Shown in pieces: positions 1 to 64,000 of a stretch of 64,000 nucleotides of DNA. The notes beneath the pieces were generated by a model. It was not told where the DNA came from. It was given only the letters and a program-made list of their open reading frames with translations, and searched no databases. Both the position numbers and the translations under genes were made by a program. Positions within the stretch are counted from its first letter, which is position 1; every line of letters begins with the position of its first letter. The DNA is from a virus, in IMG/VR virus record IMGVR_UViG_3300028800_000062, positions 1-64,000 of that record, one strand, 5' to 3'.

Positions 1-151
1 TGATGAAGCCGTGAATACCAGTAGAACAGCTGGGCTTCGCCCCGGCCGCCAGAAGCTGCCTGGCGCGTTCCTCGCGCTGCTCGACAGGAACTGCAAACGC
101 AGCTTCCTCTTCGGCAAGCGCATATTCTAGATCATCGATCATTGCGTTCAT
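1..151 (-). CDS. Hypothetical protein (runs off window start)
   Basis: ATG at 151 overlaps TGA of the upstream gene; open to position 1 (MNAMIDDLEYALAEEE...). Confidence 0.6.
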   Translation of the reverse strand, partial: MNAMIDDLEYALAEEEAAFAVPVEQREERARQLLAAGAKPSCSTGIHGFI

Positions 152-546
152 TGCAGGCATGATGACTCCATAGGCCACACTTGCTTGACCGATCCATCGA
201 ACACGTAATTCCGAAAGAATCCAGTGAACTGGTAAACACAGCCAATCTGGTAGTCGCCGGGCTCTTCAAAGCCTTCCATATGGCAGTGCTGCTGCAGGAA
301 TTCCTGCAAAGCATCATAAAACCAAGGAGATGCATCCAATTCCTCGCCAAAGCGCGTCTTCAGGTCACACTGAATCACGGTAGGATTCAGATGGTCGCTG
401 CCATACATGCCAATGGCGAACGCTATGGTTCCGCGATACTTCTTATTGCGGCTCGGCGCCAGATGTCCCCAAGTCTGTTTCATCACCTGGGAACGATAGC
501 GCGCTTCGATCGGCGCGAATACATCGGACATTGTCTGGGCGCTCAT
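148..546 (-). CDS. Hypothetical phage protein
   Basis: ORF track; ATG at 546 overlaps the stop of 543..851. Confidence 0.75.
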   Translation of the reverse strand: MSAQTMSDVFAPIEARYRSQVMKQTWGHLAPSRNKKYRGTIAFAIGMYGSDHLNPTVIQCDLKTRFGEELDASPWFYDALQEFLQQHCHMEGFEEPGDYQIGCVYQFTGFFRNYVFDGSVKQVWPMESSCLQ

Positions 547-851
547 ACTCTCCCATCCACTGGACAATCCCCCTTGGGGAATCCGTTGCAGGGACCAGAG
601 TGATGAGGTGCCCGCGTGCAGATCGCTCGATTCACCACGTTGCCGGCCAGCGCCGCCGCCAGCAGCAGTCCGCTGCTTTCATTGGCCTGCTTCACACTTG
701 AGTCGAGAAGATCGTCATATTTACGCTCCAGATCGTTGTAACGCTCCTGAAGTTCGCAGAACTCATCCTCGATATTGGCGGCCCTGGTGAACAGCGTCCC
801 AAGGTCGCGCATGGTAAGCCCTTTAGGCTCCGGTCCAAAATCATTGATCAT
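543..851 (-). CDS. Hypothetical coiled-coil protein with Cys/His-rich C-terminus
   Basis: ORF track; heptad-like ELQERYNDLERKYDDLL; CTRAPHHSGPC. Confidence 0.7.
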   Translation of the reverse strand: MINDFGPEPKGLTMRDLGTLFTRAANIEDEFCELQERYNDLERKYDDLLDSSVKQANESSGLLLAAALAGNVVNRAICTRAPHHSGPCNGFPKGDCPVDGRV

Positions 852-861
852 CTATGATCAC

Positions 862-1107
862 CTAATCCTGCATACGTTCCCAACACTCGATCGCGTTCTC
901 CTTGGTAGCGACGGCCTGCGTCCGGCAGCACATCTTGCCGCCACGCTGGCACGTCACCATGAACCGGCATTCGGTCTCGCCAAGGGTTGTGCACGGCAGG
1001 ACGGTCACGACCTGGCCGAGCTCGCCGCAGCAGTCGCAAAACAGCCGCGGATCTGGAGACCGGCTACTTGTAGAAGCCGAACTTGCCGACGGAATTTCCG
1101 TTGACAT
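862..1107 (-). CDS. Lar-like (restriction alleviation-like) zinc-ribbon protein
   Basis: CDCCG...VTC...CC...ATKENAIECWER resembles the Lar family C-terminal TxEEAxxxW pattern. Confidence 0.5.
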   Translation of the reverse strand: MSTEIPSASSASTSSRSPDPRLFCDCCGELGQVVTVLPCTTLGETECRFMVTCQRGGKMCCRTQAVATKENAIECWERMQD

Positions 1108-1477
1108 CGAGAATCTTCCCTTCTGTCCTGCGCTTGCCGAGTTTGAATACCACGTCTGACAAAGCATCGCCTACCTGGCGCGCCGTCTTCATCGTGTCGT
1201 TCCCTAGCTCAATGTAGAGCTTGAAGAACAACGGTTCCTTAGACGACGGAAGCGCCTTGCCCGTACCCTCGCAAATGGGACAGGTTGGCTTGGGAACGCG
1301 ATGGCCGGTGCCATCACAAAGCTTCCCATCCAGCTCGTCTCTATCGCAACTGGAATGCTGAAATATCTTTTCATTGACGACCAGGACACGGGTGTGACAG
1401 AACCGACACCAAACCATAATCCCTTTGTTGAAAGGCACGTTGCCGGTACCTGAGCATTTCGAGCATGCTATGTTCAT
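1064..1477 (-). CDS. DnaJ-type CxxCxGxG zinc-finger protein
   Basis: CSKCSGTG, CDGTG, CPICEGTG; ATG at 1477 coupled to upstream TGA. Confidence 0.65.
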   Translation of the reverse strand: MNIACSKCSGTGNVPFNKGIMVWCRFCHTRVLVVNEKIFQHSSCDRDELDGKLCDGTGHRVPKPTCPICEGTGKALPSSKEPLFFKLYIELGNDTMKTARQVGDALSDVVFKLGKRRTEGKILDVNGNSVGKFGFYK

Positions 1478-1647
1478 AGGGCCTCGTCCACATCGCGGAC
1501 GTCTACCCAATCCACGCCCACACTCGAGAAGTTAGGCAACGCCACTGCGTAGGCCTTCGCGTTCGAGACCTTTTCAAAAGCCTCTCCTCGATTGTTCGCT
1601 TCGATCCTGAACTGAACACGTAACACAACTGCAGCCAGATATTGCAT
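1474..1647 (-). CDS. Small hypothetical protein (57 aa, not in ORF track)
   Basis: MQYLAAVVLRVQFRIEANNRGEAFEK...; fills the gap and is coupled to its neighbours. Confidence 0.7.
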   Translation of the reverse strand: MQYLAAVVLRVQFRIEANNRGEAFEKVSNAKAYAVALPNFSSVGVDWVDVRDVDEAL

Positions 1648-1650
1648 AAA

Positions 1651-1893
1651 TCACTGATCCTTCGTCAATCCAAAGTGCCGACGGCCTTCCTCTGTCAGGC
1701 GGCAGATCCAGACTGACGACTGTTCGTCGCTGGTATCCATCTCGCCCCTGAGCCAACCTCGGTCAACACCGTATTTGGCCGATTCAATCTGAAACCGTTC
1801 GTGCAGGCTGGTAATGACAATGCATTTCGCGTGCTTGTCGATGAACGCGCGGCGCAATGCCGCTTCGAGATCCTCTGTCACGAACTGAGTCAT
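1651..1893 (-). CDS. Hypothetical protein, possibly winged-helix-like
   Basis: C-terminal RLTEEGRRHF wing-like motif. Confidence 0.6.
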   Translation of the reverse strand: MTQFVTEDLEAALRRAFIDKHAKCIVITSLHERFQIESAKYGVDRGWLRGEMDTSDEQSSVWICRLTEEGRRHFGLTKDQ

Positions 1894-2147
1894 TCAGCGC
1901 CTAGCTGACACTGAGGCGCTGTAACGTAGTCCTCAACCATGTTCATGACCGCTGCGGGATTCTCGTACGTACCTGAGAACTTTCTGTGTGGGAGATCGTC
2001 TCCGTAATACTCACCAATCCAGTGAGCTAGTGTCCTATAAGCGACGGCAACCACCTTGCCGGATCTCCAAAGATCCCAGCAGGTGTTATTCATATGCCAG
2101 CCGTCTTCCTTCCAATACGAACACTTCTGTGCCATCGTGGGGTTCAT
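1890..2147 (-). CDS. Hypothetical protein
   Basis: ORF track, ATGA-coupled. Confidence 0.65.
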   Translation of the reverse strand: MNPTMAQKCSYWKEDGWHMNNTCWDLWRSGKVVAVAYRTLAHWIGEYYGDDLPHRKFSGTYENPAAVMNMVEDYVTAPQCQLGAE

Positions 2148-2476
2148 ATAACTCTACCCCTACGGATGAATCGCATGATTTCGTAGAACGGCCCGTTCAC
2201 CAACGCGATCATGATGAAATTGACCAGGCTGCCGCCGATGACGAATGGCATCAGAGTCGGGCTGGACATGGCGTGCGCATGAGTCGCCAGATTGATCGCT
2301 TCGCTTCCCAGGAACGCCTGCGTACGATGCGCGCGGATCCAAGACAGGATTCGGTCGGAATGCGCAAACTTGTTCAGAAATGGAATGGAATCAACGTGAT
2401 AGATAAAACCCCAGATAAGAGCCCATAGACCCATTCCGGAGAACAAGCCTGCTTTACTGCTCGGAGTCACAATCAT
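2144..2476 (-). CDS. Small membrane protein
   Basis: Hydrophobic segments; GGAGG RBS. Confidence 0.7.
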   Translation of the reverse strand: MIVTPSSKAGLFSGMGLWALIWGFIYHVDSIPFLNKFAHSDRILSWIRAHRTQAFLGSEAINLATHAHAMSSPTLMPFVIGGSLVNFIMIALVNGPFYEIMRFIRRGRVI

Positions 2477-2485
2477 AGATTCCTC

Positions 2486-2818
2486 CTACCGCACAAACCT
2501 CTGCCACATGCCTGCCGCCCGTCCCGGCCGTGCTCGCTTCTTACTTGCAATTGTAGCCAGGACCAGGTCCTCGAAGAACTTGCGGTGCGAACACCAGCGC
2601 GCGACCTCCATCATTCTCTGCGCCTGCCATCGCTCCGCCTTACTCACCATTCTGGGTGATATGTGCCGGTGGATCCAACGATCCAGAAATGGAGTCGGCA
2701 CGGATTTGTATTGCCCCGCTAGCAGGGCACGATCGTGGGTGCGCCTGGATTCCCGCTTGGCAACCCAGGTCATCACTGCAATACCTGCAGACTGAACGCC
2801 GAGCCATAAGATCAACAT
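2486..2818 (-). CDS. Membrane-anchored basic protein
   Basis: N-terminal hydrophobic helix. Confidence 0.6.
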   Translation of the reverse strand: MLILWLGVQSAGIAVMTWVAKRESRRTHDRALLAGQYKSVPTPFLDRWIHRHISPRMVSKAERWQAQRMMEVARWCSHRKFFEDLVLATIASKKRARPGRAAGMWQRFVR

Positions 2819-2819
2819 C

Positions 2820-3164
2820 TCATCTCCCGGCCATCATCCACAACATGACGAAAGGCAGTGCCAAAATGGCAAGGCCTACCATCAAGGTGGCGAAGATACC
2901 GGCAATCCCAGCCAGCATCAGTATGAACGCCTCGCCGATCCCTACCGAACGGGAGGGTTCGACAACAGGTCCTTCGGCTTTTCCCAGCAATTCCGGAAAG
3001 CCATAGAATTCAGCACGCGTTCGACGTGCCGACAGGTCGATATCAGCTTCCGACATGTGCGGATTCTTCTGACGAAGTGCCTCTGCCGCGTCGCGCTTGC
3101 GATTGACAAAGTGCCAATACATACGTGCGCCGATGGCCAGAGTTCCTAAGAGTGCGATGTCCAT
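2820..3164 (-). CDS. Membrane protein
   Basis: N- and C-terminal hydrophobic helices; GGAGG RBS. Confidence 0.7.
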   Translation of the reverse strand: MDIALLGTLAIGARMYWHFVNRKRDAAEALRQKNPHMSEADIDLSARRTRAEFYGFPELLGKAEGPVVEPSRSVGIGEAFILMLAGIAGIFATLMVGLAILALPFVMLWMMAGR

Positions 3165-3168
3165 ACCG

Positions 3169-3594
3169 TTATCCTCCGAGCCAATGGCTCACATGTACAT
3201 AGATCGAGTGCGCCGCGGCTACAAGCACGGGCGACAGGAGCACAGCAACCACCATGACGGAAGTCTTCCCTGACGACTGAACCGAAGCCTTTGACTGAAT
3301 CAAAGTCAATGCCGGATTCTCGCGGAAGATCTTCTCGACCGGCACGTTCCAGGTCTTGGAATACGCCTGGATTGTGCTGTCCAGGTCCGCCCAGATCTGC
3401 TGCATATACGGGTGGCCTGCCAACAAGCCGTTGGCTTCATGTTGCCCAACCAGTTCCATGGAATGCACGATCTGTTTACGAAGCTCGCTGCTATCCCGGC
3501 TCCGCTGATAGCGGTCCTGCAACTTCCGAACGGATTCAAGCACCTTGCTCGGCATTGGATTCCTTTCTTCCTCTGTCAGTCTGAAACGACGCAT
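3169..3594 (-). CDS. Protein with C-terminal membrane anchor
   Basis: ORF track; VMVVAVLLSPVLVAAA; start 3594 or 3555. Confidence 0.7.
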   Translation of the reverse strand: MRRFRLTEEERNPMPSKVLESVRKLQDRYQRSRDSSELRKQIVHSMELVGQHEANGLLAGHPYMQQIWADLDSTIQAYSKTWNVPVEKIFRENPALTLIQSKASVQSSGKTSVMVVAVLLSPVLVAAAHSIYVHVSHWLGG

Positions 3595-3673
3595 TGGATT
3601 ACCCCCTCCGTCAAGTCTGAAACGCCTGGGGCGCAGGTCGCGCCCCTGAATGTTTAGGGCCGCGATGTCGACC

Positions 3674-3898
3674 TTAGGCGGCCTCTTTCTTCTTCAGAAT
3701 GTAACGAACGTTATTCTTGACATCGGCGGCGAATTGACTCAGCAACGCTGGCGGCCGCAACTTGGTCAGTTTGGCCTTGTTCATCAACCAGGCAATTCCT
3801 GTGACCGTTCCCATAGCCGTCGCGATCACGACGCCGATGGAAACGCCCTGAAAGATAAACGTCGCTACCAGAAGAGCTCCTGCTTTGAATTTCAACAT
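3674..3898 (-). CDS. Small membrane protein
   Basis: Long hydrophobic N-terminus; AAGGAG RBS. Confidence 0.7.
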   Translation of the reverse strand: MLKFKAGALLVATFIFQGVSIGVVIATAMGTVTGIAWLMNKAKLTKLRPPALLSQFAADVKNNVRYILKKKEAA

Positions 3899-3910
3899 GG
3901 GATTTCTCCT

Positions 3911-4348
3911 TTACACTCCACGACCGAGGGGCTCGCCAACCTCGCTCTCGGCGGCGTCCTCAAACTGCGGTATATCGCCCTCGCTGATGCCCGAGGCGCC
4001 GGTCATGACGGCCAGCTCCTTGGGATCGATCAGCTTGTGAACATTGAAGCGCTCGCCACGGAAGAACCTGACCTTGCCGATCGCGCTTACCGTCTCACCG
4101 GGCTTCAGCCGTGAGATGTTGCGCGCCATGGCATCGAAACCCTGCAGGAAGATCTGCTCGCCGGTCGCAGGATCGTACACCAACGCCCCGCAGCTCAGCT
4201 GTTTCAGCTCTTCGGACTTCTTCACTGGATAGACGGCGCGTACTCGAGCGCTGACCAGCACATCCATGGACTTGTAAGACGCAGTGCCCAGCACGGCCCC
4301 TCCCAGGGTCACGGTCTGCGGCACATGCACGTTGCGAATGATCTCCAC
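3911..4348 (-). CDS. OB-fold nucleic-acid-binding protein (SSB-like)
   Basis: GTG start after AAGGAG; LKPGETVSAIGKV OB-fold-like pattern; acidic C-terminal tail. Confidence 0.5.
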   Translation of the reverse strand: MEIIRNVHVPQTVTLGGAVLGTASYKSMDVLVSARVRAVYPVKKSEELKQLSCGALVYDPATGEQIFLQGFDAMARNISRLKPGETVSAIGKVRFFRGERFNVHKLIDPKELAVMTGASGISEGDIPQFEDAAESEVGEPLGRGV

Positions 4349-4365
4349 GGTATTCTCCTTTGCTT

Positions 4366-4416
4366 TACAATACAAAAGGCCTCCGTAACACTACCGCTGC
4401 CTTCAGCACGGAGGCC
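4366..4416 (-). terminator. Hairpin with U-rich tail (terminator or processing site)
   Basis: GGCCTCCGT (4378-4386) pairs with ACGGAGGCC (4408-4416); TTTTGTATTGT follows on - strand. Confidence 0.55.
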
Positions 4417-4441
4417 CAAATCAAATGGCAGGCCAATCGAA

Positions 4442-4852
4442 CTACGCTGCTTTACGCATGGCCGCCGCCGGCGACAGCAGCGGACCGAACACCAGCGCTT
4501 CGAACTGATCGAAGGCGCGTTCCTGCCGGCTCGATTTCACATAGAGATCCATGGTGTCAACGCCGACCTGATAGATGGCGTCACGCATGCTCAATGGAAC
4601 GTCGCCGCGGAAAGCCCGGCGCCGGGCGCGATGCAGAATCGTAGCAGCCAGGTCACCCTCGGCCACCAGCTCGCGCTTCAGCCAGTGATTCTGACTCAGC
4701 CGGCTCAAGAAGGCCGTGATCTTGGCCTTCAGATAATACCGGTCTCGCAGCTCGTCAAAAGCCCGCAGCTGCGCATACAGGGCTTCTTCGCCCAAAGCAA
4801 GTGTTACCGGTGAATCGGCGGTGTGAGTGTGAATGATGATATTCGTCGTCAT
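4442..4852 (-). CDS. Hypothetical protein
   Basis: ORF track, GGGAG RBS. Confidence 0.7.
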   Translation of the reverse strand: MTTNIIIHTHTADSPVTLALGEEALYAQLRAFDELRDRYYLKAKITAFLSRLSQNHWLKRELVAEGDLAATILHRARRRAFRGDVPLSMRDAIYQVGVDTMDLYVKSSRQERAFDQFEALVFGPLLSPAAAMRKAA

Positions 4853-4894
4853 GATGGGTCTCCCTTTCGTTTCAATAACTTAAACTCTGTGCAT

Positions 4895-5245
4895 CTAGGC
4901 TCGGGCCCGGTTCGATTTATGCTGCATCTCATGCGACTCCCCGCGGGCAATCCACGCGGGAATAGCAGCGTCGCAATTCAGCAGCGGGCAGCCAGAGCAG
5001 TCCGCACACCGGAAAGCGTCACGCTGCGCGGCGCTCGTTCCGGAGTTGCAAATCGTATGGTGATACGTAGGATCGGCCGGATCCCGCCAGGGAGCGAAGT
5101 CCTTGCAGACATCGCTGCGTACGATGCGGTAAAACCGCCGCACTTCCGGTTTCCAGCGGGATATGTCACCGCCTGCATCCTGCACTTCCGAAATCCGAAT
5201 GGTCATGCCTTTAAGCTCTTCCAGCTTGCTTGCAGATATCTTCAC
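4895..5245 (-). CDS. Hypothetical Cys-rich protein
   Basis: GTG start after GGAG; C..CADCSGCPLLNC. Confidence 0.65.
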   Translation of the reverse strand: MKISASKLEELKGMTIRISEVQDAGGDISRWKPEVRRFYRIVRSDVCKDFAPWRDPADPTYHHTICNSGTSAAQRDAFRCADCSGCPLLNCDAAIPAWIARGESHEMQHKSNRARA

Positions 5246-5266
5246 AAAGACTCCTTTCCGAGGGGC

Positions 5267-5446
5267 CTACAGCTCCTCCGTTGCACCACAGGTTAAACAC
5301 TTGCGGATACTGGCGACCCAATGCTCCGCAACACCATCCGGCGCGCACACGCCGGTGTAATACTCGCCGAGATACGTTACCGTATCGTGAGAACCACAGC
5401 AATCACATGCCACATCGCGTCCAGTGTCTGACACACTGTTAGTCAT
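5267..5446 (-). CDS. Small zinc-ribbon protein
   Basis: CDCCG ... CLTCG. Confidence 0.65.
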   Translation of the reverse strand: MTNSVSDTGRDVACDCCGSHDTVTYLGEYYTGVCAPDGVAEHWVASIRKCLTCGATEEL

Positions 5447-5675
5447 GCTCGTAGGCATGGGTCGGCACGGGACCACGTTGACGGAATATGTTTCCAATAT
5501 CCGTCGACAACTGCCGCGCACACTTCTTGGCGGAAGCTACGCGCCACATGCTATCCGCATGCCGCTGCTGCATGACCATGCCGCAGGCATCGCACAAGTG
5601 CAAGTCATGGCGGCCGGGCTCATAGCGCACCGGGCTTCCGCACAGCTCGCAGTCTGCATCAATGAGGATGGCCAT
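5439..5675 (-). CDS. Small zinc-finger protein
   Basis: CELCG ... CDACG. Confidence 0.65.
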   Translation of the reverse strand: MAILIDADCELCGSPVRYEPGRHDLHLCDACGMVMQQRHADSMWRVASAKKCARQLSTDIGNIFRQRGPVPTHAYEHD

Positions 5676-5681
5676 AGAGAC

Positions 5682-5942
5682 CTACGCGGCCTTCTGTAAG
5701 GCTTCTTCCTCGCGGCCGTCAAGCAGGCGGCCTTCCTTGTAGATGGCAACCAGCTGCTCATCGCGGTTATACAACCGGTAAACACCGATCGGGAGATTAG
5801 CGGACAACTCCTTGCCCTTCTCATCTCCAAACGCACGGGAGTAAATCTTCAGCGGCTCGATCACGAGCTCCGCGTGCTCGTCTTCAGCCTGGAACGTCAA
5901 GTATCCGGGCTCCTTAAAAGACTGCGTTGATGTTTTGCTCAT
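5682..5942 (-). CDS. Hypothetical protein
   Basis: ORF track, AAGGA RBS. Confidence 0.75.
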   Translation of the reverse strand: MSKTSTQSFKEPGYLTFQAEDEHAELVIEPLKIYSRAFGDEKGKELSANLPIGVYRLYNRDEQLVAIYKEGRLLDGREEEALQKAA

Positions 5943-6345
5943 AACTTATTCCTTTTGATAAAGATAGGGCCTCCGGGAGACCAGAGGCCCCTGTTCGTTT
6001 GTTCAAGTGTTATCGCGAGCAGATTTCTGTTACTACCGCCCTACTGCAGGGGGCAGAGAGGAGTCAACATGTCTTGAAGTGCGCTCAAACTCAGAGATTT
6101 CAAGTGGGAAGGCCTCACGGCGCACAGCCTCTCCATAAGGAGAGTCAGAATCCCAATCTCAATCGGAACGCTTTGCTTCCCCGGTGACAGAAGTCCCGGT
6201 GTAAAGAACAGATGTTTGGCTAGACGTGCAATCTGAAGCACCAACGTTTAAACGGGCAATGCTATTAATACGGCATGATATCCGCTCCTTCAATCCAGCC
6301 CGCGACGGTCAGGCTAGCCGTTAGTCGCGAGAATAATCTGGATTC

Positions 6346-6792
6346 CTAGTACGTTTGTCCTTGAACTGGACTTTCGACCGTCTTCGACGAAGTGATCAAT
6401 CCGCGGCGCACGGTCACCGTAATCGACTGAACTGTAGCCATAAAGGCATTTGTGTCAAAGTCGAATTCGGCGCCGGCCACTGTGCCGCTGGGATCGTATA
6501 CATCAGACGGAACTTCCAGCTTGTCCGGCAGTCCCACTGTTTTGGTCATGACACCTTGTTGTCCGTGCATCGAGAACTCCAAGGTGATCACAACCACATT
6601 TGCTCCGACTGTATCCGGAGACAACACCTGCACACCATGCAAGACGTTGGGTCGCCGGTTCGGTAGATTCAAAGGGCGACTGGATACCGCAGTCGGAACC
6701 GGCTGCCAGAAGAACCGCACGTCATCTGCCAGAGACATGCCAGCAAATGCCACCAAACCCAAGGCGGCTTTTGAAATAGAACGTATGAACAT
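6346..6792 (-). CDS. Secreted beta-rich protein (Sec signal peptide)
   Basis: MFIRSISKAALGLVAFAGMSLA/DD; AAGGAG RBS upstream of ATG 6792. Confidence 0.7.
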   Translation of the reverse strand: MFIRSISKAALGLVAFAGMSLADDVRFFWQPVPTAVSSRPLNLPNRRPNVLHGVQVLSPDTVGANVVVITLEFSMHGQQGVMTKTVGLPDKLEVPSDVYDPSGTVAGAEFDFDTNAFMATVQSITVTVRRGLITSSKTVESPVQGQTY

Positions 6793-6880
6793 GATAATCA
6801 GCTCCTTAACTACGAAATCAGTCGCCGCAGAGCGGCCCATCTGAACCTAACTCACAGTCAGGTGGAAACGCAAGCCCACC

Positions 6881-7309
6881 TTAAGCGAGGTACAAAAGCA
6901 CGTTGTCGCGCAGGCCGTTCTCAAAGACCTCCAGGGCCCATTGCGCTACATCGTGGATCTGATCCGCACTGGGATGCCAGTGAAAGGACTCAGTCCGGCT
7001 CAATTCCGCGGACGGGTTCTTCACGGCTTCCGCCAGGCGATCGCGGATCGCGCACATCTGCTCAACAGTGAACTGATAGCTCGACTCTTCTGGACAGACG
7101 CCGGTGATAAATCGCAACGAGCTAGTCCACTGGCAGTAGTACCCCCGTTCCACTTGGGTTTCCAGCTTGATCCAGCGATTATAATGTTCCAACCAGTCCG
7201 GATCGTTCTGTTTGTCCACCAGGGCGCGCAACGGCGCCAGCTTGGATTCGTACTGCTTCACCCGGTCGAAATAACCCGGGTGATACAGATAAATGCCCAT
7301 TGGGATCAT
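6881..7309 (-). CDS. Hypothetical protein
   Basis: ORF track, AGGAGG RBS. Confidence 0.75.
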   Translation of the reverse strand: MIPMGIYLYHPGYFDRVKQYESKLAPLRALVDKQNDPDWLEHYNRWIKLETQVERGYYCQWTSSLRFITGVCPEESSYQFTVEQMCAIRDRLAEAVKNPSAELSRTESFHWHPSADQIHDVAQWALEVFENGLRDNVLLYLA

Positions 7310-7324
7310 CCTCCTAAGGACGAC

Positions 7325-7435
7325 TCAGACTACATTCCGCGGTCCGAAGATTCTCACCAGCACCATGAAGGCTGCGATGAGTGCCAGCCCGATCAGGATC
7401 TGACCGGGCAGAGATTGCCAAAATGCGATTGACAT
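7325..7435 (-). CDS. 36-aa single-pass membrane peptide (not in ORF track)
   Basis: MSIAFWQSLPGQILIGLALIAAFMVLVRIFGPRNVV. Confidence 0.6.
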   Translation of the reverse strand: MSIAFWQSLPGQILIGLALIAAFMVLVRIFGPRNVV

Positions 7436-7438
7436 GGG

Positions 7439-7702
7439 CTACATCCTGGACAGGAAGTCATTGAAGACAATCGGTTCGGGATTACGAAGCCGGGCTTCCC
7501 GCCGGCGTTCCTCGGCCAGGTTGCGCACCTTCCAGTGCACCCAGCGATCGTCGCCCACATGATGCGCCTCGGAAACCTCGAGCACGCTATCGGTGGGGTG
7601 AAACGCGTAAACGCGCGTCGCCAGGTCGAACAACCAACAGGACAAACGGCGCCGCGGCCGCCTAATTGCCAGCAACAGTATTTCTTTCACTGCTTCCTCC
7701 AA
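7439..7702 (-). CDS. Hypothetical protein, paralogue of 8813..9010
   Basis: Shared IRR..R.L...LFDLA...Y.F.P......E.H.VG...W..W pattern. Confidence 0.65.
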   Translation of the reverse strand: MEEAVKEILLLAIRRPRRRLSCWLFDLATRVYAFHPTDSVLEVSEAHHVGDDRWVHWKVRNLAEERRREARLRNPEPIVFNDFLSRM

Positions 7703-8168
7703 TACGGTCCAACGCCAGGCGCGTGCGAGTCTTCATCAAAAGCTTGCCCATCCAGTTCTCACCGACTGGTGGATCCATCTTGAGGTCGACACCCCAGAAG
7801 CGGTCATTCCACCAGTTACCCTCAGCCAGCTCACGCAGGCCGGTGGCCAGCAGCAGATCCTGAAGCTCCGGATTCTGACCGAATTTCTCTTCGATAATCC
7901 GGCTCATCACATCCAGCTTGATGTCCTCCCAATCAGGACGCAGGCTGATAACAAAGCCTTTATATCCTTTAGGGGAGCCCATCTTCTTCGCCATGCCGGC
8001 CCAAAAAGCGCCGCGAATGACTTCCCTCTGCTGGAGATCCAGGGTCTTAGCGGCCTGGTACAGATGTTCCGCGGTCGGCCAGACCTGGCCACGCCAGAGA
8101 ATCGGCGCCGGATAGAAATTGCTGAGGAAATCGTACGGTCCTCCAAATACATTGATGGGTGTATTCAT
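7662..8168 (-). CDS. NADAR family protein (YbiA/T4 gp30.3-like)
   Basis: FLSNFY, WPTAEHLYQAAK, LRPDWE, KFGQNPEL..LLLATG, EGNWWNDRFWG, GENWMGKLLM. Confidence 0.93.
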   Translation of the reverse strand: MNTPINVFGGPYDFLSNFYPAPILWRGQVWPTAEHLYQAAKTLDLQQREVIRGAFWAGMAKKMGSPKGYKGFVISLRPDWEDIKLDVMSRIIEEKFGQNPELQDLLLATGLRELAEGNWWNDRFWGVDLKMDPPVGENWMGKLLMKTRTRLALDRIGGSSERNTVAGN

Positions 8169-8365
8169 AGGTCACACTCGCTGAGGGGCGCGAAGCACCA
8201 CGGCCGTGACTTGAGTTCCAGCAGCAGGTCTGACAGCCAGGAATTGAGCTCTTCACACTCCTGCCGTGTGATTAGGCCATCGGTCAAGGCACAGCGCACC
8301 AGGTTGAACGGGTTGCACATGCCATAAATTGACGCTAATGCCGTAAGCTCGCTTTCAGCGTTCAT
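8165..8365 (-). CDS. Hypothetical protein
   Basis: ATGA-coupled ORF. Confidence 0.6.
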   Translation of the reverse strand: MNAESELTALASIYGMCNPFNLVRCALTDGLITRQECEELNSWLSDLLLELKSRPWCFAPLSECDL

Positions 8366-8553
8366 AATGCCTCCACGCGTACGCTCGCCATAACGCAGCC
8401 CTCACAAACTACCTCGTTCATACTCAACACCTTAGCCAGAAGACTCTGGCCAAAGAATGAGACCAATATCAGAGATCCGCATTCCACGCCATCGGTCACC
8501 GCAGTGGTGAACACGTCGCCCTTGCGTTTCCATCGAATCCGCTTCTCAGTCAT
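8362..8553 (-). CDS. Hypothetical protein
   Basis: Start reassigned to ATG 8553 (MTEKRIRW...). Confidence 0.55.
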   Translation of the reverse strand: MTEKRIRWKRKGDVFTTAVTDGVECGSLILVSFFGQSLLAKVLSMNEVVCEGCVMASVRVEAL

Positions 8554-8767
8554 GGGACCGGTACCATTCCTTTCCGCCGCGAGCCTGAAACTCGTAACGT
8601 ACCTCGGCCGAAATCTCCTTGAGATTGGCCAGGGTTGTTTGATAGAACTCTGTACCGCTGATCTCAGCATGGAGCTTGACGAACTGCTCGATATCCACCC
8701 GCAGTACCCGGGCCAACAAGCCGAGCTGCTCCATGCTCAACCGCAACGTCACGTCGAGTTTCTCCAT
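8546..8767 (-). CDS. Hypothetical helical protein
   Basis: GGAGGAG RBS. Confidence 0.7.
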   Translation of the reverse strand: MEKLDVTLRLSMEQLGLLARVLRVDIEQFVKLHAEISGTEFYQTTLANLKEISAEVRYEFQARGGKEWYRSHD

Positions 8768-8812
8768 AAGCTCCTCCGATCCAGGCGAAAGCCGCCGGCT
8801 GGTTTGATTGAA

Positions 8813-9010
8813 TTACTTCCCTGATCTCTTATCCAACATCCAACACAACCAGATACCCTCCCCAACATAATGACCTTCCCGAACTGTCATACTTCTCCCA
8901 TTGGGATAGAACTGGTACGTCTTGGCAGCCAGATCGAACAACCTGTTAGCCAGATGGTTCCGCAGACGGCGGATCCTCAAGCGTAGAAACATTCCAACTT
9001 GTAAGTTCAC
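8813..9010 (-). CDS. Hypothetical protein, paralogue of 7439..7702
   Basis: GGAGG RBS, GTG start, shared motif pattern. Confidence 0.65.
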   Translation of the reverse strand: MNLQVGMFLRLRIRRLRNHLANRLFDLAAKTYQFYPNGRSMTVREGHYVGEGIWLCWMLDKRSGK

Positions 9011-9068
9011 GTTGACCTCCCGGTGCTCTTTTGAGCCAAATCATCGCTCTGGCATTCAGAGACCTATA

Positions 9069-9305
9069 CTAGGAATGCTCGTGAAAGCGGCAGATGAAGG
9101 GTGCATGCTGAGCGAGAGACTGTACCCTATTTCCCTGGTCTGTAGAGATTCTCGACACATCCTCATCCGTGTGGAGAACACCCAGCTGAGACCCGTACGC
9201 CGCCGTCGGATAGCCACAATCGACCAGTGGCCCGTGGCGCTCCGGCGAATACTGCCAGAACGTCAGGTGAAATGGGGGCACCAGGCAGCGGCCTATATGT
9301 TGCAT
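9069..9305 (-). CDS. Hypothetical protein
   Basis: ORF track; an opposite-strand ORF from 9075 is an alternative. Confidence 0.4.
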   Translation of the reverse strand: MQHIGRCLVPPFHLTFWQYSPERHGPLVDCGYPTAAYGSQLGVLHTDEDVSRISTDQGNRVQSLAQHAPFICRFHEHS

Positions 9306-9493
9306 AAGCCCTGGCGGACGGTGCCGGCCTCTATGCTATTCACTTTCTGCTTGGAATCGCAGAGAATACAGTGAACAGTAATGCCTATCCAATCATCACG
9401 TTGCAGCTCGCGAGCCTGATCGTAAGAGTTCACGCGCGTCTCGTGCGTATGGCCGCAAACCATGTGCAACAACAAAGGACCAAATCCTGGCAT
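9293..9493 (-). CDS. Small zinc-ribbon protein
   Basis: AAGGAGG RBS; HMVCGH ... CILC. Confidence 0.7.
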   Translation of the reverse strand: MPGFGPLLLHMVCGHTHETRVNSYDQARELQRDDWIGITVHCILCDSKQKVNSIEAGTVRQGLCNI

Positions 9494-9530
9494 AAATGCC
9501 TCCTTTTAGCTTCATTTCGTCGCAAACGCT

Positions 9531-9548
9531 ACCACTACATATAGTGGT
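9531..9548. promoter_or_regulatory. NrdR-box-like palindrome 1
   Basis: ACCACTACATATAGTGGT matches the 16-bp NrdR consensus (about aCAcwAtATaTwGTg). Confidence 0.65.
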
Positions 9549-9701
9549 GCGGTAGAATAGATCCAAGCACCACGGTCGAAATCGGCCGCCGCTAACGATT
9601 TGCTGATAACACAGCACTTACTGCCAAGCGAGAGAGGCGATCTATAGTGGGTCCGGGACCTCCCGGGAGCTTCCGATGAACTGGGCATCGGACAGCTCAT
9701 A

Positions 9702-9719
9702 ACCACTACATCTTGTGGT
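9702..9719. promoter_or_regulatory. NrdR-box-like palindrome 2
   Basis: ACCACTACATCTTGTGGT, 16/18 identical to copy 1. Confidence 0.65.
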
Positions 9720-9756
9720 AGTCCACAGTCCTGTTGCCTTCCACAAGTACGTCGCC

Positions 9757-9960
9757 TCATGAATTCACTTCTCGCTGCGCCTGGCGCCAGGCATGATCCC
9801 GGATCCAATCCACATCCGTCGGCTTCATCCCCAGGGGATTGTCGATCGGATCCCATGGTCCGAGAACCGCCTCGCAGGCAAGCTTGTTTGCACGAAAGAT
9901 CTGGCCAAAGCGGGTCATCAAAGGATCACTGTCCATGACTATTGGCATCCTCCGGTTCAT
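9757..9960 (-). CDS. Hypothetical protein
   Basis: ORF track (start 9960 or 9948). Confidence 0.6.
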   Translation of the reverse strand: MNRRMPIVMDSDPLMTRFGQIFRANKLACEAVLGPWDPIDNPLGMKPTDVDWIRDHAWRQAQREVNS

Positions 9961-10141
9961 AGAACGGATTGGCTGCCGGGCCTTGTTCAGCCAGGTGCAT
10001 GCGCTCGCACAGCCGGTCTAATGCGGCCGACCGCTCCGCGCTCAACCGCGGCCGCGTGCGTTCATAGCAGTCGATGCACAGCCGATTGGCATTGTCGAGC
10101 ATCAACTTCCGACAACTTGCGCACTTATGCGTACTCGTCAT
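9926..10141 (-). CDS. Small zinc-finger protein
   Basis: GAGGAGG RBS; CASC...CIDC. Confidence 0.65.
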   Translation of the reverse strand: MTSTHKCASCRKLMLDNANRLCIDCYERTRPRLSAERSAALDRLCERMHLAEQGPAANPFYEPEDANSHGQ

Positions 10142-10156
10142 CTGCACACCTCCTCT

Positions 10157-10191
10157 AAACAAAACAAGCGCGGGAGCAAACTTCCCCGCGC
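10157..10191 (-). terminator. Intrinsic terminator downstream of the RNAP gene
   Basis: GCGCGGG/CCCGCGC stem followed by TTGTTTTGTTT on - strand. Confidence 0.7.
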
Positions 10192-10211
10192 CATGAGTTA
10201 AGATTCCGGCC

Positions 10212-10421
10212 CTATTGCCCCCCACTCCTTCCCATCCCTCCAACCAGTTCCAACTGGCCGAGGTAGAGACAGGAGCGGCACGGACTACCAGTGCCCACGT
10301 CGGCTCCCGACGTAGCCACAACCGCCGCACATTCCAGAGCGGCCCAGCTCTCCGTGAGCACTGGAGAGGCTGGGCTGCTGTGCACTGCATCCGGTATATA
10401 ACATACCGTTAGTTCGTCCAC
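10212..10421 (-). CDS. Hypothetical protein
   Basis: GTG-start ORF between RNAP gene and terminator. Confidence 0.35.
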   Translation of the reverse strand: MDELTVCYIPDAVHSSPASPVLTESWAALECAAVVATSGADVGTGSPCRSCLYLGQLELVGGMGRSGGQ

Positions 10422-10430
10422 CCCGTCAAC

Positions 10431-13403
10431 CTAACTTGCGATAAGCGCCTCCTCTTCCGCGGCCAACTGCTCAGCCGGCACAACCATACCCTGGTCGGCC
10501 AGCATGCTGAAGCCCGGGATCGCCGGCTCTTGCAGGACAGCCTCGACCGTGACATTCCGGCCGAAATAATCGACGAATGCCGCAATCTGCGTCTTCTTCA
10601 GCCAGCCATAGAGCTGCTGATCGTCCACGCCTTCCGGGTTGTAGACCAATAGGTCCACCCGGACTGCGTCTTCGGTCACACCGGTCTTCTGGTTAAACCA
10701 TTCAACCAGGGAAAGGCGAACAACATCACCGGCCATTTGCCGCCAGGACACGACCATGTCATCATCCGGACTGGCATACTTCTTCGAAAGCCCGTTGACA
10801 ATGATGAAAGGATTTGCTTCACTTCCAATACTTTCCACTTCCAGATCATCCATCTTCATCATTTCTACGTCAGCTTCCTTGCCCGCCGGGGCGGGGAGTT
10901 CCCCGCCCTGTGGGTCGTCAGGGGTCGGTGCGTTCAGGAAACGCAGACCCGTAGCGGATACATCCAAGCCGGCTTCTGCATCAAGCAGCGCCTGCCAGGT
11001 GCGGTCAAACAGTTTGACCATATCGTTGCCGCCGAGAATGCTATCGCTGATGCGAGAGGCATTCATCTTGTCGCCGAACACATAGCGGCGCCGCATAATC
11101 TCTGCGATCGCCGGCACGGCCAGGTCATGATCCACCAGCTCGCCATAAGCTGCGCGCTGTGCATCCGCAAACGCCTGGGCCATGATCTTGCCCTCGAGCT
11201 TGGCTTCGAGAGCCGCGCGCATCTTGGGATTCCCCTCGGTGCGCTCCATGGAGCCGTCGTCAACAGCCGCAGCATTGAACGCCGCCGTCTGCTTTTCGAT
11301 ACCGGACTTCATCTTGTCGCGGAACACCTGAACTGTGGCACTGGCCAGCACGCGCACATCCTGAGAGGAGTGCACATAGGTCAGCCACGCAGGATAAGCC
11401 AAAGCGTCCATAGCCTCTTCAGCCAGGAGCTGTTTATAGGTCTCGATCGACTTCTCGATCTGAACCAGCGCGCGGTCGAGATCCGTCTCTACCGGCGTCA
11501 CATGCGAGCGTACTTCTTCCACTTTGCCATTGATCATCGTGCGGCGAGGCACGCGATCGAGCAACGCGGCGGAGCACTGGGTCAGATTGGCCCAGAAGTC
11601 CGTAATCGCAGCTTCGAACTCCGTGCGGGAGAAGCCCGACACACCAGCCACATGCTTCAGGCTGTCGATAAAGTGCGACTGATTCGCGGTCTGATCGGCA
11701 ATTTGCAGCTTCTCATCGATACCATTGAGATAGTTGTGATTGGCGATCATCATGGCGTTGGACACAGGGCCCAAGCCCATGCCGCTGCTGCCTAGCTGGC
11801 TGACCATCATGCGATGGCCCTGCCGTTTCCAGTTGGTCTGCAAGACCCGTGCAGCGCGGCGCTTCTCGAGCAGACTGGGCCCGCGCGGCGCCTCCACTAC
11901 AGCGTCTTCCTCATCATCATGCAACAGCTTCCCTGGAAAGCCTTGCGCAATCAACGCGGTAACCGATTCCACCACACGAGGATCGTGATGGATCTGAGCG
12001 GGATCGTCCCAATCGGCAGTTCCCATAGTCTCCATACGAGCAGGTAGATTAACAACAGAGAGAAATACAAAGGGACACTGTGTATGGGACATGGGAGCAT
12101 AAGCCTCATGCAGGACACTCACCGCATCAATTGCTTCAGCCCAATGGGCACTGGGCTGGCGGTTCATTACCACCGGGCCCAGATTGCGAACGTTGCTCTC
12201 ACGCATCCCAGGAATGGTGATCTCATTACCGACCAGCACGGCGTTTTCCGGATGGAAGTCACCGTTGCAGTCGAAGGCCGTAAAGTCCGGCATCAAATAG
12301 CGGTTCTGGGTATATGGCAGCGGCACGCGCAGATTGCGCATGTTCACCACGCGATTCCAGAAGAAGCGCTCGAGGCGCCGGCGCATGCAGGGCACAGTCG
12401 TCACGGGACGGCCGTTGCGAACCCAGCGGATCAGAGACCACATATCCTCAACTTCATTGAGGTCATTGGTTGAGTCCAGAGTGTCTTCCACATAGGGAAG
12501 CATCGCCGTAATCCAGCTGAGCATCTTGGATTCGTCGCACATGGCTCCTAAGAACTCATTGAGCGCGATCTCAGCATACTCCGGTAACAGCGCGGCCTGA
12601 TTGAAGTTCGCGACCCATTGCGGATCGCTGAACACCACCTGCGGTGCATGCAGCACTTGCATAATCGCAAAGCGAAAGCGCGAGCCCACGGTGCGGAGCT
12701 GCTTCTTGCCGGCGAACAGTACAAGGTCCCAGGCCAAACCCAGATAAACCAGGTCATTGCCTTTGAACAGCTTCATCATGTCGCAAGTAATGCGAACGCC
12801 GGCACCTGCGGGCAACTCTTCGCCCAACACAATTCCGGTCAAGCGTTGCGAAACAAAACCCATCCCGTCAACGTAAGGGAACACAGCCTTGCTGATCTTG
12901 GGAACGCGCACCCGGATCTCCTGACCACTGTCCAGAGCCACCAGGAAGCCATCCTCACCGATCAACTGAATGATGCGGCCTTCAACAGCCGCCTGATGCG
13001 GCGCAAACTCACGCTTGACGTACTTCTGGCGTTTGTAAACGTCGTTCTCCGACTTCACTACCCATTCGCGGTCGAGCTGGGCGGCCAACTCGTCCGGAGT
13101 CTTCGGAGCCAGCGGATCACCTTCACGGAAGCACACAAAAGTGGCTCCCTCGCCATCCCGCACGGTCACATCAGCAGCCTGCCACCGCACACCTTCACTG
13201 AACTCGCCCTTATAACCTTGATACAGGATATTGAGCGCTACGTCCAACGAACCGGGGACGTTGACTAACATGTAAGGGCTATCGAGCCCGTCGAGCAAGC
13301 GCAACCAGCGGCTGCGTTGCCTGTTGTCAGCGTATGCTTTCCTCACCACGTCATAGACAAGGTGATGCATGCAATTACTAGTCGTAGTCATAGTTATTAC
13401 CAT
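10431..13403 (-). CDS. Single-subunit two-barrel RNA polymerase, cellular-RdRP/YonO-like
   Basis: Ordered motifs DGMGFVS (DGxGxIS), R......FKG, RQP (RxP), GTADWDD (GxDxDGD variant), LGPVSN, IDSLKH (VDxxKt). Confidence 0.85.
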   Translation of the reverse strand: MVITMTTTSNCMHHLVYDVVRKAYADNRQRSRWLRLLDGLDSPYMLVNVPGSLDVALNILYQGYKGEFSEGVRWQAADVTVRDGEGATFVCFREGDPLAPKTPDELAAQLDREWVVKSENDVYKRQKYVKREFAPHQAAVEGRIIQLIGEDGFLVALDSGQEIRVRVPKISKAVFPYVDGMGFVSQRLTGIVLGEELPAGAGVRITCDMMKLFKGNDLVYLGLAWDLVLFAGKKQLRTVGSRFRFAIMQVLHAPQVVFSDPQWVANFNQAALLPEYAEIALNEFLGAMCDESKMLSWITAMLPYVEDTLDSTNDLNEVEDMWSLIRWVRNGRPVTTVPCMRRRLERFFWNRVVNMRNLRVPLPYTQNRYLMPDFTAFDCNGDFHPENAVLVGNEITIPGMRESNVRNLGPVVMNRQPSAHWAEAIDAVSVLHEAYAPMSHTQCPFVFLSVVNLPARMETMGTADWDDPAQIHHDPRVVESVTALIAQGFPGKLLHDDEEDAVVEAPRGPSLLEKRRAARVLQTNWKRQGHRMMVSQLGSSGMGLGPVSNAMMIANHNYLNGIDEKLQIADQTANQSHFIDSLKHVAGVSGFSRTEFEAAITDFWANLTQCSAALLDRVPRRTMINGKVEEVRSHVTPVETDLDRALVQIEKSIETYKQLLAEEAMDALAYPAWLTYVHSSQDVRVLASATVQVFRDKMKSGIEKQTAAFNAAAVDDGSMERTEGNPKMRAALEAKLEGKIMAQAFADAQRAAYGELVDHDLAVPAIAEIMRRRYVFGDKMNASRISDSILGGNDMVKLFDRTWQALLDAEAGLDVSATGLRFLNAPTPDDPQGGELPAPAGKEADVEMMKMDDLEVESIGSEANPFIIVNGLSKKYASPDDDMVVSWRQMAGDVVRLSLVEWFNQKTGVTEDAVRVDLLVYNPEGVDDQQLYGWLKKTQIAAFVDYFGRNVTVEAVLQEPAIPGFSMLADQGMVVPAEQLAAEEEALIAS

Positions 13404-13550
13404 TCCTTATAGGGAGTGTTCGTGAGCACTCCGGTTAACCAACCAAAGGACCGAAGACAGAACAGACTCGTTCCTGTCCTCAAATAGAAAGAACTACACA
13501 GTTCCCTCCGGAGCATGGCGCTGGTTCACCCAGTGCCACACCCGCAAGGA

Positions 13551-13733
13551 CTACTGCTCTTTGACAAACACATTCTTGCGATGAGCACCGGTCCGGTACT
13601 CTCGCAAAGCCGCCCGCTTCCGGGGCTCCGTATAACCACGCCGGTAATCCACAAATGACTCACCAGCTTTATAGGTGTCAGGGCTGAACGCACTGGACTT
13701 CACACGTACCGGATTCGAGTGATAGATAATCAT
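13551..13733 (-). CDS. Small basic hypothetical protein
   Basis: GGAG RBS before ATG 13733. Confidence 0.55.
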   Translation of the reverse strand: MIIYHSNPVRVKSSAFSPDTYKAGESFVDYRRGYTEPRKRAALREYRTGAHRKNVFVKEQ

Positions 13734-13816
13734 TGAGCTTTCTCCAAGGCGCAAGATCTAAGGCACGGGGCGCCATTCCGTACTGGGGGAGCAATAACAC
13801 GCTCCCCTATCACTAC

Positions 13817-14056
13817 TTAGGAGTGAGACTTCGCCATCAAGGGCAGCATTGGATAATGCGCCACGGCGACCGCCTGGTGGTATGACGGAAGACCACTGTC
13901 TTCCAACTCGTCGTAACCGAAGTGATCAGCCTGCCGACGCAGGCCTACCACCGGATTCTCGGATAACCGCAACGCCGACCGCGACGCCGCAGAGGACACC
14001 GCGCAACGAATCGCTACGGTGGAACGTGCCGTTACTACTCGTGCTACTCTAGCCAT
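13817..14056 (-). CDS. Hypothetical protein
   Basis: ORF track; overlaps end of 14049..14360. Confidence 0.35.
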   Translation of the reverse strand: MARVARVVTARSTVAIRCAVSSAASRSALRLSENPVVGLRRQADHFGYDELEDSGLPSYHQAVAVAHYPMLPLMAKSHS

Positions 14057-14360
14057 GCAAACACCTCACTGGTGAAGCCCTGTAGTCCAGGGCTGTTGCA
14101 GCCTGGTGCAGCGCACACTGCATCAGGCCTTTGTCATCTATACAATTGGGGCGTAACAAGATGTTTCGTACACGCCCCGCCATGACGTCCACTACCGCAA
14201 GTGCTGCCACTCTGCCATCTGCTGCTCCCGCGCAGCATGGCGACTCTGTCTGCGATACCGCGCCCGCAAGCGCAGGTAGTTCACTAAATACAGGGCGAAC
14301 GCACATCCGGCGGCCGTCCAAAGACACACGTCTGCTGTGATATGAATCATGGAAGTTCAC
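14049..14360 (-). CDS. Hypothetical protein
   Basis: ORF track, GTG start. Confidence 0.35.
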   Translation of the reverse strand: MNFHDSYHSRRVSLDGRRMCVRPVFSELPALAGAVSQTESPCCAGAADGRVAALAVVDVMAGRVRNILLRPNCIDDKGLMQCALHQAATALDYRASPVRCLHG

Positions 14361-14383
14361 TCCGACAGGACTGTACTGCTCAC

Positions 14384-14680
14384 CTAGTTGCCGCTGGCAA
14401 CGGCAGCTTCTTTAGCAGCGATCTTTGCACGCAACCAGCTGGAAGCTACCTTCATGGAAGGGATCGCAGCATAGGCGGACTGCACCGCGGGCGCTGCATA
14501 CGCATAGCCCAGCTTTCCAGTCAACGCCACCAGTACAGATACATCCTTGGCCAGCCGGCCACTCGCCACTGCAACATCCTTGCAACCAACGGCAATCGCA
14601 TGCGCATCCGTGTGTACCGCACCAGCGCGCTGCGTCGTCGAATCGATTACAGACTGCTGTGCATTCGTTCTCGTTGTCAT
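14384..14680 (-). CDS. Ala-rich hypothetical protein, first gene of the leftward arm
   Basis: AGGAG RBS before ATG 14680 (MTTRTNAQQ...). Confidence 0.65.
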   Translation of the reverse strand: MTTRTNAQQSVIDSTTQRAGAVHTDAHAIAVGCKDVAVASGRLAKDVSVLVALTGKLGYAYAAPAVQSAYAAIPSMKVASSWLRAKIAAKEAAVASGN

Positions 14681-14815
14681 GATGATTAGCTCCTGTGCCA
14701 GACGTGCTCCCAAGACTGCGCTTGGTGCTTCCTCGTCCGGCAGATGGGGTGGGCTCGAATCGTTCCGATAGGAGTACCCTGTACTAAATACCAGGGGTCT
14801 ATCCGCAGACCTCAT

Positions 14816-14992
14816 TTCCGTCTCGTGTCCGAGCCCGAAAACTGCGTCCGGAACCGCCAGGCTACTAGGAACCGGTCGCCAGGAAGCCAGGATTCCGGCC
14901 TCGTGTCCGAGCCAGTACTGATGGGACTCACCTTCCCGAAAGAGTAGGAAAGCTTCTGCCGGCCAACAAAACTTCTGTCTCGTGTCCGAACG
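14816..14992. repeat. Three direct repeats with core CTCGTGTCCGA at 14822, 14900 and 14979
   Basis: Exact 11-mer, spacing 78 and 79 bp, similar TTC.G flank. Confidence 0.85.
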
Positions 14993-14998
14993 CAACTA

Positions 14999-15027
14999 TT
15001 GCTTGGGAGGGGATTTCAAGGTAGGAT
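14999..15027 (+). promoter_or_regulatory. Putative sigma70-type promoter for 15051..15530
   Basis: TTGCTT-17 bp-TAGGAT, then AAGGAGG RBS. Confidence 0.5.
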
Positions 15028-15050
15028 GAGTAGATAAGGAGGCATACTGC

Positions 15051-15530
15051 ATGCCCACACAGAGTACGTCCACCGCAGCGGATGTTCTGATCCGGCAGTC
15101 GGAGCTGGATCACTTACAGGAGATGGAGACGGCCATCCAGGATCGCATTGCCACCCTGAGATCGGAACTGAGCTCCATTGTCGAGCAGAACAGCACCAGG
15201 GAAATAGTTCGGAACGAAAGCAAACTGGTCAGCGCGCTCCCGGCCGTCAGCGCAGTCCCCAGCGGGCGCCGGACCATGAGCGCCGCCGCGCGTGCCCGGA
15301 TTGCCAATGCCCAGCGGTTGCGCTGGCAGCTGAAGCGTCGCCAGGACGCCCAACAGCAGCATGTCGCGGCGTCGACCGCCGAAGCTCCCGGCCGTAAAGC
15401 CAAAGCTAAATCCAAAGCCACCAAGACCAAGGCCGCTTCCAAGAAAACTCGCAGCCGGGTTGCCCCGCTTTCCGCCTCCGGGATCTCCGCGGCGGACATG
15501 GCCGCGCTCACCGCTCCTGCCTCTGAATAA
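15051..15530 (+). CDS. Basic DNA-binding protein (coiled coil, MSAAARARIANAQRLRW motif, Lys/Ala histone-like tail)
   Basis: AAGGAGG RBS; motif seen in small DNA-binding-like proteins of Acidobacteria/Verrucomicrobia; KAKAKSKATKTKAASKK tail. Confidence 0.7.
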   Translation: MPTQSTSTAADVLIRQSELDHLQEMETAIQDRIATLRSELSSIVEQNSTREIVRNESKLVSALPAVSAVPSGRRTMSAAARARIANAQRLRWQLKRRQDAQQQHVAASTAEAPGRKAKAKSKATKTKAASKKTRSRVAPLSASGISAADMAALTAPASE

Positions 15531-15589
15531 ATCTTCGACTTTATTTCCTTTGTTTTCAAGAATCTGGCGTCCGACCAGGTTCTTGCCTA

Positions 15590-15618
15590 TTGACACCTAA
15601 CTAACAGTCTGTTAGATT
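15590..15618 (+). promoter_or_regulatory. Sigma70 promoter overlapped by palindromic operator
   Basis: TTGACA (15590)-17 bp-TAGATT (15613); CTAACAG-T-CTGTTAG at 15601-15615. Confidence 0.75.
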
Positions 15619-15624
15619 TCTAAG

Positions 15625-15722
15625 TAGCTTCTCCTTGCGGTGGAAGCGTTCGATTCTCCAGGTGCGGAAATTCTCCTTATTAACCTCCTTTGGGAACGTC
15701 TCGCGGCGTTCCCTTCTTTTTT
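15625..15722 (+). ncRNA. Putative ~95-nt sRNA with four UCUCC/CCUCC anti-SD-like motifs
   Basis: Bounded by the promoter above and the terminator at 15692-15722; no credible ORF. Confidence 0.55.
15692..15722 (+). terminator. Intrinsic terminator
   Basis: GGGAACG...CGTTCCC stem followed by TTCTTTTTT. Confidence 0.8.
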
Positions 15723-16191
15723 GGTTAACTGATCTCCCGGTAGCAGCATTCGCCGGCGAGCCAGGCCCGCACATTGGATTCGATTCCCTGGATTCCAGGC
15801 CCGTAGGCGATCCGCGGCGGGCAAGGCAGCTGGTAGCACGCGTAGACGGTATGAATCTGCCGATTTAGTTGGGAGTGAAGCGCGCCCGGTGATCAACGCC
15901 GGCCCTGCGAATGGAGCCCTCGGGAAATCATACACTTCCCGGGTCAGCTTTTTCCCCGGCTCAGATGGGATGAGCGGGGAACTAATCAGGCGCTCAGTAT
16001 GCTCTCTTTTGGTAGCAGTCTCAGGTTCCTAACCCAGTCCAGGGGGAGTTGCCCATAGACGGAGGTGCGTCCGCTGGCGCCTTCACACCCCGCTTTCCGC
16101 CTGCCAATTTACTGCTCGGCTTTCATTGTAATTAGGTGTGACTTTCTTAATAAATCTCTCGGATAAAAAGCTCTTAAATTGGTCCTGGTTA

Positions 16192-16200
16192 TGCTATACT
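16192..16200 (+). promoter_or_regulatory. Extended -10 promoter
   Basis: TGcTATACT in an AT-rich tract 40 nt upstream of 16241. Confidence 0.55.
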
Positions 16201-16240
16201 TCCTCTTGGGTGAAGATCATTACACACCTAGTGGGGAGAA

Positions 16241-17281
16241 ATGACCGCATTCCAAGATAGCATTTCAGATCTCAACATTCCTGTATTTTCTGCATTCCAA
16301 AACAATCAGAACTATTACGTCAGCCCGAGATTGAAGCATCTGCTGGTGGACGACTTCGATAACGGATTCACTCTGACACCACACGTACATCCGGACGACC
16401 AAGAGTGTCTGGACAACGCACGCCTGGAAACGCTGTTGACAGGCAAGGATTCCCGCATCGATCACCGCTTCCGCGTAGCCGGCGGCGGCTATCACCGGAT
16501 GGTGGGCTGGCACAATGCCTATACCGACCCATGCGGGGATATTACCGGGGTTCAAATGTCCTTCGTAGACGTCGGGACGGTACCGGAGAACTCCATTAGA
16601 ATCAATCGTCCTCAGCACCATAAGAATGCCGTACCGAGGCTCGCCTTTGACCTTGAGCGGGTCCTGGTCAACACCGTCCAGTCCGTGCTCGACTGCGCCG
16701 CCGAAGAGGGTATCCCTGGATACGGAGACATCATGAGTTGGGAGGAATTCCACGGCCCCATTCCCTGCATGTGCGACCGATGTAGCTACTATCTGAACAA
16801 CGGACCCACCATAACCGACGACCACGACCGCAATCTGTTCCGCGCGCTCCGGCGCCGGCCGGACGTCTATCTGAATGCGCAGCCTTTTCCCGATATCGAT
16901 TTTGAGTCCCTGAACGCAGGCGCCAACGAAGACCAATATCTGCTGTATTTTCTAGGCAGTTGGCACCAGCGGCGATGCGGGGCCATGTCCCACGACTGGC
17001 TAAAGGCCCATGGGATTACCGACCATCAAGGAATCCTTCCGGATTTCTGCCAGGAAGATAAAGTCATGTTTCTGCGCGCCGCTAACATCGACTTCTTCCT
17101 CACCTCCCATCCTGAACTGGTGCTGCAGACGCGCGCCGCCGGCATCAAGTCTTTTCTTATCGACCGTCCCTGGAATCGTAAATTATATAATCCCTTCAGA
17201 GTCCACAGTATTGACGAGTTTTTGATGCAGGCCGGCTACGTTTCTTCTACCCCCGAGCCCTGCGCTGCCATTACTTTCTAG
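16241..17281 (+). CDS. PAS domain fused to a degenerate HAD 5'(3')-deoxyribonucleotidase-like domain
   Basis: VHPDD...HRFR..GG.Y......D..G.ITG....VDV (PAS_3-like); AFDLERVLVNT and FLIDRPWNR (NT5C/HAD-like). Confidence 0.65.
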   Translation: MTAFQDSISDLNIPVFSAFQNNQNYYVSPRLKHLLVDDFDNGFTLTPHVHPDDQECLDNARLETLLTGKDSRIDHRFRVAGGGYHRMVGWHNAYTDPCGDITGVQMSFVDVGTVPENSIRINRPQHHKNAVPRLAFDLERVLVNTVQSVLDCAAEEGIPGYGDIMSWEEFHGPIPCMCDRCSYYLNNGPTITDDHDRNLFRALRRRPDVYLNAQPFPDIDFESLNAGANEDQYLLYFLGSWHQRRCGAMSHDWLKAHGITDHQGILPDFCQEDKVMFLRAANIDFFLTSHPELVLQTRAAGIKSFLIDRPWNRKLYNPFRVHSIDEFLMQAGYVSSTPEPCAAITF

Positions 17282-17289
17282 CCTCCCCG

Positions 17290-17301
17290 CTATACTAACA
17301 A
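17290..17301 (+). promoter_or_regulatory. Late-promoter-like motif CTATACTAACAA
   Basis: Copy 1 of 5, intergenic. Confidence 0.75.
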
Positions 17302-17308
17302 GGGGCAG

Positions 17309-18085
17309 ATGCCTGAATCTGCCCCGGATTTCACACCCTCCCTTTTCCACGGGGTCAAGATCACGCCCGGGGGCGGCCTGGTGGCCGACAAAGAGATCCT
17401 TAAGTTTGAGGCGGATCTCGACGAAGATTCCCAGATTCTTTCCCAGCTTCTCCCCCTCCCCACCATCCAGCTGACCGAAGAGCAAGCGCTCGAGGTGAAC
17501 CGCGACCAGGCGGCCACCCTGCTGCTGGACTCCGCGGCTAAAGCCCCCATGCGCTGCTCCGCCGGCTGTTATTTCATACCGCAGTGCCCGCTGGCCCAGA
17601 TCAAGAAACATCCGATCGGTAAGGCCTGCCCTCGTGAATCGCAATATGTCGTCGAGAGATTTATCGCCTGGATGCGGGAGTTTGGCCGCACCCAGAGCAC
17701 ACTTTTAGAAAGCGAACGTGTAGCCATCAGCCAATTGGTAGGACTACAGGTCGAGTTGCTGCGGATCCGCGCCATCCTGGCGCAACCCGAGCATTCGAAC
17801 CTGCAGCAACGGTCCGTGCGGGATGTCAACGCACAGGACGGGACACCCATTGCGTGGGAAGACCAGATTCACATTGCCGCTCAGCGCGAAGACCTGATCA
17901 TCGTGCAGATGCGCATGATCATGCAGAGTTTCGAGTTGACGCCGGAGATGAAGACCCGGCGCAAGAAGGCTCTGCAGATCCGCAATGACCAGGACCTGGC
18001 CACGCATCAATCCAGCATCTACGACAAGCTGCGGTGGAACAAGAAATCCGCGCTGCCTGTCATCGATGTCGACCCCCAGCAGTAA
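17309..18085 (+). CDS. Hypothetical protein with Cys cluster (possible terminase small subunit)
   Basis: C-x3-C-x5-C...C; helical C-terminal half with LTPEMKTR; function inferred only. Confidence 0.5.
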   Translation: MPESAPDFTPSLFHGVKITPGGGLVADKEILKFEADLDEDSQILSQLLPLPTIQLTEEQALEVNRDQAATLLLDSAAKAPMRCSAGCYFIPQCPLAQIKKHPIGKACPRESQYVVERFIAWMREFGRTQSTLLESERVAISQLVGLQVELLRIRAILAQPEHSNLQQRSVRDVNAQDGTPIAWEDQIHIAAQREDLIIVQMRMIMQSFELTPEMKTRRKKALQIRNDQDLATHQSSIYDKLRWNKKSALPVIDVDPQQ

Positions 18086-18128
18086 AGAACTCGGAGGCTC
18101 AATTTGAACCCGATTACCGCTTATCATC

Positions 18129-18146
18129 AGAACACACTGTTAGTTA
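18129..18146. promoter_or_regulatory. Operator-like site AGAACA-CAC-TGTTAGTTA
   Basis: Matches the palindromes at 15601 and 54475; ends 8 nt before ATG 18155. Confidence 0.5.
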
Positions 18147-18154
18147 GTTCCCAA

Positions 18155-19723
18155 ATGCTGGAGTCCCTGGTTGACAGGTGGAAATCCATCGGAATCCTCG
18201 AGCGCGGCCGGATTATTGGCCTGCTGATGAACGATGAAAACCAGCTGAGCTCCGAAATGATTGCGGACGCAGTCGAGATCACCCCGCAAACGGTGCGCAA
18301 CTACCGGCGCGCCAATCTCCTGCCGGCCGACATCAAGTCCTTGATCGACCTGGGAACCATTGGCCTGGTGGAAGGCCTGCGCATGGGCCGCGAGCGGGCG
18401 CAAAGTACGACATCCAAGGATACCCCGCAAACTGCGGGAGCCCTGAATGATCTGCAGGACGGCCCTTATGTGCATAGCGCAAATCCTGCGGAACCTGAGC
18501 CGGAACCGGAACCGGTCTTTGAGGCGCCACCGGAAAAGGCGCAGGAACGCAAGGATGAGGTATTCGAGAAGGACACCTGGTCGATCAACCTGCAATCGTC
18601 CAGGGTAAGGACCTACGAACAGCTGGTGGCAGCCTGTAACGTGGACCTGGAGCTCTGGGAGTGCTTGCGCTTCGAGCCCAGCAGCTACGAAGTCACCTAC
18701 GTGCCGCGCGCTACCCGCGATTCCGGCAAGAAGAAGTGGATCCGGCCAGACGCCAAGGCCATTACCGTACCGATGTTTACCTGCAAGGCCAAGTTTGTGC
18801 GCAGGCAGGATGTGGCACTCAACCGGGCGGTAATTGACCACTTCAAGGCTGAGTTCGAAGAGTTGCTGGACCGGATCAAAGTCAAGCGGGTCACCAAACA
18901 CAACTTGCAAGGGCAGGAAACCGGCTACGTGCTGGAGATCAACATCGCCGATCAGCATTTCGGCAAGTTGGGTTGGTCAAAAGAAACGCTGGAGCCTGAC
19001 AGCGACCTGGAAACCACTTCAAAGCAGTGGCGCAAAGCCGTCGAATATATCCTGGCGGATACGTCCCACAAGCGCTTCGACGAAATCATCTTCGTAGTAG
19101 GCAACGACATTTCCCAGGTCGATAATCACAGGCGCGAGACCACCCATGGCACCGCGGTAGATAGCGACAGCCGCTATGCCAAGATCTATACGCGCGTGTT
19201 CGCGGAAGTGTTGTGGGCCATCCGGCTGTGCCAGCAGTACTGCCCTAAGGTGCACGTCGTGATCGTGCCCGGCAACCACGATATGAACACCTGCTTTACC
19301 TTAGGCTTCGCTCTCCATCTGGTTTTTGAGAATGATCCCAATGTCACCGTGGATAGCGACCCCTGCCCTAAGAAAGTCTACAAGTTCGGCAAATGCCTGG
19401 TGGGCTGGGAGCACGGGCACGAAAGAGCTCGCCGCCGGGAGATCGCATTGAATCTAGCCGTGGACTTCCCCAACCTGTGGGGTCAGACAGAGTTCCGTGA
19501 GATCCACACCGGGCACGAGCATCACCTGGAAGTTGAGGATGTGCAGAGTGTGATCGTGCGCCGCGTGTCGTCGCTGACCAGCAACGATTACTGGCATCAC
19601 ACCAGCGGCTACATCGCACAGCGCGCTACTGAGGCTTTTCTCTACCACAAGGACCGCGGCCTAGTGAGCACCCACCTGTACGTGGAATCCAGACATCGGC
19701 CCCTACTGCAAGATGCAGCCTGA
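18155..19723 (+). CDS. HTH domain plus calcineurin-like metallophosphoesterase
   Basis: IADAVEITPQTVRNY (HTH); DQH, GND....D, GNHD, EHGH, GHEH; start 18155 or 18104. Confidence 0.85.
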   Translation: MLESLVDRWKSIGILERGRIIGLLMNDENQLSSEMIADAVEITPQTVRNYRRANLLPADIKSLIDLGTIGLVEGLRMGRERAQSTTSKDTPQTAGALNDLQDGPYVHSANPAEPEPEPEPVFEAPPEKAQERKDEVFEKDTWSINLQSSRVRTYEQLVAACNVDLELWECLRFEPSSYEVTYVPRATRDSGKKKWIRPDAKAITVPMFTCKAKFVRRQDVALNRAVIDHFKAEFEELLDRIKVKRVTKHNLQGQETGYVLEINIADQHFGKLGWSKETLEPDSDLETTSKQWRKAVEYILADTSHKRFDEIIFVVGNDISQVDNHRRETTHGTAVDSDSRYAKIYTRVFAEVLWAIRLCQQYCPKVHVVIVPGNHDMNTCFTLGFALHLVFENDPNVTVDSDPCPKKVYKFGKCLVGWEHGHERARRREIALNLAVDFPNLWGQTEFREIHTGHEHHLEVEDVQSVIVRRVSSLTSNDYWHHTSGYIAQRATEAFLYHKDRGLVSTHLYVESRHRPLLQDAA

Positions 19724-19742
19724 CGAAGAAAGGACAACAACT

Positions 19743-20201
19743 ATGGACCGCTACAAGAATCTCGAAGAAGCTCTCATCCTGATCGGCGACGCACGCGATT
19801 ACCAGATGAAGAACTGGCCCAGCGTGGTCATTAACGGCGGAGGCCGGACGCTGGAAGAGTGGATCATCCTGATGGACGTTTATTTGACCAAGCTCAAGGA
19901 GATCTACGCAAAGACGCCGGCCTTTATTGGCGACGGCGACGTTCCCAATGAAGATGGGCTGAACCGGATTGAGAAATACGCCGCGATCCTGGCCAATCTG
20001 GCGATCTGGGCGGTGCAGTCGGCCAAGGCGGTGGAATGCAAGACTCCGGTCGAGCTCGCCGCGGAAGATCTGCTCAATTTCGTGATCGCCAAGTACAACA
20101 TCAATTCCCTGGATGAGTTTACCTGTCCGATGCATCGCCAGTTGGCGGAAGCGCTGGGGAGATTCCAGAACCAGGAACCGGAGAAGGAGCCAAGTGTCTA
20201 A
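19743..20201 (+). CDS. All-alpha protein, possibly MazG/NTP-pyrophosphatase-like
   Basis: RDYQMKNW...EEWIILM...KYAAILANLAIWAV pattern; weak. Confidence 0.4.
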   Translation: MDRYKNLEEALILIGDARDYQMKNWPSVVINGGGRTLEEWIILMDVYLTKLKEIYAKTPAFIGDGDVPNEDGLNRIEKYAAILANLAIWAVQSAKAVECKTPVELAAEDLLNFVIAKYNINSLDEFTCPMHRQLAEALGRFQNQEPEKEPSV

Positions 20202-20490
20202 TTATGTGGAACTTGACGACGCCAGGTTACAGGCATCGTCTGGCCATCTGGACGATATCGATGTCCTGGGCCTGTTGGAGTTTGCGGATCTCTGCGCTTT
20301 CGATCCGGAAGCGCGTGCGGAAGCCATCGCCCTTGCCGATTTAGCCATAAAGGACTCTGTGCCGGCTACGCCCGCCGAACCTAAAGGAATCCTGTTCGGT
20401 GCGCCGCCGATTGTCGACGGCTCGAATAACCCGTCCTTATTTGGCAGTTATCTGGATTCCGACGACCGGTTATTCGGAGAAAGCGATTAA
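20194..20490 (+). CDS. Acidic hypothetical protein
   Basis: GTG after AAGGAG. Confidence 0.6.
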   Translation: MSNYVELDDARLQASSGHLDDIDVLGLLEFADLCAFDPEARAEAIALADLAIKDSVPATPAEPKGILFGAPPIVDGSNNPSLFGSYLDSDDRLFGESD

Positions 20491-20492
20491 GA

Positions 20493-20894
20493 ATGAACAG
20501 CATTTGGATCATCTGGGCCGTCAACCTCCTTTTTCAGAACTTCGCCTTCACCTTTGTGAGCCGGGCGCGTTCCTCCGGTTCCCTGAGGCGCCACGTTGTG
20601 GCGGCAGTGATGTCCAACTTTGCTTACATCTTTCAGCTTTCTATCATGCTGGGTCCGATGATGGCCTACATGACAGGCAAGCACGGCGTGCTTGCTCAAG
20701 TGGGAGTGGGTCTTTACTACACGGCATTTACCGTGACCGGATCCGTCGTGGCACATTCCTGGGCCCTGAAGACTGAGAAGGGCAAAGGTGCAGTAGGCGC
20801 CAATGACAAGTACGTGCAGATCTCCAGGGAAGAGTGGGCCGAACTCCAACAATCGATTAGTGAATTACGCCTGCGCGCAACCCGCGCAGCCTGA
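20493..20894 (+). CDS. Three-helix membrane protein
   Basis: Three hydrophobic segments and a C-terminal coiled coil. Confidence 0.75.
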   Translation: MNSIWIIWAVNLLFQNFAFTFVSRARSSGSLRRHVVAAVMSNFAYIFQLSIMLGPMMAYMTGKHGVLAQVGVGLYYTAFTVTGSVVAHSWALKTEKGKGAVGANDKYVQISREEWAELQQSISELRLRATRAA

Positions 20895-20934
20895 CATCCA
20901 TTTACAGGCCTCCGAGCCAAGGAGGACAAGCAAC

Positions 20935-21081
20935 ATGCAGACCAGACACGTAGGTGTTTTCGATGAATCGAGCGATGATGATTGCCCTGTTTACGACTTG
21001 CTGTCCTGGGACTTGCCCGGACACAGCAGCCAGCGTACACCTATCCGGAAGAAAACCACATGTCCAAAACATCCTCGTTAG
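20935..21081 (+). CDS. Small hypothetical protein
   Basis: AAGGAGG RBS before ATG 20935. Confidence 0.5.
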   Translation: MQTRHVGVFDESSDDDCPVYDLLSWDLPGHSSQRTPIRKKTTCPKHPR

Positions 21082-21299
21082 GCCACTCTCGCAACTTCAA
21101 CAACCCGCCTAAGCTTCAGAACCAGAGCATGCAGAAGATCGGCGGCCTGCCGGTGATTCCCAACCTTACCAAGCCGGTGTTGCACCAGTTCACTCCCAAG
21201 CCGGCCATGAAGAACATGCCCTTGTTGCGGCCGGCCAAGACCGGGGTGAACGGCCGCCCGGCTAAATCCAGACTGGCGATTCCGCCGGGGAGGCCCTGA
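21060..21299 (+). CDS. Small basic Pro-rich protein
   Basis: MSKTSSLGHSRN...; no acidic residues. Confidence 0.6.
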   Translation: MSKTSSLGHSRNFNNPPKLQNQSMQKIGGLPVIPNLTKPVLHQFTPKPAMKNMPLLRPAKTGVNGRPAKSRLAIPPGRP

Positions 21300-21493
21300 T
21301 GGCCCGCGGCAATCCGGTAGGTCCCATCTTCGGCATGAACAACCAGAGCTTGTACGCGGTGCCGATCAGCCTCGCTAACCAGAAGGCCATGCACAAGCGG
21401 GGAGTCATAGCCTCCCACAACGGATTCAAAGCCGGCCAGGCGCCCGTTATCCGTAATACTTCCCTGCCCAGGATGCCGAGGAAACTGAAATGA
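21299..21493 (+). CDS. Small basic protein
   Basis: GGAGG RBS, TGATG coupling; no acidic residues. Confidence 0.65.
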   Translation: MARGNPVGPIFGMNNQSLYAVPISLANQKAMHKRGVIASHNGFKAGQAPVIRNTSLPRMPRKLK

Positions 21494-21657
21494 GTACTTT
21501 CTTCTCTGTGCCGCCGGCGCGCCAGTCGATCGGCGCCGGCAACGGCCTCAAAACCACCCGCAAGCCCATCCGGAAGGGCAACCTCTACCACCGCGGAGTG
21601 CCGCTGCCTCCGCCGGAGCGCCAGCCCGGCTTCAATCCGCGGCAGCGCAAACCATGA
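21490..21657 (+). CDS. Small basic Pro-rich protein (55 aa, not in ORF track)
   Basis: MSTFFSVPPARQSIGAGNGLKTTRKPIRK...; ATGA-coupled at both ends. Confidence 0.65.
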   Translation: MSTFFSVPPARQSIGAGNGLKTTRKPIRKGNLYHRGVPLPPPERQPGFNPRQRKP

Positions 21658-21815
21658 CACGTCTGCTCGATCATATCTTTCCTCGGAAGGCCCCAATACC
21701 CCGGCCGGCGGTGACCGTGCGCCGCCTGTTTAAAGCATCTGAGGGGAAAGGCACGGCAGGTATGCGCCAGACGATACACGTACGGGATTCCCGGCGGAGC
21801 AGCCGGGCCATTTAA
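21654..21815 (+). CDS. Small Arg-rich protein (53 aa, not in ORF track)
   Basis: MTRLLDHIFPRKAPIPRPAVTVRR...; ATGA-coupled. Confidence 0.55.
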   Translation: MTRLLDHIFPRKAPIPRPAVTVRRLFKASEGKGTAGMRQTIHVRDSRRSSRAI

Positions 21816-21825
21816 GGCTCTGCGT

Positions 21826-21837
21826 CTATACTAGCAA
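21826..21837 (+). promoter_or_regulatory. Late-promoter-like motif CTATACTAGCAA
   Basis: Copy 2 of 5, followed by CCAGT. Confidence 0.75.
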
Positions 21838-21886
21838 CCAGTAGTGACGGACTCCGCATCGCGCGAAGCCTGGCACAAGGTGTGAA

Positions 21887-22180
21887 ATGAGTCTATTCAG
21901 CAATGAACCATTCAACAAGATTCTAGGTATGGCTAAGAACTCCGCAGGCCCGGGCGGGTGGTTGGGAAAGTCTATGTCGACACTAGGTGGCCCAAGGCGG
22001 ACCGCCCTAATCGCCGCAGGCGGAGCCGCGGCCGGCGCCGTGGCTGGCGGGACTTTAGACGGAGATCATCGTACCCAGGGGGCTGTTGCTGGAGGAATAT
22101 TGGGCGCCGGAACCACAGTTGGTGGAGGTTTGTTGGGAAAGAAGGCCCTAAGTCTCCTCGCAGGCAGGGTGGGGATGTAA
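21887..22180 (+). CDS. Glycine-zipper protein
   Basis: GGAAAGAVAGG / GAVAGGILGAG. Confidence 0.7.
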   Translation: MSLFSNEPFNKILGMAKNSAGPGGWLGKSMSTLGGPRRTALIAAGGAAAGAVAGGTLDGDHRTQGAVAGGILGAGTTVGGGLLGKKALSLLAGRVGM

Positions 22181-22183
22181 ATC

Positions 22184-22882
22184 ATGGCTACTCTTAGCGC
22201 CAACAACTTGGGAAACATCTTCAAGGGCATCAAACGCGGTATCTCGAGCGGCGTTGGCAAAGATCTACGCACCTTGAACGGTGTCAAAGCTCTGGCCTCG
22301 AAGTCCATGCTATACGGAGCTGGAGGCGCGGTGCTGGGGGCTGGTACGGGTTATGCCACCTCCGATAGCGATAGTAAGGTGTCCGGCGCGATTACCGGCG
22401 GGATCCTCGGCGGTATTGTGGGCATGGGCGGAAAGATGGGCTGGGAAGCCCGGGGCAACCTGACTTCCGCCGCGCGCCGCGGCTACGCAGGTGGGATGTC
22501 GGGTTTTCGGGGTGACATGAGTGCTGCGCGCAACATGCGTAGACAAGCAGTCAGTGGCATTCGTGGAGCTGGTGATATACCAATGGGCCCGCGGGCCTCC
22601 GCCGGCGAACGCATGGAAGAGGGCATTTCTTTCGGCGAAAGCCGTCCTGTCCGGGTCAATCCAGAGTATCCCAATATGCGTGCCTCACGCTCAGGTGCAT
22701 CCTGGGCCACCGCAGAACAGGGTGACATGGCCGACGCGGCGATTCATCAGGCATCTATGTTCCCGCAGTTCCACAACAGTGTCCCATCGGCAGTTCCACA
22801 GGTTGCTATGGGCGGGAGTCCTTATAACAGAATGCAACGAAGTATTTCTAACCGCTCCATGTTCCCCAATCTGAAGTTCTGA
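22184..22882 (+). CDS. Glycine-zipper protein with disordered tail
   Basis: GAGGAVLGAGTG / GAITGGILGGIVG. Confidence 0.7.
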   Translation: MATLSANNLGNIFKGIKRGISSGVGKDLRTLNGVKALASKSMLYGAGGAVLGAGTGYATSDSDSKVSGAITGGILGGIVGMGGKMGWEARGNLTSAARRGYAGGMSGFRGDMSAARNMRRQAVSGIRGAGDIPMGPRASAGERMEEGISFGESRPVRVNPEYPNMRASRSGASWATAEQGDMADAAIHQASMFPQFHNSVPSAVPQVAMGGSPYNRMQRSISNRSMFPNLKF

Positions 22883-22921
22883 CGAACACCTCGGTAACCC
22901 GCCCTGTTTAGTACCCCATAC

Positions 22922-22933
22922 CTATACTAACAA
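22922..22933 (+). promoter_or_regulatory. Late-promoter-like motif CTATACTAACAA
   Basis: Copy 3 of 5, followed by CCAGT and GTG start. Confidence 0.75.
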
Positions 22934-22938
22934 CCAGT

Positions 22939-23514
22939 GTGATCACTGACGAACACGACCCCAGTAGAATTACCGGGACAGCTGCCACCGCGGTAGCCCT
23001 GGGTTCGCTCGCCGTGACTTATCCCCTGTGGCAGCCGGTTGCCATGTCGATCGGCCGCCAGGCCGGTAGAAGTGTAGCGCAGTGGCCTTCGCAGATCTCC
23101 CAGATGTGGGAAAAGGGGTTGGATAAGACTCCCATACTCCCATTCACCGCAGCGGGTACCATGCTGGGCCTGGCCTTTTCCAGGCCGGAACACCGTACGC
23201 ACGACATGGCGGTTGGGGCAGTAGCTGGGACCGTGGCTGGCGTGGCCTTAAAGGGCGCAGGCATGTACCAGCATCACTGGGGTAAAGCCAAACTGCCTTT
23301 CTATGCAGCTTTGTACACCGGCGCTGTGATCGCCGGCGCGCACTTCAACCAGGATGCCCAGGAACAGGCCGGAGTCCGCAATTCGAATACCGGCGAGGTC
23401 GAGCATATCAGTCCGGAAGAGTCTGCGCAGATGAACCGCCGCATGAATAGTGGAATGCATGACCGGATGCGCAATATCAATGCCTCGGGCGACATGCTCT
23501 TCGGAATGAGATAA
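22939..23514 (+). CDS. Hydrophobic glycine-zipper protein
   Basis: GAVAGTVAG; several hydrophobic helices. Confidence 0.7.
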   Translation: MITDEHDPSRITGTAATAVALGSLAVTYPLWQPVAMSIGRQAGRSVAQWPSQISQMWEKGLDKTPILPFTAAGTMLGLAFSRPEHRTHDMAVGAVAGTVAGVALKGAGMYQHHWGKAKLPFYAALYTGAVIAGAHFNQDAQEQAGVRNSNTGEVEHISPEESAQMNRRMNSGMHDRMRNINASGDMLFGMR

Positions 23515-23516
23515 CC

Positions 23517-24011
23517 ATGGACTGGAGTTGGATTCGAGATCTGCCACGCAATGCCTCCCCGGGCCGCGTCTTGCAGTACGGATCCGCCGGCGTGGGGTTG
23601 GTGGCCATGCCTGCGATGCTGTACTCGGCAGCGCGGGCTCCGCGCGGCGAGAAGGTCGGAACATTCGCCGCCGTGGGATCCAGCCTGGCGGTCTGTCCGG
23701 GCGCCGCGGGCGCCGCGGCATTGACAGCCGCATTCCTTCCTGGAATCGGTCCGGTAGCCGCAATGGCGATGCCGTTTGTGGCCGCCGCGCTGGCGTATAC
23801 TCCCGCATCCAGACTAGAACAGATCCTGCGCCAGGGTGTACGCACCTTCAACCAGTGGGAAAAGTCCACCCGCCGGTTGGAGTGCGGCGGAGATTACCGG
23901 GATACGGAACTGGCCTCCAATCAAAGGCGGGCCGCTATCTCGGAGATGAATTCCGCCCTGGTTCCGGCGCGCAGAGTATTGGGGCAAGAAGCGTTGCTGA
24001 TGCACCGCTAA
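23517..24011 (+). CDS. Hydrophobic Ala/Gly-rich phage protein
   Basis: Hydrophobic N-terminal half; C-terminal ARRVLGQEALLMH. Confidence 0.7.
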   Translation: MDWSWIRDLPRNASPGRVLQYGSAGVGLVAMPAMLYSAARAPRGEKVGTFAAVGSSLAVCPGAAGAAALTAAFLPGIGPVAAMAMPFVAAALAYTPASRLEQILRQGVRTFNQWEKSTRRLECGGDYRDTELASNQRRAAISEMNSALVPARRVLGQEALLMHR

Positions 24012-24023
24012 GGAGAAACTGGG

Positions 24024-24419
24024 ATGGCTCTGAATAAGTTTCCGACCGCTCATTGCATCTGGGGTTGGTCTCCCAACATGACCATGGCGGATTTCCCGTC
24101 GACCGAAAGCACACCTGTGGTCTTGATCAGCCAGGCGGTTGCCGATGGCTACGGTCAGTATGTTGCCATGAACGCCCGTTCGGTGCAACTCGAAGTGGCA
24201 TTTCAGAACGGCAATGGCACCTGCGGCCTGGAGTTGTGGGCACAGATCAACGGGGTGGACACCAAGGTCTGGTCCGTCGCCAATCTGACGCCGACCACCG
24301 TGGACGCTCTCTTTGTAGGTAACGTCGAGCGCGTGGACCTCGCCTGCAACCTACTCAAGATCCATGTGGTTAACCCGCAGAACGGCTGGGTAACGGTTAG
24401 CGCCCGGCGTAACTCGTAA
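24024..24419 (+). CDS. Beta-rich hypothetical (possibly virion) protein
   Basis: AAGGAG RBS. Confidence 0.7.
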   Translation: MALNKFPTAHCIWGWSPNMTMADFPSTESTPVVLISQAVADGYGQYVAMNARSVQLEVAFQNGNGTCGLELWAQINGVDTKVWSVANLTPTTVDALFVGNVERVDLACNLLKIHVVNPQNGWVTVSARRNS

Positions 24420-24428
24420 AGCGTCTCG

Positions 24429-26396
24429 ATGGACGATTTCTTCAAGATTATCGATGCCAACAATCGGGATGCGGCCGGCAACCTAATAGATCCCGGGCTG
24501 CTCGATCGCCTGAATCATCCCTACTGCCAGACTTGCATCGCGGAGTACCGGACCAAGTTTCCCGATACGCCTTTCCAGATTGCTTGTCATGGCATTTATT
24601 CAGAGGAAGAGATCGCTCAGCGAGCCATTGACGTAGATGAGCCGGAAGAAGAGATCCGCGAATGCCTAGACCCTGTTTACTGGGCGGAAAAGCACTACAA
24701 GACCCCTGACGCGGAAGGCAATTACGTTCCATTCATAGCGCGCGAATACCAGAAACCCATCCTGCGTTGCACGGCGCAGCGCAAGATCGACCGCCTGGCC
24801 CGCGGACTCGGCAAAACCTCAATGGGAGTGATCGAGGAGTTGCACATTGCCTTCCAGCGCAAGAACTTCTCAGCGACCATCGCTACACCGCAAGAACACC
24901 AGAAGCAGATGTGGTACGACGAAATCCTGCGTACGCTCAATGACGACGTGGATCTACGCGGGTCCCTGGTCTCGAAGAAGCAGAAGCCTTACGGGGAATT
25001 CCAGCTCTCTAACGGAAGCACCATCCGCATCTTCACCGCCGGTTCCAAATCCGGCCGGGGCGGCGGCGGCATCCGCGGCCAGAATCACACCCGCCGGGTA
25101 CGCTTGGACGAGCAGGACTATTTGAGCCCGCAGGATTGGGGCGCCATCGGTCCGCTGCTCCACCGCTTTCCGGACTCCTCTTTTCACGGCAGTTCCACGC
25201 CTACAGGTGCACACGAAAAGTACTACGAGATGTGCACTTCAGACCCCACCATCAAAGAGTTCTATCTGCCGATATCCGTACATCCAAATTGGGGTCCGGA
25301 GATGGAGGCCGCCTGCCGGCGGGAAGCTCGCACCGATGCCATGTACGACCATGAGTACCTGGCTTTGTTTGGGACCAAGGAAGCCGGAGTTTACAAGAGC
25401 CAGTATGTTGACGCCGCCGTCCGCGATTACAAATACGCCGAGGAGAAGTACAACCCCTATCTGCATTACTTCCTTGGTGTTGACTGGAATGGTATGGGCA
25501 CCGGAACTCGCATCCGGGTGTTGTCTTATGACGTGGCAACTACTGTACGGCGGGTAGTCGACCACCTCAAGATCAACAGCACTATCACGGAGTCCATCAC
25601 AGCCATCCGGGATATCAACCGTAAATGGCACTGTGACAAGGTGGCAATCGACGCGGGTATGGGCGCGATGCAGGCTGAGATCCTGCGCAAGATGGGCGCC
25701 GACAGTCCTATGCACCCGGACGACCACAAGTTGAAGGATATCTTAGTGGTGGACTTTGGGGCCACCCTGACGTTCAACAGGCTGGTGCCTAAACGGGATG
25801 ACATCAATCGGGTGACCGGGGAAGATGCCATGGAAGTGGAGCGGCGCACAAAGCCCTTCATGGTCGAAGGTTCCGTCATGTGCCTGGAGGGCGGCCAGTT
25901 CGAATTTGCACGCACAGACAAGATTCTCGACGAACAGTTCCGGGCCTATGTAGTCAAGACCTGGTCGGCGCACGGTTACGCCAACACCTACGATTCCGGA
26001 GGTGTCGGCGATCACGATCTGGATGCCACTCTGCTGGCTCTGTTAGCGATCGAATTGAAGTACGGTATCTACTACAAACCGCACAAGAGCAACACTGCAG
26101 GATCCATCCGGCATCTGGCCGGCTTCGGACCGTCAGGCGCCGTGCGCGCCGGAGACCCTGAGTTTGACAGTGTGCGGGAAGTGCAGAAGTCGGAAGCCGG
26201 GATTCCTTCTCGGACCATTTCTCCGAACCGGGAGGCGTATCTGGCATCCATGCTGAATAATGGCAGCCGGGGTAAGGGTGCCCTCACCGCGCCGAATATG
26301 GCGAAGTCTTCTGTGCGGTCCAGAGTCGGTATCTTCCACAATGCCAATGCACGCACCGGACACTTCGGTGGCAACAACCCAAGGAGACCCATGTGA
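24429..26396 (+). CDS. terL: Terminase large subunit
   Basis: REYQ Q-motif, ARGLGKT Walker A, RLDEQD Walker B, SSTP coupling motif, GVDWN and DHDLDA nuclease aspartates. Confidence 0.95.
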   Translation: MDDFFKIIDANNRDAAGNLIDPGLLDRLNHPYCQTCIAEYRTKFPDTPFQIACHGIYSEEEIAQRAIDVDEPEEEIRECLDPVYWAEKHYKTPDAEGNYVPFIAREYQKPILRCTAQRKIDRLARGLGKTSMGVIEELHIAFQRKNFSATIATPQEHQKQMWYDEILRTLNDDVDLRGSLVSKKQKPYGEFQLSNGSTIRIFTAGSKSGRGGGGIRGQNHTRRVRLDEQDYLSPQDWGAIGPLLHRFPDSSFHGSSTPTGAHEKYYEMCTSDPTIKEFYLPISVHPNWGPEMEAACRREARTDAMYDHEYLALFGTKEAGVYKSQYVDAAVRDYKYAEEKYNPYLHYFLGVDWNGMGTGTRIRVLSYDVATTVRRVVDHLKINSTITESITAIRDINRKWHCDKVAIDAGMGAMQAEILRKMGADSPMHPDDHKLKDILVVDFGATLTFNRLVPKRDDINRVTGEDAMEVERRTKPFMVEGSVMCLEGGQFEFARTDKILDEQFRAYVVKTWSAHGYANTYDSGGVGDHDLDATLLALLAIELKYGIYYKPHKSNTAGSIRHLAGFGPSGAVRAGDPEFDSVREVQKSEAGIPSRTISPNREAYLASMLNNGSRGKGALTAPNMAKSSVRSRVGIFHNANARTGHFGGNNPRRPM

Positions 26397-26800
26397 GCGA
26401 GGTCAATAACAATATCGCAACTCTGTCACTCGACCAGTTTGATGTCCCGCTGAACCTGGCAATCATTTCGGCAGGGCAGACCTGGGCCAACCGGCAGAAA
26501 CTGCAGTATGCTGCGCTAAAAGGCCTTATGAAGGATGATTTCCTGGGCCTGCAGGACGCCTACGAGCAGCGCAGTCTGTATTCGGCGACCAACACCATGA
26601 TATTAACACCGGCCTGGAAGTCGGTGGAAATGCTGGCGATGCGCAACCGCAATCTGCTCCTGCAATTGACCATGGATCCTCAATTGGGAATGATGGTCGG
26701 GCAGGAACTGGAAGAAGTGGCTGGATTGGGCGATACCTTTTCCGTGCCGGCTTCCATATTGGAAGACAACTCTGCTTTGGAATCGAGCATCGGGTCATGA
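26393..26800 (+). CDS. Hypothetical protein
   Basis: Coupled ORF after terL. Confidence 0.7.
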   Translation: MSEVNNNIATLSLDQFDVPLNLAIISAGQTWANRQKLQYAALKGLMKDDFLGLQDAYEQRSLYSATNTMILTPAWKSVEMLAMRNRNLLLQLTMDPQLGMMVGQELEEVAGLGDTFSVPASILEDNSALESSIGS

Positions 26801-28374
26801 GCTTCCAGCCATATCAATGGACTTACACGCCACCGCCAACCGTAACCCCGGTACCGGCTGCGCAGGTGCCTACACCTGCGTCTATTCTGACCACGGTGTC
26901 CTCGCCGGCCTCCAGTCGGGCCGCGCAGCTCATCTCCCGGCTGAGCGATCTGAATGCCACGGCTAAGTATCTCGAACAGGCCATCCTTGCCAGGGCCTCC
27001 TCAATCGGAGTGACCTTTGACATGGATAACGAGCCGGAACTGGTGCTGGCCCTGAAACGCCTATACGGCACGCTGCCGACGGGCATCTCGATTGCGATGT
27101 ACAACCACCTGCTCGATGCGCTGGTCGGAACTCAGCGAGCGGCCGTGGTAATTGACAAGTTGCAATCGAGCAAGGTAGTGGATCCGATACAAGTGGCGGA
27201 CCTGCTGACCACGACCGGATCGGTGGAACAGACCTTGCATCAGGACGGCAGTTATGAGAGTCAGTTGCCGACCCTGCTAAAGACCCTGAAGGGCGACCGG
27301 TTGATCTTCGATAACGTGACCTCCAGTCTGAGTCAGTATCCGGTCATGCAGCCTGGGACACCGGTTACTTCCGGACAGTCTACCGGCGCCGGAACGACTT
27401 ATTCCCCAGCACTGAACAACACCAGTACCGTGAGTGCTGCCCAGGCCGCCGCGGCCAGCTCCACGCCCGTCGACGTGGATCCGGATACCGTCACCAACCT
27501 CAATGAGCGGCTGGATGCGTTTGAGAACAACTACAACGCCACCAACACCATGGTTACCGCGACTGAACCCGTGTTGACCGATATCAACAGCATTGCGCAG
27601 TCCTACCTGGCGCGCCCGCTGCAGGAACTGGCCATGGTTCTGAGTCTGCTCAGCTCGCTCAAGGCATTCTTCAGCAAGCCCAGTCTCTCCAAAATCACCG
27701 GCATCATGGAAACACTGATCCTGCCGCGGTTAATCGCTCAGGTCAGCGCTTTCAACTTCCTCCTGGATCAGGCCGTGCAGAAGGCCATGTCTCCGGCGCA
27801 GAATCTCATCAATTCCCTGGGAAGCCTGTTTGCTCAAGTCTCCCAGTCCACCAGCCAGATCGCCGCCCTGGTTTCAAGCAATACCCAGTTGACCGGCAAA
27901 CTGGCAGGTCAGATTACAGGAACATCCAAGCCCAGTCTGACTGCCAGCCAAACCCAGGCGTTGAGCGCCCTACCTGTAGGCCTAGCCAAACTGAGTGGCA
28001 ATCTCAGTTTTGCCATGAATGAAGCCACGGCCAAGCGAAACTACACCGAGACCAGCATGATGCGCATCCTCGATCGCAAGCTCGATCAGGACGGCGACCG
28101 CCTGGAAATCATGCAGAATCTCAGTTCGATCGACGCCCTGGTGGCCATCACCCAGTCGTTCCTGAACACTAAGTCTCAAAACGGAGTGCCGTACGGCAGT
28201 CCGCCGGCCGCGATTCAACAGGCCGTCAGCCAGTCTCTGAACTCCGCCGGAGCGGTGCAGCCTCAGATACCCACTCCGGTAGCCCAATATCACATCCCCG
28301 AGCCTCCCGCGCAGGCCACCGCCGTTTTCCAACGAGCCCAAGCCAGGAGTGCCAATGTCCCCGTCTCTGTTTGA
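26797..28374 (+). CDS. Helical hypothetical (probable virion) protein
   Basis: 525-aa ORF between terL and portal. Confidence 0.75.
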   Translation: MSFQPYQWTYTPPPTVTPVPAAQVPTPASILTTVSSPASSRAAQLISRLSDLNATAKYLEQAILARASSIGVTFDMDNEPELVLALKRLYGTLPTGISIAMYNHLLDALVGTQRAAVVIDKLQSSKVVDPIQVADLLTTTGSVEQTLHQDGSYESQLPTLLKTLKGDRLIFDNVTSSLSQYPVMQPGTPVTSGQSTGAGTTYSPALNNTSTVSAAQAAAASSTPVDVDPDTVTNLNERLDAFENNYNATNTMVTATEPVLTDINSIAQSYLARPLQELAMVLSLLSSLKAFFSKPSLSKITGIMETLILPRLIAQVSAFNFLLDQAVQKAMSPAQNLINSLGSLFAQVSQSTSQIAALVSSNTQLTGKLAGQITGTSKPSLTASQTQALSALPVGLAKLSGNLSFAMNEATAKRNYTETSMMRILDRKLDQDGDRLEIMQNLSSIDALVAITQSFLNTKSQNGVPYGSPPAAIQQAVSQSLNSAGAVQPQIPTPVAQYHIPEPPAQATAVFQRAQARSANVPVSV

Positions 28375-30424
28375 TCAACAACAGTACTATCTTGAACAAC
28401 AACATCAAATGCGCCAGAAGGCCCTGCAGCAGGCCGTCAAGTTGTCCGGTCGGGAGTCCAAGGGAATGCTTGCCTGGAAGGCCATCCTGGTGGATGGTAA
28501 CGGAAAGCCGATCATGCCCAAACCTCCGGTCAGCCGGAGTGGTTGGGATATTCCCAAGGAGGCCACCTTCCTTAAGACACTGCTATCTGGTGTGATCGGA
28601 GACGAGCGCCCGTTTCATGGACGGGACAAGCAGCAGAACAAACTCATGGCGGATGCTGTCAGCAGCCGCGGCTCGAACAAACGGTTCCAGGCCAAGGTAG
28701 CGGCCGAGACCGATATCGCCAACAATTACTGGGGATACCGCGGCGTGCTGCAGCCGGAATACGACCTGCTCGAGCCCTACACTCTCCTCGACGTTGAGGC
28801 CATCTACTTCAACGCCCTGAAACGCATGCGGTCTCTGTGTTTCCGCAACGGTGTGGAGTGGGTGGGAGAAAGCGACCCATTTGTCCGGTATATCCGCAAG
28901 CGTACCGATCAGATCGGCTACGTCATGGGGACCACGTTTGAGCAGCATTTGAAGGAGGTTTTATGGCATCTACTGGTTTGCAGCAACTGCATCGTAGTGA
29001 AGATCCGGGACAAGGAGAAGTCCGGGGGATACAGCAACGAGAAGAACAGCAACAAGACGCCGGTGGCCGGGTATACAATCGTGCCGCCGCACACGATCTT
29101 TCCCTACATGGACGGCTTCGGTCAAATCGCGTGGTGGCGCCGGTTCTACAAAGACGGCCGGCCTTACCGGGACTATCTACCGGAGGACCTAATACACCTA
29201 CGATGGGACGTGAAACCCGGACACATCTACGGTACCCCAAGGGTGTATTCCGTCCGTGACGACATCTACGCGCTGCGTCGCCTGGAAGAGAACAACGAAC
29301 TGCTGTTAATCCGCCACCTGTTCCCGCTATTCCACATTAAGGTGGGGAATGAAAAGGAACCTGTTGAGTACCTGCCTGATGGAGGCAGTGAAGTCGATGT
29401 GGTGCGGGCCAATATTGAAAACATGCCCAAGGAAGGCATCTTTGTCACCGACCACCGCGTGGAAGTGGACGTCAAAGGCGCAGAGGGTAAAGGCATCGAC
29501 CCACAACCCTTAATCGAGCACTATAAGAAGCGCGTCTATGTAGGCCTGGGCACCTCGCCGATTGACTTGGGTGAAGGCGATACGACCAATCACGCGACCG
29601 CAGATAACATCTCTCAGAACATGAAGGACCGGATCAAAGACGATCTGACCACTTTTGGCAGCATGGTCAAGATGAATTACGTGAAGGAGATGTTCGAGGA
29701 GAGCAGCCAGGAGCATCTCTCCGTGCAGAACGCCGTGTCGGATGTCAGCCTGGCCTTCCATGAGATCGACGTGGACGGACAGATCAAGCTCGAGACGCAT
29801 GCCACCAATCAATACACCAACGGAGTCATCGATCTGCCGGAAGCCCGGCGCGTGGCGCGGCGCAACAAGTTGACCAAGGAACAGGAAACTGAGATGCACT
29901 TCAGCCGCCAAACGATGGTGCTGGAGAAGTTCAGAGCCAAGACCCAGAAAGACCTGCTGCAGATGAAGCTCGATGGTACCGCCAAGGTGGCCATGCATAC
30001 TGCGGCCATGGAACACGGCGGCACCAAAACCACGCACGTCAAGAAGTCCAACGCCAAGACCGGCGCCTCGGTCAGCCGCATGGTGAAGGAGCCCACCTCC
30101 CACGGCCGCAAGATGCTGTCCAACCTGGTACAGCCGGAAAACCAGCACGGCAAGAACCTCGATCCGCATAAGGCCAAAAGCTCCGAAGATCCGGATTTGG
30201 TGAAGGCATTGCTCGATGAACTGCAGGAAGCGCTGCAGGACCTCACAGAGTCCGGTTCTCTGACCGCGGCTCGCTGGCAGGAGGAATCCGGGAAGGTAAT
30301 TGATGAGTTGTTACCGGAAAACCCGCAGCTGGGCACCAGTCTGAAATCCGCCGCCAAGTTCGGAATGGATGGAGATTTGTTGCCTTCCTTGATTCTTGCT
30401 GCACTTTCCCTCGAAGCTAACTAA
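28349..30424 (+). CDS. Portal protein
   Basis: Position between terminase and protease; YLPEDLIHLR...IYGTP clip-like motif; helical wing and crown. Confidence 0.85.
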   Translation: MPMSPSLFDQQQYYLEQQHQMRQKALQQAVKLSGRESKGMLAWKAILVDGNGKPIMPKPPVSRSGWDIPKEATFLKTLLSGVIGDERPFHGRDKQQNKLMADAVSSRGSNKRFQAKVAAETDIANNYWGYRGVLQPEYDLLEPYTLLDVEAIYFNALKRMRSLCFRNGVEWVGESDPFVRYIRKRTDQIGYVMGTTFEQHLKEVLWHLLVCSNCIVVKIRDKEKSGGYSNEKNSNKTPVAGYTIVPPHTIFPYMDGFGQIAWWRRFYKDGRPYRDYLPEDLIHLRWDVKPGHIYGTPRVYSVRDDIYALRRLEENNELLLIRHLFPLFHIKVGNEKEPVEYLPDGGSEVDVVRANIENMPKEGIFVTDHRVEVDVKGAEGKGIDPQPLIEHYKKRVYVGLGTSPIDLGEGDTTNHATADNISQNMKDRIKDDLTTFGSMVKMNYVKEMFEESSQEHLSVQNAVSDVSLAFHEIDVDGQIKLETHATNQYTNGVIDLPEARRVARRNKLTKEQETEMHFSRQTMVLEKFRAKTQKDLLQMKLDGTAKVAMHTAAMEHGGTKTTHVKKSNAKTGASVSRMVKEPTSHGRKMLSNLVQPENQHGKNLDPHKAKSSEDPDLVKALLDELQEALQDLTESGSLTAARWQEESGKVIDELLPENPQLGTSLKSAAKFGMDGDLLPSLILAALSLEAN

Positions 30425-30432
30425 CGGTGTGT

Positions 30433-30444
30433 CTATACTAACAA
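30433..30444 (+). promoter_or_regulatory. Late-promoter-like motif CTATACTAACAA
   Basis: Copy 4 of 5, heads the protease-capsid operon. Confidence 0.75.
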
Positions 30445-30447
30445 GGG

Positions 30448-30633
30448 ATGAATATGAGCAAGATCCCAGTCAACAACAATTCAGCACCGACACCCCGGGT
30501 GCATCCAAGCCTTCCGTCCGGCAAAATACCGCTGGGACAGTTCCAGCAACAGCTGACTATTCCCGGTATGTCGCCGGCTGAAGCCCACGGCCAGGCCATC
30601 CTCACCCAAATGGGTTTGCCGGGCTCGAAATAA
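30448..30633 (+). CDS. Small hypothetical protein
   Basis: ORF right after the motif. Confidence 0.6.
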   Translation: MNMSKIPVNNNSAPTPRVHPSLPSGKIPLGQFQQQLTIPGMSPAEAHGQAILTQMGLPGSK

Positions 30634-30635
30634 TC

Positions 30636-32948
30636 ATGAACTGGCTGTCGATGCGCGACTTCCTGACCTTAGAGGTCAAGGGGACCGAAAAGGACAAACG
30701 GTACTTGTTCGAGTGCCGGGACGCGGAGTCTCCGACCGGTCATAGTCTGAGCATCAAGGCCGAAGCAACTCACGCCGCCATCGTGAACGGCAACGTCCGG
30801 TTCTACCGGCCGGACCGCATGCAGGCAGGAACCCATACCTGGGTGCCGGCGCCCGGACTGGCCCGTTGCCCGGTACTGTTGCACCATGACGACGATCGCG
30901 ACCCAGTAGGCCGGATTCACGGCGCGCGCTATCAGGACCTGTCGTATCTGTATCCGGATCCGGCGGTGCGCCGGCTGATCTTTTACGACGGAGTGAAAGG
31001 CGCCAAGAAGCTCAACCTGTATGAGTCGGTCGATTGGGTGACCGACAATCTGCTGGCGCTGCCTAAATACAAGGGTCTGGGGTACATCGAGCTCGACCTG
31101 AACATTCAGGATCCAGACGCTATCCAGAAGATCCAGGACGGCCGTTACATTACCGTCTCGGTGGGCTTCCGGACCAACGCCGCTATCTGTTCCATCTGTC
31201 ACTCGGACTGGTCTACGGATGAGCCCTGCGACCACGGGCTAGGAAAGATGGTCGACGGCCGGCGCATGTTCTTAATCTGTGGCGATCTGAGCTACAGGGA
31301 ATGTTCTTTCGTGAACTTCCCGGCGGACCCCATGGGCCAGGTTAAGACCGGATCGGACGCCTTGAAGATGCTGTCCGACAGCGTCCAAACTCGGGTGTTC
31401 TTCATCGGACTGGATTCGAGCGAACGGGAATCGCGGCGCGCGGCGCTGCAGATCTCCGACACAGCCTTCACAGATTCTCTTAAGCTCCGGGCGGACATCA
31501 GCCTGGACGAGGACGATGTCATGGATTTGGAAAGTATTCTCCAGGAAATTGCATCCGACACGTTGGTCAAGGAGCGGGCGCTGGAATTGCGCGCGCAGCT
31601 CCAGGCCGTAGAAGATCAGACCTCGGTGAAGGCCGCCCTGGCCACACTGAACGCCAAGATCCGGGTGCTCGGATGGGCGGAGGAAGCCCCCAGCAAAGAC
31701 TTGGTACAGACCAAGATCGACAGCCTGTCGGCCGTGCTTCCCACGCTCTCGCCGGAAGCCCGCGTCGTTTACATCCGCCAGCTGGCGGAGCGCGCCAAGG
31801 CCGCCGGTGTGGACTTTGTGCCGCCGGAGCTGAAAACCGTAGCCGACGCCGAAGATCCCTGGAAGGATTTCGTTGCAGAGGGTGAGGACGCTGTATATTT
31901 CGGCCGCACCGAGGATGAGTTCTACGATGAACTGAGCGCGGAACTCGAGTCGGCCGACGCCAAATTGAGCGGGGAAGCGCGCAAGAATCTGAAGAAGTCT
32001 ACCTTCTGTGGACCGGGCAAGTCATTCCCGGTTCCCGACTGCGCGCACGTCACCGCGGCCCGCCGGTTGATTGGCAAAGCCAAGGTCAGCGAAGACGTCA
32101 AGAAGCGCATTCTTTCCTGCGTGGCGGGCAAGGCCAAATCCATGTCCTGCTCCGCAGAAGAGAAGAAGGACCGGATCACCGACAACCCGGCATTCAAAAC
32201 GCTCACCGACCACTGGGTGGATGGGCCGGACGACGGCAAGAAGCCGTTTACGCACTCCGCACAGATGTTGCAGCATATCGATGACACCCACATGGTGCAT
32301 GAGGGTCTCGAAGAGCATGAACGGCCGCACTTCCGGGAGGCTCTCTACTGCCTGCAGAACCTGTGGTCCGCCAGCGGCTCGATCGATCATATCAAGCAGC
32401 ACATCGCCAATCGGGGCGAAACCATTATTCCGGCCAAGGATCTCGAACAGCTGCATGAGGCCATCGGCCGCTATGAGCTGGACCTGAAAGAGCAGAAGGC
32501 AGAGATTGACCTGCTCACTCAGGCGCAGAAGGCCATCATCACCGACTCCAAGCAGAACATCGCGCGGATCGTGGTATTGAGCAGCATGCTGCTGAAGGAA
32601 CAAGGTTTTGAGGGACTGGACACCGCCCAAATCCAAACTGAGATTGATGCCCGGTCCAAGCGTAGTCTGGACAGCCTGAAAGATTCCCTGGACGATCTGC
32701 AGAAGAAGCTCCAGGGTGATCCGGCGCCCTCCGGTAAGAAACAGGATGATGTTCCGGTCCGGCAGGTCAGTGACAAGGCCCAAGTAGCGGATCCGCCCGT
32801 CACCACCGAAGCCCCCTCTCAGGACAGCGAGACTGAGGAACCCCAGGTGAACGCGAATATGCTGCGAGCCCTTTCCCCGCGTGAACGCACCCGCGTAATG
32901 CTCCGGGAAAGATCCCGCCGGCTGAAACAGTCGCTGGGAACGAACTAA
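30636..32948 (+). CDS. Prohead protease / scaffold fusion
   Basis: PVLLHHD...PVGRI, VSVGF, CSIC...CDH, ECSFVNFPADP; long helical C-terminus. Confidence 0.88.
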   Translation: MNWLSMRDFLTLEVKGTEKDKRYLFECRDAESPTGHSLSIKAEATHAAIVNGNVRFYRPDRMQAGTHTWVPAPGLARCPVLLHHDDDRDPVGRIHGARYQDLSYLYPDPAVRRLIFYDGVKGAKKLNLYESVDWVTDNLLALPKYKGLGYIELDLNIQDPDAIQKIQDGRYITVSVGFRTNAAICSICHSDWSTDEPCDHGLGKMVDGRRMFLICGDLSYRECSFVNFPADPMGQVKTGSDALKMLSDSVQTRVFFIGLDSSERESRRAALQISDTAFTDSLKLRADISLDEDDVMDLESILQEIASDTLVKERALELRAQLQAVEDQTSVKAALATLNAKIRVLGWAEEAPSKDLVQTKIDSLSAVLPTLSPEARVVYIRQLAERAKAAGVDFVPPELKTVADAEDPWKDFVAEGEDAVYFGRTEDEFYDELSAELESADAKLSGEARKNLKKSTFCGPGKSFPVPDCAHVTAARRLIGKAKVSEDVKKRILSCVAGKAKSMSCSAEEKKDRITDNPAFKTLTDHWVDGPDDGKKPFTHSAQMLQHIDDTHMVHEGLEEHERPHFREALYCLQNLWSASGSIDHIKQHIANRGETIIPAKDLEQLHEAIGRYELDLKEQKAEIDLLTQAQKAIITDSKQNIARIVVLSSMLLKEQGFEGLDTAQIQTEIDARSKRSLDSLKDSLDDLQKKLQGDPAPSGKKQDDVPVRQVSDKAQVADPPVTTEAPSQDSETEEPQVNANMLRALSPRERTRVMLRERSRRLKQSLGTN

Positions 32949-32971
32949 CAGTTAGTTAGGAGATAAGAGTT

Positions 32972-34141
32972 ATGTTTGACGTCAACAATCAATATACCGG
33001 GACATTCTTCGGTAAGGACCGTATCGGCTTTACCACCCCGGATGCCGAGGGTAGCGAAATCCTGCGCCCGTTTCTTCCGGTTCCCTACCCGGCCCCCTGG
33101 CTGCCCATCCGTCGGCGTGACGAAGGTCATCCGGTAGGCGCCGGCGTGGTTCTGAGTTCGAACTATGTGGTGGGTCTCGATTCTTCGGGAGCTCTGATTC
33201 CGGCCGGACTGCGTAGCGGTCCTACCGGCAACGGCGGCCCTGCCCAGTATCTGCAATACGGCCCCGACGATGTAGGGTTCACCTATAACCCCATCACCGG
33301 TGTGCCGGTGGCTTCCGCCACGGAAACGGCTTTGATCGCCTGCGCTTCGGACGCTAGCACTTCCGCTGGCATCACGGTCAACGGGATCGTTTTTACAGGC
33401 GCCCAGGTGACTGCGGCGCTGGCCTGCACGCTGGTCGCTGGCGGCATCTCCCGCCCGATCGGCTATGTCATCCGGAACGTCTTCCAATTCCTGGGCGGCG
33501 TTAATGTCACCAGCACCACCGGTGGCATGCAGTACACCATCGACAGCATGAACCCGGCCAAGGCCCGCGTGACCAACTACATGCACGAGCCCGGCACCGC
33601 CGTACAGACCTCCGCAGTGTTGCGCATGCCCTGGATTGGGGCTACGCCCAGCACCCTGCAGACTCTGGCCACTGCGGCCGGCTTGAGCACCTCGCAATAC
33701 CAACAGGACGCCTGGTCGCAGAGCTTCCTGCATATGTGCGGTACCAAGGGTGCCAGCGTCGGACAGTTCTTCCCCGGCTGCTCGGTAGTTCCTGGGGACC
33801 AGAACGGCGCCGCGGATTCCGGTCACTTCATTCCGTACGATTCGACCAAGCACAGCTTCGATCAGATCTGCGGCCGCGTGATCGGCGTGGAAAGCATGTA
33901 CCCCATTCACGGATATGCGGACCGCGTACGCACCCAGTTTGACCGCGCGCAGAACTTCGTCGGGCCTTTCACCGAATCGCATCCGACGCAGATGATGATG
34001 GGCGGCAGCGCCACCAAGGGTCTGGACTATCAGATCAACATTTCGACCAAGGGTCTGTTGCGCTCCTTGCTGCTCGCCGGTGTTACCAACATTCCGGCGG
34101 AAGCGGCCACGTATGCCTGGATCGCATTCCGTTCGGTGTAA
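32972..34141 (+). CDS. Head decoration / auxiliary capsid protein
   Basis: Beta-rich, lies between protease and MCP; AGGAG RBS. Confidence 0.6.
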   Translation: MFDVNNQYTGTFFGKDRIGFTTPDAEGSEILRPFLPVPYPAPWLPIRRRDEGHPVGAGVVLSSNYVVGLDSSGALIPAGLRSGPTGNGGPAQYLQYGPDDVGFTYNPITGVPVASATETALIACASDASTSAGITVNGIVFTGAQVTAALACTLVAGGISRPIGYVIRNVFQFLGGVNVTSTTGGMQYTIDSMNPAKARVTNYMHEPGTAVQTSAVLRMPWIGATPSTLQTLATAAGLSTSQYQQDAWSQSFLHMCGTKGASVGQFFPGCSVVPGDQNGAADSGHFIPYDSTKHSFDQICGRVIGVESMYPIHGYADRVRTQFDRAQNFVGPFTESHPTQMMMGGSATKGLDYQINISTKGLLRSLLLAGVTNIPAEAATYAWIAFRSV

Positions 34142-34149
34142 CTAACCAT

Positions 34150-34365
34150 ATGATGACTCTCCGATCTGCGGTGATTAAAGGCCGTGCCCGCTTTACTCCG
34201 GATGGACTGCGCTGCGCGAATCCCCGGGAAGCGGACGAAGAGCGGTTGTGCAACAAGTTGATCTGCAAGCCAAATGATGCAGGTCAGACGGCCGGCAAGT
34301 TTCGTTGCGATCGCTGCAAGCAGGACATTGAAGTTGCTTTGGTCCTGCCGCGGCGCGTAGCTTAG
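34150..34365 (+). CDS. Mu Com-like zinc-ribbon protein (putative translational regulator)
   Basis: LRC...CNKLICK...KFRCDRCK resembles Com RCxxCNKLL.K...IKCPRC. Confidence 0.6.
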   Translation: MMTLRSAVIKGRARFTPDGLRCANPREADEERLCNKLICKPNDAGQTAGKFRCDRCKQDIEVALVLPRRVA

Positions 34366-34392
34366 AGCAGTATTCAAACTAGAGGCTCAGTG

Positions 34393-34422
34393 GAAGCCCT
34401 AAGTCCTTTTCAAAGGAGTTAG
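34393..34422 (+). promoter_or_regulatory. MCP 5'-UTR motif and SD-sequestering hairpin
   Basis: GAAGCCCTAAGTCC; CTAAgTCCTT-ttca-AAGGAgTTAG. Confidence 0.5.
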
Positions 34423-34430
34423 GTACTTCC

Positions 34431-35792
34431 ATGGGTAAAAAAGCAGTCAAGAAAACGCAAGATTGGGCCGTCCAGCTGGACAAAGATGACCTGATTAACT
34501 TAAACCTGCTCGATACGGTCTTCCGTACCAACGGATTCGATCCGGACGGCGAGCACATGATCATGAAGGACGCGATGGATGTTCCCAACGCCGCGTTCCT
34601 GATTCCGCGTGTGCTAACCCAATTCGTGCAGGAAGGTGTGGAACCCCTGCTAGTCGGTGCCAACCTGTTGCAGCGGATTGAGTACATCCCCGGTATGCAG
34701 ACGGTCTTCCCGGCCATCGATGTGTTGAACGCGCGAGAAGTGGGCGACGGCATGGGCCTCCCCATCTTCAACATCAACATCGGCGGCGGCCAGACTTACG
34801 GCGTGTCCGTCAAACGGCACGGCCTGATGCTGCGCATCGCGGAGCGCTTTGTTGACCAGAGTTCCTACCCGTGGCTCAACTGGTGGGTCAAGCTCGCTGG
34901 TCAAGCCCTGGCGCGCCACAAGGAAGAGTACATCTTCAACTGGATCACCTCTTTGGGCACGTTGGTCTTCGATAACTCCACCGCCGCCCGCACCACCAAC
35001 GGCGCCGGTCTGACCACCAGTGGCCAGGCGCAACCTATCAAGGGCGTCACCACCGGCCGCAACATCATGGGTGTTTTCAACGGCTCCATGACCATGGACG
35101 ACGTCTATGATCTGTACGCCACCACGCTGACTCAGGGCTTCATTCCCGACACCCTGTTAGTGCACCCAATGACCTATCTCATGTGGGTCAAGGACCCGGT
35201 TATGAGAGAATTTGCAATCCAAGCCGGCGGTGGAAACTTCTTCCAGGCCTTTACAGGCAACGCTGCGGCTAAGGCATTCGAAGGGCAGTACAACTTCTTC
35301 GGCCTCGGCCAGGGTCTTGGACAAACCGGTAAGTTCGAAAACGGTACGCAGCTCGGCACCGGGCAGACCGGGACCGCACAGGGACTGCCGCAAAACCAGA
35401 CCTCCGCTCCCACGCTGCTCAACTATTTGGGCCTCAACTTCACCATCCTGGTGTCGCCGTTTGTGCGCTTCGACCCGCTCGGCCGCAATACGGACATCAT
35501 GCTGTTTGACCGCCGCAACCTGGGCGCCCTGATCGTCGACGAAGATCCGCACGTCAACTCATTCAACGATCCGCACTACAACCTCCGCAACATCGGTGTG
35601 GAGGAGACGTACGGCTTCGGCATTTTGAATGAAGGACAGGCCATCACCGTAGCCAAGAACGTGGCCATCCGCCCGAACGAGTTTGTCCTGCCGGCCCGCG
35701 CCGTGATGAATATCAGCGAAGCAGGCAGCACGTTCCAACAGCTCAGCACCATCAACCAGTTCGGTACCAATCCGACCTCGGTATTGTCGTAA
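34431..35792 (+). CDS. Major capsid protein (HK97 fold)
   Basis: FLIPRVL, EVGDG, KRHG, ALARHKEE, PDTLLVHP..Y, E.YGFGILNEG; followed by a terminator. Confidence 0.92.
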   Translation: MGKKAVKKTQDWAVQLDKDDLINLNLLDTVFRTNGFDPDGEHMIMKDAMDVPNAAFLIPRVLTQFVQEGVEPLLVGANLLQRIEYIPGMQTVFPAIDVLNAREVGDGMGLPIFNINIGGGQTYGVSVKRHGLMLRIAERFVDQSSYPWLNWWVKLAGQALARHKEEYIFNWITSLGTLVFDNSTAARTTNGAGLTTSGQAQPIKGVTTGRNIMGVFNGSMTMDDVYDLYATTLTQGFIPDTLLVHPMTYLMWVKDPVMREFAIQAGGGNFFQAFTGNAAAKAFEGQYNFFGLGQGLGQTGKFENGTQLGTGQTGTAQGLPQNQTSAPTLLNYLGLNFTILVSPFVRFDPLGRNTDIMLFDRRNLGALIVDEDPHVNSFNDPHYNLRNIGVEETYGFGILNEGQAITVAKNVAIRPNEFVLPARAVMNISEAGSTFQQLSTINQFGTNPTSVLS

Positions 35793-35800
35793 TCCTACCA

Positions 35801-35842
35801 CGGAGGCGGCGGTTTAGCGACTGCCGCCTCCGGTTCACTTTT
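35801..35842 (+). terminator. Intrinsic terminator after MCP
   Basis: CGGAGGCGGCGGT/ACTGCCGCCTCCG stem followed by TTCACTTTT. Confidence 0.75.
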
Positions 35843-35853
35843 CGAATATCCAT

Positions 35854-36363
35854 ATGGCGAAGATCATTGAGTTTCCCCATCCCGCGGCGCCTGATTATAA
35901 CGGCCGCGTGGTCATGCTCGACCGTGCCAAGGCTAATCGCTTTCAGTGCCGTGGCTTGAATTTAGGCATGCGCAACCAGATGGCCGTCGTGCCGTCCGAC
36001 GCCTCTATGCCCATGATCCGGAAAGCCATCGAGGATGGCATCCTGATCGATCTCACGGAACACCCGGAGATCTGGGAACAGGCTAAAGCCAAAGAGTTGG
36101 CCGTCGACGAAAGCGATGTAGGCAAGAAGTCTTTCACTGCTACCCGCCAGTTCTTCCGGGATCTAGGTATTGATCCAGATCCTGAAGCCTCCGGCGATGA
36201 GATGGTCTGCTACTGCACGGCGGACGCCGATGAACAAAAGCGGATCGAACAAGCCATACCTAAGGCGCTGCAACCGGCGGTAGCCGGCCAGCCCGTCCAA
36301 CTACCCTCAGGTCTGTTTGTGCCACCGGGAATGGACAATCCGGATAAATACCTGCTGCGATGA
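35854..36363 (+). CDS. Hypothetical protein
   Basis: ORF after MCP. Confidence 0.7.
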   Translation: MAKIIEFPHPAAPDYNGRVVMLDRAKANRFQCRGLNLGMRNQMAVVPSDASMPMIRKAIEDGILIDLTEHPEIWEQAKAKELAVDESDVGKKSFTATRQFFRDLGIDPDPEASGDEMVCYCTADADEQKRIEQAIPKALQPAVAGQPVQLPSGLFVPPGMDNPDKYLLR

Positions 36364-37274
36364 GTGCCCCTCTCATTCAATCCACAGCGCCGGCGCCCGG
36401 CGAAACGGATGTGGTGCTCGGCCGCGCCATCATCATCCTGTTTGACCAACCCGTCAATCCTCAGTCCCTGAGCAGCGCTACGTTTTCTCTGCAGGGCCCT
36501 GGACAAACCGCTATTGTGGCCTCCGACGGCAGCATCATCTCGGACGTCACTGCGCCTACCGGGCGCGAATACATCACCGGAACCTTCACCTTCCCCGCCC
36601 CCGGACCTACGGATACTTTCCTCCAGAACCAGCAACTGATCTTCACTCCAGCGGCCACCCTGCGAGCCGGAGTCATTTACACGGTCCTGCTGGTGGGTGC
36701 GACCTCCGTCCTGGCGACCACTTACATCAAGAACCCGGCCGGCGAGGCCATGGCGGAAAGTTACAAGTTCACTTTCACTACCGGCACCATTAATGAGAGC
36801 GTCACTCCGCCTACGTCGCCGGTTGCTCAACTCAATCCCTGGGAACTTCCGGTTCTCGATCCATCCCAGATTCAAGTGTCTCCTAAGGCTGCGATCGGCA
36901 ACAACCTGAGTACGGTCACACTGACCTTCCCCGCCCCCATCGATCCGAATTCCTTCAGCCCCAGCGATCTACTGGTCGCACTCGAGCCGCTGCTGGGCGA
37001 TCCATCCATTATTGTCGATCCTGCAAGCGCTTCTATCAACATTGCCGGGAACACCATGACAATTACGATCAGTACGCCTGTGAATCCCCCAGTGAACACA
37101 TCCACTGGTCGGACTCCGGTATCGATCTACGGTATTCAGCCACCCACCACCGGCGACTGGCTGCAGGGAGATTCGGTTGTCAACACCATTCCTGTATCCG
37201 GCGGCAATATCGGCTGGATCTGCGTAGCCGGAGGTAACCCGGGCACTTGGGAACCTTACGGCATCATAGGGTGA
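36360..37274 (+). CDS. Ig-like (SbsA/Big_5-type) virion protein
   Basis: STAPAPGETDV...I.ILFDQPVNP...LIFTPAATL..G.IYTV...FTFTTG. Confidence 0.75.
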   Translation: MSAPLIQSTAPAPGETDVVLGRAIIILFDQPVNPQSLSSATFSLQGPGQTAIVASDGSIISDVTAPTGREYITGTFTFPAPGPTDTFLQNQQLIFTPAATLRAGVIYTVLLVGATSVLATTYIKNPAGEAMAESYKFTFTTGTINESVTPPTSPVAQLNPWELPVLDPSQIQVSPKAAIGNNLSTVTLTFPAPIDPNSFSPSDLLVALEPLLGDPSIIVDPASASINIAGNTMTITISTPVNPPVNTSTGRTPVSIYGIQPPTTGDWLQGDSVVNTIPVSGGNIGWICVAGGNPGTWEPYGIIG

Positions 37275-37279
37275 CTTTC

Positions 37280-40200
37280 ATGCGAATCTCCTTGGCCGCT
37301 TTAGTACTGATGCTCGCGAGTCTTCCCGGTCAAGCCCAGGTTCCCGCGGGCGGAGCTCTTACAGGCAACTTCCCTCGGCCGCACCTGGCCCCAGTGCAGA
37401 CGGATGTGCTTACTTTCCAGGGCAACCTGACATTTACCGGAAGCCTGGATGCCTCCGCGAGTCTGAATACCAAGCCAATCCAGATCGGCTCGGTGTTGCC
37501 GCCTACACCTTGCAGTCCCTGGTCCTGGTTTATTCTGACCACCGGCGTGCCAGGCCAGAACTTGTACGAATGCACTCTTAGCGGCACATGGCTCGAAGTA
37601 CTAGGTATCGGGGGTGGCAATGGTAATGTTCCGTTCGGCGGAACTGCTGCGCAGGTGCTGCGCGGCGACCTTACCTGGTTAACTCTAAACAGCGATGCCG
37701 TTCCGGAAGGAACGACAAACCTGTATTTCAGCCAGGCGCGCGCCATTGCCGCGTTATCCGGTTTGTATCAGGCTCCCATCTTAGGAGCTCCATCTACCTG
37801 GCCTACTTTGGCGACCGTCAGTTCCACGGGAAGTTACAACGACCTCTTGAACAAGCCGACGATCCCCGCCGGCCAGGTCAACGCCGACTGGAATGCAGTA
37901 TCAGGCCTGGCGGCAATTGCAAACAAGCCTACGGTTCCCGGTAACACTTCGCAGCTTCCGGAGAGCGGCAATCTTTACTTCACCAATGCCCGCGCGGTCG
38001 CAGCCATGAGTGGGCTCTATCAGACGCCTATCTCCAATGCGCCAGGTGTCTGGCCAAGTTTCGCCGCCGTGGCCATAAGCGGCGCATATTCCAGTCTGTC
38101 CGGACTGCCCACCATCCCGGCCGCACAGATCAATGCCGATTGGAATGCCAGTTCCGGCCTGTCTCAGATCCTCAACAAACCGACGATTCCCACTACCACC
38201 AGCCAGATCAGTGAAGGGACGAACCAATACTTCACTCCAGCCCGTGTTGTTTCGGCGATGGCCGGCTTGTATCAATCGCCTATCTCCGGTGCTCCAGGGA
38301 CCTGGCCTGGTTTCGCGGCCGTCGCCACAAGCGGAAGCTACGTGGACTTAAGCAATAAGCCCACAATCCCCGCAGCTCAGGTAAACAGCGATTGGAGCGC
38401 AGTCAGCGGGCTCGCGCAGATCCTGAATAAGCCGACGATCCCGACGAACACTTCACAGATCACCGAGAATGGCAACCTTTACTTCACCCCAGCGCGCGTA
38501 CTGTCTGCGATGTCTGGACTGTACCAGGCGCCCATTACCGGCGCTCCCGGGACGTGGCCAGGCTTCGCCGCGGTGGCAACGTCTGGCAGTTACGCCGACT
38601 TGTCGAACAAACCAACGCTGGTAACTCTCGGCGGATTCGCCAACCCAATGTCCGCGGCCGGCGACTTCATCGTAGGAGGCGCCGGAGGCGTACCGCAAAG
38701 ACTGGCCGCTCCGGCCAACGGTACCTACTGTCCGAACTGGTCTACCGGGGTAGTCACTTGGATCGCCTGCCCGGGAAGCGGCGGCGGAATATCTTCGATC
38801 ACAATGACCGTTCCCTCCGGATTTGGTATCGCCGGCTCGCCGCTGACTGCAAATGGCACGCTGGCCATTTCCTTGGCCTCTCAGTCCGGCAGCTATGCAC
38901 TCATAGCGCCGACCGCAGGTGGTGTTCCTACCTGGCGCGCACTCGTACCCGCAGATATACCGATGCTGAACCAGTCTACTTCTGGAAACGCGGCCACCGT
39001 CACCAACGGCCTATATTCCAACGGAACTTACAACGACCCGTTGTGGCTGACGCTGACCTGGGCCGGCGGAAGGATCACGGGCATCCCGTCCTTCGCAGCT
39101 GTGGCCACGACTGGCGCATATTCGAGCCTATCCGGTTTGCCTACGATCCCAGCCGCCCAGGTCAACTCTGACTGGAACGCAATTTCCGGACTGGCTCAGA
39201 TCCTGAATAAGCCGACGATCCCATCCAATACGTCACAGATCACCGAAAGCGGCAATCTATACTTCACCAATGCCCGCGTACTGACGGCCATGTCCGGCTT
39301 GTACCAAGCCCCGATCTCTGGAGCTCCCGGCACCTGGCCTAGCTTTGCGGCCGTGGCCACATCCGGTAGTTATGCGGATCTCAGCAGCAAACCTACCTTG
39401 ATATCGCTGGGCGGCTTCGCAGATCCGATGACCACAATCGGTGACTTCATCGTGGCCGGCGCGTCCGGCGTACCGCAACGCTTGGCGGCTCCTACAAATG
39501 GAACGTATTGTCCGAACTGGGCGACCGGCGTGGTGACCTGGACTTCCTGTCCAGCAGGCATTTCTTCAATTACGTTTACCGTTCCTTCAGGATTCAGCGC
39601 GTCCGGGTCTCCCCTGACCGCGAATGGCACACTGGGCTTTTCCCTTGCCAGCCAGGGCAACAGCTATGTGCTGATAGCTCCTACGGCGGGGGGTGTCCCT
39701 ACCTGGCGTGCTCTGGCACTCACCGACATTCCCACCACGCTGACGGGCATCACCTTGGATTCGGTAACGCCTACGACATTCGGTTACTTGGATGCCACCT
39801 CCAGCATTCAGACCCAACTGAACGGCAAACAGAACACCATCAGCGGCGCCCCGGGAACGTGGCCTACTCTCGGAACCGCCGCCGCACAGAACACGGGAAC
39901 ATCCGGAGCAACCCTTGGGTTACTGAACGGAACGTTGACCTTCTCGGGCGCGAATAATTACGGTACGCCGGCCAGTATCAACTTAGCGAATGCGACCTTC
40001 CCCACGCTCAACCAATCGACCAGCGGCAACGCCGCCACGGCTACCAGCATTGCCGCCGGGGCAGTGGGGGCTATCCCATATCAGTCCGCAGCAAGCACCA
40101 CGGTATTCCTGCCCGGCAATGTCGCCGCAACCGATCAGGTAATGGTGAGCCACGGCACCGGCGCCGCCGCGCAAGCCCCTACGCTCAGTAACGCTCCCGC

Positions 40201-40828
40201 CCTTTCTATTACCAGTATGACTGGCACGCTCCCCGCAGCACTCGAACCGGCCCATACAGGCGATATGCATAATACCGCGGGCAGCCTGGTGACTGTAGTA
40301 GCAGCCATTAACGGCGTCACGGTGTCGGGTAGCGCGACGGCCGGCAAGATTCTCAACGCCACAAGCGGCATCGCCGCGGCCTGGACGGCAACGCAGACGC
40401 TCGGGGCATCCGGCACTCTCGGTTCGCTGACGATGGGGAACGCCACCAGCGGTTTACTTACCTTGCAGCCTGTGACGGGGGCTCTCGGCACGGTCACGAT
40501 GTCGATCCCAGTGCCTGTTGGCGGATCTACCCTGACGCAGACCATTGCTAACGTCCAATTGGCGCTGCCTACCGTGGCGGTGGCCGGCAACGCGTGCAGC
40601 GCGAGTGCTACGACCGCTACGGCAACAGGTGCCGCCACTACTGATACCACAGCAATCACTTATGCCTCTGATCCAACCGCCGTGACTGGATACGGCGCAG
40701 GAACGAACGGTGGCATCACGATCCGGCCTTGGATCACAGCAAACACCATCAACGTGAAGTTGTGCAATGAGACGGGGACGAGTATTACACCAGGGCCTCT
40801 GACCATCAACCTGAGGGTCACACGATGA
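37280..40828 (+). CDS. Large repeat-rich fibre/adhesin with signal peptide
   Basis: MRISLAALVLMLASLPGQA/Q; five ~85-aa repeats (NLYFT.AR...GLYQ.PI.GAP..WP...SY.DL.NKPTIP). Confidence 0.75.
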   Translation: MRISLAALVLMLASLPGQAQVPAGGALTGNFPRPHLAPVQTDVLTFQGNLTFTGSLDASASLNTKPIQIGSVLPPTPCSPWSWFILTTGVPGQNLYECTLSGTWLEVLGIGGGNGNVPFGGTAAQVLRGDLTWLTLNSDAVPEGTTNLYFSQARAIAALSGLYQAPILGAPSTWPTLATVSSTGSYNDLLNKPTIPAGQVNADWNAVSGLAAIANKPTVPGNTSQLPESGNLYFTNARAVAAMSGLYQTPISNAPGVWPSFAAVAISGAYSSLSGLPTIPAAQINADWNASSGLSQILNKPTIPTTTSQISEGTNQYFTPARVVSAMAGLYQSPISGAPGTWPGFAAVATSGSYVDLSNKPTIPAAQVNSDWSAVSGLAQILNKPTIPTNTSQITENGNLYFTPARVLSAMSGLYQAPITGAPGTWPGFAAVATSGSYADLSNKPTLVTLGGFANPMSAAGDFIVGGAGGVPQRLAAPANGTYCPNWSTGVVTWIACPGSGGGISSITMTVPSGFGIAGSPLTANGTLAISLASQSGSYALIAPTAGGVPTWRALVPADIPMLNQSTSGNAATVTNGLYSNGTYNDPLWLTLTWAGGRITGIPSFAAVATTGAYSSLSGLPTIPAAQVNSDWNAISGLAQILNKPTIPSNTSQITESGNLYFTNARVLTAMSGLYQAPISGAPGTWPSFAAVATSGSYADLSSKPTLISLGGFADPMTTIGDFIVAGASGVPQRLAAPTNGTYCPNWATGVVTWTSCPAGISSITFTVPSGFSASGSPLTANGTLGFSLASQGNSYVLIAPTAGGVPTWRALALTDIPTTLTGITLDSVTPTTFGYLDATSSIQTQLNGKQNTISGAPGTWPTLGTAAAQNTGTSGATLGLLNGTLTFSGANNYGTPASINLANATFPTLNQSTSGNAATATSIAAGAVGAIPYQSAASTTVFLPGNVAATDQVMVSHGTGAAAQAPTLSNAPALSITSMTGTLPAALEPAHTGDMHNTAGSLVTVVAAINGVTVSGSATAGKILNATSGIAAAWTATQTLGASGTLGSLTMGNATSGLLTLQPVTGALGTVTMSIPVPVGGSTLTQTIANVQLALPTVAVAGNACSASATTATATGAATTDTTAITYASDPTAVTGYGAGTNGGITIRPWITANTINVKLCNETGTSITPGPLTINLRVTR

Positions 40829-42819
40829 CGCGGATGATTCTACTGTTCGCGTTGGCTGTGGGTCTGCAGGCTCAGCAGCTTCCCTTTGGAAGCTTCACAC
40901 ATGTCAGCTTGACGGGAGGGGGCGGCGGAAATAGCGCATCCTTGCAATACGCCTACCAGACTGCACAGTCGGGAGGCACTGCCTCATCTCCCGCCATGGC
41001 GTTCCCTGTTACTACGGGGCATACCTTCGTTGGGTTCGTGTGGTTCTACAACAACGTTACACTCTCAACCATCACTACTTCTAAGGGTGACACCTGCACA
41101 ACGGTTCCATCGAGTGCCATTAACACCAGCGTTTTCACCCAGGAGGTTTTCTATTGCCTGACTGTCGCCGGCGGTTCCGGGTACACGGCCACGGCCACGT
41201 TCAGTGGCTCAAGTAGTTACAGCGCCATCTACCTGGCGGAGTACGGTGGAATCACGGGTGTAGACGTTGCGGCGCACAACAATGGGCCCAATGGGGCAAC
41301 GATGGCCCTGGCTTCGGCACTGACGCCTACTGTTGCCGGCGATCTGGTATTTGCTGCAGGCATCATATACGGGAGTGGGAACAGCTATACCCCGGCTGCC
41401 AACTTTGCGTTGCATATGCCAACTTTTGGTGGCAGCGGGGGCGCCTCGGATTTCACAGGTATTGAAGATTCAATGCAGGGCTCAGCCTCTCCGGTAACGG
41501 CGTTATTCACTACGGATGGGACCGGAGAATGGGGAGCGTCGGTAGTCGCCTTTAAGACCCAAACCTGGACCAACGCCATCCCGTATATCAGCAGTTCTGT
41601 AGGGTACCTAAACTCGAATGCGCTCACATCTCATACCACGGGTACGGTCAACAACACAGGGGCGTCGGCCATGCTGGTGTTCATCGGGACGCACAACCCC
41701 TGGAACAGTCTAGCTGTATCGATCTCTGGGGTAACTGACACAGCCGGTAATACGTGGACGCCTCTTGCAGGTCCAACACTTTTCACCGGGGCAAGTTGGC
41801 CTCTCTTAGGTGCTATCTACTATTGCACCAGCCCGAAGACCGCGACCAACGATGCGGTGACCGTCTCTCTGACCAACCCAGCCCCTATGGTTTTGGATGT
41901 CTATGCCCTCACTGGAAGCTCCGGCCTCCCCGTGACCTCCACCATTAACAGCCCAGCAGCAGGAACCGGCTCTACATCTCCAACGGCCGGTCCTATAACC
42001 GTCCCCGCCAACACCCTACTGATAGCGTGGGAGAAGAACGAGACAGCCGTAACATCAGCGACCACCGGGGCCGGGTTCGAGAAACTGTGGGGAGATCAAA
42101 GCGGTTACTTGACGCCCGAGTTTGCTTTCACCGCGACCGGAGGGTCCTTTAGTTCGGCATTCAACTTGTCGGGTTCTACAGGGTGGCAATCAGCCATCGT
42201 TGGATTGTCAGCAAGTACTACGCTTCCCACCTTTGACAATTCGGTAGCAGCGACAGGTGTCAATGCCACCACCATATCGGCCACCTTCACGGTCGCGGCG
42301 AATGCTACTGTCTTGTGTGCAATCGGCAACAATGTCCACGAGGTGCCGTCTGGGGTGTCCGATGGGACCAACGCTTATATCCCCACGGATGACGAGAGCT
42401 TATCTGGCAGTGCCGGAACTCTAACCATCTGGATGTACAAGTACACCGGAGCTGGCGGGTCGAAGACCATAACCGCCACGTCCTCTGCCGGGACCACCGG
42501 AGCAGCAATGGCTTGTGAGTCGTGGACAAACCTCACAGGTGGATGGGATCAAACTGCGGATGGTAACTCCGGGGGCGCGGTAGGCCCAACTGGCACGACG
42601 GCACACGCTAACGAAGTCGTATTTACTGCCGCTGCGCAGACGAGTTCAAGCCCATATACCGCGTGCTCTCCTGGAGCGATCCGCGCCACCTCTACTTATG
42701 CCGCAGGGCCAATGACTGTCTCCATCTGCGACTTGGTAGTATCCACTATCGGAACTGAAAGTACCGTCTGGACGGCGGACCATTCAAACGCGGCGTACAT
42801 CCTGGAGACGTTCTTCTAA
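40825..42819 (+). CDS. Secreted-type beta-sandwich repeat protein (fibre/adhesin)
   Basis: MTRMILLFALAVGLQA/Q; three Thr/Ser/Gly-rich beta domains. Confidence 0.7.
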   Translation: MTRMILLFALAVGLQAQQLPFGSFTHVSLTGGGGGNSASLQYAYQTAQSGGTASSPAMAFPVTTGHTFVGFVWFYNNVTLSTITTSKGDTCTTVPSSAINTSVFTQEVFYCLTVAGGSGYTATATFSGSSSYSAIYLAEYGGITGVDVAAHNNGPNGATMALASALTPTVAGDLVFAAGIIYGSGNSYTPAANFALHMPTFGGSGGASDFTGIEDSMQGSASPVTALFTTDGTGEWGASVVAFKTQTWTNAIPYISSSVGYLNSNALTSHTTGTVNNTGASAMLVFIGTHNPWNSLAVSISGVTDTAGNTWTPLAGPTLFTGASWPLLGAIYYCTSPKTATNDAVTVSLTNPAPMVLDVYALTGSSGLPVTSTINSPAAGTGSTSPTAGPITVPANTLLIAWEKNETAVTSATTGAGFEKLWGDQSGYLTPEFAFTATGGSFSSAFNLSGSTGWQSAIVGLSASTTLPTFDNSVAATGVNATTISATFTVAANATVLCAIGNNVHEVPSGVSDGTNAYIPTDDESLSGSAGTLTIWMYKYTGAGGSKTITATSSAGTTGAAMACESWTNLTGGWDQTADGNSGGAVGPTGTTAHANEVVFTAAAQTSSSPYTACSPGAIRATSTYAAGPMTVSICDLVVSTIGTESTVWTADHSNAAYILETFF

Positions 42820-42865
42820 AGCTCATGCAACATAGTTTAGTTACCGAACAGGAAGAGGACACTTA

Positions 42866-43717
42866 ATGTATTATCCGGGGGATTTGATCCCATTCTTGCT
42901 TTCATTGACGCACGTCGACGGCAGCGCAGTTAATGTTACCACGCCGCCTCAGGTTTCTGTATTGAATACCTTCGACAACACGCCACAGGTGCTCGCGCCG
43001 GTCAACCAAACCAGTTTGGCGATGTCTCTGGTGCCAGGTACGGACGGATTATACAAACTGCTGTGGAATACAGCCGGAATTGTCAACGGAACTTACCTGG
43101 TTCTGGTGAGCTATGTAGCCGACGGCAGCACCATCACCGGACGTCTGCTCAGTCAAGTCCAACTGGGTGATACCCGCATTGCCGGCATCGTCGCGCAGGA
43201 TGCCACAGTAGCCAAGGATGTCACGGTGGCCAAAGACGCCACAGTGATGCATCTGGCCGACTTTGTGCAGCCTATCAACGATCCGGCGATCCAGGATATC
43301 CGCGGTCGGATTCAAGCCCTGCCTGTTTCCGGTGTGGCAGATGCCGCGACTCTCGCAGCTGTACAACAAGCCGTCAACGATTGCCACGATGCACAGCTGG
43401 GGTCCTGGACCGTGGACAAGACCGGCAACACCATGAGCCTGTACCGGCTCGACGGAACCCTGCTTCAGCAATTCTCGCTGTCCAACACTACCACGCTGGC
43501 CGCGCGTACAGCTCTGGTCATGGGACTGATCTCTTCTTCACCAGGCGGCCGCCTACCGGCCTCTGTGTATGGCACCGCGGCTCCCACGGCCGGCACCTGG
43601 ATCCAAGGCGACACGATCGTCAATCTGAATCCAGTGGCTGGCGGCTACGTGGGCTGGATTTGCGTGGTCGGCGGGACTCCAGGCACCTGGTCAACTTACG
43701 GAATCATCGGCAGTTAA
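42866..43717 (+). CDS. Virion-associated protein (fibre adaptor-like)
   Basis: VAKDATVAKD repeats; C-terminal module shared with 36360..37274. Confidence 0.65.
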   Translation: MYYPGDLIPFLLSLTHVDGSAVNVTTPPQVSVLNTFDNTPQVLAPVNQTSLAMSLVPGTDGLYKLLWNTAGIVNGTYLVLVSYVADGSTITGRLLSQVQLGDTRIAGIVAQDATVAKDVTVAKDATVMHLADFVQPINDPAIQDIRGRIQALPVSGVADAATLAAVQQAVNDCHDAQLGSWTVDKTGNTMSLYRLDGTLLQQFSLSNTTTLAARTALVMGLISSSPGGRLPASVYGTAAPTAGTWIQGDTIVNLNPVAGGYVGWICVVGGTPGTWSTYGIIGS

Positions 43718-43734
43718 GTTTTGTGGAGTAGAGT

Positions 43735-46380
43735 ATGGCTGCGATCTTCGACGCCTCGTCGTATTTCACCAAACGCCAGTCGGACTTGCGCTACATGCAG
43801 GGTCCGCTGACGTCGCAGGAGATCACCGCGGCTTTGGGCGCCGGCAGCAACGGAAATCCATCGAACTATATTCCCGGCGGTATGATTGCTCCCGCTACGA
43901 TTCAAGCGTCCTCCATGGCTTCCGGCGCCATGGCTTTAGCCTTGTCTCTGGGAGGCCTTTCGGCCGTAACCATCATTCCGCCCTCCACCGCTAATACACT
44001 GCTGGCCTCCAGCATTTCGCTCGCAGGCAACCCCTACGTCCCGGGATCGGTAGTCTACTGGACTCCCACCGACGGCACGACGCTGGGCACCACCTCCAGT
44101 CTTTATACCGCGACCCAGAATAAGACTGGTGCGTCCATCACCATCAACTTCCCGTTCACCACTTCGACGCCTACGATCGTGCCAGTCAACGGCTTCTACT
44201 GGTCGAATACCGTTCCGGCCGCCAACATTACCGGCCTGCTGACCACGGCGCAGCTCGGCGCCAATATCGTGGGCACGGCGCAACTGGCGCAGAACATCAA
44301 ACCGAACACAGTGGTCAGTTCCCTGCCGACCATCACTGGCAATCCGGCGAACTATAACCCAGGTGACACCATCACCTTAATGGTTTCCGGCCAGGCACCG
44401 GTACTCTATCAGCTGGACAACAACAGTCAGTGGCGCATCATGATCACCCAAGGGCAGACTGCCACGCTGTCGACGACGGCCCTGACTGCCAGTTGGCTTA
44501 CCGCCGGCGCGATCTCCGCAGGTGCTATCAAAGCCAGCCAGATCGATGTCACGAGCTTACTGGTCACCGGCAATGCCGCCCTCACCAATGTTCTCAGTTT
44601 GACCATCACGGCCAATGTCATCACGGCGGCGTCCCTGGCCGTCAATTCCGTTACAGCCAACAGTATCAGCGCGAATGCTGTGGTTGCCGGCAAGATCGCC
44701 GCCAACGCCGTTACTGCGGGGACCATTGCAGCCGGCGCAGTATCCACTCAGAATCTGATCGTCGGGAACTGGTCTTGTCTGATGGAGGATCCTACCTTCG
44801 AGATCGAAGGGACTACACCCGGCAGCTATCCCAATTTAGGTTTCGTCTCGTATCCGGCGGGCACATATCCTTGGTGGGAAGACGGCCTAGGTCTGAAGGT
44901 GTGGGCAGGGTGGGGCCGTGGTGGGACTTACGGTGCACTCAAAGCGCATGGATCGAGTTTCAGCGGATGGCCCACCACCAGCTCGGCAAACATGCGGAAC
45001 CGGATGGTCTTCGCGGTCAAGGACGGTGACCAACTATATATCGAAGGCTGGGCCCTGCAAAATACCAACACCAATGCCTCGGCTGTCGCGCAAATGGACA
45101 TTTCATTCTTCACTGATCAAGCCAGCGCGCAACGTGCCACCTCCACTGACGGAGCCGTCACAAACCTGGTGTCGAACACTATAGCTCTCGAATGGGGAGT
45201 GTCTGGAACCAATACTGTCGTGCTGGTAGGAACAGGCACCTCACAAGCCGCCGGAGTCTGGTGCTTTGCTAGCAATGTGATCACGGTTCCCACCAATGCG
45301 CGCTGGGCCTTCGTGTCGCTGAGCGTGCAGGGGCAAACTTCCGGCGCCTGGGCAATGGACGACCTCTTTGTCATCTCGGCTACACCTTCGGCCTACATCA
45401 CTTCACTCAACGCCGCGGTGATTAACACGGGAACTTTGGCTGCCGACCGGATTGGTGCAGGCACATTAAACTGCACGAACCTATATGTCTCCAACATCAA
45501 CGGCCACGCCGGTCCATTTAACCTCACCGGGGGCATTCCAGGTTCAACCATTACCAGTCAGAGCATTACCAATACACAGATCGCCAACGCAACCATCACC
45601 AGCGCTCAGATCGCGAATGCAACGATCACCAACGCACAGATCGCTAACGCGACCATCACCAGTGCTCAGATCGCCAACGCAGCAATCACCTCGGCCAACA
45701 TCGCGAGCCTTAACGCGTCAGTCATCAACAGCGGAACTCTCACTGTAGGCGGGAATGTTTCTGCCAATGCGCCTGGATATATCCTAGCGTTGGACATCAG
45801 CAATAATCCGGTTGCCTGGATGGGAGTGTACGGTGGTTACTCAGGTTTGTGGGCTCAGAACGCCTATATAGGAGGAGCCAGTGCTGCGGTTGCCCCTATT
45901 GTAGGTTCCGCGGCAGGCGTGCATATTACAGGGGCAAGCATAGTCAACACCAGCTCGGATTCACACGGTACCTATACGGTGAATATTGATTCTGTTAATG
46001 GGATCAAACTAACCAACACTTCAGACGGCTCCTACAACCAGCAACAAAGCTGGGGTATGATGGGTTACACAATACATGGTCCTTCTGATCAGTATTCGCC
46101 GGCCTTTACTCCTTGCAACTATCTCTTAAGTGGAGCCACTCTGCAGCTACAAGTTTCTGATGCTTCTGCGGTTGCATCATTATCTATCTACCAAACTCAA
46201 GTTGCACGACATCCTGTGGAGTCACGCGGAACGTTATCACTAAGTTCCTCTACAACTGGTAATACCCTGCTTTTGAACCCAGATTGGATTGCGGTCAATG
46301 GGTCCAATGCGTTCACCGGGTCATTCTTGGACCAGGGCGGAACATCACACAGTGTAGTAAACGGTTTGATTATGAATTGA
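43735..46380 (+). CDS. Tail fibre protein
   Basis: Beta-helix-like AVTAGTIAAG and ITSAQIANAT repeats; central carbohydrate-binding-like domain. Confidence 0.75.
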   Translation: MAAIFDASSYFTKRQSDLRYMQGPLTSQEITAALGAGSNGNPSNYIPGGMIAPATIQASSMASGAMALALSLGGLSAVTIIPPSTANTLLASSISLAGNPYVPGSVVYWTPTDGTTLGTTSSLYTATQNKTGASITINFPFTTSTPTIVPVNGFYWSNTVPAANITGLLTTAQLGANIVGTAQLAQNIKPNTVVSSLPTITGNPANYNPGDTITLMVSGQAPVLYQLDNNSQWRIMITQGQTATLSTTALTASWLTAGAISAGAIKASQIDVTSLLVTGNAALTNVLSLTITANVITAASLAVNSVTANSISANAVVAGKIAANAVTAGTIAAGAVSTQNLIVGNWSCLMEDPTFEIEGTTPGSYPNLGFVSYPAGTYPWWEDGLGLKVWAGWGRGGTYGALKAHGSSFSGWPTTSSANMRNRMVFAVKDGDQLYIEGWALQNTNTNASAVAQMDISFFTDQASAQRATSTDGAVTNLVSNTIALEWGVSGTNTVVLVGTGTSQAAGVWCFASNVITVPTNARWAFVSLSVQGQTSGAWAMDDLFVISATPSAYITSLNAAVINTGTLAADRIGAGTLNCTNLYVSNINGHAGPFNLTGGIPGSTITSQSITNTQIANATITSAQIANATITNAQIANATITSAQIANAAITSANIASLNASVINSGTLTVGGNVSANAPGYILALDISNNPVAWMGVYGGYSGLWAQNAYIGGASAAVAPIVGSAAGVHITGASIVNTSSDSHGTYTVNIDSVNGIKLTNTSDGSYNQQQSWGMMGYTIHGPSDQYSPAFTPCNYLLSGATLQLQVSDASAVASLSIYQTQVARHPVESRGTLSLSSSTTGNTLLLNPDWIAVNGSNAFTGSFLDQGGTSHSVVNGLIMN
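45565..45710 (+). repeat. Tandem 30-bp coding repeats (IT[SN]AQIANA[TA])
   Basis: About five consecutive decapeptide units. Confidence 0.8.
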
Positions 46381-46408
46381 CCTAGAACAGCCGAAAGGAA
46401 ATCTCATC

Positions 46409-46750
46409 ATGAACAACAACGAGAAGATCAACGAACCTACGGATCTACGATATGAATTGACGGAGGAACAGAACCAGGTCTATGCCGTCATGACCAACAA
46501 GGTCGTCAAGGCCAATTCCGAGATGGAACTGGCCCAGCGCGTATTTCTGATGCAGAAACAGGCGTTCGATAGCATCAATGAGGATTGCAACCTGTTCCTC
46601 AGCTATGTGATCCAAAGTCAGAAACTGCCCAAAGCAGATGGCGGTTACTCGCCGCAACAGTTTGCGCCCGGCCGGTTTGCGTTAACCGGCAAAGCAATTG
46701 TGGCCGCTCCCGCAGTTCCGCCGTCGGCTGACGATACTAACAAAGAATAG
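46409..46750 (+). CDS. Small coiled-coil protein (possible fibre chaperone)
   Basis: Follows the fibre gene; AAGGA RBS. Confidence 0.55.
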   Translation: MNNNEKINEPTDLRYELTEEQNQVYAVMTNKVVKANSEMELAQRVFLMQKQAFDSINEDCNLFLSYVIQSQKLPKADGGYSPQQFAPGRFALTGKAIVAAPAVPPSADDTNKE

Positions 46751-47344
46751 ATGCTGCCGCTTGGCACAACCCGCTCGATCGACTTCCGCCTGGCGGATGC
46801 CAGCGAGAATCCCGTTACCGGCCGTACGTTGGTACCGTGGAGCACCACGCCGCCGGCCAACGTGGTGATGATCCAGGCGTTTCTGCGCAACAACCAGGCC
46901 TGTACCGACACCCTTTCCCTACAAGATTACGGCAACGGGCTGTATACCGTTTCCTATCTGCCGACCGCCGCCGGCCACGATCTGCTGGTGCTTTACGACC
47001 AGGCTCTGGATATACGGGTCATGGACAGTGAAGACATCATGCCGACCGACTTTGCCATCGGCGGCGGTACTGCAGGCATCCTACTCAACCAGGATTACGG
47101 CGGCACAGATGCACTGCGGGCCACCGGGCTGAGCGATGATCCGACGACTTATCAATTGCTGGTGTTCCTGGCCTCCGACTGGCTGGGCAACCGGCGGGAC
47201 AATGCCAATGCGGTAGGAATTACCGGCCTCGATAGCAACGGGCGCTGGCTCAGCGGCATCTTCGTGGGCGCCGGCGTTTATATCATCGTCGTGCGCAAGC
47301 CGACGCAGACATACGTGATCGCTTACAGCTTGAGCGTGGAGTAA
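46751..47344 (+). CDS. Ig-like virion protein
   Basis: DYGNGLYTVSYLPT filamin/Ig-like motif. Confidence 0.6.
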   Translation: MLPLGTTRSIDFRLADASENPVTGRTLVPWSTTPPANVVMIQAFLRNNQACTDTLSLQDYGNGLYTVSYLPTAAGHDLLVLYDQALDIRVMDSEDIMPTDFAIGGGTAGILLNQDYGGTDALRATGLSDDPTTYQLLVFLASDWLGNRRDNANAVGITGLDSNGRWLSGIFVGAGVYIIVVRKPTQTYVIAYSLSVE

Positions 47345-47348
47345 ATCG

Positions 47349-48098
47349 ATGCAGAACACTGTGGTCCATATCACATTGCCTAAGGGACTGGCCTTAACCA
47401 ACGGAGCTACCCTGGCGGACGATACCGACTTCATGGTCCTGGGAACCGTGAGCCCATGGTATTCCTCAGTGGACCAGGTCCGCCTCGAGGGCGGCATCTA
47501 TCTCACCAAGATCAGCGATTTGACCATTGCCTGCCAGATTTGGCAAGCGTCCCTGGATATCGATGTGATGTCGGCGGTGCCTCCGCCGGCGCCCGTCGAC
47601 GGAACTTCGACTTCCGACTACGGTTACCGGATCTACAACAATTACACGCATGCGCGCAACCAGTGGGTATCGCAACGCTCCGCGCTGGACATCATCACCA
47701 AGGCGTTCGACATTTCCGGGGTGCGAGGTTCGAAGACTCTGGGCAACTTCTCGGTAATGCGTATGGCGTTCGGCCGCGACGAAGGTCTGCCACGCGTCAT
47801 GAGCGAAATGAAGGAAGAGATCAATAAGTGGCGCATCGTGCTGCAATCCGGGGGCACGGTAGCCTACGGCGGACATGCCCGGCCCGCCATGGCGTCCAAG
47901 AGCTACTTCGACCGCGCGGACCAGATCCCCGGGCGGCTGTGGATGACTACCGGTATGGGGGCAGCACATAAGACTCCGGCAGGCCTCGGCTCCGCCGGCA
48001 AACCGGTGAAGTTCGGGTCTCCCACTTTCATTGATTTCCGGGTGGGACGCCAGTTCGGCAATTACATCAACCTATTCCCGACCGTAATCTGGTCTTAA
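47349..48098 (+). CDS. Putative head-tail adaptor (neck)
   Basis: Position; YSSVDQVR N-terminus and SKTLGNFSV hairpin typical of adaptors. Confidence 0.6.
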   Translation: MQNTVVHITLPKGLALTNGATLADDTDFMVLGTVSPWYSSVDQVRLEGGIYLTKISDLTIACQIWQASLDIDVMSAVPPPAPVDGTSTSDYGYRIYNNYTHARNQWVSQRSALDIITKAFDISGVRGSKTLGNFSVMRMAFGRDEGLPRVMSEMKEEINKWRIVLQSGGTVAYGGHARPAMASKSYFDRADQIPGRLWMTTGMGAAHKTPAGLGSAGKPVKFGSPTFIDFRVGRQFGNYINLFPTVIWS

Positions 48099-48101
48099 CT
48101 T

Positions 48102-48647
48102 ATGAACTTCTACCCAGAACCTCAAACCTTCGATTTGCGAGATGAGTTTCACGATTCTCTATTTGGAACTCTAATCGAGCCGGGCATCGGGCAGGCCGTG
48201 CTGCTGCGCCGGTTGCGGGATCAGGTGTGCGTCTGCTGGGACGGCATTACCGGGTCGGCCGATGCCGCCTGCCGGTACTGTGGCGGGGAGGGTTATTTGT
48301 GGGAGGAAGATCTCAAGATCTGCTACATGGCGCGCAACTTCGGAGGCGTGCAGAATCCCTCTAACGTCATCTCCAATCAACAGAATACGGCGAAATGGGG
48401 GATCAGCGACGAGAACCGCGCCATTGCCTATTTCGAGTACTCTGTCTTTCCCAACTACGAACGTTATCTCATTCCACAGCATCCGTCTTACGACAAGCTC
48501 TACGAGTTGAAGGTGGACGATAACGGAAACCTGGTACAGCCTTGGGTGCGTACGGCGAAGTGGAGTATGAAGTCGGTCACCCCACACCGCGGCGACCGGG
48601 GCGCGATCGCCATGTTTGAGTGCGGCCTGGAGAAAGTCACCCTGTAG
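48102..48647 (+). CDS. Putative head-closure protein
   Basis: C.CW....S.D..C.YC.GEGY zinc motif; position after adaptor. Confidence 0.6.
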   Translation: MNFYPEPQTFDLRDEFHDSLFGTLIEPGIGQAVLLRRLRDQVCVCWDGITGSADAACRYCGGEGYLWEEDLKICYMARNFGGVQNPSNVISNQQNTAKWGISDENRAIAYFEYSVFPNYERYLIPQHPSYDKLYELKVDDNGNLVQPWVRTAKWSMKSVTPHRGDRGAIAMFECGLEKVTL

Positions 48648-48659
48648 CGGAAAGCCTTC

Positions 48660-48671
48660 CTATACTAGCAA
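48660..48671 (+). promoter_or_regulatory. Late-promoter-like motif CTATACTAGCAA
   Basis: Copy 5 of 5, heads the tail operon; in-frame GTG at 48677. Confidence 0.75.
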
Positions 48672-48676
48672 AGGGT

Positions 48677-49342
48677 GTGACAGGTGAAATATTGATTGGG
48701 GGTACGGCTGCTTTTGCGGTGCCGCCCAAGATGTCCAGTCGAGCGCCCCTGGACCACTTATCACTGTATCAGGCATTTGTCGACTGTTTCAGCCTGGCAG
48801 CCCAGACCTTGGAGTGGCCTTCCCAGAACCAGCCCAAGTTGGTGGAGGAGTATCCGGCGCAGCGCGAGGGTGAGTTTGACACGAGTTTCGACATTATCCT
48901 GATGAGCCTGGCGGGCAGCCATGTATCGTCCACCAGCAACAGACGAGACCAGCGGCCCAAGGGAATTGAGGAAGTTTCCCGCATCCCCTACCCGGGGTTA
49001 ACGGGATACCTGCAGGTGCGCAGCAAGTGGGAGGAGGACGTTCAGGTACGTTTCGACGTGCTGTCCAAGTCCAACCGCAAAGCCAATGAGTTGGCTATGT
49101 GGTGGCATCGCACCCTGGTGGTGTACGCGCAAAGCCTGAAGTTCTTTATGGCGCGCGGCGTGAACGATTTCCGGTTCGCTGAACGGCTGGCGGACCAGAC
49201 AACAAAGGAATATGGCCAGACATTGTACTGCAGGCCGCTGCTTTATACGTTGCGGCTGGAACTGGACATCCTGACCAAGTGCAAGACCTTGGACCAGATT
49301 AATATGCGTCTGGGATCCTCCAAGATTGAAATCGACGGTTAG
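48677..49342 (+). CDS. Putative tail completion/terminator protein
   Basis: Immediately before the sheath gene; start 48677 or 48731. Confidence 0.55.
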   Translation: MTGEILIGGTAAFAVPPKMSSRAPLDHLSLYQAFVDCFSLAAQTLEWPSQNQPKLVEEYPAQREGEFDTSFDIILMSLAGSHVSSTSNRRDQRPKGIEEVSRIPYPGLTGYLQVRSKWEEDVQVRFDVLSKSNRKANELAMWWHRTLVVYAQSLKFFMARGVNDFRFAERLADQTTKEYGQTLYCRPLLYTLRLELDILTKCKTLDQINMRLGSSKIEIDG

Positions 49343-49366
49343 AAGCCGCACTCGAATGGGAGATCG

Positions 49367-51268
49367 GTGGAAATGAGTTACAACTACCTACCTGGAATGC
49401 AGGTTATCACCAACGACGGCGGCTTGTACAAGAGAACAAACCCCGTTACAAAGAGTGTTCTGGTGTTCGGTACTTCCGGCCAGGGCATCGCCGACCAGGC
49501 TTATCAGGTTCTCGACCAGAACCAGGCAGCCTTGGAATACGGATTTGCCGGCACTTTGATCCGAGGCATGTCGGAGTCTGCGGCCGGCGGCAGCGACAAT
49601 CTGTACCTGTACCGTATCGGTACCGCGCCCGCCGTTCTTAAAGGTGTCGGAACCTCCACGGCCACAACCGCCAATCTGGGCCTGTCCCTGTCCTTCGGCG
49701 ACCGGGACGTGGACACCGCTACCAAGTACACCATGTATTATGCGGCCGGCATCCTCTATGTGTGGAACAACGGCCAGTTGGTGTATGCCAATGACACCGG
49801 CGTGCAGGTAGTCGATACCGGCGACGTCACGGTGACCATGTTGGACGTCACCATGCCTACCGGCGGCGCCGCCATCGGTACGGCTAAGACTTTGGCCGGT
49901 TCAGTGGCCATCGGTCAGGCGCCTACGGCGGCTGTAACGGATACGCATGACACGGCTCCCGTCTACACTGACGCCATCACAGGGCTGAACCTGACTACCC
50001 GTCAGTTGTATATCGCCCTCGAGAAAGCCATGGACATCATGGCTGGCTTCGTGGTGCAACAGGTCTATATTCCCAATACCGTGTTGGACGCGCCGAACGT
50101 GGCGTTCTACGTGTCTTCGGATCCTACCACCACGCAGCACAATCCGGCGACCAATCCCAATGCGCTCGACTGGCTCAAGACCACTACCGACGCGGTGGGT
50201 AACGAGACCTACCGGTGGGCCAGTGAACTGGTGGATTCCAACGGGCAGATTGTCACTGCGCACACCGCTTGGACTTCCGGCAGCGCCCGCCAGGCGGACG
50301 GCTTCTATGAGGTCAACTTCGGCTATCAGCTGGCCCGGTATTGTTCTCAGGCCAGCGAGACGCAGCAAGGTAACGGCGTATGCGTCGGCTTCATCGGCAT
50401 GAACGGACCGGCCGCGAGTTCCTCTGGTCTGCTGAACTTTTCCACAGTCAACGTGCGCTCCTGGCTGGGCGCCCTGCCGACTTACGATCCTAATAGCGGC
50501 ACAGTGCTCGCTTCTGGCAAAGGCGTACTGGGCAACCCGTATATGGCAGGCTGCGGTTCGGCGCAATTGAACCTGCTGTGCATCGACAAGGCCACCGGCC
50601 GCAGCAAGGGTTTCTTTGAGAATTTGGCTGAAGAGTATGACGGCGGCGCTTCGCTCGATGAGAACCAAATGCCCATCGATATCGGGGCCTACCTGGTGGT
50701 TTGCGGAGACTGGGCCAGCTTGACCAATTCTTACGGCTCAGGCTACGTGGGCAACATCGCCGGCCTGGTGTGCGGATTTGTAGCGCAGCTCGATGAGAAG
50801 GAAAGCACCACCAACAAGCCGGTGAAGGCGGTAGCTCAGCTGTACCATCCGACTCTGCCGCAACTAGACGCTGCTGCCGAAGTGGGCATCCATCTTCTGC
50901 GGTATCGCAGCACCGTGGACCTGCCCCGACTGGATCACGGGCAAACGGCGGCCACTTTGAATTCGGACTTCTGCGAAATCGTGCGGGTGCGGATCAAAGG
51001 TAAGGTCATCGTTGAGGTTTTCGACGCTGCAGATCCTTTCATTGGCAGCTCTTCGACCGATGGTATGCAACTGTTGAGTCTCCAAACGGCGCTCAACAGC
51101 CGCCTCAGCGTGTTACGCAAAGCGGGTTATATCGGCGCCAACTTCAGCATCTCCATCCAAGCCACGCAGGCACAGATGACTGCTGGACAATGCGACCTGT
51201 ATCTCACGTATTACAGCCCCGACGAAGTCAAGAAGATTACGGTTCACGTCGGCCTGTCACGGCAGTAA
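49367..51268 (+). CDS. Tail sheath protein
   Basis: N-terminal LPGMQV, VLVFGTS..G; C-terminal VRIK...DPFIG...E.KKITV.V sheath pattern. Confidence 0.9.
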   Translation: MEMSYNYLPGMQVITNDGGLYKRTNPVTKSVLVFGTSGQGIADQAYQVLDQNQAALEYGFAGTLIRGMSESAAGGSDNLYLYRIGTAPAVLKGVGTSTATTANLGLSLSFGDRDVDTATKYTMYYAAGILYVWNNGQLVYANDTGVQVVDTGDVTVTMLDVTMPTGGAAIGTAKTLAGSVAIGQAPTAAVTDTHDTAPVYTDAITGLNLTTRQLYIALEKAMDIMAGFVVQQVYIPNTVLDAPNVAFYVSSDPTTTQHNPATNPNALDWLKTTTDAVGNETYRWASELVDSNGQIVTAHTAWTSGSARQADGFYEVNFGYQLARYCSQASETQQGNGVCVGFIGMNGPAASSSGLLNFSTVNVRSWLGALPTYDPNSGTVLASGKGVLGNPYMAGCGSAQLNLLCIDKATGRSKGFFENLAEEYDGGASLDENQMPIDIGAYLVVCGDWASLTNSYGSGYVGNIAGLVCGFVAQLDEKESTTNKPVKAVAQLYHPTLPQLDAAAEVGIHLLRYRSTVDLPRLDHGQTAATLNSDFCEIVRVRIKGKVIVEVFDAADPFIGSSSTDGMQLLSLQTALNSRLSVLRKAGYIGANFSISIQATQAQMTAGQCDLYLTYYSPDEVKKITVHVGLSRQ

Positions 51269-51357
51269 GTACGGTCTTTCCGGTCCGGGTGGAGGCAGCA
51301 ATCGTGCCCGCCCGGACTGGTCCTGCCTAGCGTAATCTTGGCACAACTTTCATTCGC

Positions 51358-51381
51358 GAGGCCCTTAGGTCCGTTAAGGAG
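51358..51381 (+). promoter_or_regulatory. Tube 5'-UTR motif and SD-sequestering hairpin
   Basis: GAGGCCCTTAGGTCC; CCTTA...TAAGG pairs with the SD. Confidence 0.5.
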
Positions 51382-51387
51382 ACTCAA

Positions 51388-52089
51388 ATGTCAACGACTC
51401 CAGGTCTAACGGATGCCATCGCGAACAGCACCAACAACACATTTTCCGGCAGCGACATCCGTGCATACATAGGCCCTGTCCCGTTCGGACAGATGCAGGC
51501 GATTTCTTATTCCATCAGCCGGGAAAAAGCTCCCGTCTATACCATGGGCAGCCCGGATCCTCGCAGCTTCTCGCGCAACAAGCGCGGTATCGCAGGCTCG
51601 CTGGTATGGATCCTGTTTGACCGGCACGCTCTGCTGGCTCTGGCCGCACAGCTTAGCGGTACCTTCCTCGCTAACCGCGATGACGTGAATCCGACATTCC
51701 TGTCGCCGATCGCGCCGAGCGGAGGTTATGTTTCGCCGCAGGTGTTCAATACCACGCTGGTGCGCAACGACGGTACTTTGCCGGCCGCAGTAGGCAGCGC
51801 CGCCGCCGCGCAACCCCTTCAGGATATGTCCCTGGCCGCTAACTTCAAAGTGGTGTCTGCACCCTGGTATTCGGATCAGATCCTGCCGTTTGATGTCACC
51901 ATGTCCGGCGTGAATGAGTATGGCGCCGCGATGGGGATGAAGATCTTCGGTGTCGAAATCCTGAATGAAGGCTACGGGGTGTCCGTGGATGACACGGTGA
52001 GTGAGATGCAGGCTACCTTCGTGGCCCGTTCCATCGAGCCGTGGCAGGCAGTGGCTACCAACCTGAACAGCTCATCCTGTCTGGTCTAA
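51388..52089 (+). CDS. Tail tube protein
   Basis: Follows sheath; TFSGSDI, REKAPVYTMG...RGIAGSL, DQILPFDV, FVAR. Confidence 0.8.
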   Translation: MSTTPGLTDAIANSTNNTFSGSDIRAYIGPVPFGQMQAISYSISREKAPVYTMGSPDPRSFSRNKRGIAGSLVWILFDRHALLALAAQLSGTFLANRDDVNPTFLSPIAPSGGYVSPQVFNTTLVRNDGTLPAAVGSAAAAQPLQDMSLAANFKVVSAPWYSDQILPFDVTMSGVNEYGAAMGMKIFGVEILNEGYGVSVDDTVSEMQATFVARSIEPWQAVATNLNSSSCLV

Positions 52090-52116
52090 TCCTACCGGCT
52101 GGACTGAAAGGCGCGC

Positions 52117-53001
52117 ATGTCCTACACTAATCCGCCGGATCTGTTGACCGGGGGTTTGGGCGCCAGCGGCAATCCGTTAGACCCCGGCGGATCGCTGCCG
52201 GCTCCGTCTCAAATCCTCACCAACGGCCTGACGCCTCCATCTCCGACCCTCGAGGTCGGTCCCATGGAGAGCACCGGCCGGGACTTGAGTTCCAGCAGCA
52301 GCAGCCAGAGCCAATCTTCCGCACCGGCATCCGCCCCGTATTCCTCCTCTCCCTCGTCCGCCGACGCCGGTGTGCTGGGAGCCGCCCAGGCTCCCGCCTC
52401 CGGCACCAAACTCACCGACACCGCCATTGCCCAGATCGAGTCCGGCCAATATGTGTTCAGCGGCGCGGATATGAGGGCGTACCTGGAGCTGCCCGGCAAT
52501 AAGCTCCGGCAGCTGATCGAACTCACCACCGTTACGGTCTCCGTGCATCGCGAGAAGGCTCCCGTCAGGGCCTGTGGGTATATCGGAGCCAAAGGCTATG
52601 CCCGCGGCCGGCGGACGCTGGCCGGCACCATCATTCTCACGCAGTTCCAGGCCGACTTTATGCTGCGCTTTCTGGGGCAGACCAATGATAAGGATGAGAG
52701 CAAGGACACCCAGATCCTGAAAGTGGACCAGCTGCCGCCCTTCAATCTTTATCTCTATTTTGGCGACGAGTATGGCTGCCAGAGTTACCGGCACATCCTG
52801 GGCGTGGATATCGTCACGGATGGAACGGTGCATAGCGCACAGGATCTCTACAGCGAGCGGACTCTTTCTTATGTGGCCTCCGACTTTACGCCACTGCTCC
52901 CCATCAGCGCCGCCAGCACCGCGACGCCGACGGATCAGCGCCTGGCCGGAGCCGAGAAGACTCCCAAAGAAGCGGTGAATTCCACCATCACGTTCATTTG
53001 A
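52117..53001 (+). CDS. Tube-like paralogue 2
   Basis: FSGADM, HREKAPVR..G....RGRRTLAG, DQLPPF, YVA. Confidence 0.7.
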   Translation: MSYTNPPDLLTGGLGASGNPLDPGGSLPAPSQILTNGLTPPSPTLEVGPMESTGRDLSSSSSSQSQSSAPASAPYSSSPSSADAGVLGAAQAPASGTKLTDTAIAQIESGQYVFSGADMRAYLELPGNKLRQLIELTTVTVSVHREKAPVRACGYIGAKGYARGRRTLAGTIILTQFQADFMLRFLGQTNDKDESKDTQILKVDQLPPFNLYLYFGDEYGCQSYRHILGVDIVTDGTVHSAQDLYSERTLSYVASDFTPLLPISAASTATPTDQRLAGAEKTPKEAVNSTITFI

Positions 53002-53007
53002 TTCCTA

Positions 53008-54297
53008 ATGCCCAACGCCTCGGTTAATGTCAACGTCATCTCCGCCAGCACAGGTCAACCGGTGCAATCCGCGATCTATGTCAACGGGAGCTACACCTCC
53101 AATCTTGGTGCAGCGTCGCTGGCGGTGCAGGTCCCACAAGGGCAGACGACCGAAGTCAAGGCAGTCCCGATTAACAGCGACGGCAGCAAGGATAACTCCC
53201 GCGCAGCTACGCGGATACTGTCGGACCAGGATTCTAATGCTACGATCACGGTTCCCGACAGCCTTCCCAGCCCGGCAACCCTGACGCTCGAGGCGCCGGC
53301 CAACAGTAGCGGCGTATCCGTTTCCCTGGCCGGGCCTCCGGATTCAAACGGTAATCCTATCTCCCAGCAAGGTACCACGGACGACAACGGGCAGTTGACC
53401 TTCGCGAATCTACCGGCGGGAGACTATACCTACTCCGCATCCCATCCTGCTTACCAGGACCTGTCCCAGCAACCGATCTCCCTGGCCGCCGGCCAAACTG
53501 CCACCGCGGGCATGCCGATGGTGGCCAAGACCAGCCCGCAGGCGATCGGCGGCAGTTTACCGGTCTCCGATAACGGCGCCAATGCTTCTTCGAACACCGC
53601 ACTGGCCGGCCTGGCCGACGCGCAGTCGCAGGACGCGGCCTTCGACCAGGTCTATTCGAACACTTCCTGGGACACCTACTTTACCTCCGCCCAGTGCCGG
53701 GTCTATATAGGCGACTTGTTCATCGACGAGCTGCAGGCCATCCAGTATTCAGCGCCCAACAACATCATTCCCGTGCATGGATACGCCAGCCGCTTCGCCG
53801 ACGCCTGGGCCGACGGCAAGAGTTTGATTCAGGGCCAGCTGATTCTTAACTACGTCTCTGAGACGTACATGTACACGGTACTGGCCAACTACCGCAGGTT
53901 TCTGGTCTCGCAGTCGGTCCCGAGCGCGGCCGCGGATGCCACCAGTCAGAGTGCCCAGCAGCTCGGCAACGCCTTGAAAGCCCGTAAGTATCTGTTGGCC
54001 TCCAGTGAGGATGCCGATACTACCGCCATCGACAGCACCATTCAGACCCTGGTGCAGGACCCGGCCACGGTGCAGCAGCATAAACAGAATCAGCAGGGTC
54101 GTGGCCCGGGCTCCATTTATATCAACGCCATCTACCAACCCATCGCTTTTGACATCCGGGTGGAGATCGGGTCAGGGTCTTCGCGCACCTATAGGCAACT
54201 AGAAAAGTGCAGGCTGACCGGCAACGACCAGATCATCGACCAGTCCGGCAACGTGATCGCGGACGTCTACAGTTTCCTCGCCCGCCGGCTGCGTTAA
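53008..54297 (+). CDS. Tube-like paralogue 3 with N-terminal Ig/carboxypeptidase-regulatory-like domains
   Basis: TTDDNGQLTFANLPAGDYTY; PVHGYAS...GKSLIQGQL.LNY...YSFLAR. Confidence 0.65.
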   Translation: MPNASVNVNVISASTGQPVQSAIYVNGSYTSNLGAASLAVQVPQGQTTEVKAVPINSDGSKDNSRAATRILSDQDSNATITVPDSLPSPATLTLEAPANSSGVSVSLAGPPDSNGNPISQQGTTDDNGQLTFANLPAGDYTYSASHPAYQDLSQQPISLAAGQTATAGMPMVAKTSPQAIGGSLPVSDNGANASSNTALAGLADAQSQDAAFDQVYSNTSWDTYFTSAQCRVYIGDLFIDELQAIQYSAPNNIIPVHGYASRFADAWADGKSLIQGQLILNYVSETYMYTVLANYRRFLVSQSVPSAAADATSQSAQQLGNALKARKYLLASSEDADTTAIDSTIQTLVQDPATVQQHKQNQQGRGPGSIYINAIYQPIAFDIRVEIGSGSSRTYRQLEKCRLTGNDQIIDQSGNVIADVYSFLARRLR

Positions 54298-54315
54298 CGA
54301 ATAGGAGTAACGCTT

Positions 54316-54471
54316 ATGGATCCTAGAATTGCAGTAGCTTGCGTAGTAGCGGCCCTGTTTCTGACCGGCGTAGGCTATACCGTGGAAGGCGTCAAGCGCG
54401 CCGCGCACCACGTCTCCAAAGCCGGCCATGCCGTGGTCCACGTTTTGCACCATCCTAAACCCCGTTCTTGA
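54316..54471 (+). CDS. 51-aa membrane/secreted His-rich peptide (not in ORF track)
   Basis: AGGAG RBS; MDPRIAVACVVAALFLTGVG...HHVSKAGHAVVHVLHHP. Confidence 0.6.
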   Translation: MDPRIAVACVVAALFLTGVGYTVEGVKRAAHHVSKAGHAVVHVLHHPKPRS

Positions 54472-54496
54472 CATCTAACACACTGTTAGTTATACT
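54468..54496 (+). promoter_or_regulatory. Near-consensus sigma70 promoter with a palindromic operator in its spacer
   Basis: TTGACA (54468)-17 bp-TATACT (54491); CTAACA-CAC-TGTTAG at 54475-54489. Confidence 0.85.
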
Positions 54497-54506
54497 GAGG
54501 AGAGAT

Positions 54507-55274
54507 ATGGTATTCCATCTTGGCAAACTACCCAAGAAGCACGATCGGCTGCGGCGCACCCTGTGCCTGGCCAAATATACCCAGCAGTTGGCCCCGCCGC
54601 CGGCCGCGGTGGATTATTCCGCCATTTCCGACCTCGGCGTGATGCTGAACGCCACGCTGGGATGTTGTGTGTGCGCCGGTTACGGGCACAGCGTCCAGCA
54701 GTGGAACCAACTGGCCGGACATGCTTTCATTCCAAGCGATCCCATGGTGGAGGCCAGCTACGAGGCCATCGGCGGATACAATCCCGCGCAGACGGCGTCC
54801 GACGGTTCGAACCCCACCGACCAGGGCTGCAATATGCTGGACGCCTGCAAATACTGGCGCAGCACAGGCATGGGAGGCCACAAGATCGATGCCTTTGTTT
54901 CGCTCGGCGAAAGCACTCCTATCAGCCAGCTTCTGCTCAAGCAGTCGATCGCCCTGTTCGGTAATAGCTACCTGGGCTTCAGTATGCCCCAGAGCTGCCA
55001 GGAACAGGCCATCTGGGATGTGATTCCGGATCCCGGCGACGGGTCGACCGAACCTGGTTCCTGGGGCGGCCACTGCGTTTTAGCGGTAGCCTACGACGAC
55101 ACGCATCTCACGGTAGTCACCTGGGGCCAGCTGCTGAAGGTCACCTGGGCGTTTGTGGATAAATACCTCGAAGAGGCGTACGGGCTGTACAGCGAAGACT
55201 GGATGGTTGCCAGCGGCCTCTCCGTATCAGGATTCGACAAGGATACTTTGTTGGCGGATGTGCAGGCTCTCTGA
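54507..55274 (+). CDS. Papain-like (C1-type) cysteine peptidase
   Basis: LGCCVCAG (catalytic Cys), GGHCVLAVAYD (His), VVTWG. Confidence 0.8.
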   Translation: MVFHLGKLPKKHDRLRRTLCLAKYTQQLAPPPAAVDYSAISDLGVMLNATLGCCVCAGYGHSVQQWNQLAGHAFIPSDPMVEASYEAIGGYNPAQTASDGSNPTDQGCNMLDACKYWRSTGMGGHKIDAFVSLGESTPISQLLLKQSIALFGNSYLGFSMPQSCQEQAIWDVIPDPGDGSTEPGSWGGHCVLAVAYDDTHLTVVTWGQLLKVTWAFVDKYLEEAYGLYSEDWMVASGLSVSGFDKDTLLADVQAL

Positions 55275-55311
55275 TCGCCGACCGTTACAACGAAACACAA
55301 AGGAGTAAGTC

Positions 55312-55725
55312 ATGTCCACTGAAGGTCAAGAACCGTTCGATCCCATGAAAATACTGGCCGATATTCCCAACGCGCCTACCAAAGCGCATATCGACTCCTG
55401 GAAGGCACAGGTACCAAACGGCATCATCCGGGTATTCCCCGCCTCGGGAAAACGGGTGTTCTTCTTACGCGGCATCACCGGACTGGAGATGCGCAAGATG
55501 CAGGAGAAGATCCTACCCGGCGCCCCTAATCCGGAACAGGAGTTCCAACTGCTGGCGCTCGAGGCCGCCTGTGTGTGGACCAACCTCACCGCGGACCATA
55601 AGCTCACCGCGGAGTATCTGCGCACCGCGACCGCCGGCCTGCCTTTCACGCTGTGGGCCATTGTGGAGTCGCTGTCGGACTTCATTCCGCCGCAACAGCT
55701 GTATGAGATGACCTTCGATCTGTAA
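55312..55725 (+). CDS. Putative tail assembly chaperone
   Basis: IDSWK...F.LR.IT..E...AG.P.TL...V..LSDF pattern; position. Confidence 0.65.
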   Translation: MSTEGQEPFDPMKILADIPNAPTKAHIDSWKAQVPNGIIRVFPASGKRVFFLRGITGLEMRKMQEKILPGAPNPEQEFQLLALEAACVWTNLTADHKLTAEYLRTATAGLPFTLWAIVESLSDFIPPQQLYEMTFDL

Positions 55726-55742
55726 GTTCGCCGCGGCGCATC

Positions 55743-56324
55743 ATGCGTACTCCAGTTCAAGTCGGCACCTGGCCTGTATTGGGTCTGGATGGGAATGGCA
55801 AGCCCGTTCCCGGTCCTTCCATGGTCGTGGCCTGGCGCCGGCTGAGCTGGAAAGAGTACGACTACTTCCGCGTCCTGCAGGAAGATCCCAAGATACTCTA
55901 CGCGGAGGTTTACGAGAAGTGCCTGGTACGGGGACCTTCCTTGGAAAAGGCGCCCGCCGGCATCGTATTCCATATTGGCAAGCAGGAGTTAGAGACTTGC
56001 CCTTTCTCAGGCCGGTTTGACAGTATTTCCAAAGAGCTTGAAAAGGCCCGCACGCAGGTTCAGGGAAGCTGGCTGCTGACGGCGCAGGCTCTGATTGCCT
56101 GCACGCTGCACTATTCCCTGGACGAAGTAGCCACTTGGCCGGCCGACCTGTTTTTCCAGCGCGTAGCCCTGGCCGAACAATTAGCTGGGAAGCCTCTTGA
56201 TCCGGCTGACCCCAAGAACCCTCCGCAGGCGCCTAGCCGGCGGAAACGAGGACCTTCGAATCCCGCCACTACTCCCCGGGCTCCCCAGTCTGGGGATAAC
56301 CAACAATTTACCTTCACACGGTAA
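55743..56324 (+). CDS. Putative tail assembly chaperone 2
   Basis: WRRLSWKEY...CLV...PAG; Y.LDEV..W...F...VALAE. Confidence 0.6.
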   Translation: MRTPVQVGTWPVLGLDGNGKPVPGPSMVVAWRRLSWKEYDYFRVLQEDPKILYAEVYEKCLVRGPSLEKAPAGIVFHIGKQELETCPFSGRFDSISKELEKARTQVQGSWLLTAQALIACTLHYSLDEVATWPADLFFQRVALAEQLAGKPLDPADPKNPPQAPSRRKRGPSNPATTPRAPQSGDNQQFTFTR

Positions 56325-56339
56325 TAGGAGAAACAACGA

Positions 56340-56894
56340 ATGAAGACATGCAAAGTACTTTTGAGCGGGATGATCGGTCTGTTATTGTTTGTTTGCGCGC
56401 TAAGTGCGCAGGTACGCCCGGGAGCTAGTATGCCCTACGGCTTCATCGGCAACTGGGCGCCGCCCGCCAGCTATGGAGTGTTACTCTCGCCGCGCATCAC
56501 GGTAGTGCAGGCAAATTGGCCGGCCGGCATCCTTACTGGGGTGTCCGCCTATCCGCAGTTTGCGTCCACCGTAGGCCAGCAGATTGGTGCCTCGTTCTTC
56601 CCGTGGGGCACATATATGTGTCCGGCCGGACTCACCAGCGGGGCGAACGGATGCGGTTATTTGGGCAATCCGTATGATCCCACAGGTCAAAGCAGTGGCA
56701 AGTACGGCAAGCCTGTAATTGTGGCCGCGCAAGTAACAGCCGCGGACAACTGGCAGCAAACGATTTCGAATCCTTTGGTGGCCGTCGCGCCTCCGTCGAA
56801 TGCCGTACCTTCTACCGCTGCGTTGTTAAGCCAAGCGGTAGCCGCCCTGCAGCAAGCGATTACGCTGCTGAATAAGGTGGCCGCCCAACAGTAG
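56340..56894 (+). CDS. Secreted protein (signal peptide), possibly lysis-associated
   Basis: MKTCKVLLSGMIGLLLFVCALSA/Q; C-terminal amphipathic helix. Confidence 0.65.
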   Translation: MKTCKVLLSGMIGLLLFVCALSAQVRPGASMPYGFIGNWAPPASYGVLLSPRITVVQANWPAGILTGVSAYPQFASTVGQQIGASFFPWGTYMCPAGLTSGANGCGYLGNPYDPTGQSSGKYGKPVIVAAQVTAADNWQQTISNPLVAVAPPSNAVPSTAALLSQAVAALQQAITLLNKVAAQQ

Positions 56895-56900
56895 GTCTGT

Positions 56901-57128
56901 ATGAACGGACTACTCCGTTTTCTGTCGAACAACTGGCCAGTGCTGAGTTTGTTTGCGCTGGCCTTTGTAGTTACCCTGCCGAAAGATCCACCTGCCTCGC
57001 TGCGACAGACGCCGCGGTGGTTCTACAGCTGGATACGAGAGGGCCTTATGACTTTCGTATCCTTCCGCACTCCGTCCAGTGCGGCGAAAGAAACTTCCCC
57101 AAAAGTAACAGGAGAACCTCAAATATGA
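56901..57128 (+). CDS. Small membrane protein (holin candidate)
   Basis: NWPVLSLFALAFVVTLP transmembrane segment. Confidence 0.5.
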   Translation: MNGLLRFLSNNWPVLSLFALAFVVTLPKDPPASLRQTPRWFYSWIREGLMTFVSFRTPSSAAKETSPKVTGEPQI

Positions 57129-57364
57129 CGCCAGCCCCCAGTTTAGCCGATGCTCTTGCGCAGGTCGAAACCATGCAAGCTGCACTGTCCAACGCAGATG
57201 GTGCTTTGGATCAGGCCAACCAGAAACTAGCGGCAGCCCAATCTGCCCAACAAACCGCAGCGTCGGCCGACACGGATGCTATCAATTCCGCCAACAGCGC
57301 TATCGACGTGGCCATTGACGTTTTGACTGCCACCAAGCGACCGGTCCCGACGCCCGCTCAGTAA
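57125..57364 (+). CDS. Small Ala-rich coiled-coil protein
   Basis: AGGAG RBS, ATGA coupling. Confidence 0.65.
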   Translation: MTPAPSLADALAQVETMQAALSNADGALDQANQKLAAAQSAQQTAASADTDAINSANSAIDVAIDVLTATKRPVPTPAQ

Positions 57365-57374
57365 CTGAACCCAG

Positions 57375-60300
57375 GTGCATCAATTCCCCAGTCCCGACAA
57401 GATCCATTTCTTCGATGTCGAGACTGGGGGTTTGCCCGAACATCGTGCGTTCAATTTCTCCCTTCCAGAGTTTCAGAAGTGGTCCGCCCTCAAAGGCGAC
57501 GCGTATTACAAACACCCCTACGCCACCTTCCATGCCAACAGTCCGCTCCTGCAGTTATACGCTACAGGCTTGCCGCACTTTGATCCCGCCAAAGAAGACA
57601 GACTCCAGCATTTAACCCAAGGCACCGCTCCACATTCCAGTCTGATCCGCTTGCCGGATAAACCCTGGACTGTTGAGAACGGCGATAAGGTTCCGCTGCT
57701 GATCAGCGACTGGGCCCGCGACAACGGCCTGGTGAAGGCTTCGCAAAGCGCCCAGCGCAGCGAAGAGGAAACCCTGCGTCTCTTCTTCGAGGATCTGGAA
57801 GCCAAGTTGGCTCTTGGAGAGCCGGTCAACTTAGGTGGCTGGAACGTTGGTTACGATCTAAGTGCGATCGAGCGCGCCACGCGCCGGTACGCTTCGCTAG
57901 AACCCTACCAGGGTTGGCTGGGTCGCCAGATCTCCGCCGGCCAGGTCCGTGTGGTAGAGGGTTTTGATGTATTCGGCGACACCATTCTCAAATATGCTGA
58001 GCACAACGCCGAGTTCGCCAAAAGCAACTTGCGCATGTTCCCTTCCGGAAAGGTCGCCAGCAATCTGGAAGAGTTGCGTAAGGTCCCAGGATGGAAACTG
58101 GGAAACATCATTGATGCAATTGGCGGCTCGGAAGCTTTTCATATCAGTGCGGAAGCTGCCAAGTTCCATGGCGCCTTCTTCGATACTCAGATTACAGCGT
58201 CGGCCTACACCCGCTTGTGGGAGGCGCAGGCATCCGTTCGCGAGATTCAGCCTGGTGAGGATTTCGCCGCGGCGTTCCGCCAGGCCTTTACCGAGGCCGG
58301 CCTACACCCGGCTTCCGTCTCTTCGGAAGACTGGATGTCGCGCATCTTCCAGCGTTCCGGTTGGCAGCGAGAGTTCCAGCGGGCATCTAAGGAGGGAGCG
58401 CGCGATGCCGGCTTAGCTTTTGAAGCGGTCCGGTCTCCCAGTAAGGTTCTGATTGGTGCGGCGGTCTTGGGCGGTATGGCGATCGCCACCAACCTGGCGT
58501 TTGGCAAACGCAAGGACCGCCAGACTCAGATCACAGGCCTTGACGACCTGGGTTTGGCTGCTGAACAACGGCATGCGTTGACCCCCTTCGGTTCCGGCTG
58601 GCAGGGACTGGACGATCCTTCTCCGGTCAATCTGAGCACCCTGGCAATAGCCGGAGGCACCTACGGTGCCTTCCGCTACTACACCCGCAACTATCCGCGG
58701 TCCGCCGTCAAGGTCTTTAGCGCGGCGGAGCGCCGCTTCCCGCGGCAGACTCTGAATTACTTCGGCTTCTCCCAGTTTGCGTCTAGTTTTCTGCCCACAA
58801 AACTGGACGTAGAGGCCGCACAGCTAGTCAATAACGGCAGTCTCACCGCATTAGGAGAACACTTCCAGAGACTGCTCGGCGCCGATCTGAATCTCGCGCA
58901 ATTGGCCACGGAAGGTCTGCATTTCGAACGCACCGGAAAGTCTGCGTACATGCACCTGGCCGGCACTGATCGCAGTGTCCGGTTCCTGGGCTACGATCCG
59001 GCGACTCAGAAAAGCGGTAGCCGTTGGGCAGGTGCTTCGGCCCGCTGGAAAGCTCCGATAAACGAACCGGATCGCTATCTTCCCAACGTAGTAGCAGGCG
59101 ACACCTGGGCAGCCCGTTGGAAGTCTTCCTGGAAACAACACGTCCTCAGCCAGACCCCTATCAATCCCAAGTACGGCGTCGAAGCCGAGGGACTCCGTTT
59201 CCAACCCGTCTTTGCGGAACAAGAAGGCCATCTTCTGGCGAACCTGCACCAGAAGGTAGGCATCACGGCGCTCGAACTGGCCGAACAACCGCAGAAGCTG
59301 TTTGCGCGCATCGGACTGGGTCTCAAGAATAACTCATGGAATTCCGCCGGAGGTCTGGTAGGGAAGTTGCTGCTCAAGCGCGCCCTACCGATCGCCGCCG
59401 GCCTGGGTGCTTTGGATTATGCCGACTACCTGACCGGCCACCGGCTTTCCGCCGGCGTCCTGGGAATCGGACCCAAGGCTAATGTAGCCCGGGCTGAACT
59501 CACCGATCGTGTCCCTGGAGCCCGGCGCACAACAGACTGGTATCAGCGTCATATCCCCGGATCCCAGTGGGGTCCGCTGGCACTCCCGCTGACAGGCATG
59601 GTCACCGGCGAGCTGGTCGAGATGGGCTACGAGGCCCTGACCGGCATCAAGCTGGCGGGCAAGGCCAGTAAGTTCGGACGAAAAGCCGGCCTGCTGGCCA
59701 TGCTGCCTTTCATCCCTGGCATGCTGGGCAGCCGCAAGAGCGCGCGGGAGCTGCGCGACATCTACTCAGGCGAGCAACCGGTTCCGGTCCGCAGCGGCAG
59801 GTGGTGGTGGCTCAACCAGACTCCCTGGGGAGGCGGCCGCATTACAGGCTATCGGCCGCACTGGTATGCCCGGATGAAGAGTCGCCCGGAGCGCGTGGCA
59901 CTGTACGGCTCGGAGAAGGAATACTGGAGGCATCATCCTGTCCTGCACCCTCTGAACTGGCTGAAGAACCCTTATCAGCTAGAGGAAGCCACCTATCAAG
60001 ACCGGCCGTACCCGATTACCTCGCCGGCCTTCTCCAATATTCCGCTCATCGGTCCGGTACTAGCTGCGACTCTGGGGCGCCTGGTCAAACCGCCCAAACG
60101 CATGCATGAGTCGGAATGGAACGGGGACGACTACACTCTATTCAGTCCGCGTGTGGAACCCAGAGGGCCCGCCGGCCTTGCGCCCGCACATCCGCGGGAA
60201 GAGTTCGGTTTGAGCGATGTGGTCAACCGGCAGACCGAACAAGCTGCTGAGTTCACCGGCCTATCCGGCTTCCTGGCCAAGACCGTCCTCAACAAGGCCC

Positions 60301-62336
60301 GAAACAACACCGGCTTTGGCCAGACGGTCTACTTCGAAGGCAGTCGGCAGTTGACCAGCTGGTCACGCAAGTACTATGACGAGCAGGTAGGCGCCGGCAT
60401 GGGCCCGGACGTAGGCCTGGACAGCACTGCAGAATACTCGGAGCCCTTCCGCAGGTTTATCCAACGGGACCTGAAAACCCTGCAGGCAAACGAGATTCGC
60501 AACCAGATGCCGCACTGGCTGCCGGGCGACGATTACATGACGGACTTCCGCACCGGGGATCCGTATACGAAGGTGGATAGCGGCGCTTCCCGCCTGCCAG
60601 GCCCAGGTTACGAGGCTCTGCATCCGGAACTGAAGGGTGTTCCCTTCGAACAGTATCCGGATCTCGAACGCTACAAGATTCTCTCCGATGTAGCACCCTG
60701 GAGCAAGGAGTGGTTCATCTACAACACCAAGTTGAATGCAGCCACCATGCAGGATCCGGAGAGGCGCATCGCCTATGAACAGGTCCGCGACCGCGCCCAG
60801 GCAATCAAGGATTCATCCGAAGAGTTCCAGCATCGGCGCTTCTCAGCTCCCGTCGAACGCCTGACAGGGGTGGTCAAGCGCGCCACGCCGGCGGGTATCG
60901 AGATGGAGGACGGCCGCCACGTCCAACTAAGCGCCTTGGGCATGCGCATGTCAGACCTCTCTTCCCTGGCCCTTGGCGAGAAGAATAACCTGACCCGGCA
61001 GCAGGCGGCCGCGGAAGCCGAGCAGAGACAACAGCGTCTCCTCGAACGACTGTCTGCACTGAATGGACAGAGCATTGAGATGGTGGTTCCTCAAGGCACC
61101 GGGGAACACACCCTGCGCAGCCGCGCGGTGGTCCTGGTAGACGGGCATAACCTGAACCGGGAACTGATCAAAGCCGGACTGGCTCGCGAGGATCCCAACC
61201 TGGCCGGCGCGGAATATCAGGAGATGAGCGGCCCGCTGGGAAAAACCCTGGGGCGACTGGGAGAGGCGGCCTCTTTTATGGGAGACCAGGCGGCCATCAA
61301 CCCGATGCGCTGGACCTGGGGTCATGAGCAGAACAAGTTCTGGGGTAGTCGCGAACCCCTTGAAAAGTATACTTACAACGAACTGTACGGCGCCCGCATG
61401 CAGCATTGGGAGACGCCTTTGAAGAGTTTCGCCAAGCCCTGGCTGAGGTCCCTGTCGCACAAGTTGACCAATAAGGTCGTGGCTCCCCAGCAAGTGCAGG
61501 AACGACGGGACTTTGATATGCTTACCGACGTCCTAGAATACCTGCGCGCCACTACCCGCGGATATACTAACAAGAAGAGCAGGACAGCTATCGGAGCTGA
61601 TGTACTGGCGGACCCCGCCTATCTCCGATCCACACTTTCCGGGCGGGATAAGTACTACTTTCCAGAGTTCCTGCGGGAGACCCGGGACGAGGAACGCAGT
61701 AAGATCCTCGAGGCCGTGCCGGAAGATTTCGCACGCATCCTGCAAGGACAGTGGGTCAAGCAGGATATCGAAGTAGCCCGCGCCGCACATCAGCCGGTGC
61801 CTGAGAAAGTGACCGAAGGCGGTCGCCTACTAACCATGGATGATCTGCAGGCCTATCAAAAGGCCGAGAAGAGTCACGAAACCAAGTTGGACTACGGAAA
61901 CTGGCTGCGTTCGCGCGAAATCGCCGGCTTCTTCTCCCGGAAGAACGTCCGGTTGCCGGAGGATCCGGATTCCCCCGTGTACGCCGAGAACATTGATTAC
62001 GAGGATGTCAAAGCCAAGATCATTCAGGAAGAAGGCCTAGACTACCACGATTTCAATATCTTCGACGACCGCGCGGCGACACTGTGGCGCAAACCTTACC
62101 TGGACGGCGCCGTACGGGAACTGACTGAGGGGAACAACAAATCCGTGGAAGACCTACGCCAGGCTGTGGAGAATATGATGCTGGCCGGCGGATCTAAGGA
62201 GTCGGAAGTGCGGATCACGTCCCTCAGTTCCCGCAAGCAGCGCCAGAACCTGAAAATACGAGTGGAAGAACAACCGGATGAAGACATCCTGCGGGATGTG
62301 CGTCGGAATCCGGAGGCTTACCTGAATCAGAACTAG
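57375..62336 (+). CDS. 1653-aa multidomain protein: DEDDh exonuclease, tape-measure-like membrane region, SNase-like domain
   Basis: FFDVETGG, GWNVGYDL, HGAFFDT; hydrophobic helices; RAVVLVDGHNLNRELIKAGLA. Confidence 0.7.
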   Translation: MHQFPSPDKIHFFDVETGGLPEHRAFNFSLPEFQKWSALKGDAYYKHPYATFHANSPLLQLYATGLPHFDPAKEDRLQHLTQGTAPHSSLIRLPDKPWTVENGDKVPLLISDWARDNGLVKASQSAQRSEEETLRLFFEDLEAKLALGEPVNLGGWNVGYDLSAIERATRRYASLEPYQGWLGRQISAGQVRVVEGFDVFGDTILKYAEHNAEFAKSNLRMFPSGKVASNLEELRKVPGWKLGNIIDAIGGSEAFHISAEAAKFHGAFFDTQITASAYTRLWEAQASVREIQPGEDFAAAFRQAFTEAGLHPASVSSEDWMSRIFQRSGWQREFQRASKEGARDAGLAFEAVRSPSKVLIGAAVLGGMAIATNLAFGKRKDRQTQITGLDDLGLAAEQRHALTPFGSGWQGLDDPSPVNLSTLAIAGGTYGAFRYYTRNYPRSAVKVFSAAERRFPRQTLNYFGFSQFASSFLPTKLDVEAAQLVNNGSLTALGEHFQRLLGADLNLAQLATEGLHFERTGKSAYMHLAGTDRSVRFLGYDPATQKSGSRWAGASARWKAPINEPDRYLPNVVAGDTWAARWKSSWKQHVLSQTPINPKYGVEAEGLRFQPVFAEQEGHLLANLHQKVGITALELAEQPQKLFARIGLGLKNNSWNSAGGLVGKLLLKRALPIAAGLGALDYADYLTGHRLSAGVLGIGPKANVARAELTDRVPGARRTTDWYQRHIPGSQWGPLALPLTGMVTGELVEMGYEALTGIKLAGKASKFGRKAGLLAMLPFIPGMLGSRKSARELRDIYSGEQPVPVRSGRWWWLNQTPWGGGRITGYRPHWYARMKSRPERVALYGSEKEYWRHHPVLHPLNWLKNPYQLEEATYQDRPYPITSPAFSNIPLIGPVLAATLGRLVKPPKRMHESEWNGDDYTLFSPRVEPRGPAGLAPAHPREEFGLSDVVNRQTEQAAEFTGLSGFLAKTVLNKARNNTGFGQTVYFEGSRQLTSWSRKYYDEQVGAGMGPDVGLDSTAEYSEPFRRFIQRDLKTLQANEIRNQMPHWLPGDDYMTDFRTGDPYTKVDSGASRLPGPGYEALHPELKGVPFEQYPDLERYKILSDVAPWSKEWFIYNTKLNAATMQDPERRIAYEQVRDRAQAIKDSSEEFQHRRFSAPVERLTGVVKRATPAGIEMEDGRHVQLSALGMRMSDLSSLALGEKNNLTRQQAAAEAEQRQQRLLERLSALNGQSIEMVVPQGTGEHTLRSRAVVLVDGHNLNRELIKAGLAREDPNLAGAEYQEMSGPLGKTLGRLGEAASFMGDQAAINPMRWTWGHEQNKFWGSREPLEKYTYNELYGARMQHWETPLKSFAKPWLRSLSHKLTNKVVAPQQVQERRDFDMLTDVLEYLRATTRGYTNKKSRTAIGADVLADPAYLRSTLSGRDKYYFPEFLRETRDEERSKILEAVPEDFARILQGQWVKQDIEVARAAHQPVPEKVTEGGRLLTMDDLQAYQKAEKSHETKLDYGNWLRSREIAGFFSRKNVRLPEDPDSPVYAENIDYEDVKAKIIQEEGLDYHDFNIFDDRAATLWRKPYLDGAVRELTEGNNKSVEDLRQAVENMMLAGGSKESEVRITSLSSRKQRQNLKIRVEEQPDEDILRDVRRNPEAYLNQN

Positions 62337-62353
62337 TCTTGGAGATTATTCCT

Positions 62354-64000
62354 ATGTATAAGACGTTTCTTTTGATGATCTTCACCACTATTTCGGTCTT
62401 TGCCCAGTGCCCGGCAGGCACGGTGAATGTAAAACTGCTGCCAGGCTTCTGGGCTTGCGTGCCTTCCGGATCTGTAGGGTCAAAGTCGACACCTCCTCCA
62501 GTAATACCTCCCGCGTCCATGACTTCCGCGGCTGATGCCGCCTACTTGTCCAAAGGCAACAACGCTGTCGTACGAACGGTGCAGTCTAAACTGTCGGATA
62601 TCTATAATCTTGCGGATTACGGTGGGGTCTGTGACGGAACGACGGACAACACTGCGGCTTTCTCCAATGCGATCGCGGCCGTGGTGGCAACCGGCGGTGG
62701 TCAACTGCAGCTTCCGTCCGGAACTTGTATGAGCGGAACGATCAACCTGCCGGAAGGTGTGGCATTTGCAATGGTAGGCCAGGGCGTGGACGCAACGACG
62801 ATCAAGTTGAAGAACGGCGTGAACGCAGACCTGATTACGCAGGCGGACTTCGGTGCTTTGACAGGGTCGGACACCGCGGTTGGATTATTCCGCGTGAAGT
62901 TGTCGGCAATGACGCTGGACGGTAACAAAACACACCAAGCCGGCACGTCCTGGGTACTGCGGACCTACGGGCACGGCAACTATTGGTCGGACCTGGTGAT
63001 CCAGAACGGATTGACCGGAGGTAGATATAGCGAGTGGGCTTTGGACGCGTCGTTCTCAGCGCCGGCTAACGATCTGGAAGACTCATACACCAACGTGAAG
63101 ACGATCTTCAATGGAGTCACGCAGGCACTCTCGACCGTAACACTCACGTTTAACGCCACTTATGGGAGTGGTTACACGCACTTCATCACGATCGGTGCGA
63201 ACACGTACTCATACATTCAGCAATTGAACGACACCTCGGCGACAATCGCCCAGGCGTTATTGAGCTTGATCACTGATCGGAACGCAACGGCTACGGCGAG
63301 TGGACAGACTGCGATTGTGCTGACGGCCGCGGCAAACAGTGGCGCAACGGTGAGCGTATCGGCTTCAGACGGTAATGCAGGTGGTAGTCTGATCGAGAGT
63401 CAGTCCGGGGACGGGTTTCTGTTTCGCGGACCGCATGACTCGGTGTTTCAGGACTTCATCAGTTACGGCAACACAGGATGGGGCCTGCACAACCAGACCA
63501 GCTCGACTTATAACGGCGGAGGTCTGCACTTCTCCCATCTCAATGTTTACATGAATACGCTGGGCGGCGCTTACAACGAAGACGGAATGGTGTGCAATGA
63601 TTGTGCGCTGACCACGGCGACAGGACTGGGGCACTTGATCGCGCAGTATTCCGGATCTACTACGATCACGGCGGGAACCTGGGCCGGGCCTGTCGGGTTT
63701 GAGTGCCGGAACGCGTCGGACAGTTTGCAGGGGATTGTGGTGAACACTACAGTGGATGGAATGTTCCTCAACGGCTGCGAATACTCGCGTATCGACGTGA
63801 CTACTTTTCAGACCAATAGCCCAATGTTCCGAGTGAAGTCGTCGGCAACTAATAACACCATCATAGTGAACGGAGAGAGCACCGCAAGCACTGTGTTGTT
63901 CGATCCGTCAGGGTTAAGTGCCTTTCCCGCTACCAACTGCGTGCAGGTCAACGTCCATGGTCCGGCCGGATCCATGGCGCACAAGTATTATCAGCCCTGC
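62354..64000 (+). CDS. Tailspike-like beta-helix (pectate_lyase_3/GH55-like) protein with signal peptide, truncated (not in ORF track)
   Basis: GGAG RBS; MYKTFLLMIFTTISVFA/Q; RTVQSKLSDIYNLADYGGVCDGTTDNTAAFSNAI...LPSGT; reads open to the window end. Confidence 0.8.
   Translation, partial: MYKTFLLMIFTTISVFAQCPAGTVNVKLLPGFWACVPSGSVGSKSTPPPVIPPASMTSAADAAYLSKGNNAVVRTVQSKLSDIYNLADYGGVCDGTTDNTAAFSNAIAAVVATGGGQLQLPSGTCMSGTINLPEGVAFAMVGQGVDATTIKLKNGVNADLITQADFGALTGSDTAVGLFRVKLSAMTLDGNKTHQAGTSWVLRTYGHGNYWSDLVIQNGLTGGRYSEWALDASFSAPANDLEDSYTNVKTIFNGVTQALSTVTLTFNATYGSGYTHFITIGANTYSYIQQLNDTSATIAQALLSLITDRNATATASGQTAIVLTAAANSGATVSVSASDGNAGGSLIESQSGDGFLFRGPHDSVFQDFISYGNTGWGLHNQTSSTYNGGGLHFSHLNVYMNTLGGAYNEDGMVCNDCALTTATGLGHLIAQYSGSTTITAGTWAGPVGFECRNASDSLQGIVVNTTVDGMFLNGCEYSRIDVTTFQTNSPMFRVKSSATNNTIIVNGESTASTVLFDPSGLSAFPATNCVQVNVHGPAGSMAHKYYQPC

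Follow-up and report, generated by a model that had tools for sequence, protein, structure and literature searches.

The stretch of DNA analysed here, hereafter the window, comprises the first 64 kb of a linear IMG/VR virus record of 146,742 bp, whose completeness is ~68% according to CheckV. Genes on the minus strand occupy the region from base 1 to ~16 kb and make up a leftward (early) gene arm, within which the ORF list leaves a putatively regulatory, non-coding gap of 263 bp between two minus-strand genes (positions 9494–9756). For comparison a related 14.6-kb JGI contig (L241) was available, whose putative polymerase is 81% identical to that of the window.

Immediately preceding the boxes, as transcription runs, is a gene (9757–9960, minus strand) for a 67-aa protein with no assigned function, which is 64% identical to the product of L241 9061–9297. 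The first gene after them (9293–9493, minus strand) encodes a 66-aa protein and has an AGGAGG ribosome site at 9499–9504. The 66-aa product carries a GHTHE motif and weakly matches the C-terminal portion of a DNA repair exonuclease of phosphoesterase type (phrog_7339, E = 0.0058), and the ORF may be a gene fragment. This gene is missing from L241, where the next gene at that place is the homologue of window 9069–9305. Among the downstream ORFs scanned, the sole recognisable function is that of the NADAR-domain gene at 7662–8168 (minus strand; PF08719, E = 3.3e-26; phrog_1017), the others being small and without family match, and no link to nucleotide metabolism is evident among them. The NADAR family has been linked to the reversal of DNA ADP-ribosylation.

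Upstream of the boxes by ~200 bp, a minus-strand gene (9926–10390) encodes a zinc-ribbon protein of the CxxC...CxxC kind, which is encoded upstream in the window and in L241 alike; the product has no family match and its cysteine spacing differs from that of NrdR. The first-pass annotation had counted the genes from this zinc ribbon through NADAR as lying downstream of the boxes, which holds for the NADAR gene and fails for the zinc-ribbon gene. Still further upstream in the same arm lies a 990-aa gene for a putative polymerase (10431–13403, minus strand). At 10167–10192 the minus strand has a hairpin with a T-run that resembles a terminator, 3' of the 990-aa gene and inside the ORF called at 9926–10390, so that the true start of the zinc-ribbon gene is probably near 10141 (MTSTHKC...).

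NrdR is the bacterial repressor of ribonucleotide reductase (RNR) genes and senses ATP and dATP, i.e. the levels of DNA precursors. Two NrdR-type boxes lie in the gap. Box 1 (ACCACTACATATAGTGGT, 9531–9548) reads ACCACTATATGTAGTGGT on the minus strand and is the one proximal to the downstream gene, 37 nt before its ATG, while the distal box 2 (ACCACTACATCTTGTGGT, 9702–9719) reads ACCACAAGATGTAGTGGT on the minus strand. The two are 171 bp apart from start to start, in agreement with the first-pass annotation, and the linker between the 16-mers measures 155 bp. With up to three mismatches allowed, the 18-mer pattern is expected 0.11 times in the shuffled window and was seen only at the two box sites; a chance origin of the two boxes is excluded. 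Sites of the box type ACCAC-N8-GTGGT are likewise confined to these two in the whole 146,742-bp record.

The boxes were scored on a weight matrix derived from 60 partner boxes situated 14–17 bp from bacterial pattern matches, which makes the matrix independent of the search pattern; its consensus is ACCACTACATGTAGTGGT. Box 1 attained 21.5 bits and box 2 attained 20.7 bits out of a maximum of 22.5, with the runner-up site in the 146.7-kb record at 12.7 bits and the best sites of 20 shuffled genomes at 12.2 to 16.7 bits, and the pair is thereby statistically exceptional. Mutagenesis has identified C4, A6, A8, T9, T11 and G13 of the 16-bp box as the critical positions for NrdR (PMC13584703), and all six are present in both window boxes. 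The scoring against an NrdR matrix that had been proposed for these palindromes therefore returned near-maximal values, and their supposed NrdR-like identity is well supported at the sequence level by the scores, by the six critical positions and by the occurrence of the 18-mer at bacterial RNR promoters. The possibility that the pair arose as a ACCACTACAT target-site duplication by insertion was rejected, as both copies are full palindromes and both are present (diverged) in L241.

When bacterial genomes were scanned with the exact pattern, taking one genome per species, the 18-mer was found in many phyla. In 31 of 86 bacterial loci the long ORF closest to the box coded for the RNR large subunit, and an RNR-like gene was present in 58 of 120. 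Further neighbours were NrdD, ATP-cone proteins, DnaA and dCTP deaminase, and several matches directly preceded an nrdR-like start codon. The box lies directly upstream of a class II RNR in three loci from Acidobacteriota, and the 18-mer of box 2 recurs letter for letter upstream of class II RNR (nrdJ) in the Acidobacteriota loci L171 and L182. Every one of the five box-bearing Acidobacteriota genomes encodes NrdR itself, above the cut-off (4/4 when the unpublished G004 is left aside). Judged from this genomic context, the 18-mer in bacteria is a genuine NrdR box.

Strong bacterial box pairs were also found 195 and 199 bp apart, and promoters of hosts may likewise have several boxes spread over long distances. 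The strong boxes at these distances of 195–199 bp are located at L236 5182–5464 and L178 2495–2707; in L236 a third box follows 66 bp further, and one box adjoins the start of a 772-aa ORF. As a separate observation, in Clostridia and relatives (L137, L138, L140, L176, L177, L194, L203, L206, L216 and L221), together with the viral loci L063 and L068, the box sits in a common context of ~100 bp (...TTTTGACCC...ACTCAA-box-...CCAAACCACAAT.CGTCATCA...), and this context looks like part of a mobile element or prophage, not an nrd promoter.

The operator rule for NrdR is more exacting than the presence of a box. The NrdR tetramer binds two boxes separated by a linker of 15–16 bp, with 14–17 bp tolerated and a second optimum at 24–27 bp; lone boxes are unbound in vitro, and off-range spacers (12–27 bp were tested) worsen binding by up to ~two orders of magnitude (PMC13584703, PMC12051234). 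Single-box genes, e.g. topA, show no response to nrdR deletion (bioRxiv 10.1101/2025.03.28.645925). At the present locus the linker is 155 bp, as against 15–16 or 24–27 bp, and the matrix scan found no partner box above ~5 bits for either site at linkers of 5–59 bp, by which hidden canonical partner boxes are ruled out over that range. The flanking genes encode small proteins without assigned function, and the location is accordingly not that of an RNR promoter. Profile searches for RNR of classes I, II and III, for the ATP-cone and for NrdR (PF02867, PF13597, PF00268, PF03477, TIGR00244) gave no match in the 146.7-kb record, which is ~68% complete, and the remark that no RNR is encoded nearby thus extends to the entire record. 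Since neither the spacing nor the RNR context agrees with the rule, the locus is not classed as a canonical NrdR operator. Of the initial interpretation as an NrdR operator, the box type stands and the paired architecture does not; the locus is best described, on the evidence of its sequence, as carrying NrdR-type boxes in an architecture and setting different from those of the canonical operator.

Between the two boxes lie further signals. Directly after box 2 in the direction of transcription, the minus strand can form a hairpin (9667–9698) with an interrupted 12-bp stem and a 7-nt loop, whose arms at 9667–9678 and 9686–9698 are those described at the outset. Its folding energy is -16.7 kcal/mol (z = -2.1) in the window and -14.1 kcal/mol (z = -0.2) in L241. 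As an intrinsic terminator the hairpin was rejected: on the minus strand no U-run follows the stem and a terminator scan was negative, so it is not a standard terminator. A 22-nt island (TAAGTGCTGTGTTATCAGCAAA, 9599–9620, minus strand) contains the inverted repeat TGCTG-N6-CAGCA and is a candidate promoter or second operator; the form common to the window and L241 is TAA[G/C]TGCTGTGTTATCAGCAAA.

Several other explanations for signals in the gap were considered and set aside. The island occurs once in the 146-kb record, and no repeat copies of the full box, of the half-site ATGTWGKGGT or of the island were found elsewhere in it; all three being restricted to this locus, a genome-wide phage-polymerase promoter or operator was rejected. 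Searched as a 19-mer in IMG/VR (in the L241 version, one base off that of the window), the island gave 14 matches, all in four unrelated and redundant families and none with boxes nearby, which are therefore regarded as chance matches and not as signs of a common phage element. Rfam, searched at E up to 1, returned no known RNA family in the gap. In the comparison of the window with L241, no conserved sigma70 or sigma54 promoter was found in the gap: a sigma70-like TTGGAT-17-TATATG at box 1 has a -35 element without counterpart in L241, and a TGGCAG close to the island, considered as a sigma54 element, is wrongly spaced for one and missing from L241. The half-site TATAGTGG (9643–9650, plus strand), listed in the first-pass annotation, is indeed present and corresponds to the ~5-bit site of the partner-box scan; because its best covering matrix score is 5.05 bits and it is not kept in L241, it is probably noise and non-functional.

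The comparison with L241 shows which parts of the gap are maintained. Coding DNA is ~79% identical between the two as far as, and including, the 67-aa gene. L241 carries two boxes only, 180 bp apart versus 171 bp in the window: the counterpart of box 1 (9884–9901) scores 15.1 bits and that of box 2 (9704–9721) scores 17.8 bits, and each retains all six key positions. Box 2 is identical at 16 of 18 positions and box 1 at 13 of 18 (13 of 14 in its right-hand part), and the half ATGTWGKGGT on the transcribed strand is the best conserved part of the box. The hairpin is identical at 24 of 32 positions, with three pairs kept via changes on both sides, and the island at 21 of 22. Outside these elements, identity in the gap falls to 35% (208 columns).

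No reading frame accounts for this pattern, and the gap is non-coding. The ORF at 9512–9856 (minus strand) has no family match, and none of the alignment gaps over it in L241 (7, 1, 8, 14 and 1 columns) has a length divisible by three; a 34-aa ORF at 9642–9746 (minus strand) runs in a different frame in L241. Conservation of the reading frame in place of the palindromes had been named as the outcome that would speak against NrdR boxes, and since L241 keeps the key positions of both boxes and not the frame, the comparison favours the palindromes. Between the 67-aa gene and box 2, L241 9295–9655 contains two extra small ORFs (~39 and ~80 aa), the latter with a CxxC...CxC motif, from which the borders of the gap appear to be a hotspot of gene gain and loss with the internal islands kept. 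In the one relative compared, L241, the boxes are, at the level of aligned sequence, selectively conserved together with the hairpin and the island. A further relative, P0003 (ENA), is 58% identical; no more relatives were found in viral_contigs with the putative polymerase, its alignment or the 67-aa protein as queries, and blastn against 'phages' gave no match.

The same box pattern is present on other viral DNA. The exact pattern was found in at least 120 IMG/VR contigs (L001–L120), and none of these listed viral loci has an RNR-like gene, versus the 58 of 120 bacterial loci given above. Their neighbours, among the matches listed, are mostly terminase large or small subunits of several distinct families, portal, head-tail adaptor, protease and scaffold genes. 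The distances between strong boxes peak at the canonical 31–32 bp among the viral loci listed, some of which hold four to eight boxes, and widely spaced strong pairs occur there at 137, 162, 159/180 and 135 bp. Helical phasing of such long-range pairs in other loci was considered and gave no clear signal, the cases being few. NrdR-type boxes thus appear to be common on phage DNA and, among the viral loci listed, not tied to RNR. A full-text literature search for NrdR boxes in phage genomes found no paper on the subject.

Two further observations concern the organisation of these viral boxes. Dense arrays of four to six strong boxes within 150–200 bp, at spacings of 15, 28–32 and 40–45 bp, are located at L008 61–204, L112 672–868, L004 1576–1755 and L102 2683–2800. 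A phage family with a 425-aa terminase (L007, L011, L014, L035 and ~20 other viral loci) has a single box within a longer palindrome (GCAACCAC...GTGGTTGC, then TTGCA-N5-TGCA); the terminase gene follows the box at a distance of ~385 bp, and the upstream flanks vary. For the 21-member terminase-linked family the members were picked by the box itself, so that conservation of the box is not informative there.

The reading that we place first, and to which an even chance is given, is that operators for the NrdR of the host would gate transcription into the downstream early block. The gap at 9494–9756 would be a cis-regulatory module in the leftward early arm, in which two consensus NrdR operators flank the hairpin and the promoter- or operator-like island, immediately ahead of the ribosome site that opens the next block. 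The controlled block would run from 9493 towards base 1 and comprise small genes including NADAR. With ATP and dATP bound, when the dNTP pool is replete, NrdR would place one dimer on each box, and the two dimers would either join as a tetramer by looping out ~150 bp or act as separate roadblocks; either mode would block transcription into the downstream block. A drop in dATP, caused for instance by phage DNA replication or by a dNTP-depletion response of the host, would release NrdR, and the block would be expressed together with the RNR genes of the host. We infer the presence of NrdR in the host and the binding of NrdR to boxes so spaced, as well as the looping or roadblock mode and the direction of control.

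Within this gating proposal the looping mode deserves separate consideration. As the boxes are 16–17 helical turns apart, the usual tetramer could form on them only by looping. The distances of 171 and 180 bp correspond to 16 and 17 turns at 10.6–10.7 bp per turn, not exactly at 10.5, and by our own estimate from these two data points such an agreement has a chance of ~1/5. The more specific version, in which an RNR-less phage heeds the dNTP sensor of its host, a single NrdR tetramer bridges the boxes and loops the island, and the early block is switched on when dATP drops, is offered tentatively and is considered rather unlikely as a whole.

Among the alternatives, it is improbable that the boxes are operators of another protein with NrdR-like specificity, e.g. 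the phage zinc-ribbon protein. The CxxC...CxxC protein, whose gene lies ~200 bp upstream in the window as well as in L241, would be a candidate, the non-canonical spacing would be no obstacle to such a protein, and the strong conservation of the ATGTWGKGGT half on the transcribed strand would fit. However, proteins resembling NrdR or carrying an ATP-cone were not found in the record, the zinc ribbon matches no family and spaces its cysteines differently, and phage regulators usually have several sites whereas only two occur in 146 kb; moreover, the NrdR consensus at every critical position of four boxes in two genomes would have to be a coincidence.

Somewhat more doubtful is the view that the gap marks an operon boundary, where the hairpin ends or processes a transcript, the island is the next promoter and the boxes are relics, either of an nrd promoter captured from a host or of an nrd gene that the phage has lost. 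This would account for a hairpin and island whose conservation equals or exceeds that of the boxes and for the gain and loss of genes around the gap, and the site lies just downstream of the putative polymerase gene block, which is where the early terminator of phage T7 is found. Yet a neutral relic would have decayed to the 35% identity of its surroundings, and six positions survive in both boxes of both genomes; the hairpin lacks a U-run, and the island is unrepeated, unlike the promoter of a phage polymerase.

Least probable of all is the decoy reading raised by the first-pass annotation, whereby boxes on replicating phage DNA soak up NrdR and derepress the host RNR while controlling no phage gene: both boxes are near the ideal consensus, their copy number would rise with replication and no RNR of any class is encoded in the 146.7-kb record, but a decoy would be expected to use a high-affinity canonical pair such as many other phage loci have, an RNR may simply be missing from a ~68% complete record, phage infection derepresses the host NrdR regulon and the dNTP use of phage replication already suffices for this (PMC6755750), and the fixed order of elements, kept in L241, points to local control. 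The succession of box, hairpin, island, box and ribosome site thus favours, as far as an arrangement of elements can, local gene control over a decoy.

The gating of the early block by host NrdR, if correct, would bear on how NrdR is regarded. NrdR has been viewed as dedicated to RNR, and the rule for its operators, a pair of boxes three helical turns apart, was established by experiment only recently. Selected NrdR boxes on the DNA of an RNR-less phage would mean that phages read the dATP/ATP balance of the host for the timing of their genes; the spacing seen here would need DNA looping or the binding of single boxes, neither of which is known for NrdR. If the looping reading were true, the NADAR-containing early block would be on only at the onset of phage replication or during a host dNTP-depletion defence, and the locus would represent the first long-range looping action of NrdR, as one instance of a widespread and hitherto undescribed exploitation of NrdR boxes by phages. 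The viral loci listed suggest a general, apparently unpublished phage strategy.

Comparison with known systems places the locus more precisely. Bacterial RNR operators, such as those of S. coelicolor nrdRJ and nrdAB and of E. coli nrdAB, nrdHIEF and nrdDG (PMC9110341, PMC13584703), have the same 16-bp partial palindrome with the same six positions, and the NrdR proteins of these two species also bind heterologous boxes. There, a pair of boxes with a linker of 15–16 bp, sometimes 24–27 bp, lies over the RNR promoter, whereas the phage locus has two lone boxes, a 155-bp linker, no partners and no RNR gene. Single NrdR boxes outside RNR genes are attributed, in the form in which a recent preprint cites Rodionov and Gelfand (2005), to Shewanella dnaA and Pseudomonas topA (bioRxiv 10.1101/2025.03.28.645925). 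These orphan boxes stand outside the RNR regulon as the phage boxes do, and dnaA cases are found in the bacterial sample of this study as well; however, dnaA and topA have one box per promoter, while the phage has two strong boxes, kept as a pair, at roughly whole-turn spacing.

Repressors that act by looping between promoter-flanking operators offer a second likeness, as exemplified by GalR with OE and OI ~113 bp apart, AraC with O2 and I1, and LacI with O1 and O3. The phage locus resembles them in having two good operators 100–200 bp apart around a central element and, as its presumed regulator, a tetramer of two DNA-binding dimers. NrdR is not known to act by looping. In L. monocytogenes, two NrdR box pairs lie 113 bp apart at nrdAB (PMC13584703). 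The likeness to GalR, AraC and LacI is one of functional analogy, and looping by NrdR is a proposal of the present analysis.

The borrowing of host regulators by phages is well established, with LexA boxes in temperate phages and NtcA and PhoB boxes in cyanophages. In each of these, the site of a host factor is carried on phage DNA and phage genes follow a signal of the host, as is proposed for the early block here. The signal in the present case would be the dATP/ATP balance, read through a repressor that has so far been regarded as specific to RNR.

Follow-up and report, generated by a model that had tools for sequence, protein, structure and literature searches.

The window, i.e. the whole 64,000-nucleotide stretch of DNA analysed here, carries a head-morphogenesis neighbourhood including genes for a portal, a 770-aa protein, a 389-aa protein, and the major capsid protein (MCP). 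The MCP has matches among the major head (capsid) proteins of jumbo phages, including those of Bacillus phage 0305phi8-36 and Acinetobacter phage ME3. Its gene is preceded by a short gene and by a leader in which two overlapping RNA structures are predicted. The features of this part of the locus are as follows.

34150..34365, + strand: zinc-ribbon gene encoding a 71-aa basic Com-type protein (conserved position, four invariant cysteines, profile match to Mu Com)
34382..34399, + strand: hairpin 1, a candidate protein-binding hairpin (covariation, Com-target register)
34385..34436, + strand: predicted translation-inhibitory helix (folding energy, z-scores, kept in the subclade)
34431..35792, + strand: major capsid protein gene, the proposed regulated target (PHROG major head protein)
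35801..35832, + strand: strong terminator-like hairpin with a T-run, closing the capsid transcription unit

The 71-aa ORF is a real, conserved gene. The initial annotation had described it as a Com-like ORF directly upstream of the MCP gene, and both its coordinates and the residues on which that description rested (LRC...CNKLICK...FRCDRCK in the translation of 34150-34365) were confirmed; the same gene order is kept in about 50 related loci, in which the MCP identity ranges from 55 to 88%. The gene starts 8 nt past the upstream stop and has no clear Shine-Dalgarno (SD) sequence, which would suit a low-copy regulator. In the window, its stop is separated from the MCP AUG by a gap of 65 nt and lies about 20 nt before the inhibitory helix. 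In four of the related loci (L078, L090, L098, and L140), the ORF extends across the RNA elements, and its end overlaps the start of the MCP gene in an ATGA. The promoter and terminator scan detected no sigma-70-like promoter in the capsid leader or in that of the tail tube gene, and a search of sequencing runs listed no RNA data set containing the sequence.

The cysteines of the 71-aa protein follow the pattern C22-x11-C34 ... C53-x2-C56, in which the first knuckle is expanded. These four residues are invariant across the family, which also shows a conserved CNKL...CxRC signature and, at the N-terminus, a conserved beta segment about 20 aa long, and AF2 predicts with confidence a small all-beta domain (pLDDT 95). 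Scans of the protein against Pfam, PHROG, and NCBIfam yielded nothing usable, and no informative structural relative was found by a PDB sequence search, by Foldseek against the PDB, or by a wide VIA-align search (best Z 2.9). The family profile, when compared with 1.8 billion representative proteins, retrieved 63 relatives, the weaker ones being canonical CxxC Com proteins. When this profile was compared with Mu Com by hhalign, probabilities of 94.9% and 94.1% were obtained over 28-29 columns, and the Com-likeness proposed in the initial annotation thus held up at 94-95% probability. The Pfam family to which Mu Com belongs, PF10122 (Zn_ribbon_Com), was matched by 7 of the 63 aligned relatives (best E 3.1e-9) and reached E 0.026 at best among six close relatives of the window protein; the latter had no Pfam match at E 0.1 or E 10 and does not reach the PF10122 threshold. 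Both Mu Com and the window protein are small basic four-cysteine zinc ribbons sharing CNKL(L/I)xK...CxRC, but the first knuckle is CxxC in Mu Com, as compared with C-x11-C plus the N-terminal beta segment here. Judging from these profiles and signatures, the 71-aa protein is related to Com-type zinc ribbons, with detectable homology to bona fide Com.

The Ogr protein of P2 and the Delta protein of P4 (PF04606) are likewise small phage zinc-binding proteins of about 70 aa controlling late structural genes. Their cysteine spacing, C-x2-C-x22-C-x4-C, differs however from that of the zinc-ribbon family, no member of which matches PF04606 at E 10 or E 0.01, and the pattern of covariation in the conserved element studied here, with its G-U pairs, is that of an RNA helix rather than of a DNA site. 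The identification of the protein as a late transcription activator of the Ogr/Delta type was rejected because of the lack of a PF04606 match and the different cysteine spacing.

In the MCP leader, the sequence GAAGCCCTAAGTCC reported previously is present at 34393-34406, and the pairing with the SD attributed to it is real and strong: the leader has a minimum free energy (MFE) of -26.2 kcal/mol (z -3.4), a stability matched by none of 200 shuffles. In the window, the segment from -45 to +12 gives a z of -5.2. The predicted inhibitory helix, consisting of the stems GCUCA/UGGGU, UGGAAG/CUUCCA, CCUAA/UUAGG, and UCCUU/AAGGA, covers both the SD AAGGAG (34413-34418) and the AUG (34431-34433), around which the unpaired probability is 0.02. 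What had been taken for an SD-occluding motif is not, however, an anti-SD element as such, since it corresponds to the 3' half of an upstream hairpin together with the 5' arm of the inhibitory helix. No Rfam family was found in the window, the capsid leader giving only a sub-threshold CRISPR-repeat match.

Strong occlusion of the ribosome-binding site (RBS) is limited to the subclade to which the window belongs. The helix is kept in L001 and L063, where its inner stems differ and G-U wobbles occur (z -3.3 to -3.6 in these two loci and the window), and it occurs in L078 and L090 as compensatory 9-bp stems, the outer stems being GAAGAAGCC/GGCUUCUUC in L090 vs. GGAGAAACC/GGUUUCUCC in L078. Most of the relatives show only an SD hairpin of 4-6 bp (NCCC-UAGGA-GGGN'), which is closed by a C-G pair and has GA at the end of its loop; the stems are at least 4 bp long in 20 of the 21 leaders of this type and belong to 12 stem types. 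When all the loci were taken together, RBS accessibility did not differ between those with and without the zinc-ribbon gene (0.52 vs. 0.53, p 0.28). In the lineage formed by L109, L113, and L116, which are short contigs, the SD hairpin is kept and the zinc-ribbon gene is absent from its usual place upstream of the MCP gene.

Hairpin 1 is located just 5' of the inhibitory helix and overlaps its 5' arm, which makes the two folds mutually exclusive. Its sequence reads GA-GGCU-C, spacer AGUG, GA-AGCC-C, with a stem formed by 34384-34387 and 34395-34398, and the GAAGCCC shared with the reported motif is its 3' half. The hairpin covaries across relatives: all 4 pairs form in register in 15 of 15 related leaders, as compared with 1.3-2.8 in slid controls, these sequences being phylogenetically related, so that the pair counts overstate their independence. 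Five stem types were distinguished (GGCU/AGCC, GGUU/AACC, GAUU/AAUC, and others), between which C-G is exchanged for U-A and G-C for A-U. The pairs were counted by anchored scripts with slid and shuffled controls, since the stems did not stay in register when the leaders were aligned by MAFFT; a 4-bp hairpin is too poor in information for a covariance-model search of the genome. Hairpin-1-type sites occur 19 times in the genome, and the one in the capsid leader is the only one lying at most 60 nt from a start.

The register of hairpin 1 is that of the published Com target RNA I, and the GA dinucleotides flanking its arms match those footprinted by Com (PMC6483171). The closing pair is U-A in the window, whereas C-G is invariant in the Com SELEX. 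The two halves of the hairpin, GAGGCUC and GAAGCCC, depart from the strict Com motif GAGNNCC, which shows no enrichment across 42 non-redundant MCP leaders (7 observed vs. 4.7 expected); relaxed versions of this core are enriched there, but they were defined after the data had been seen, and in related sequences. Enforcing hairpin 1 costs 11.4 kcal/mol and abolishes the outer helix at the AUG; the inner stem pairing with the SD persists, and hairpin 1 alone would therefore not expose the SD.

These structures might act independently of the zinc ribbon, the leader serving for the processing or stabilization of the mRNA (as an RNase III-type site, for instance) or for coupling to upstream translation, and the small protein being a head-assembly or scaffold accessory, a minor virion protein, or a DNA-binding factor. 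This explanation, which we regard as rather unlikely, is consistent with the location of the gene among head-morphogenesis genes, with the equal accessibility in loci with and without the gene, and with the persistence of the SD hairpin where the gene is missing upstream of the MCP gene. The distant members of the family that adjoin a portal/MuF and prohead protease pair or a tail tube gene, and have no long leaders, also fit in with it. In phage late operons, classical anti-SD leader hairpins and translational coupling (the coat/replicase and coat/lysis pairs of RNA phages, for instance) similarly involve an RBS buried in a stable helix, and the upstream ORF of some relatives ends at the target start: in L078, L090, L098, and L140, the ATGA overlap means that ribosomes alone could open the helix. 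In the window, on the other hand, the end of the upstream ORF lies 65 nt from the AUG, ahead of the helix, which coupling therefore cannot open, and the helix is accompanied by a separate covarying hairpin and by a dedicated zinc-ribbon gene. The ties of the family with Com-type RNA-binding zinc ribbons, the exact coincidence of a covarying hairpin of Com-target form with the 5' edge of the inhibitory helix, the exact Com motifs adjoining two distant members, and the lack of a clear SD for a gene starting so close to the upstream stop also argue against a leader working on its own.

Alternatively, the protein may bind to the leader but repress or tune capsid translation, for example by clamping the SD hairpin and thus setting the capsid output relative to that of the scaffold and the portal, or it may act on its own operon. 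The SD hairpin of most relatives resembles the single-site Com substrate CC(N)2-3GAG, and a protein bound there would cover the SD. We nevertheless consider repression distinctly improbable: in the subclade, a helix of about -26 kcal/mol already closes the RBS, so that a repressor would add little, the major capsid protein is needed in large amounts, and Com, the only characterised relative, is a translation activator (PMC6483171).

The reading that we put at about even chances, based on the sequence comparisons and predicted folds described above, is that of a Com/mom-like translational switch acting on the capsid gene. The 71-aa protein would be a Com-type RNA-binding zinc ribbon made in small amounts from the head operon. 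By default, the leader would fold into the long helix 34385-34436 hiding the SD and the start codon, the alternative fold being hairpin 1 (34382-34399), in Com-target form, the 3' half of which doubles as the 5' arm of the inhibitory helix. By binding to hairpin 1 and stabilizing it, the protein would presumably loosen the inhibitory helix, so that capsid translation would start only once the regulator had accumulated, in line with the logic of Mu Com on the mom mRNA. Binding, the direction of its effect (activation vs. repression), and the purpose of this effect are inferred, whereas the analysis showed the gene family, its relation to Com, the conserved gene order, and the two RNA structures with their covariation and overlap. 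In both systems, the gene is located immediately upstream of its target (a presumed one in the present case), Mu com overlapping mom as the zinc-ribbon gene overlaps the capsid gene in some relatives, and a leader hairpin of the form GA-arm-C...GA-arm-C lies beside a helix hiding the start signals. The Mu target is a DNA-modification gene, whereas the presumed target here is the MCP gene of a myophage of about 150-215 kb.

The translational switch initially proposed extended to other virion genes, and the Com homology, the helix, and hairpin 1 support its capsid side, but not the part concerning the tube and the sheath. Two further features are relevant to this point.

51358..51373, + strand: small hairpin in the tube leader, a doubtful second site (in the MFE structure; leader z -0.6)
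51388..52089, + strand: tail tube gene, the regulation of which by the zinc ribbon is unsupported

The sequence GAGGCCCTTAGGTCC was found as described at 51358-51372, where the tube leader can form the hairpin GA-GGCC-C-U-UA-GGUC-C just 5' of the SD AAGGAG (51375-51380). A CCUUA/UAAGG pairing with the SD is possible, as had been suggested, but it is outside the MFE structure, and the leader folds no better than shuffles. In the closest relative, this pairing over the SD is not conserved. In the sheath leader, GAAGCC is present at 49342-49347, but the first G of this hexamer closes the upstream stop codon, the match is trivial, and the leader has a z of 0.0. The capsid and tube leaders align locally with a score of 11, which 3.35% of random segments of the genome also attain, and two other gene leaders resemble the capsid leader more closely than the tube leader does, with several more tying. 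The heptamer GARGCCC occurs 49 times in the 147-kb genome. A third near-match, at 22142, was discarded, being located in a 68-aa ORF and no better than expected by chance.

A single SD-occluding motif through which the zinc ribbon would co-regulate the capsid, the tube, and perhaps the sheath is accordingly an improbable explanation. The tube hairpin has nearly the form of a Com target and would compete with the anti-SD pairing, GAGGCC...GGCCCG is partly kept in the tube leader of L014 despite the insertion of two genes upstream of the tube gene, and one distant family member (L238) lies directly upstream of a tail tube gene. However, the capsid-tube similarity is at chance level, the z-score is +0.3 in L014, the relaxed pattern which is the only one fitted by the tube hairpin has 174 sites in the genome, and the five tube leaders examined in other phages with the zinc-ribbon gene (G001, G004, G005, G006, and G008) all lack the motif; the sheath leader shares only the hexamer, with no structure. 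The shared motif as originally described was thus abandoned, and most likely neither the tube nor the sheath leader belongs to the system.

The exact SELEX motif GAGUUCC-N2/3-GAGAGCC was found only beside two of the distant members (L232 and L237), where it is located on the 5' arm of a strong intrinsic terminator, about 0.006 such exact hits being expected by chance in the leaders examined. A broader reading, which we put forward only tentatively as it is possible rather than probable, is that Com-type zinc ribbons with an expanded first knuckle may be widespread phage RNA switches placed before the most abundant virion genes. The protein would bind to a GA-arm-C...GA-arm-C hairpin sharing nucleotides with an inhibitory RNA structure: in the clade of the window, it would open the translation-blocking helix of the capsid mRNA; in L232 and L237, it would prevent the formation of the intrinsic terminator (Com-type antitermination); and in other phages it may target tail-tube genes, as in L238 and possibly in the tube leader of the window.

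Dedicated protein activators of translation are, to our knowledge, rare in phage biology, and the action of Mu Com on mom is the textbook case of a protein of this kind. The hairpin and helix pair described here is short and defined to the nucleotide. If the capsid switch exists, the expression of late structural genes in a clade of large soil and peat phages would gain a post-transcriptional checkpoint, which would set the timing or the stoichiometry of capsid production in relation to the portal, the protease, and the scaffold. The Com fold would then extend from a single DNA-modification operon to a general RNA-switch module, and the terminator-linked sites in the distant members hint at antitermination as a second mode, undescribed for Com.

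The source virus record is a single one of 146,742 bp, the first 64 kb of which are covered by the window, and the + strand of the window carries a myovirus structural gene block.

Features of the structural block in the window
24429-26396, + strand, terminase large subunit
28349-30424, + strand, portal
between the portal and the 71-aa ORF, + strand, a 770-aa protein and a 389-aa protein
34150-34365, + strand, zinc-ribbon ORF, 71 aa
34431-35792, + strand, capsid gene (MCP)
35801-35832, directly after the MCP, terminator hairpin
ending at 51268, + strand, sheath gene
51388-52089, + strand, tube gene, then a tube paralogue

The window MCP shows only ~27% identity to jumbo-phage MCPs such as that of 0305phi8-36, and the relatives are environmental contigs with sizes up to 215 kb. 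A 990-aa ORF is also present at 10431-13403 (- strand).

The zinc-ribbon ORF, of which the record holds one copy, is kept directly 5' of the MCP in ~50 loci showing 55-88% MCP identity to the window. Among the cysteines counted in the initial annotation, C22, C34, C53, and C56 are invariant across the family, whereas C39 varies. Scans of the window protein, which is basic, against Pfam, PHROG, and NCBIfam gave no assignment, and no solved structure was found to match its sequence or its AlphaFold model (63 sequences), a confidently predicted six-strand domain (pLDDT 95.2). The proposed likeness to phage Mu Com, the activator of mom translation, was borne out by an HHpred-type check, in which the family profile aligned at 94.9% and 94.1% probability over CNKL...CxRC. 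Searched against 1.84 billion representative proteins, this profile yielded only 63 relatives, the weaker of which are canonical CxxC Com-type proteins, and PF10122 is matched by 7 of the 63 (best 3e-9). Based on the Mu Com alignment and these PF10122-matching relatives, the window protein represents a diverged lineage within the Com-type zinc ribbons, differing from canonical Com (CxxC) by ~nine additional first-knuckle residues and an extra N-terminal strand region. No clear SD precedes the ORF, whose start lies 8 nt past the upstream stop codon, a layout which would suit a low-copy regulator.

The strings quoted in the initial annotation are all present in the sequence at the positions given, and the SD pairing in the capsid leader is real and much stronger than originally described. 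The inhibitory helix predicted by RNAfold over the SD and the AUG (34385-34436) consists of the stems GCUCA/UGGGU, UGGAAG/CUUCCA, CCUAA/UUAGG, and UCCUU/AAGGA; its stability (-26.2 kcal/mol, z -3.4) was reached by 0/200 shuffles, and the predicted unpaired probability of the AUG region is 0.02. The long helix is retained in the window, L001, and L063 (z -3.3 to -3.6), among which the inner stems differ (TCC/GGA, CTTTCACC/GGTGGAAG, and one repaired C-G pair) and C-to-U changes in the outer stem preserve G-U pairs. In four other related loci, the counterpart of this helix is a stem of 7-9 bp which ends at the AUG and shows compensatory changes (GAAGAAGCC/GGCUUCUUC vs GGAGAAACC/GGUUUCUCC). The zinc-ribbon ORF of these loci (L078:712-1023, L090:1034-1504, L098:1217-1504, and L140, ending at 949) is extended by a C-terminal tail of 30-40 aa encoded by the leader elements themselves and ends as ATGA on the MCP start, which resembles the overlap of Mu com with mom.

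Just 5' of the helix lies a candidate protein-binding hairpin, hairpin 1 (34382-34399), with the pattern GAG-RY-UC, a spacer of 2-10 nt, and GAR-RY-CC. All four pairs are formed in 15/15 leaders, with five stem types (including GGCU/AGCC, GGUU/AACC, and GAUU/AAUC), as against only 1.3-2.8 pairs when the partner is slid along, although these leaders share descent and the counts are therefore not independent events. Since the swaps located inside the extended zinc-ribbon ORFs alter the encoded amino acids (L to F, A to T), they argue for a constraint on hairpin 1 at the RNA level. The GAAGCCC string presented as a motif in the initial annotation is real but amounts to the 3' half of hairpin 1, and its bases double as the 5' arm of the inhibitory helix; since these bases are common to both, the two structures are mutually exclusive. 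Forcing hairpin 1 comes at 11.4 kcal/mol; it releases the AUG-proximal arm but leaves the inner SD stem in place.

Com binds a short hairpin adjoining the mom translation-inhibition structure, its footprint falls on GA dinucleotides, and its SELEX core is GAG(N)2CC, mostly in the form GAGNNCC(N)2-3GAGNNCC (PMC6483171). The designed substrate RNA I consists of GA, a 4-nt arm, C, a spacer, GA, the complementary arm, and C (PMC6483171). The native Mu site, GAAUGCC-UGC-GAGCAUC, is located within the 3' part of com. In a comparison made post hoc, on data already seen, the window hairpin reads GA-GGCU-C-AGUG-GA-AGCC-C, in exactly the RNA I register, and departs twice from the SELEX core, at position 6 of the first half (U) and position 3 of the second (A), which together form one U-A pair. 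There are 19 instances of this pattern in the genome, of which only the capsid site is within 60 nt of a start (chance roughly 0.004 for that leader). Speaking against the likeness, 42 non-redundant leaders show no enrichment of the strict GAGNNCC core (7 observed vs 4.7 expected). The apparent Com-target likeness of the capsid hairpin is a strong lead rather than a test. The likeliest reading, to which we give about an even chance, is that the capsid gene is under a Com/mom-like translational switch; no paper tying Com-like proteins to capsid genes turned up in the literature searched.

Strong RBS occlusion occurs only in the window's subclade, and RBS accessibility over all the leaders is 0.52 with the zinc-ribbon gene vs 0.53 without it (p 0.28). 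The long helix is missing from most relatives (group II), which carry instead a 4-6 bp hairpin, with AGGA in the loop and the next GG(G/C) paired, as well as an upstream GUCC...GGAC hairpin. The stem of the SD hairpin is at least 4 bp long in 20/21 of these leaders (shuffles: mean 10.9, maximum 16), with 12 stem types, counts which again reflect shared descent and not independent events. Two lineages (L109/L113/L116 and L104/L105) have no zinc-ribbon gene between the 389-aa homologue and the MCP. The first of them (MCP start ~1470-1492) has a gap of 130-190 nt left and retains the SD hairpin without the gene; since the contigs are short, the gene may sit elsewhere in both. That the leader RNA structures work without the zinc-ribbon protein is a possible but rather doubtful explanation, and a putative role of the protein in repressing or tuning is very unlikely.

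The initial annotation extended the regulation to three genes. In the tube leader, the proposed anti-SD pairing is not in the MFE and the fold does not outdo shuffles (z -0.6); the sheath leader has a z of 0.0, its GAAGCC hexamer being regarded as noise. The capsid and tube leaders align locally with a score of 11, which 3.35% of random genome segments also attain; the leaders of two other genes have higher scores, several more equal it, and GARGCCC occurs 49 times in the genome; the shared motif is therefore not above chance, though the strings are real. L014, the closest relative (tube 90% identical), retains GAGGCC...GGCCCG and AGGAG in its tube leader but not the anti-SD pairing (z +0.3), and two added genes (150 and 311 aa; L014:1538-2945) separate sheath and tube, where the window has only a 119-nt spacer with a hairpin. 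GARGCCC is absent from the tube leaders of five further zinc-ribbon-carrying phages, which show weak pyrimidine/SD mini-hairpins only, and the window tube hairpin GA-GGCC-C-U-UA-GGUC-C fits only the relaxed pattern (174 genome sites). The tube is improbable as a true second target, and the three-gene regulon, which overlaps the capsid-switch reading, is likewise judged unlikely. Directly 3' of the sheath stop, a GC-rich hairpin with no T-run (51289-51331) may act, for the phage's own polymerase, as a terminator or as a processing site. The small ORF at 21974-22180, which encodes 68 aa, is rich in Gly/Ala and membrane-like; it terminates in AAGGCCCTAAGTC, which nearly copies the motif of the initial annotation and lies 35 nt short of the following gene (22184), a match within chance expectation.

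Another motif, CTATACTAACAA (variant CTATACTAGCAA), was observed 10-20 nt 5' of several gene starts, a placement which would yield near-leaderless mRNAs.

Sites of CTATACTAACAA/CTATACTAGCAA
window 17282-17308
window ~21850
window 22883-22938
window 30425-30447
genome 77308-77330, - strand
genome 93675-93696, - strand

It is absent from the capsid and tube leaders of the window. Since it sits right after the zinc-ribbon stop and before the MCP in L080, L087, L088, and L089, the capsid genes of these loci appear to have a late promoter of their own.

The distant family members P0045 (locus L232) and P0057 (L237) both have an expanded first knuckle, and the exact bipartite motif GAGUUCC-N2/3-GAGAGCC lies 3' of each (L232:741-756 and L237:552-568), its background being 12 hits per 2.35 Mb strand, or ~0.006 expected in the ~1.2 kb of leaders examined. 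In each locus there is a strong intrinsic terminator (-34 kcal/mol, z -3.7 and -32 kcal/mol, z -3.8, respectively) which carries a U-tract and whose 5' arm starts with the second half of the motif. The layout is like that of the window, a putative binding site having bases in common with an inhibitory hairpin, and lends the Com-like reading independent support. It also suggests Com-type antitermination, which has not been described for Com. Of two further members, one is flanked by a portal/MuF fusion and a prohead protease (L235:2501-2695) and the other lies 1 nt 5' of a Phage_tube_2 tail tube gene (L238:2501-2755), and from these contexts the zinc-ribbon family therefore tends to precede morphogenesis genes in unrelated phage types.
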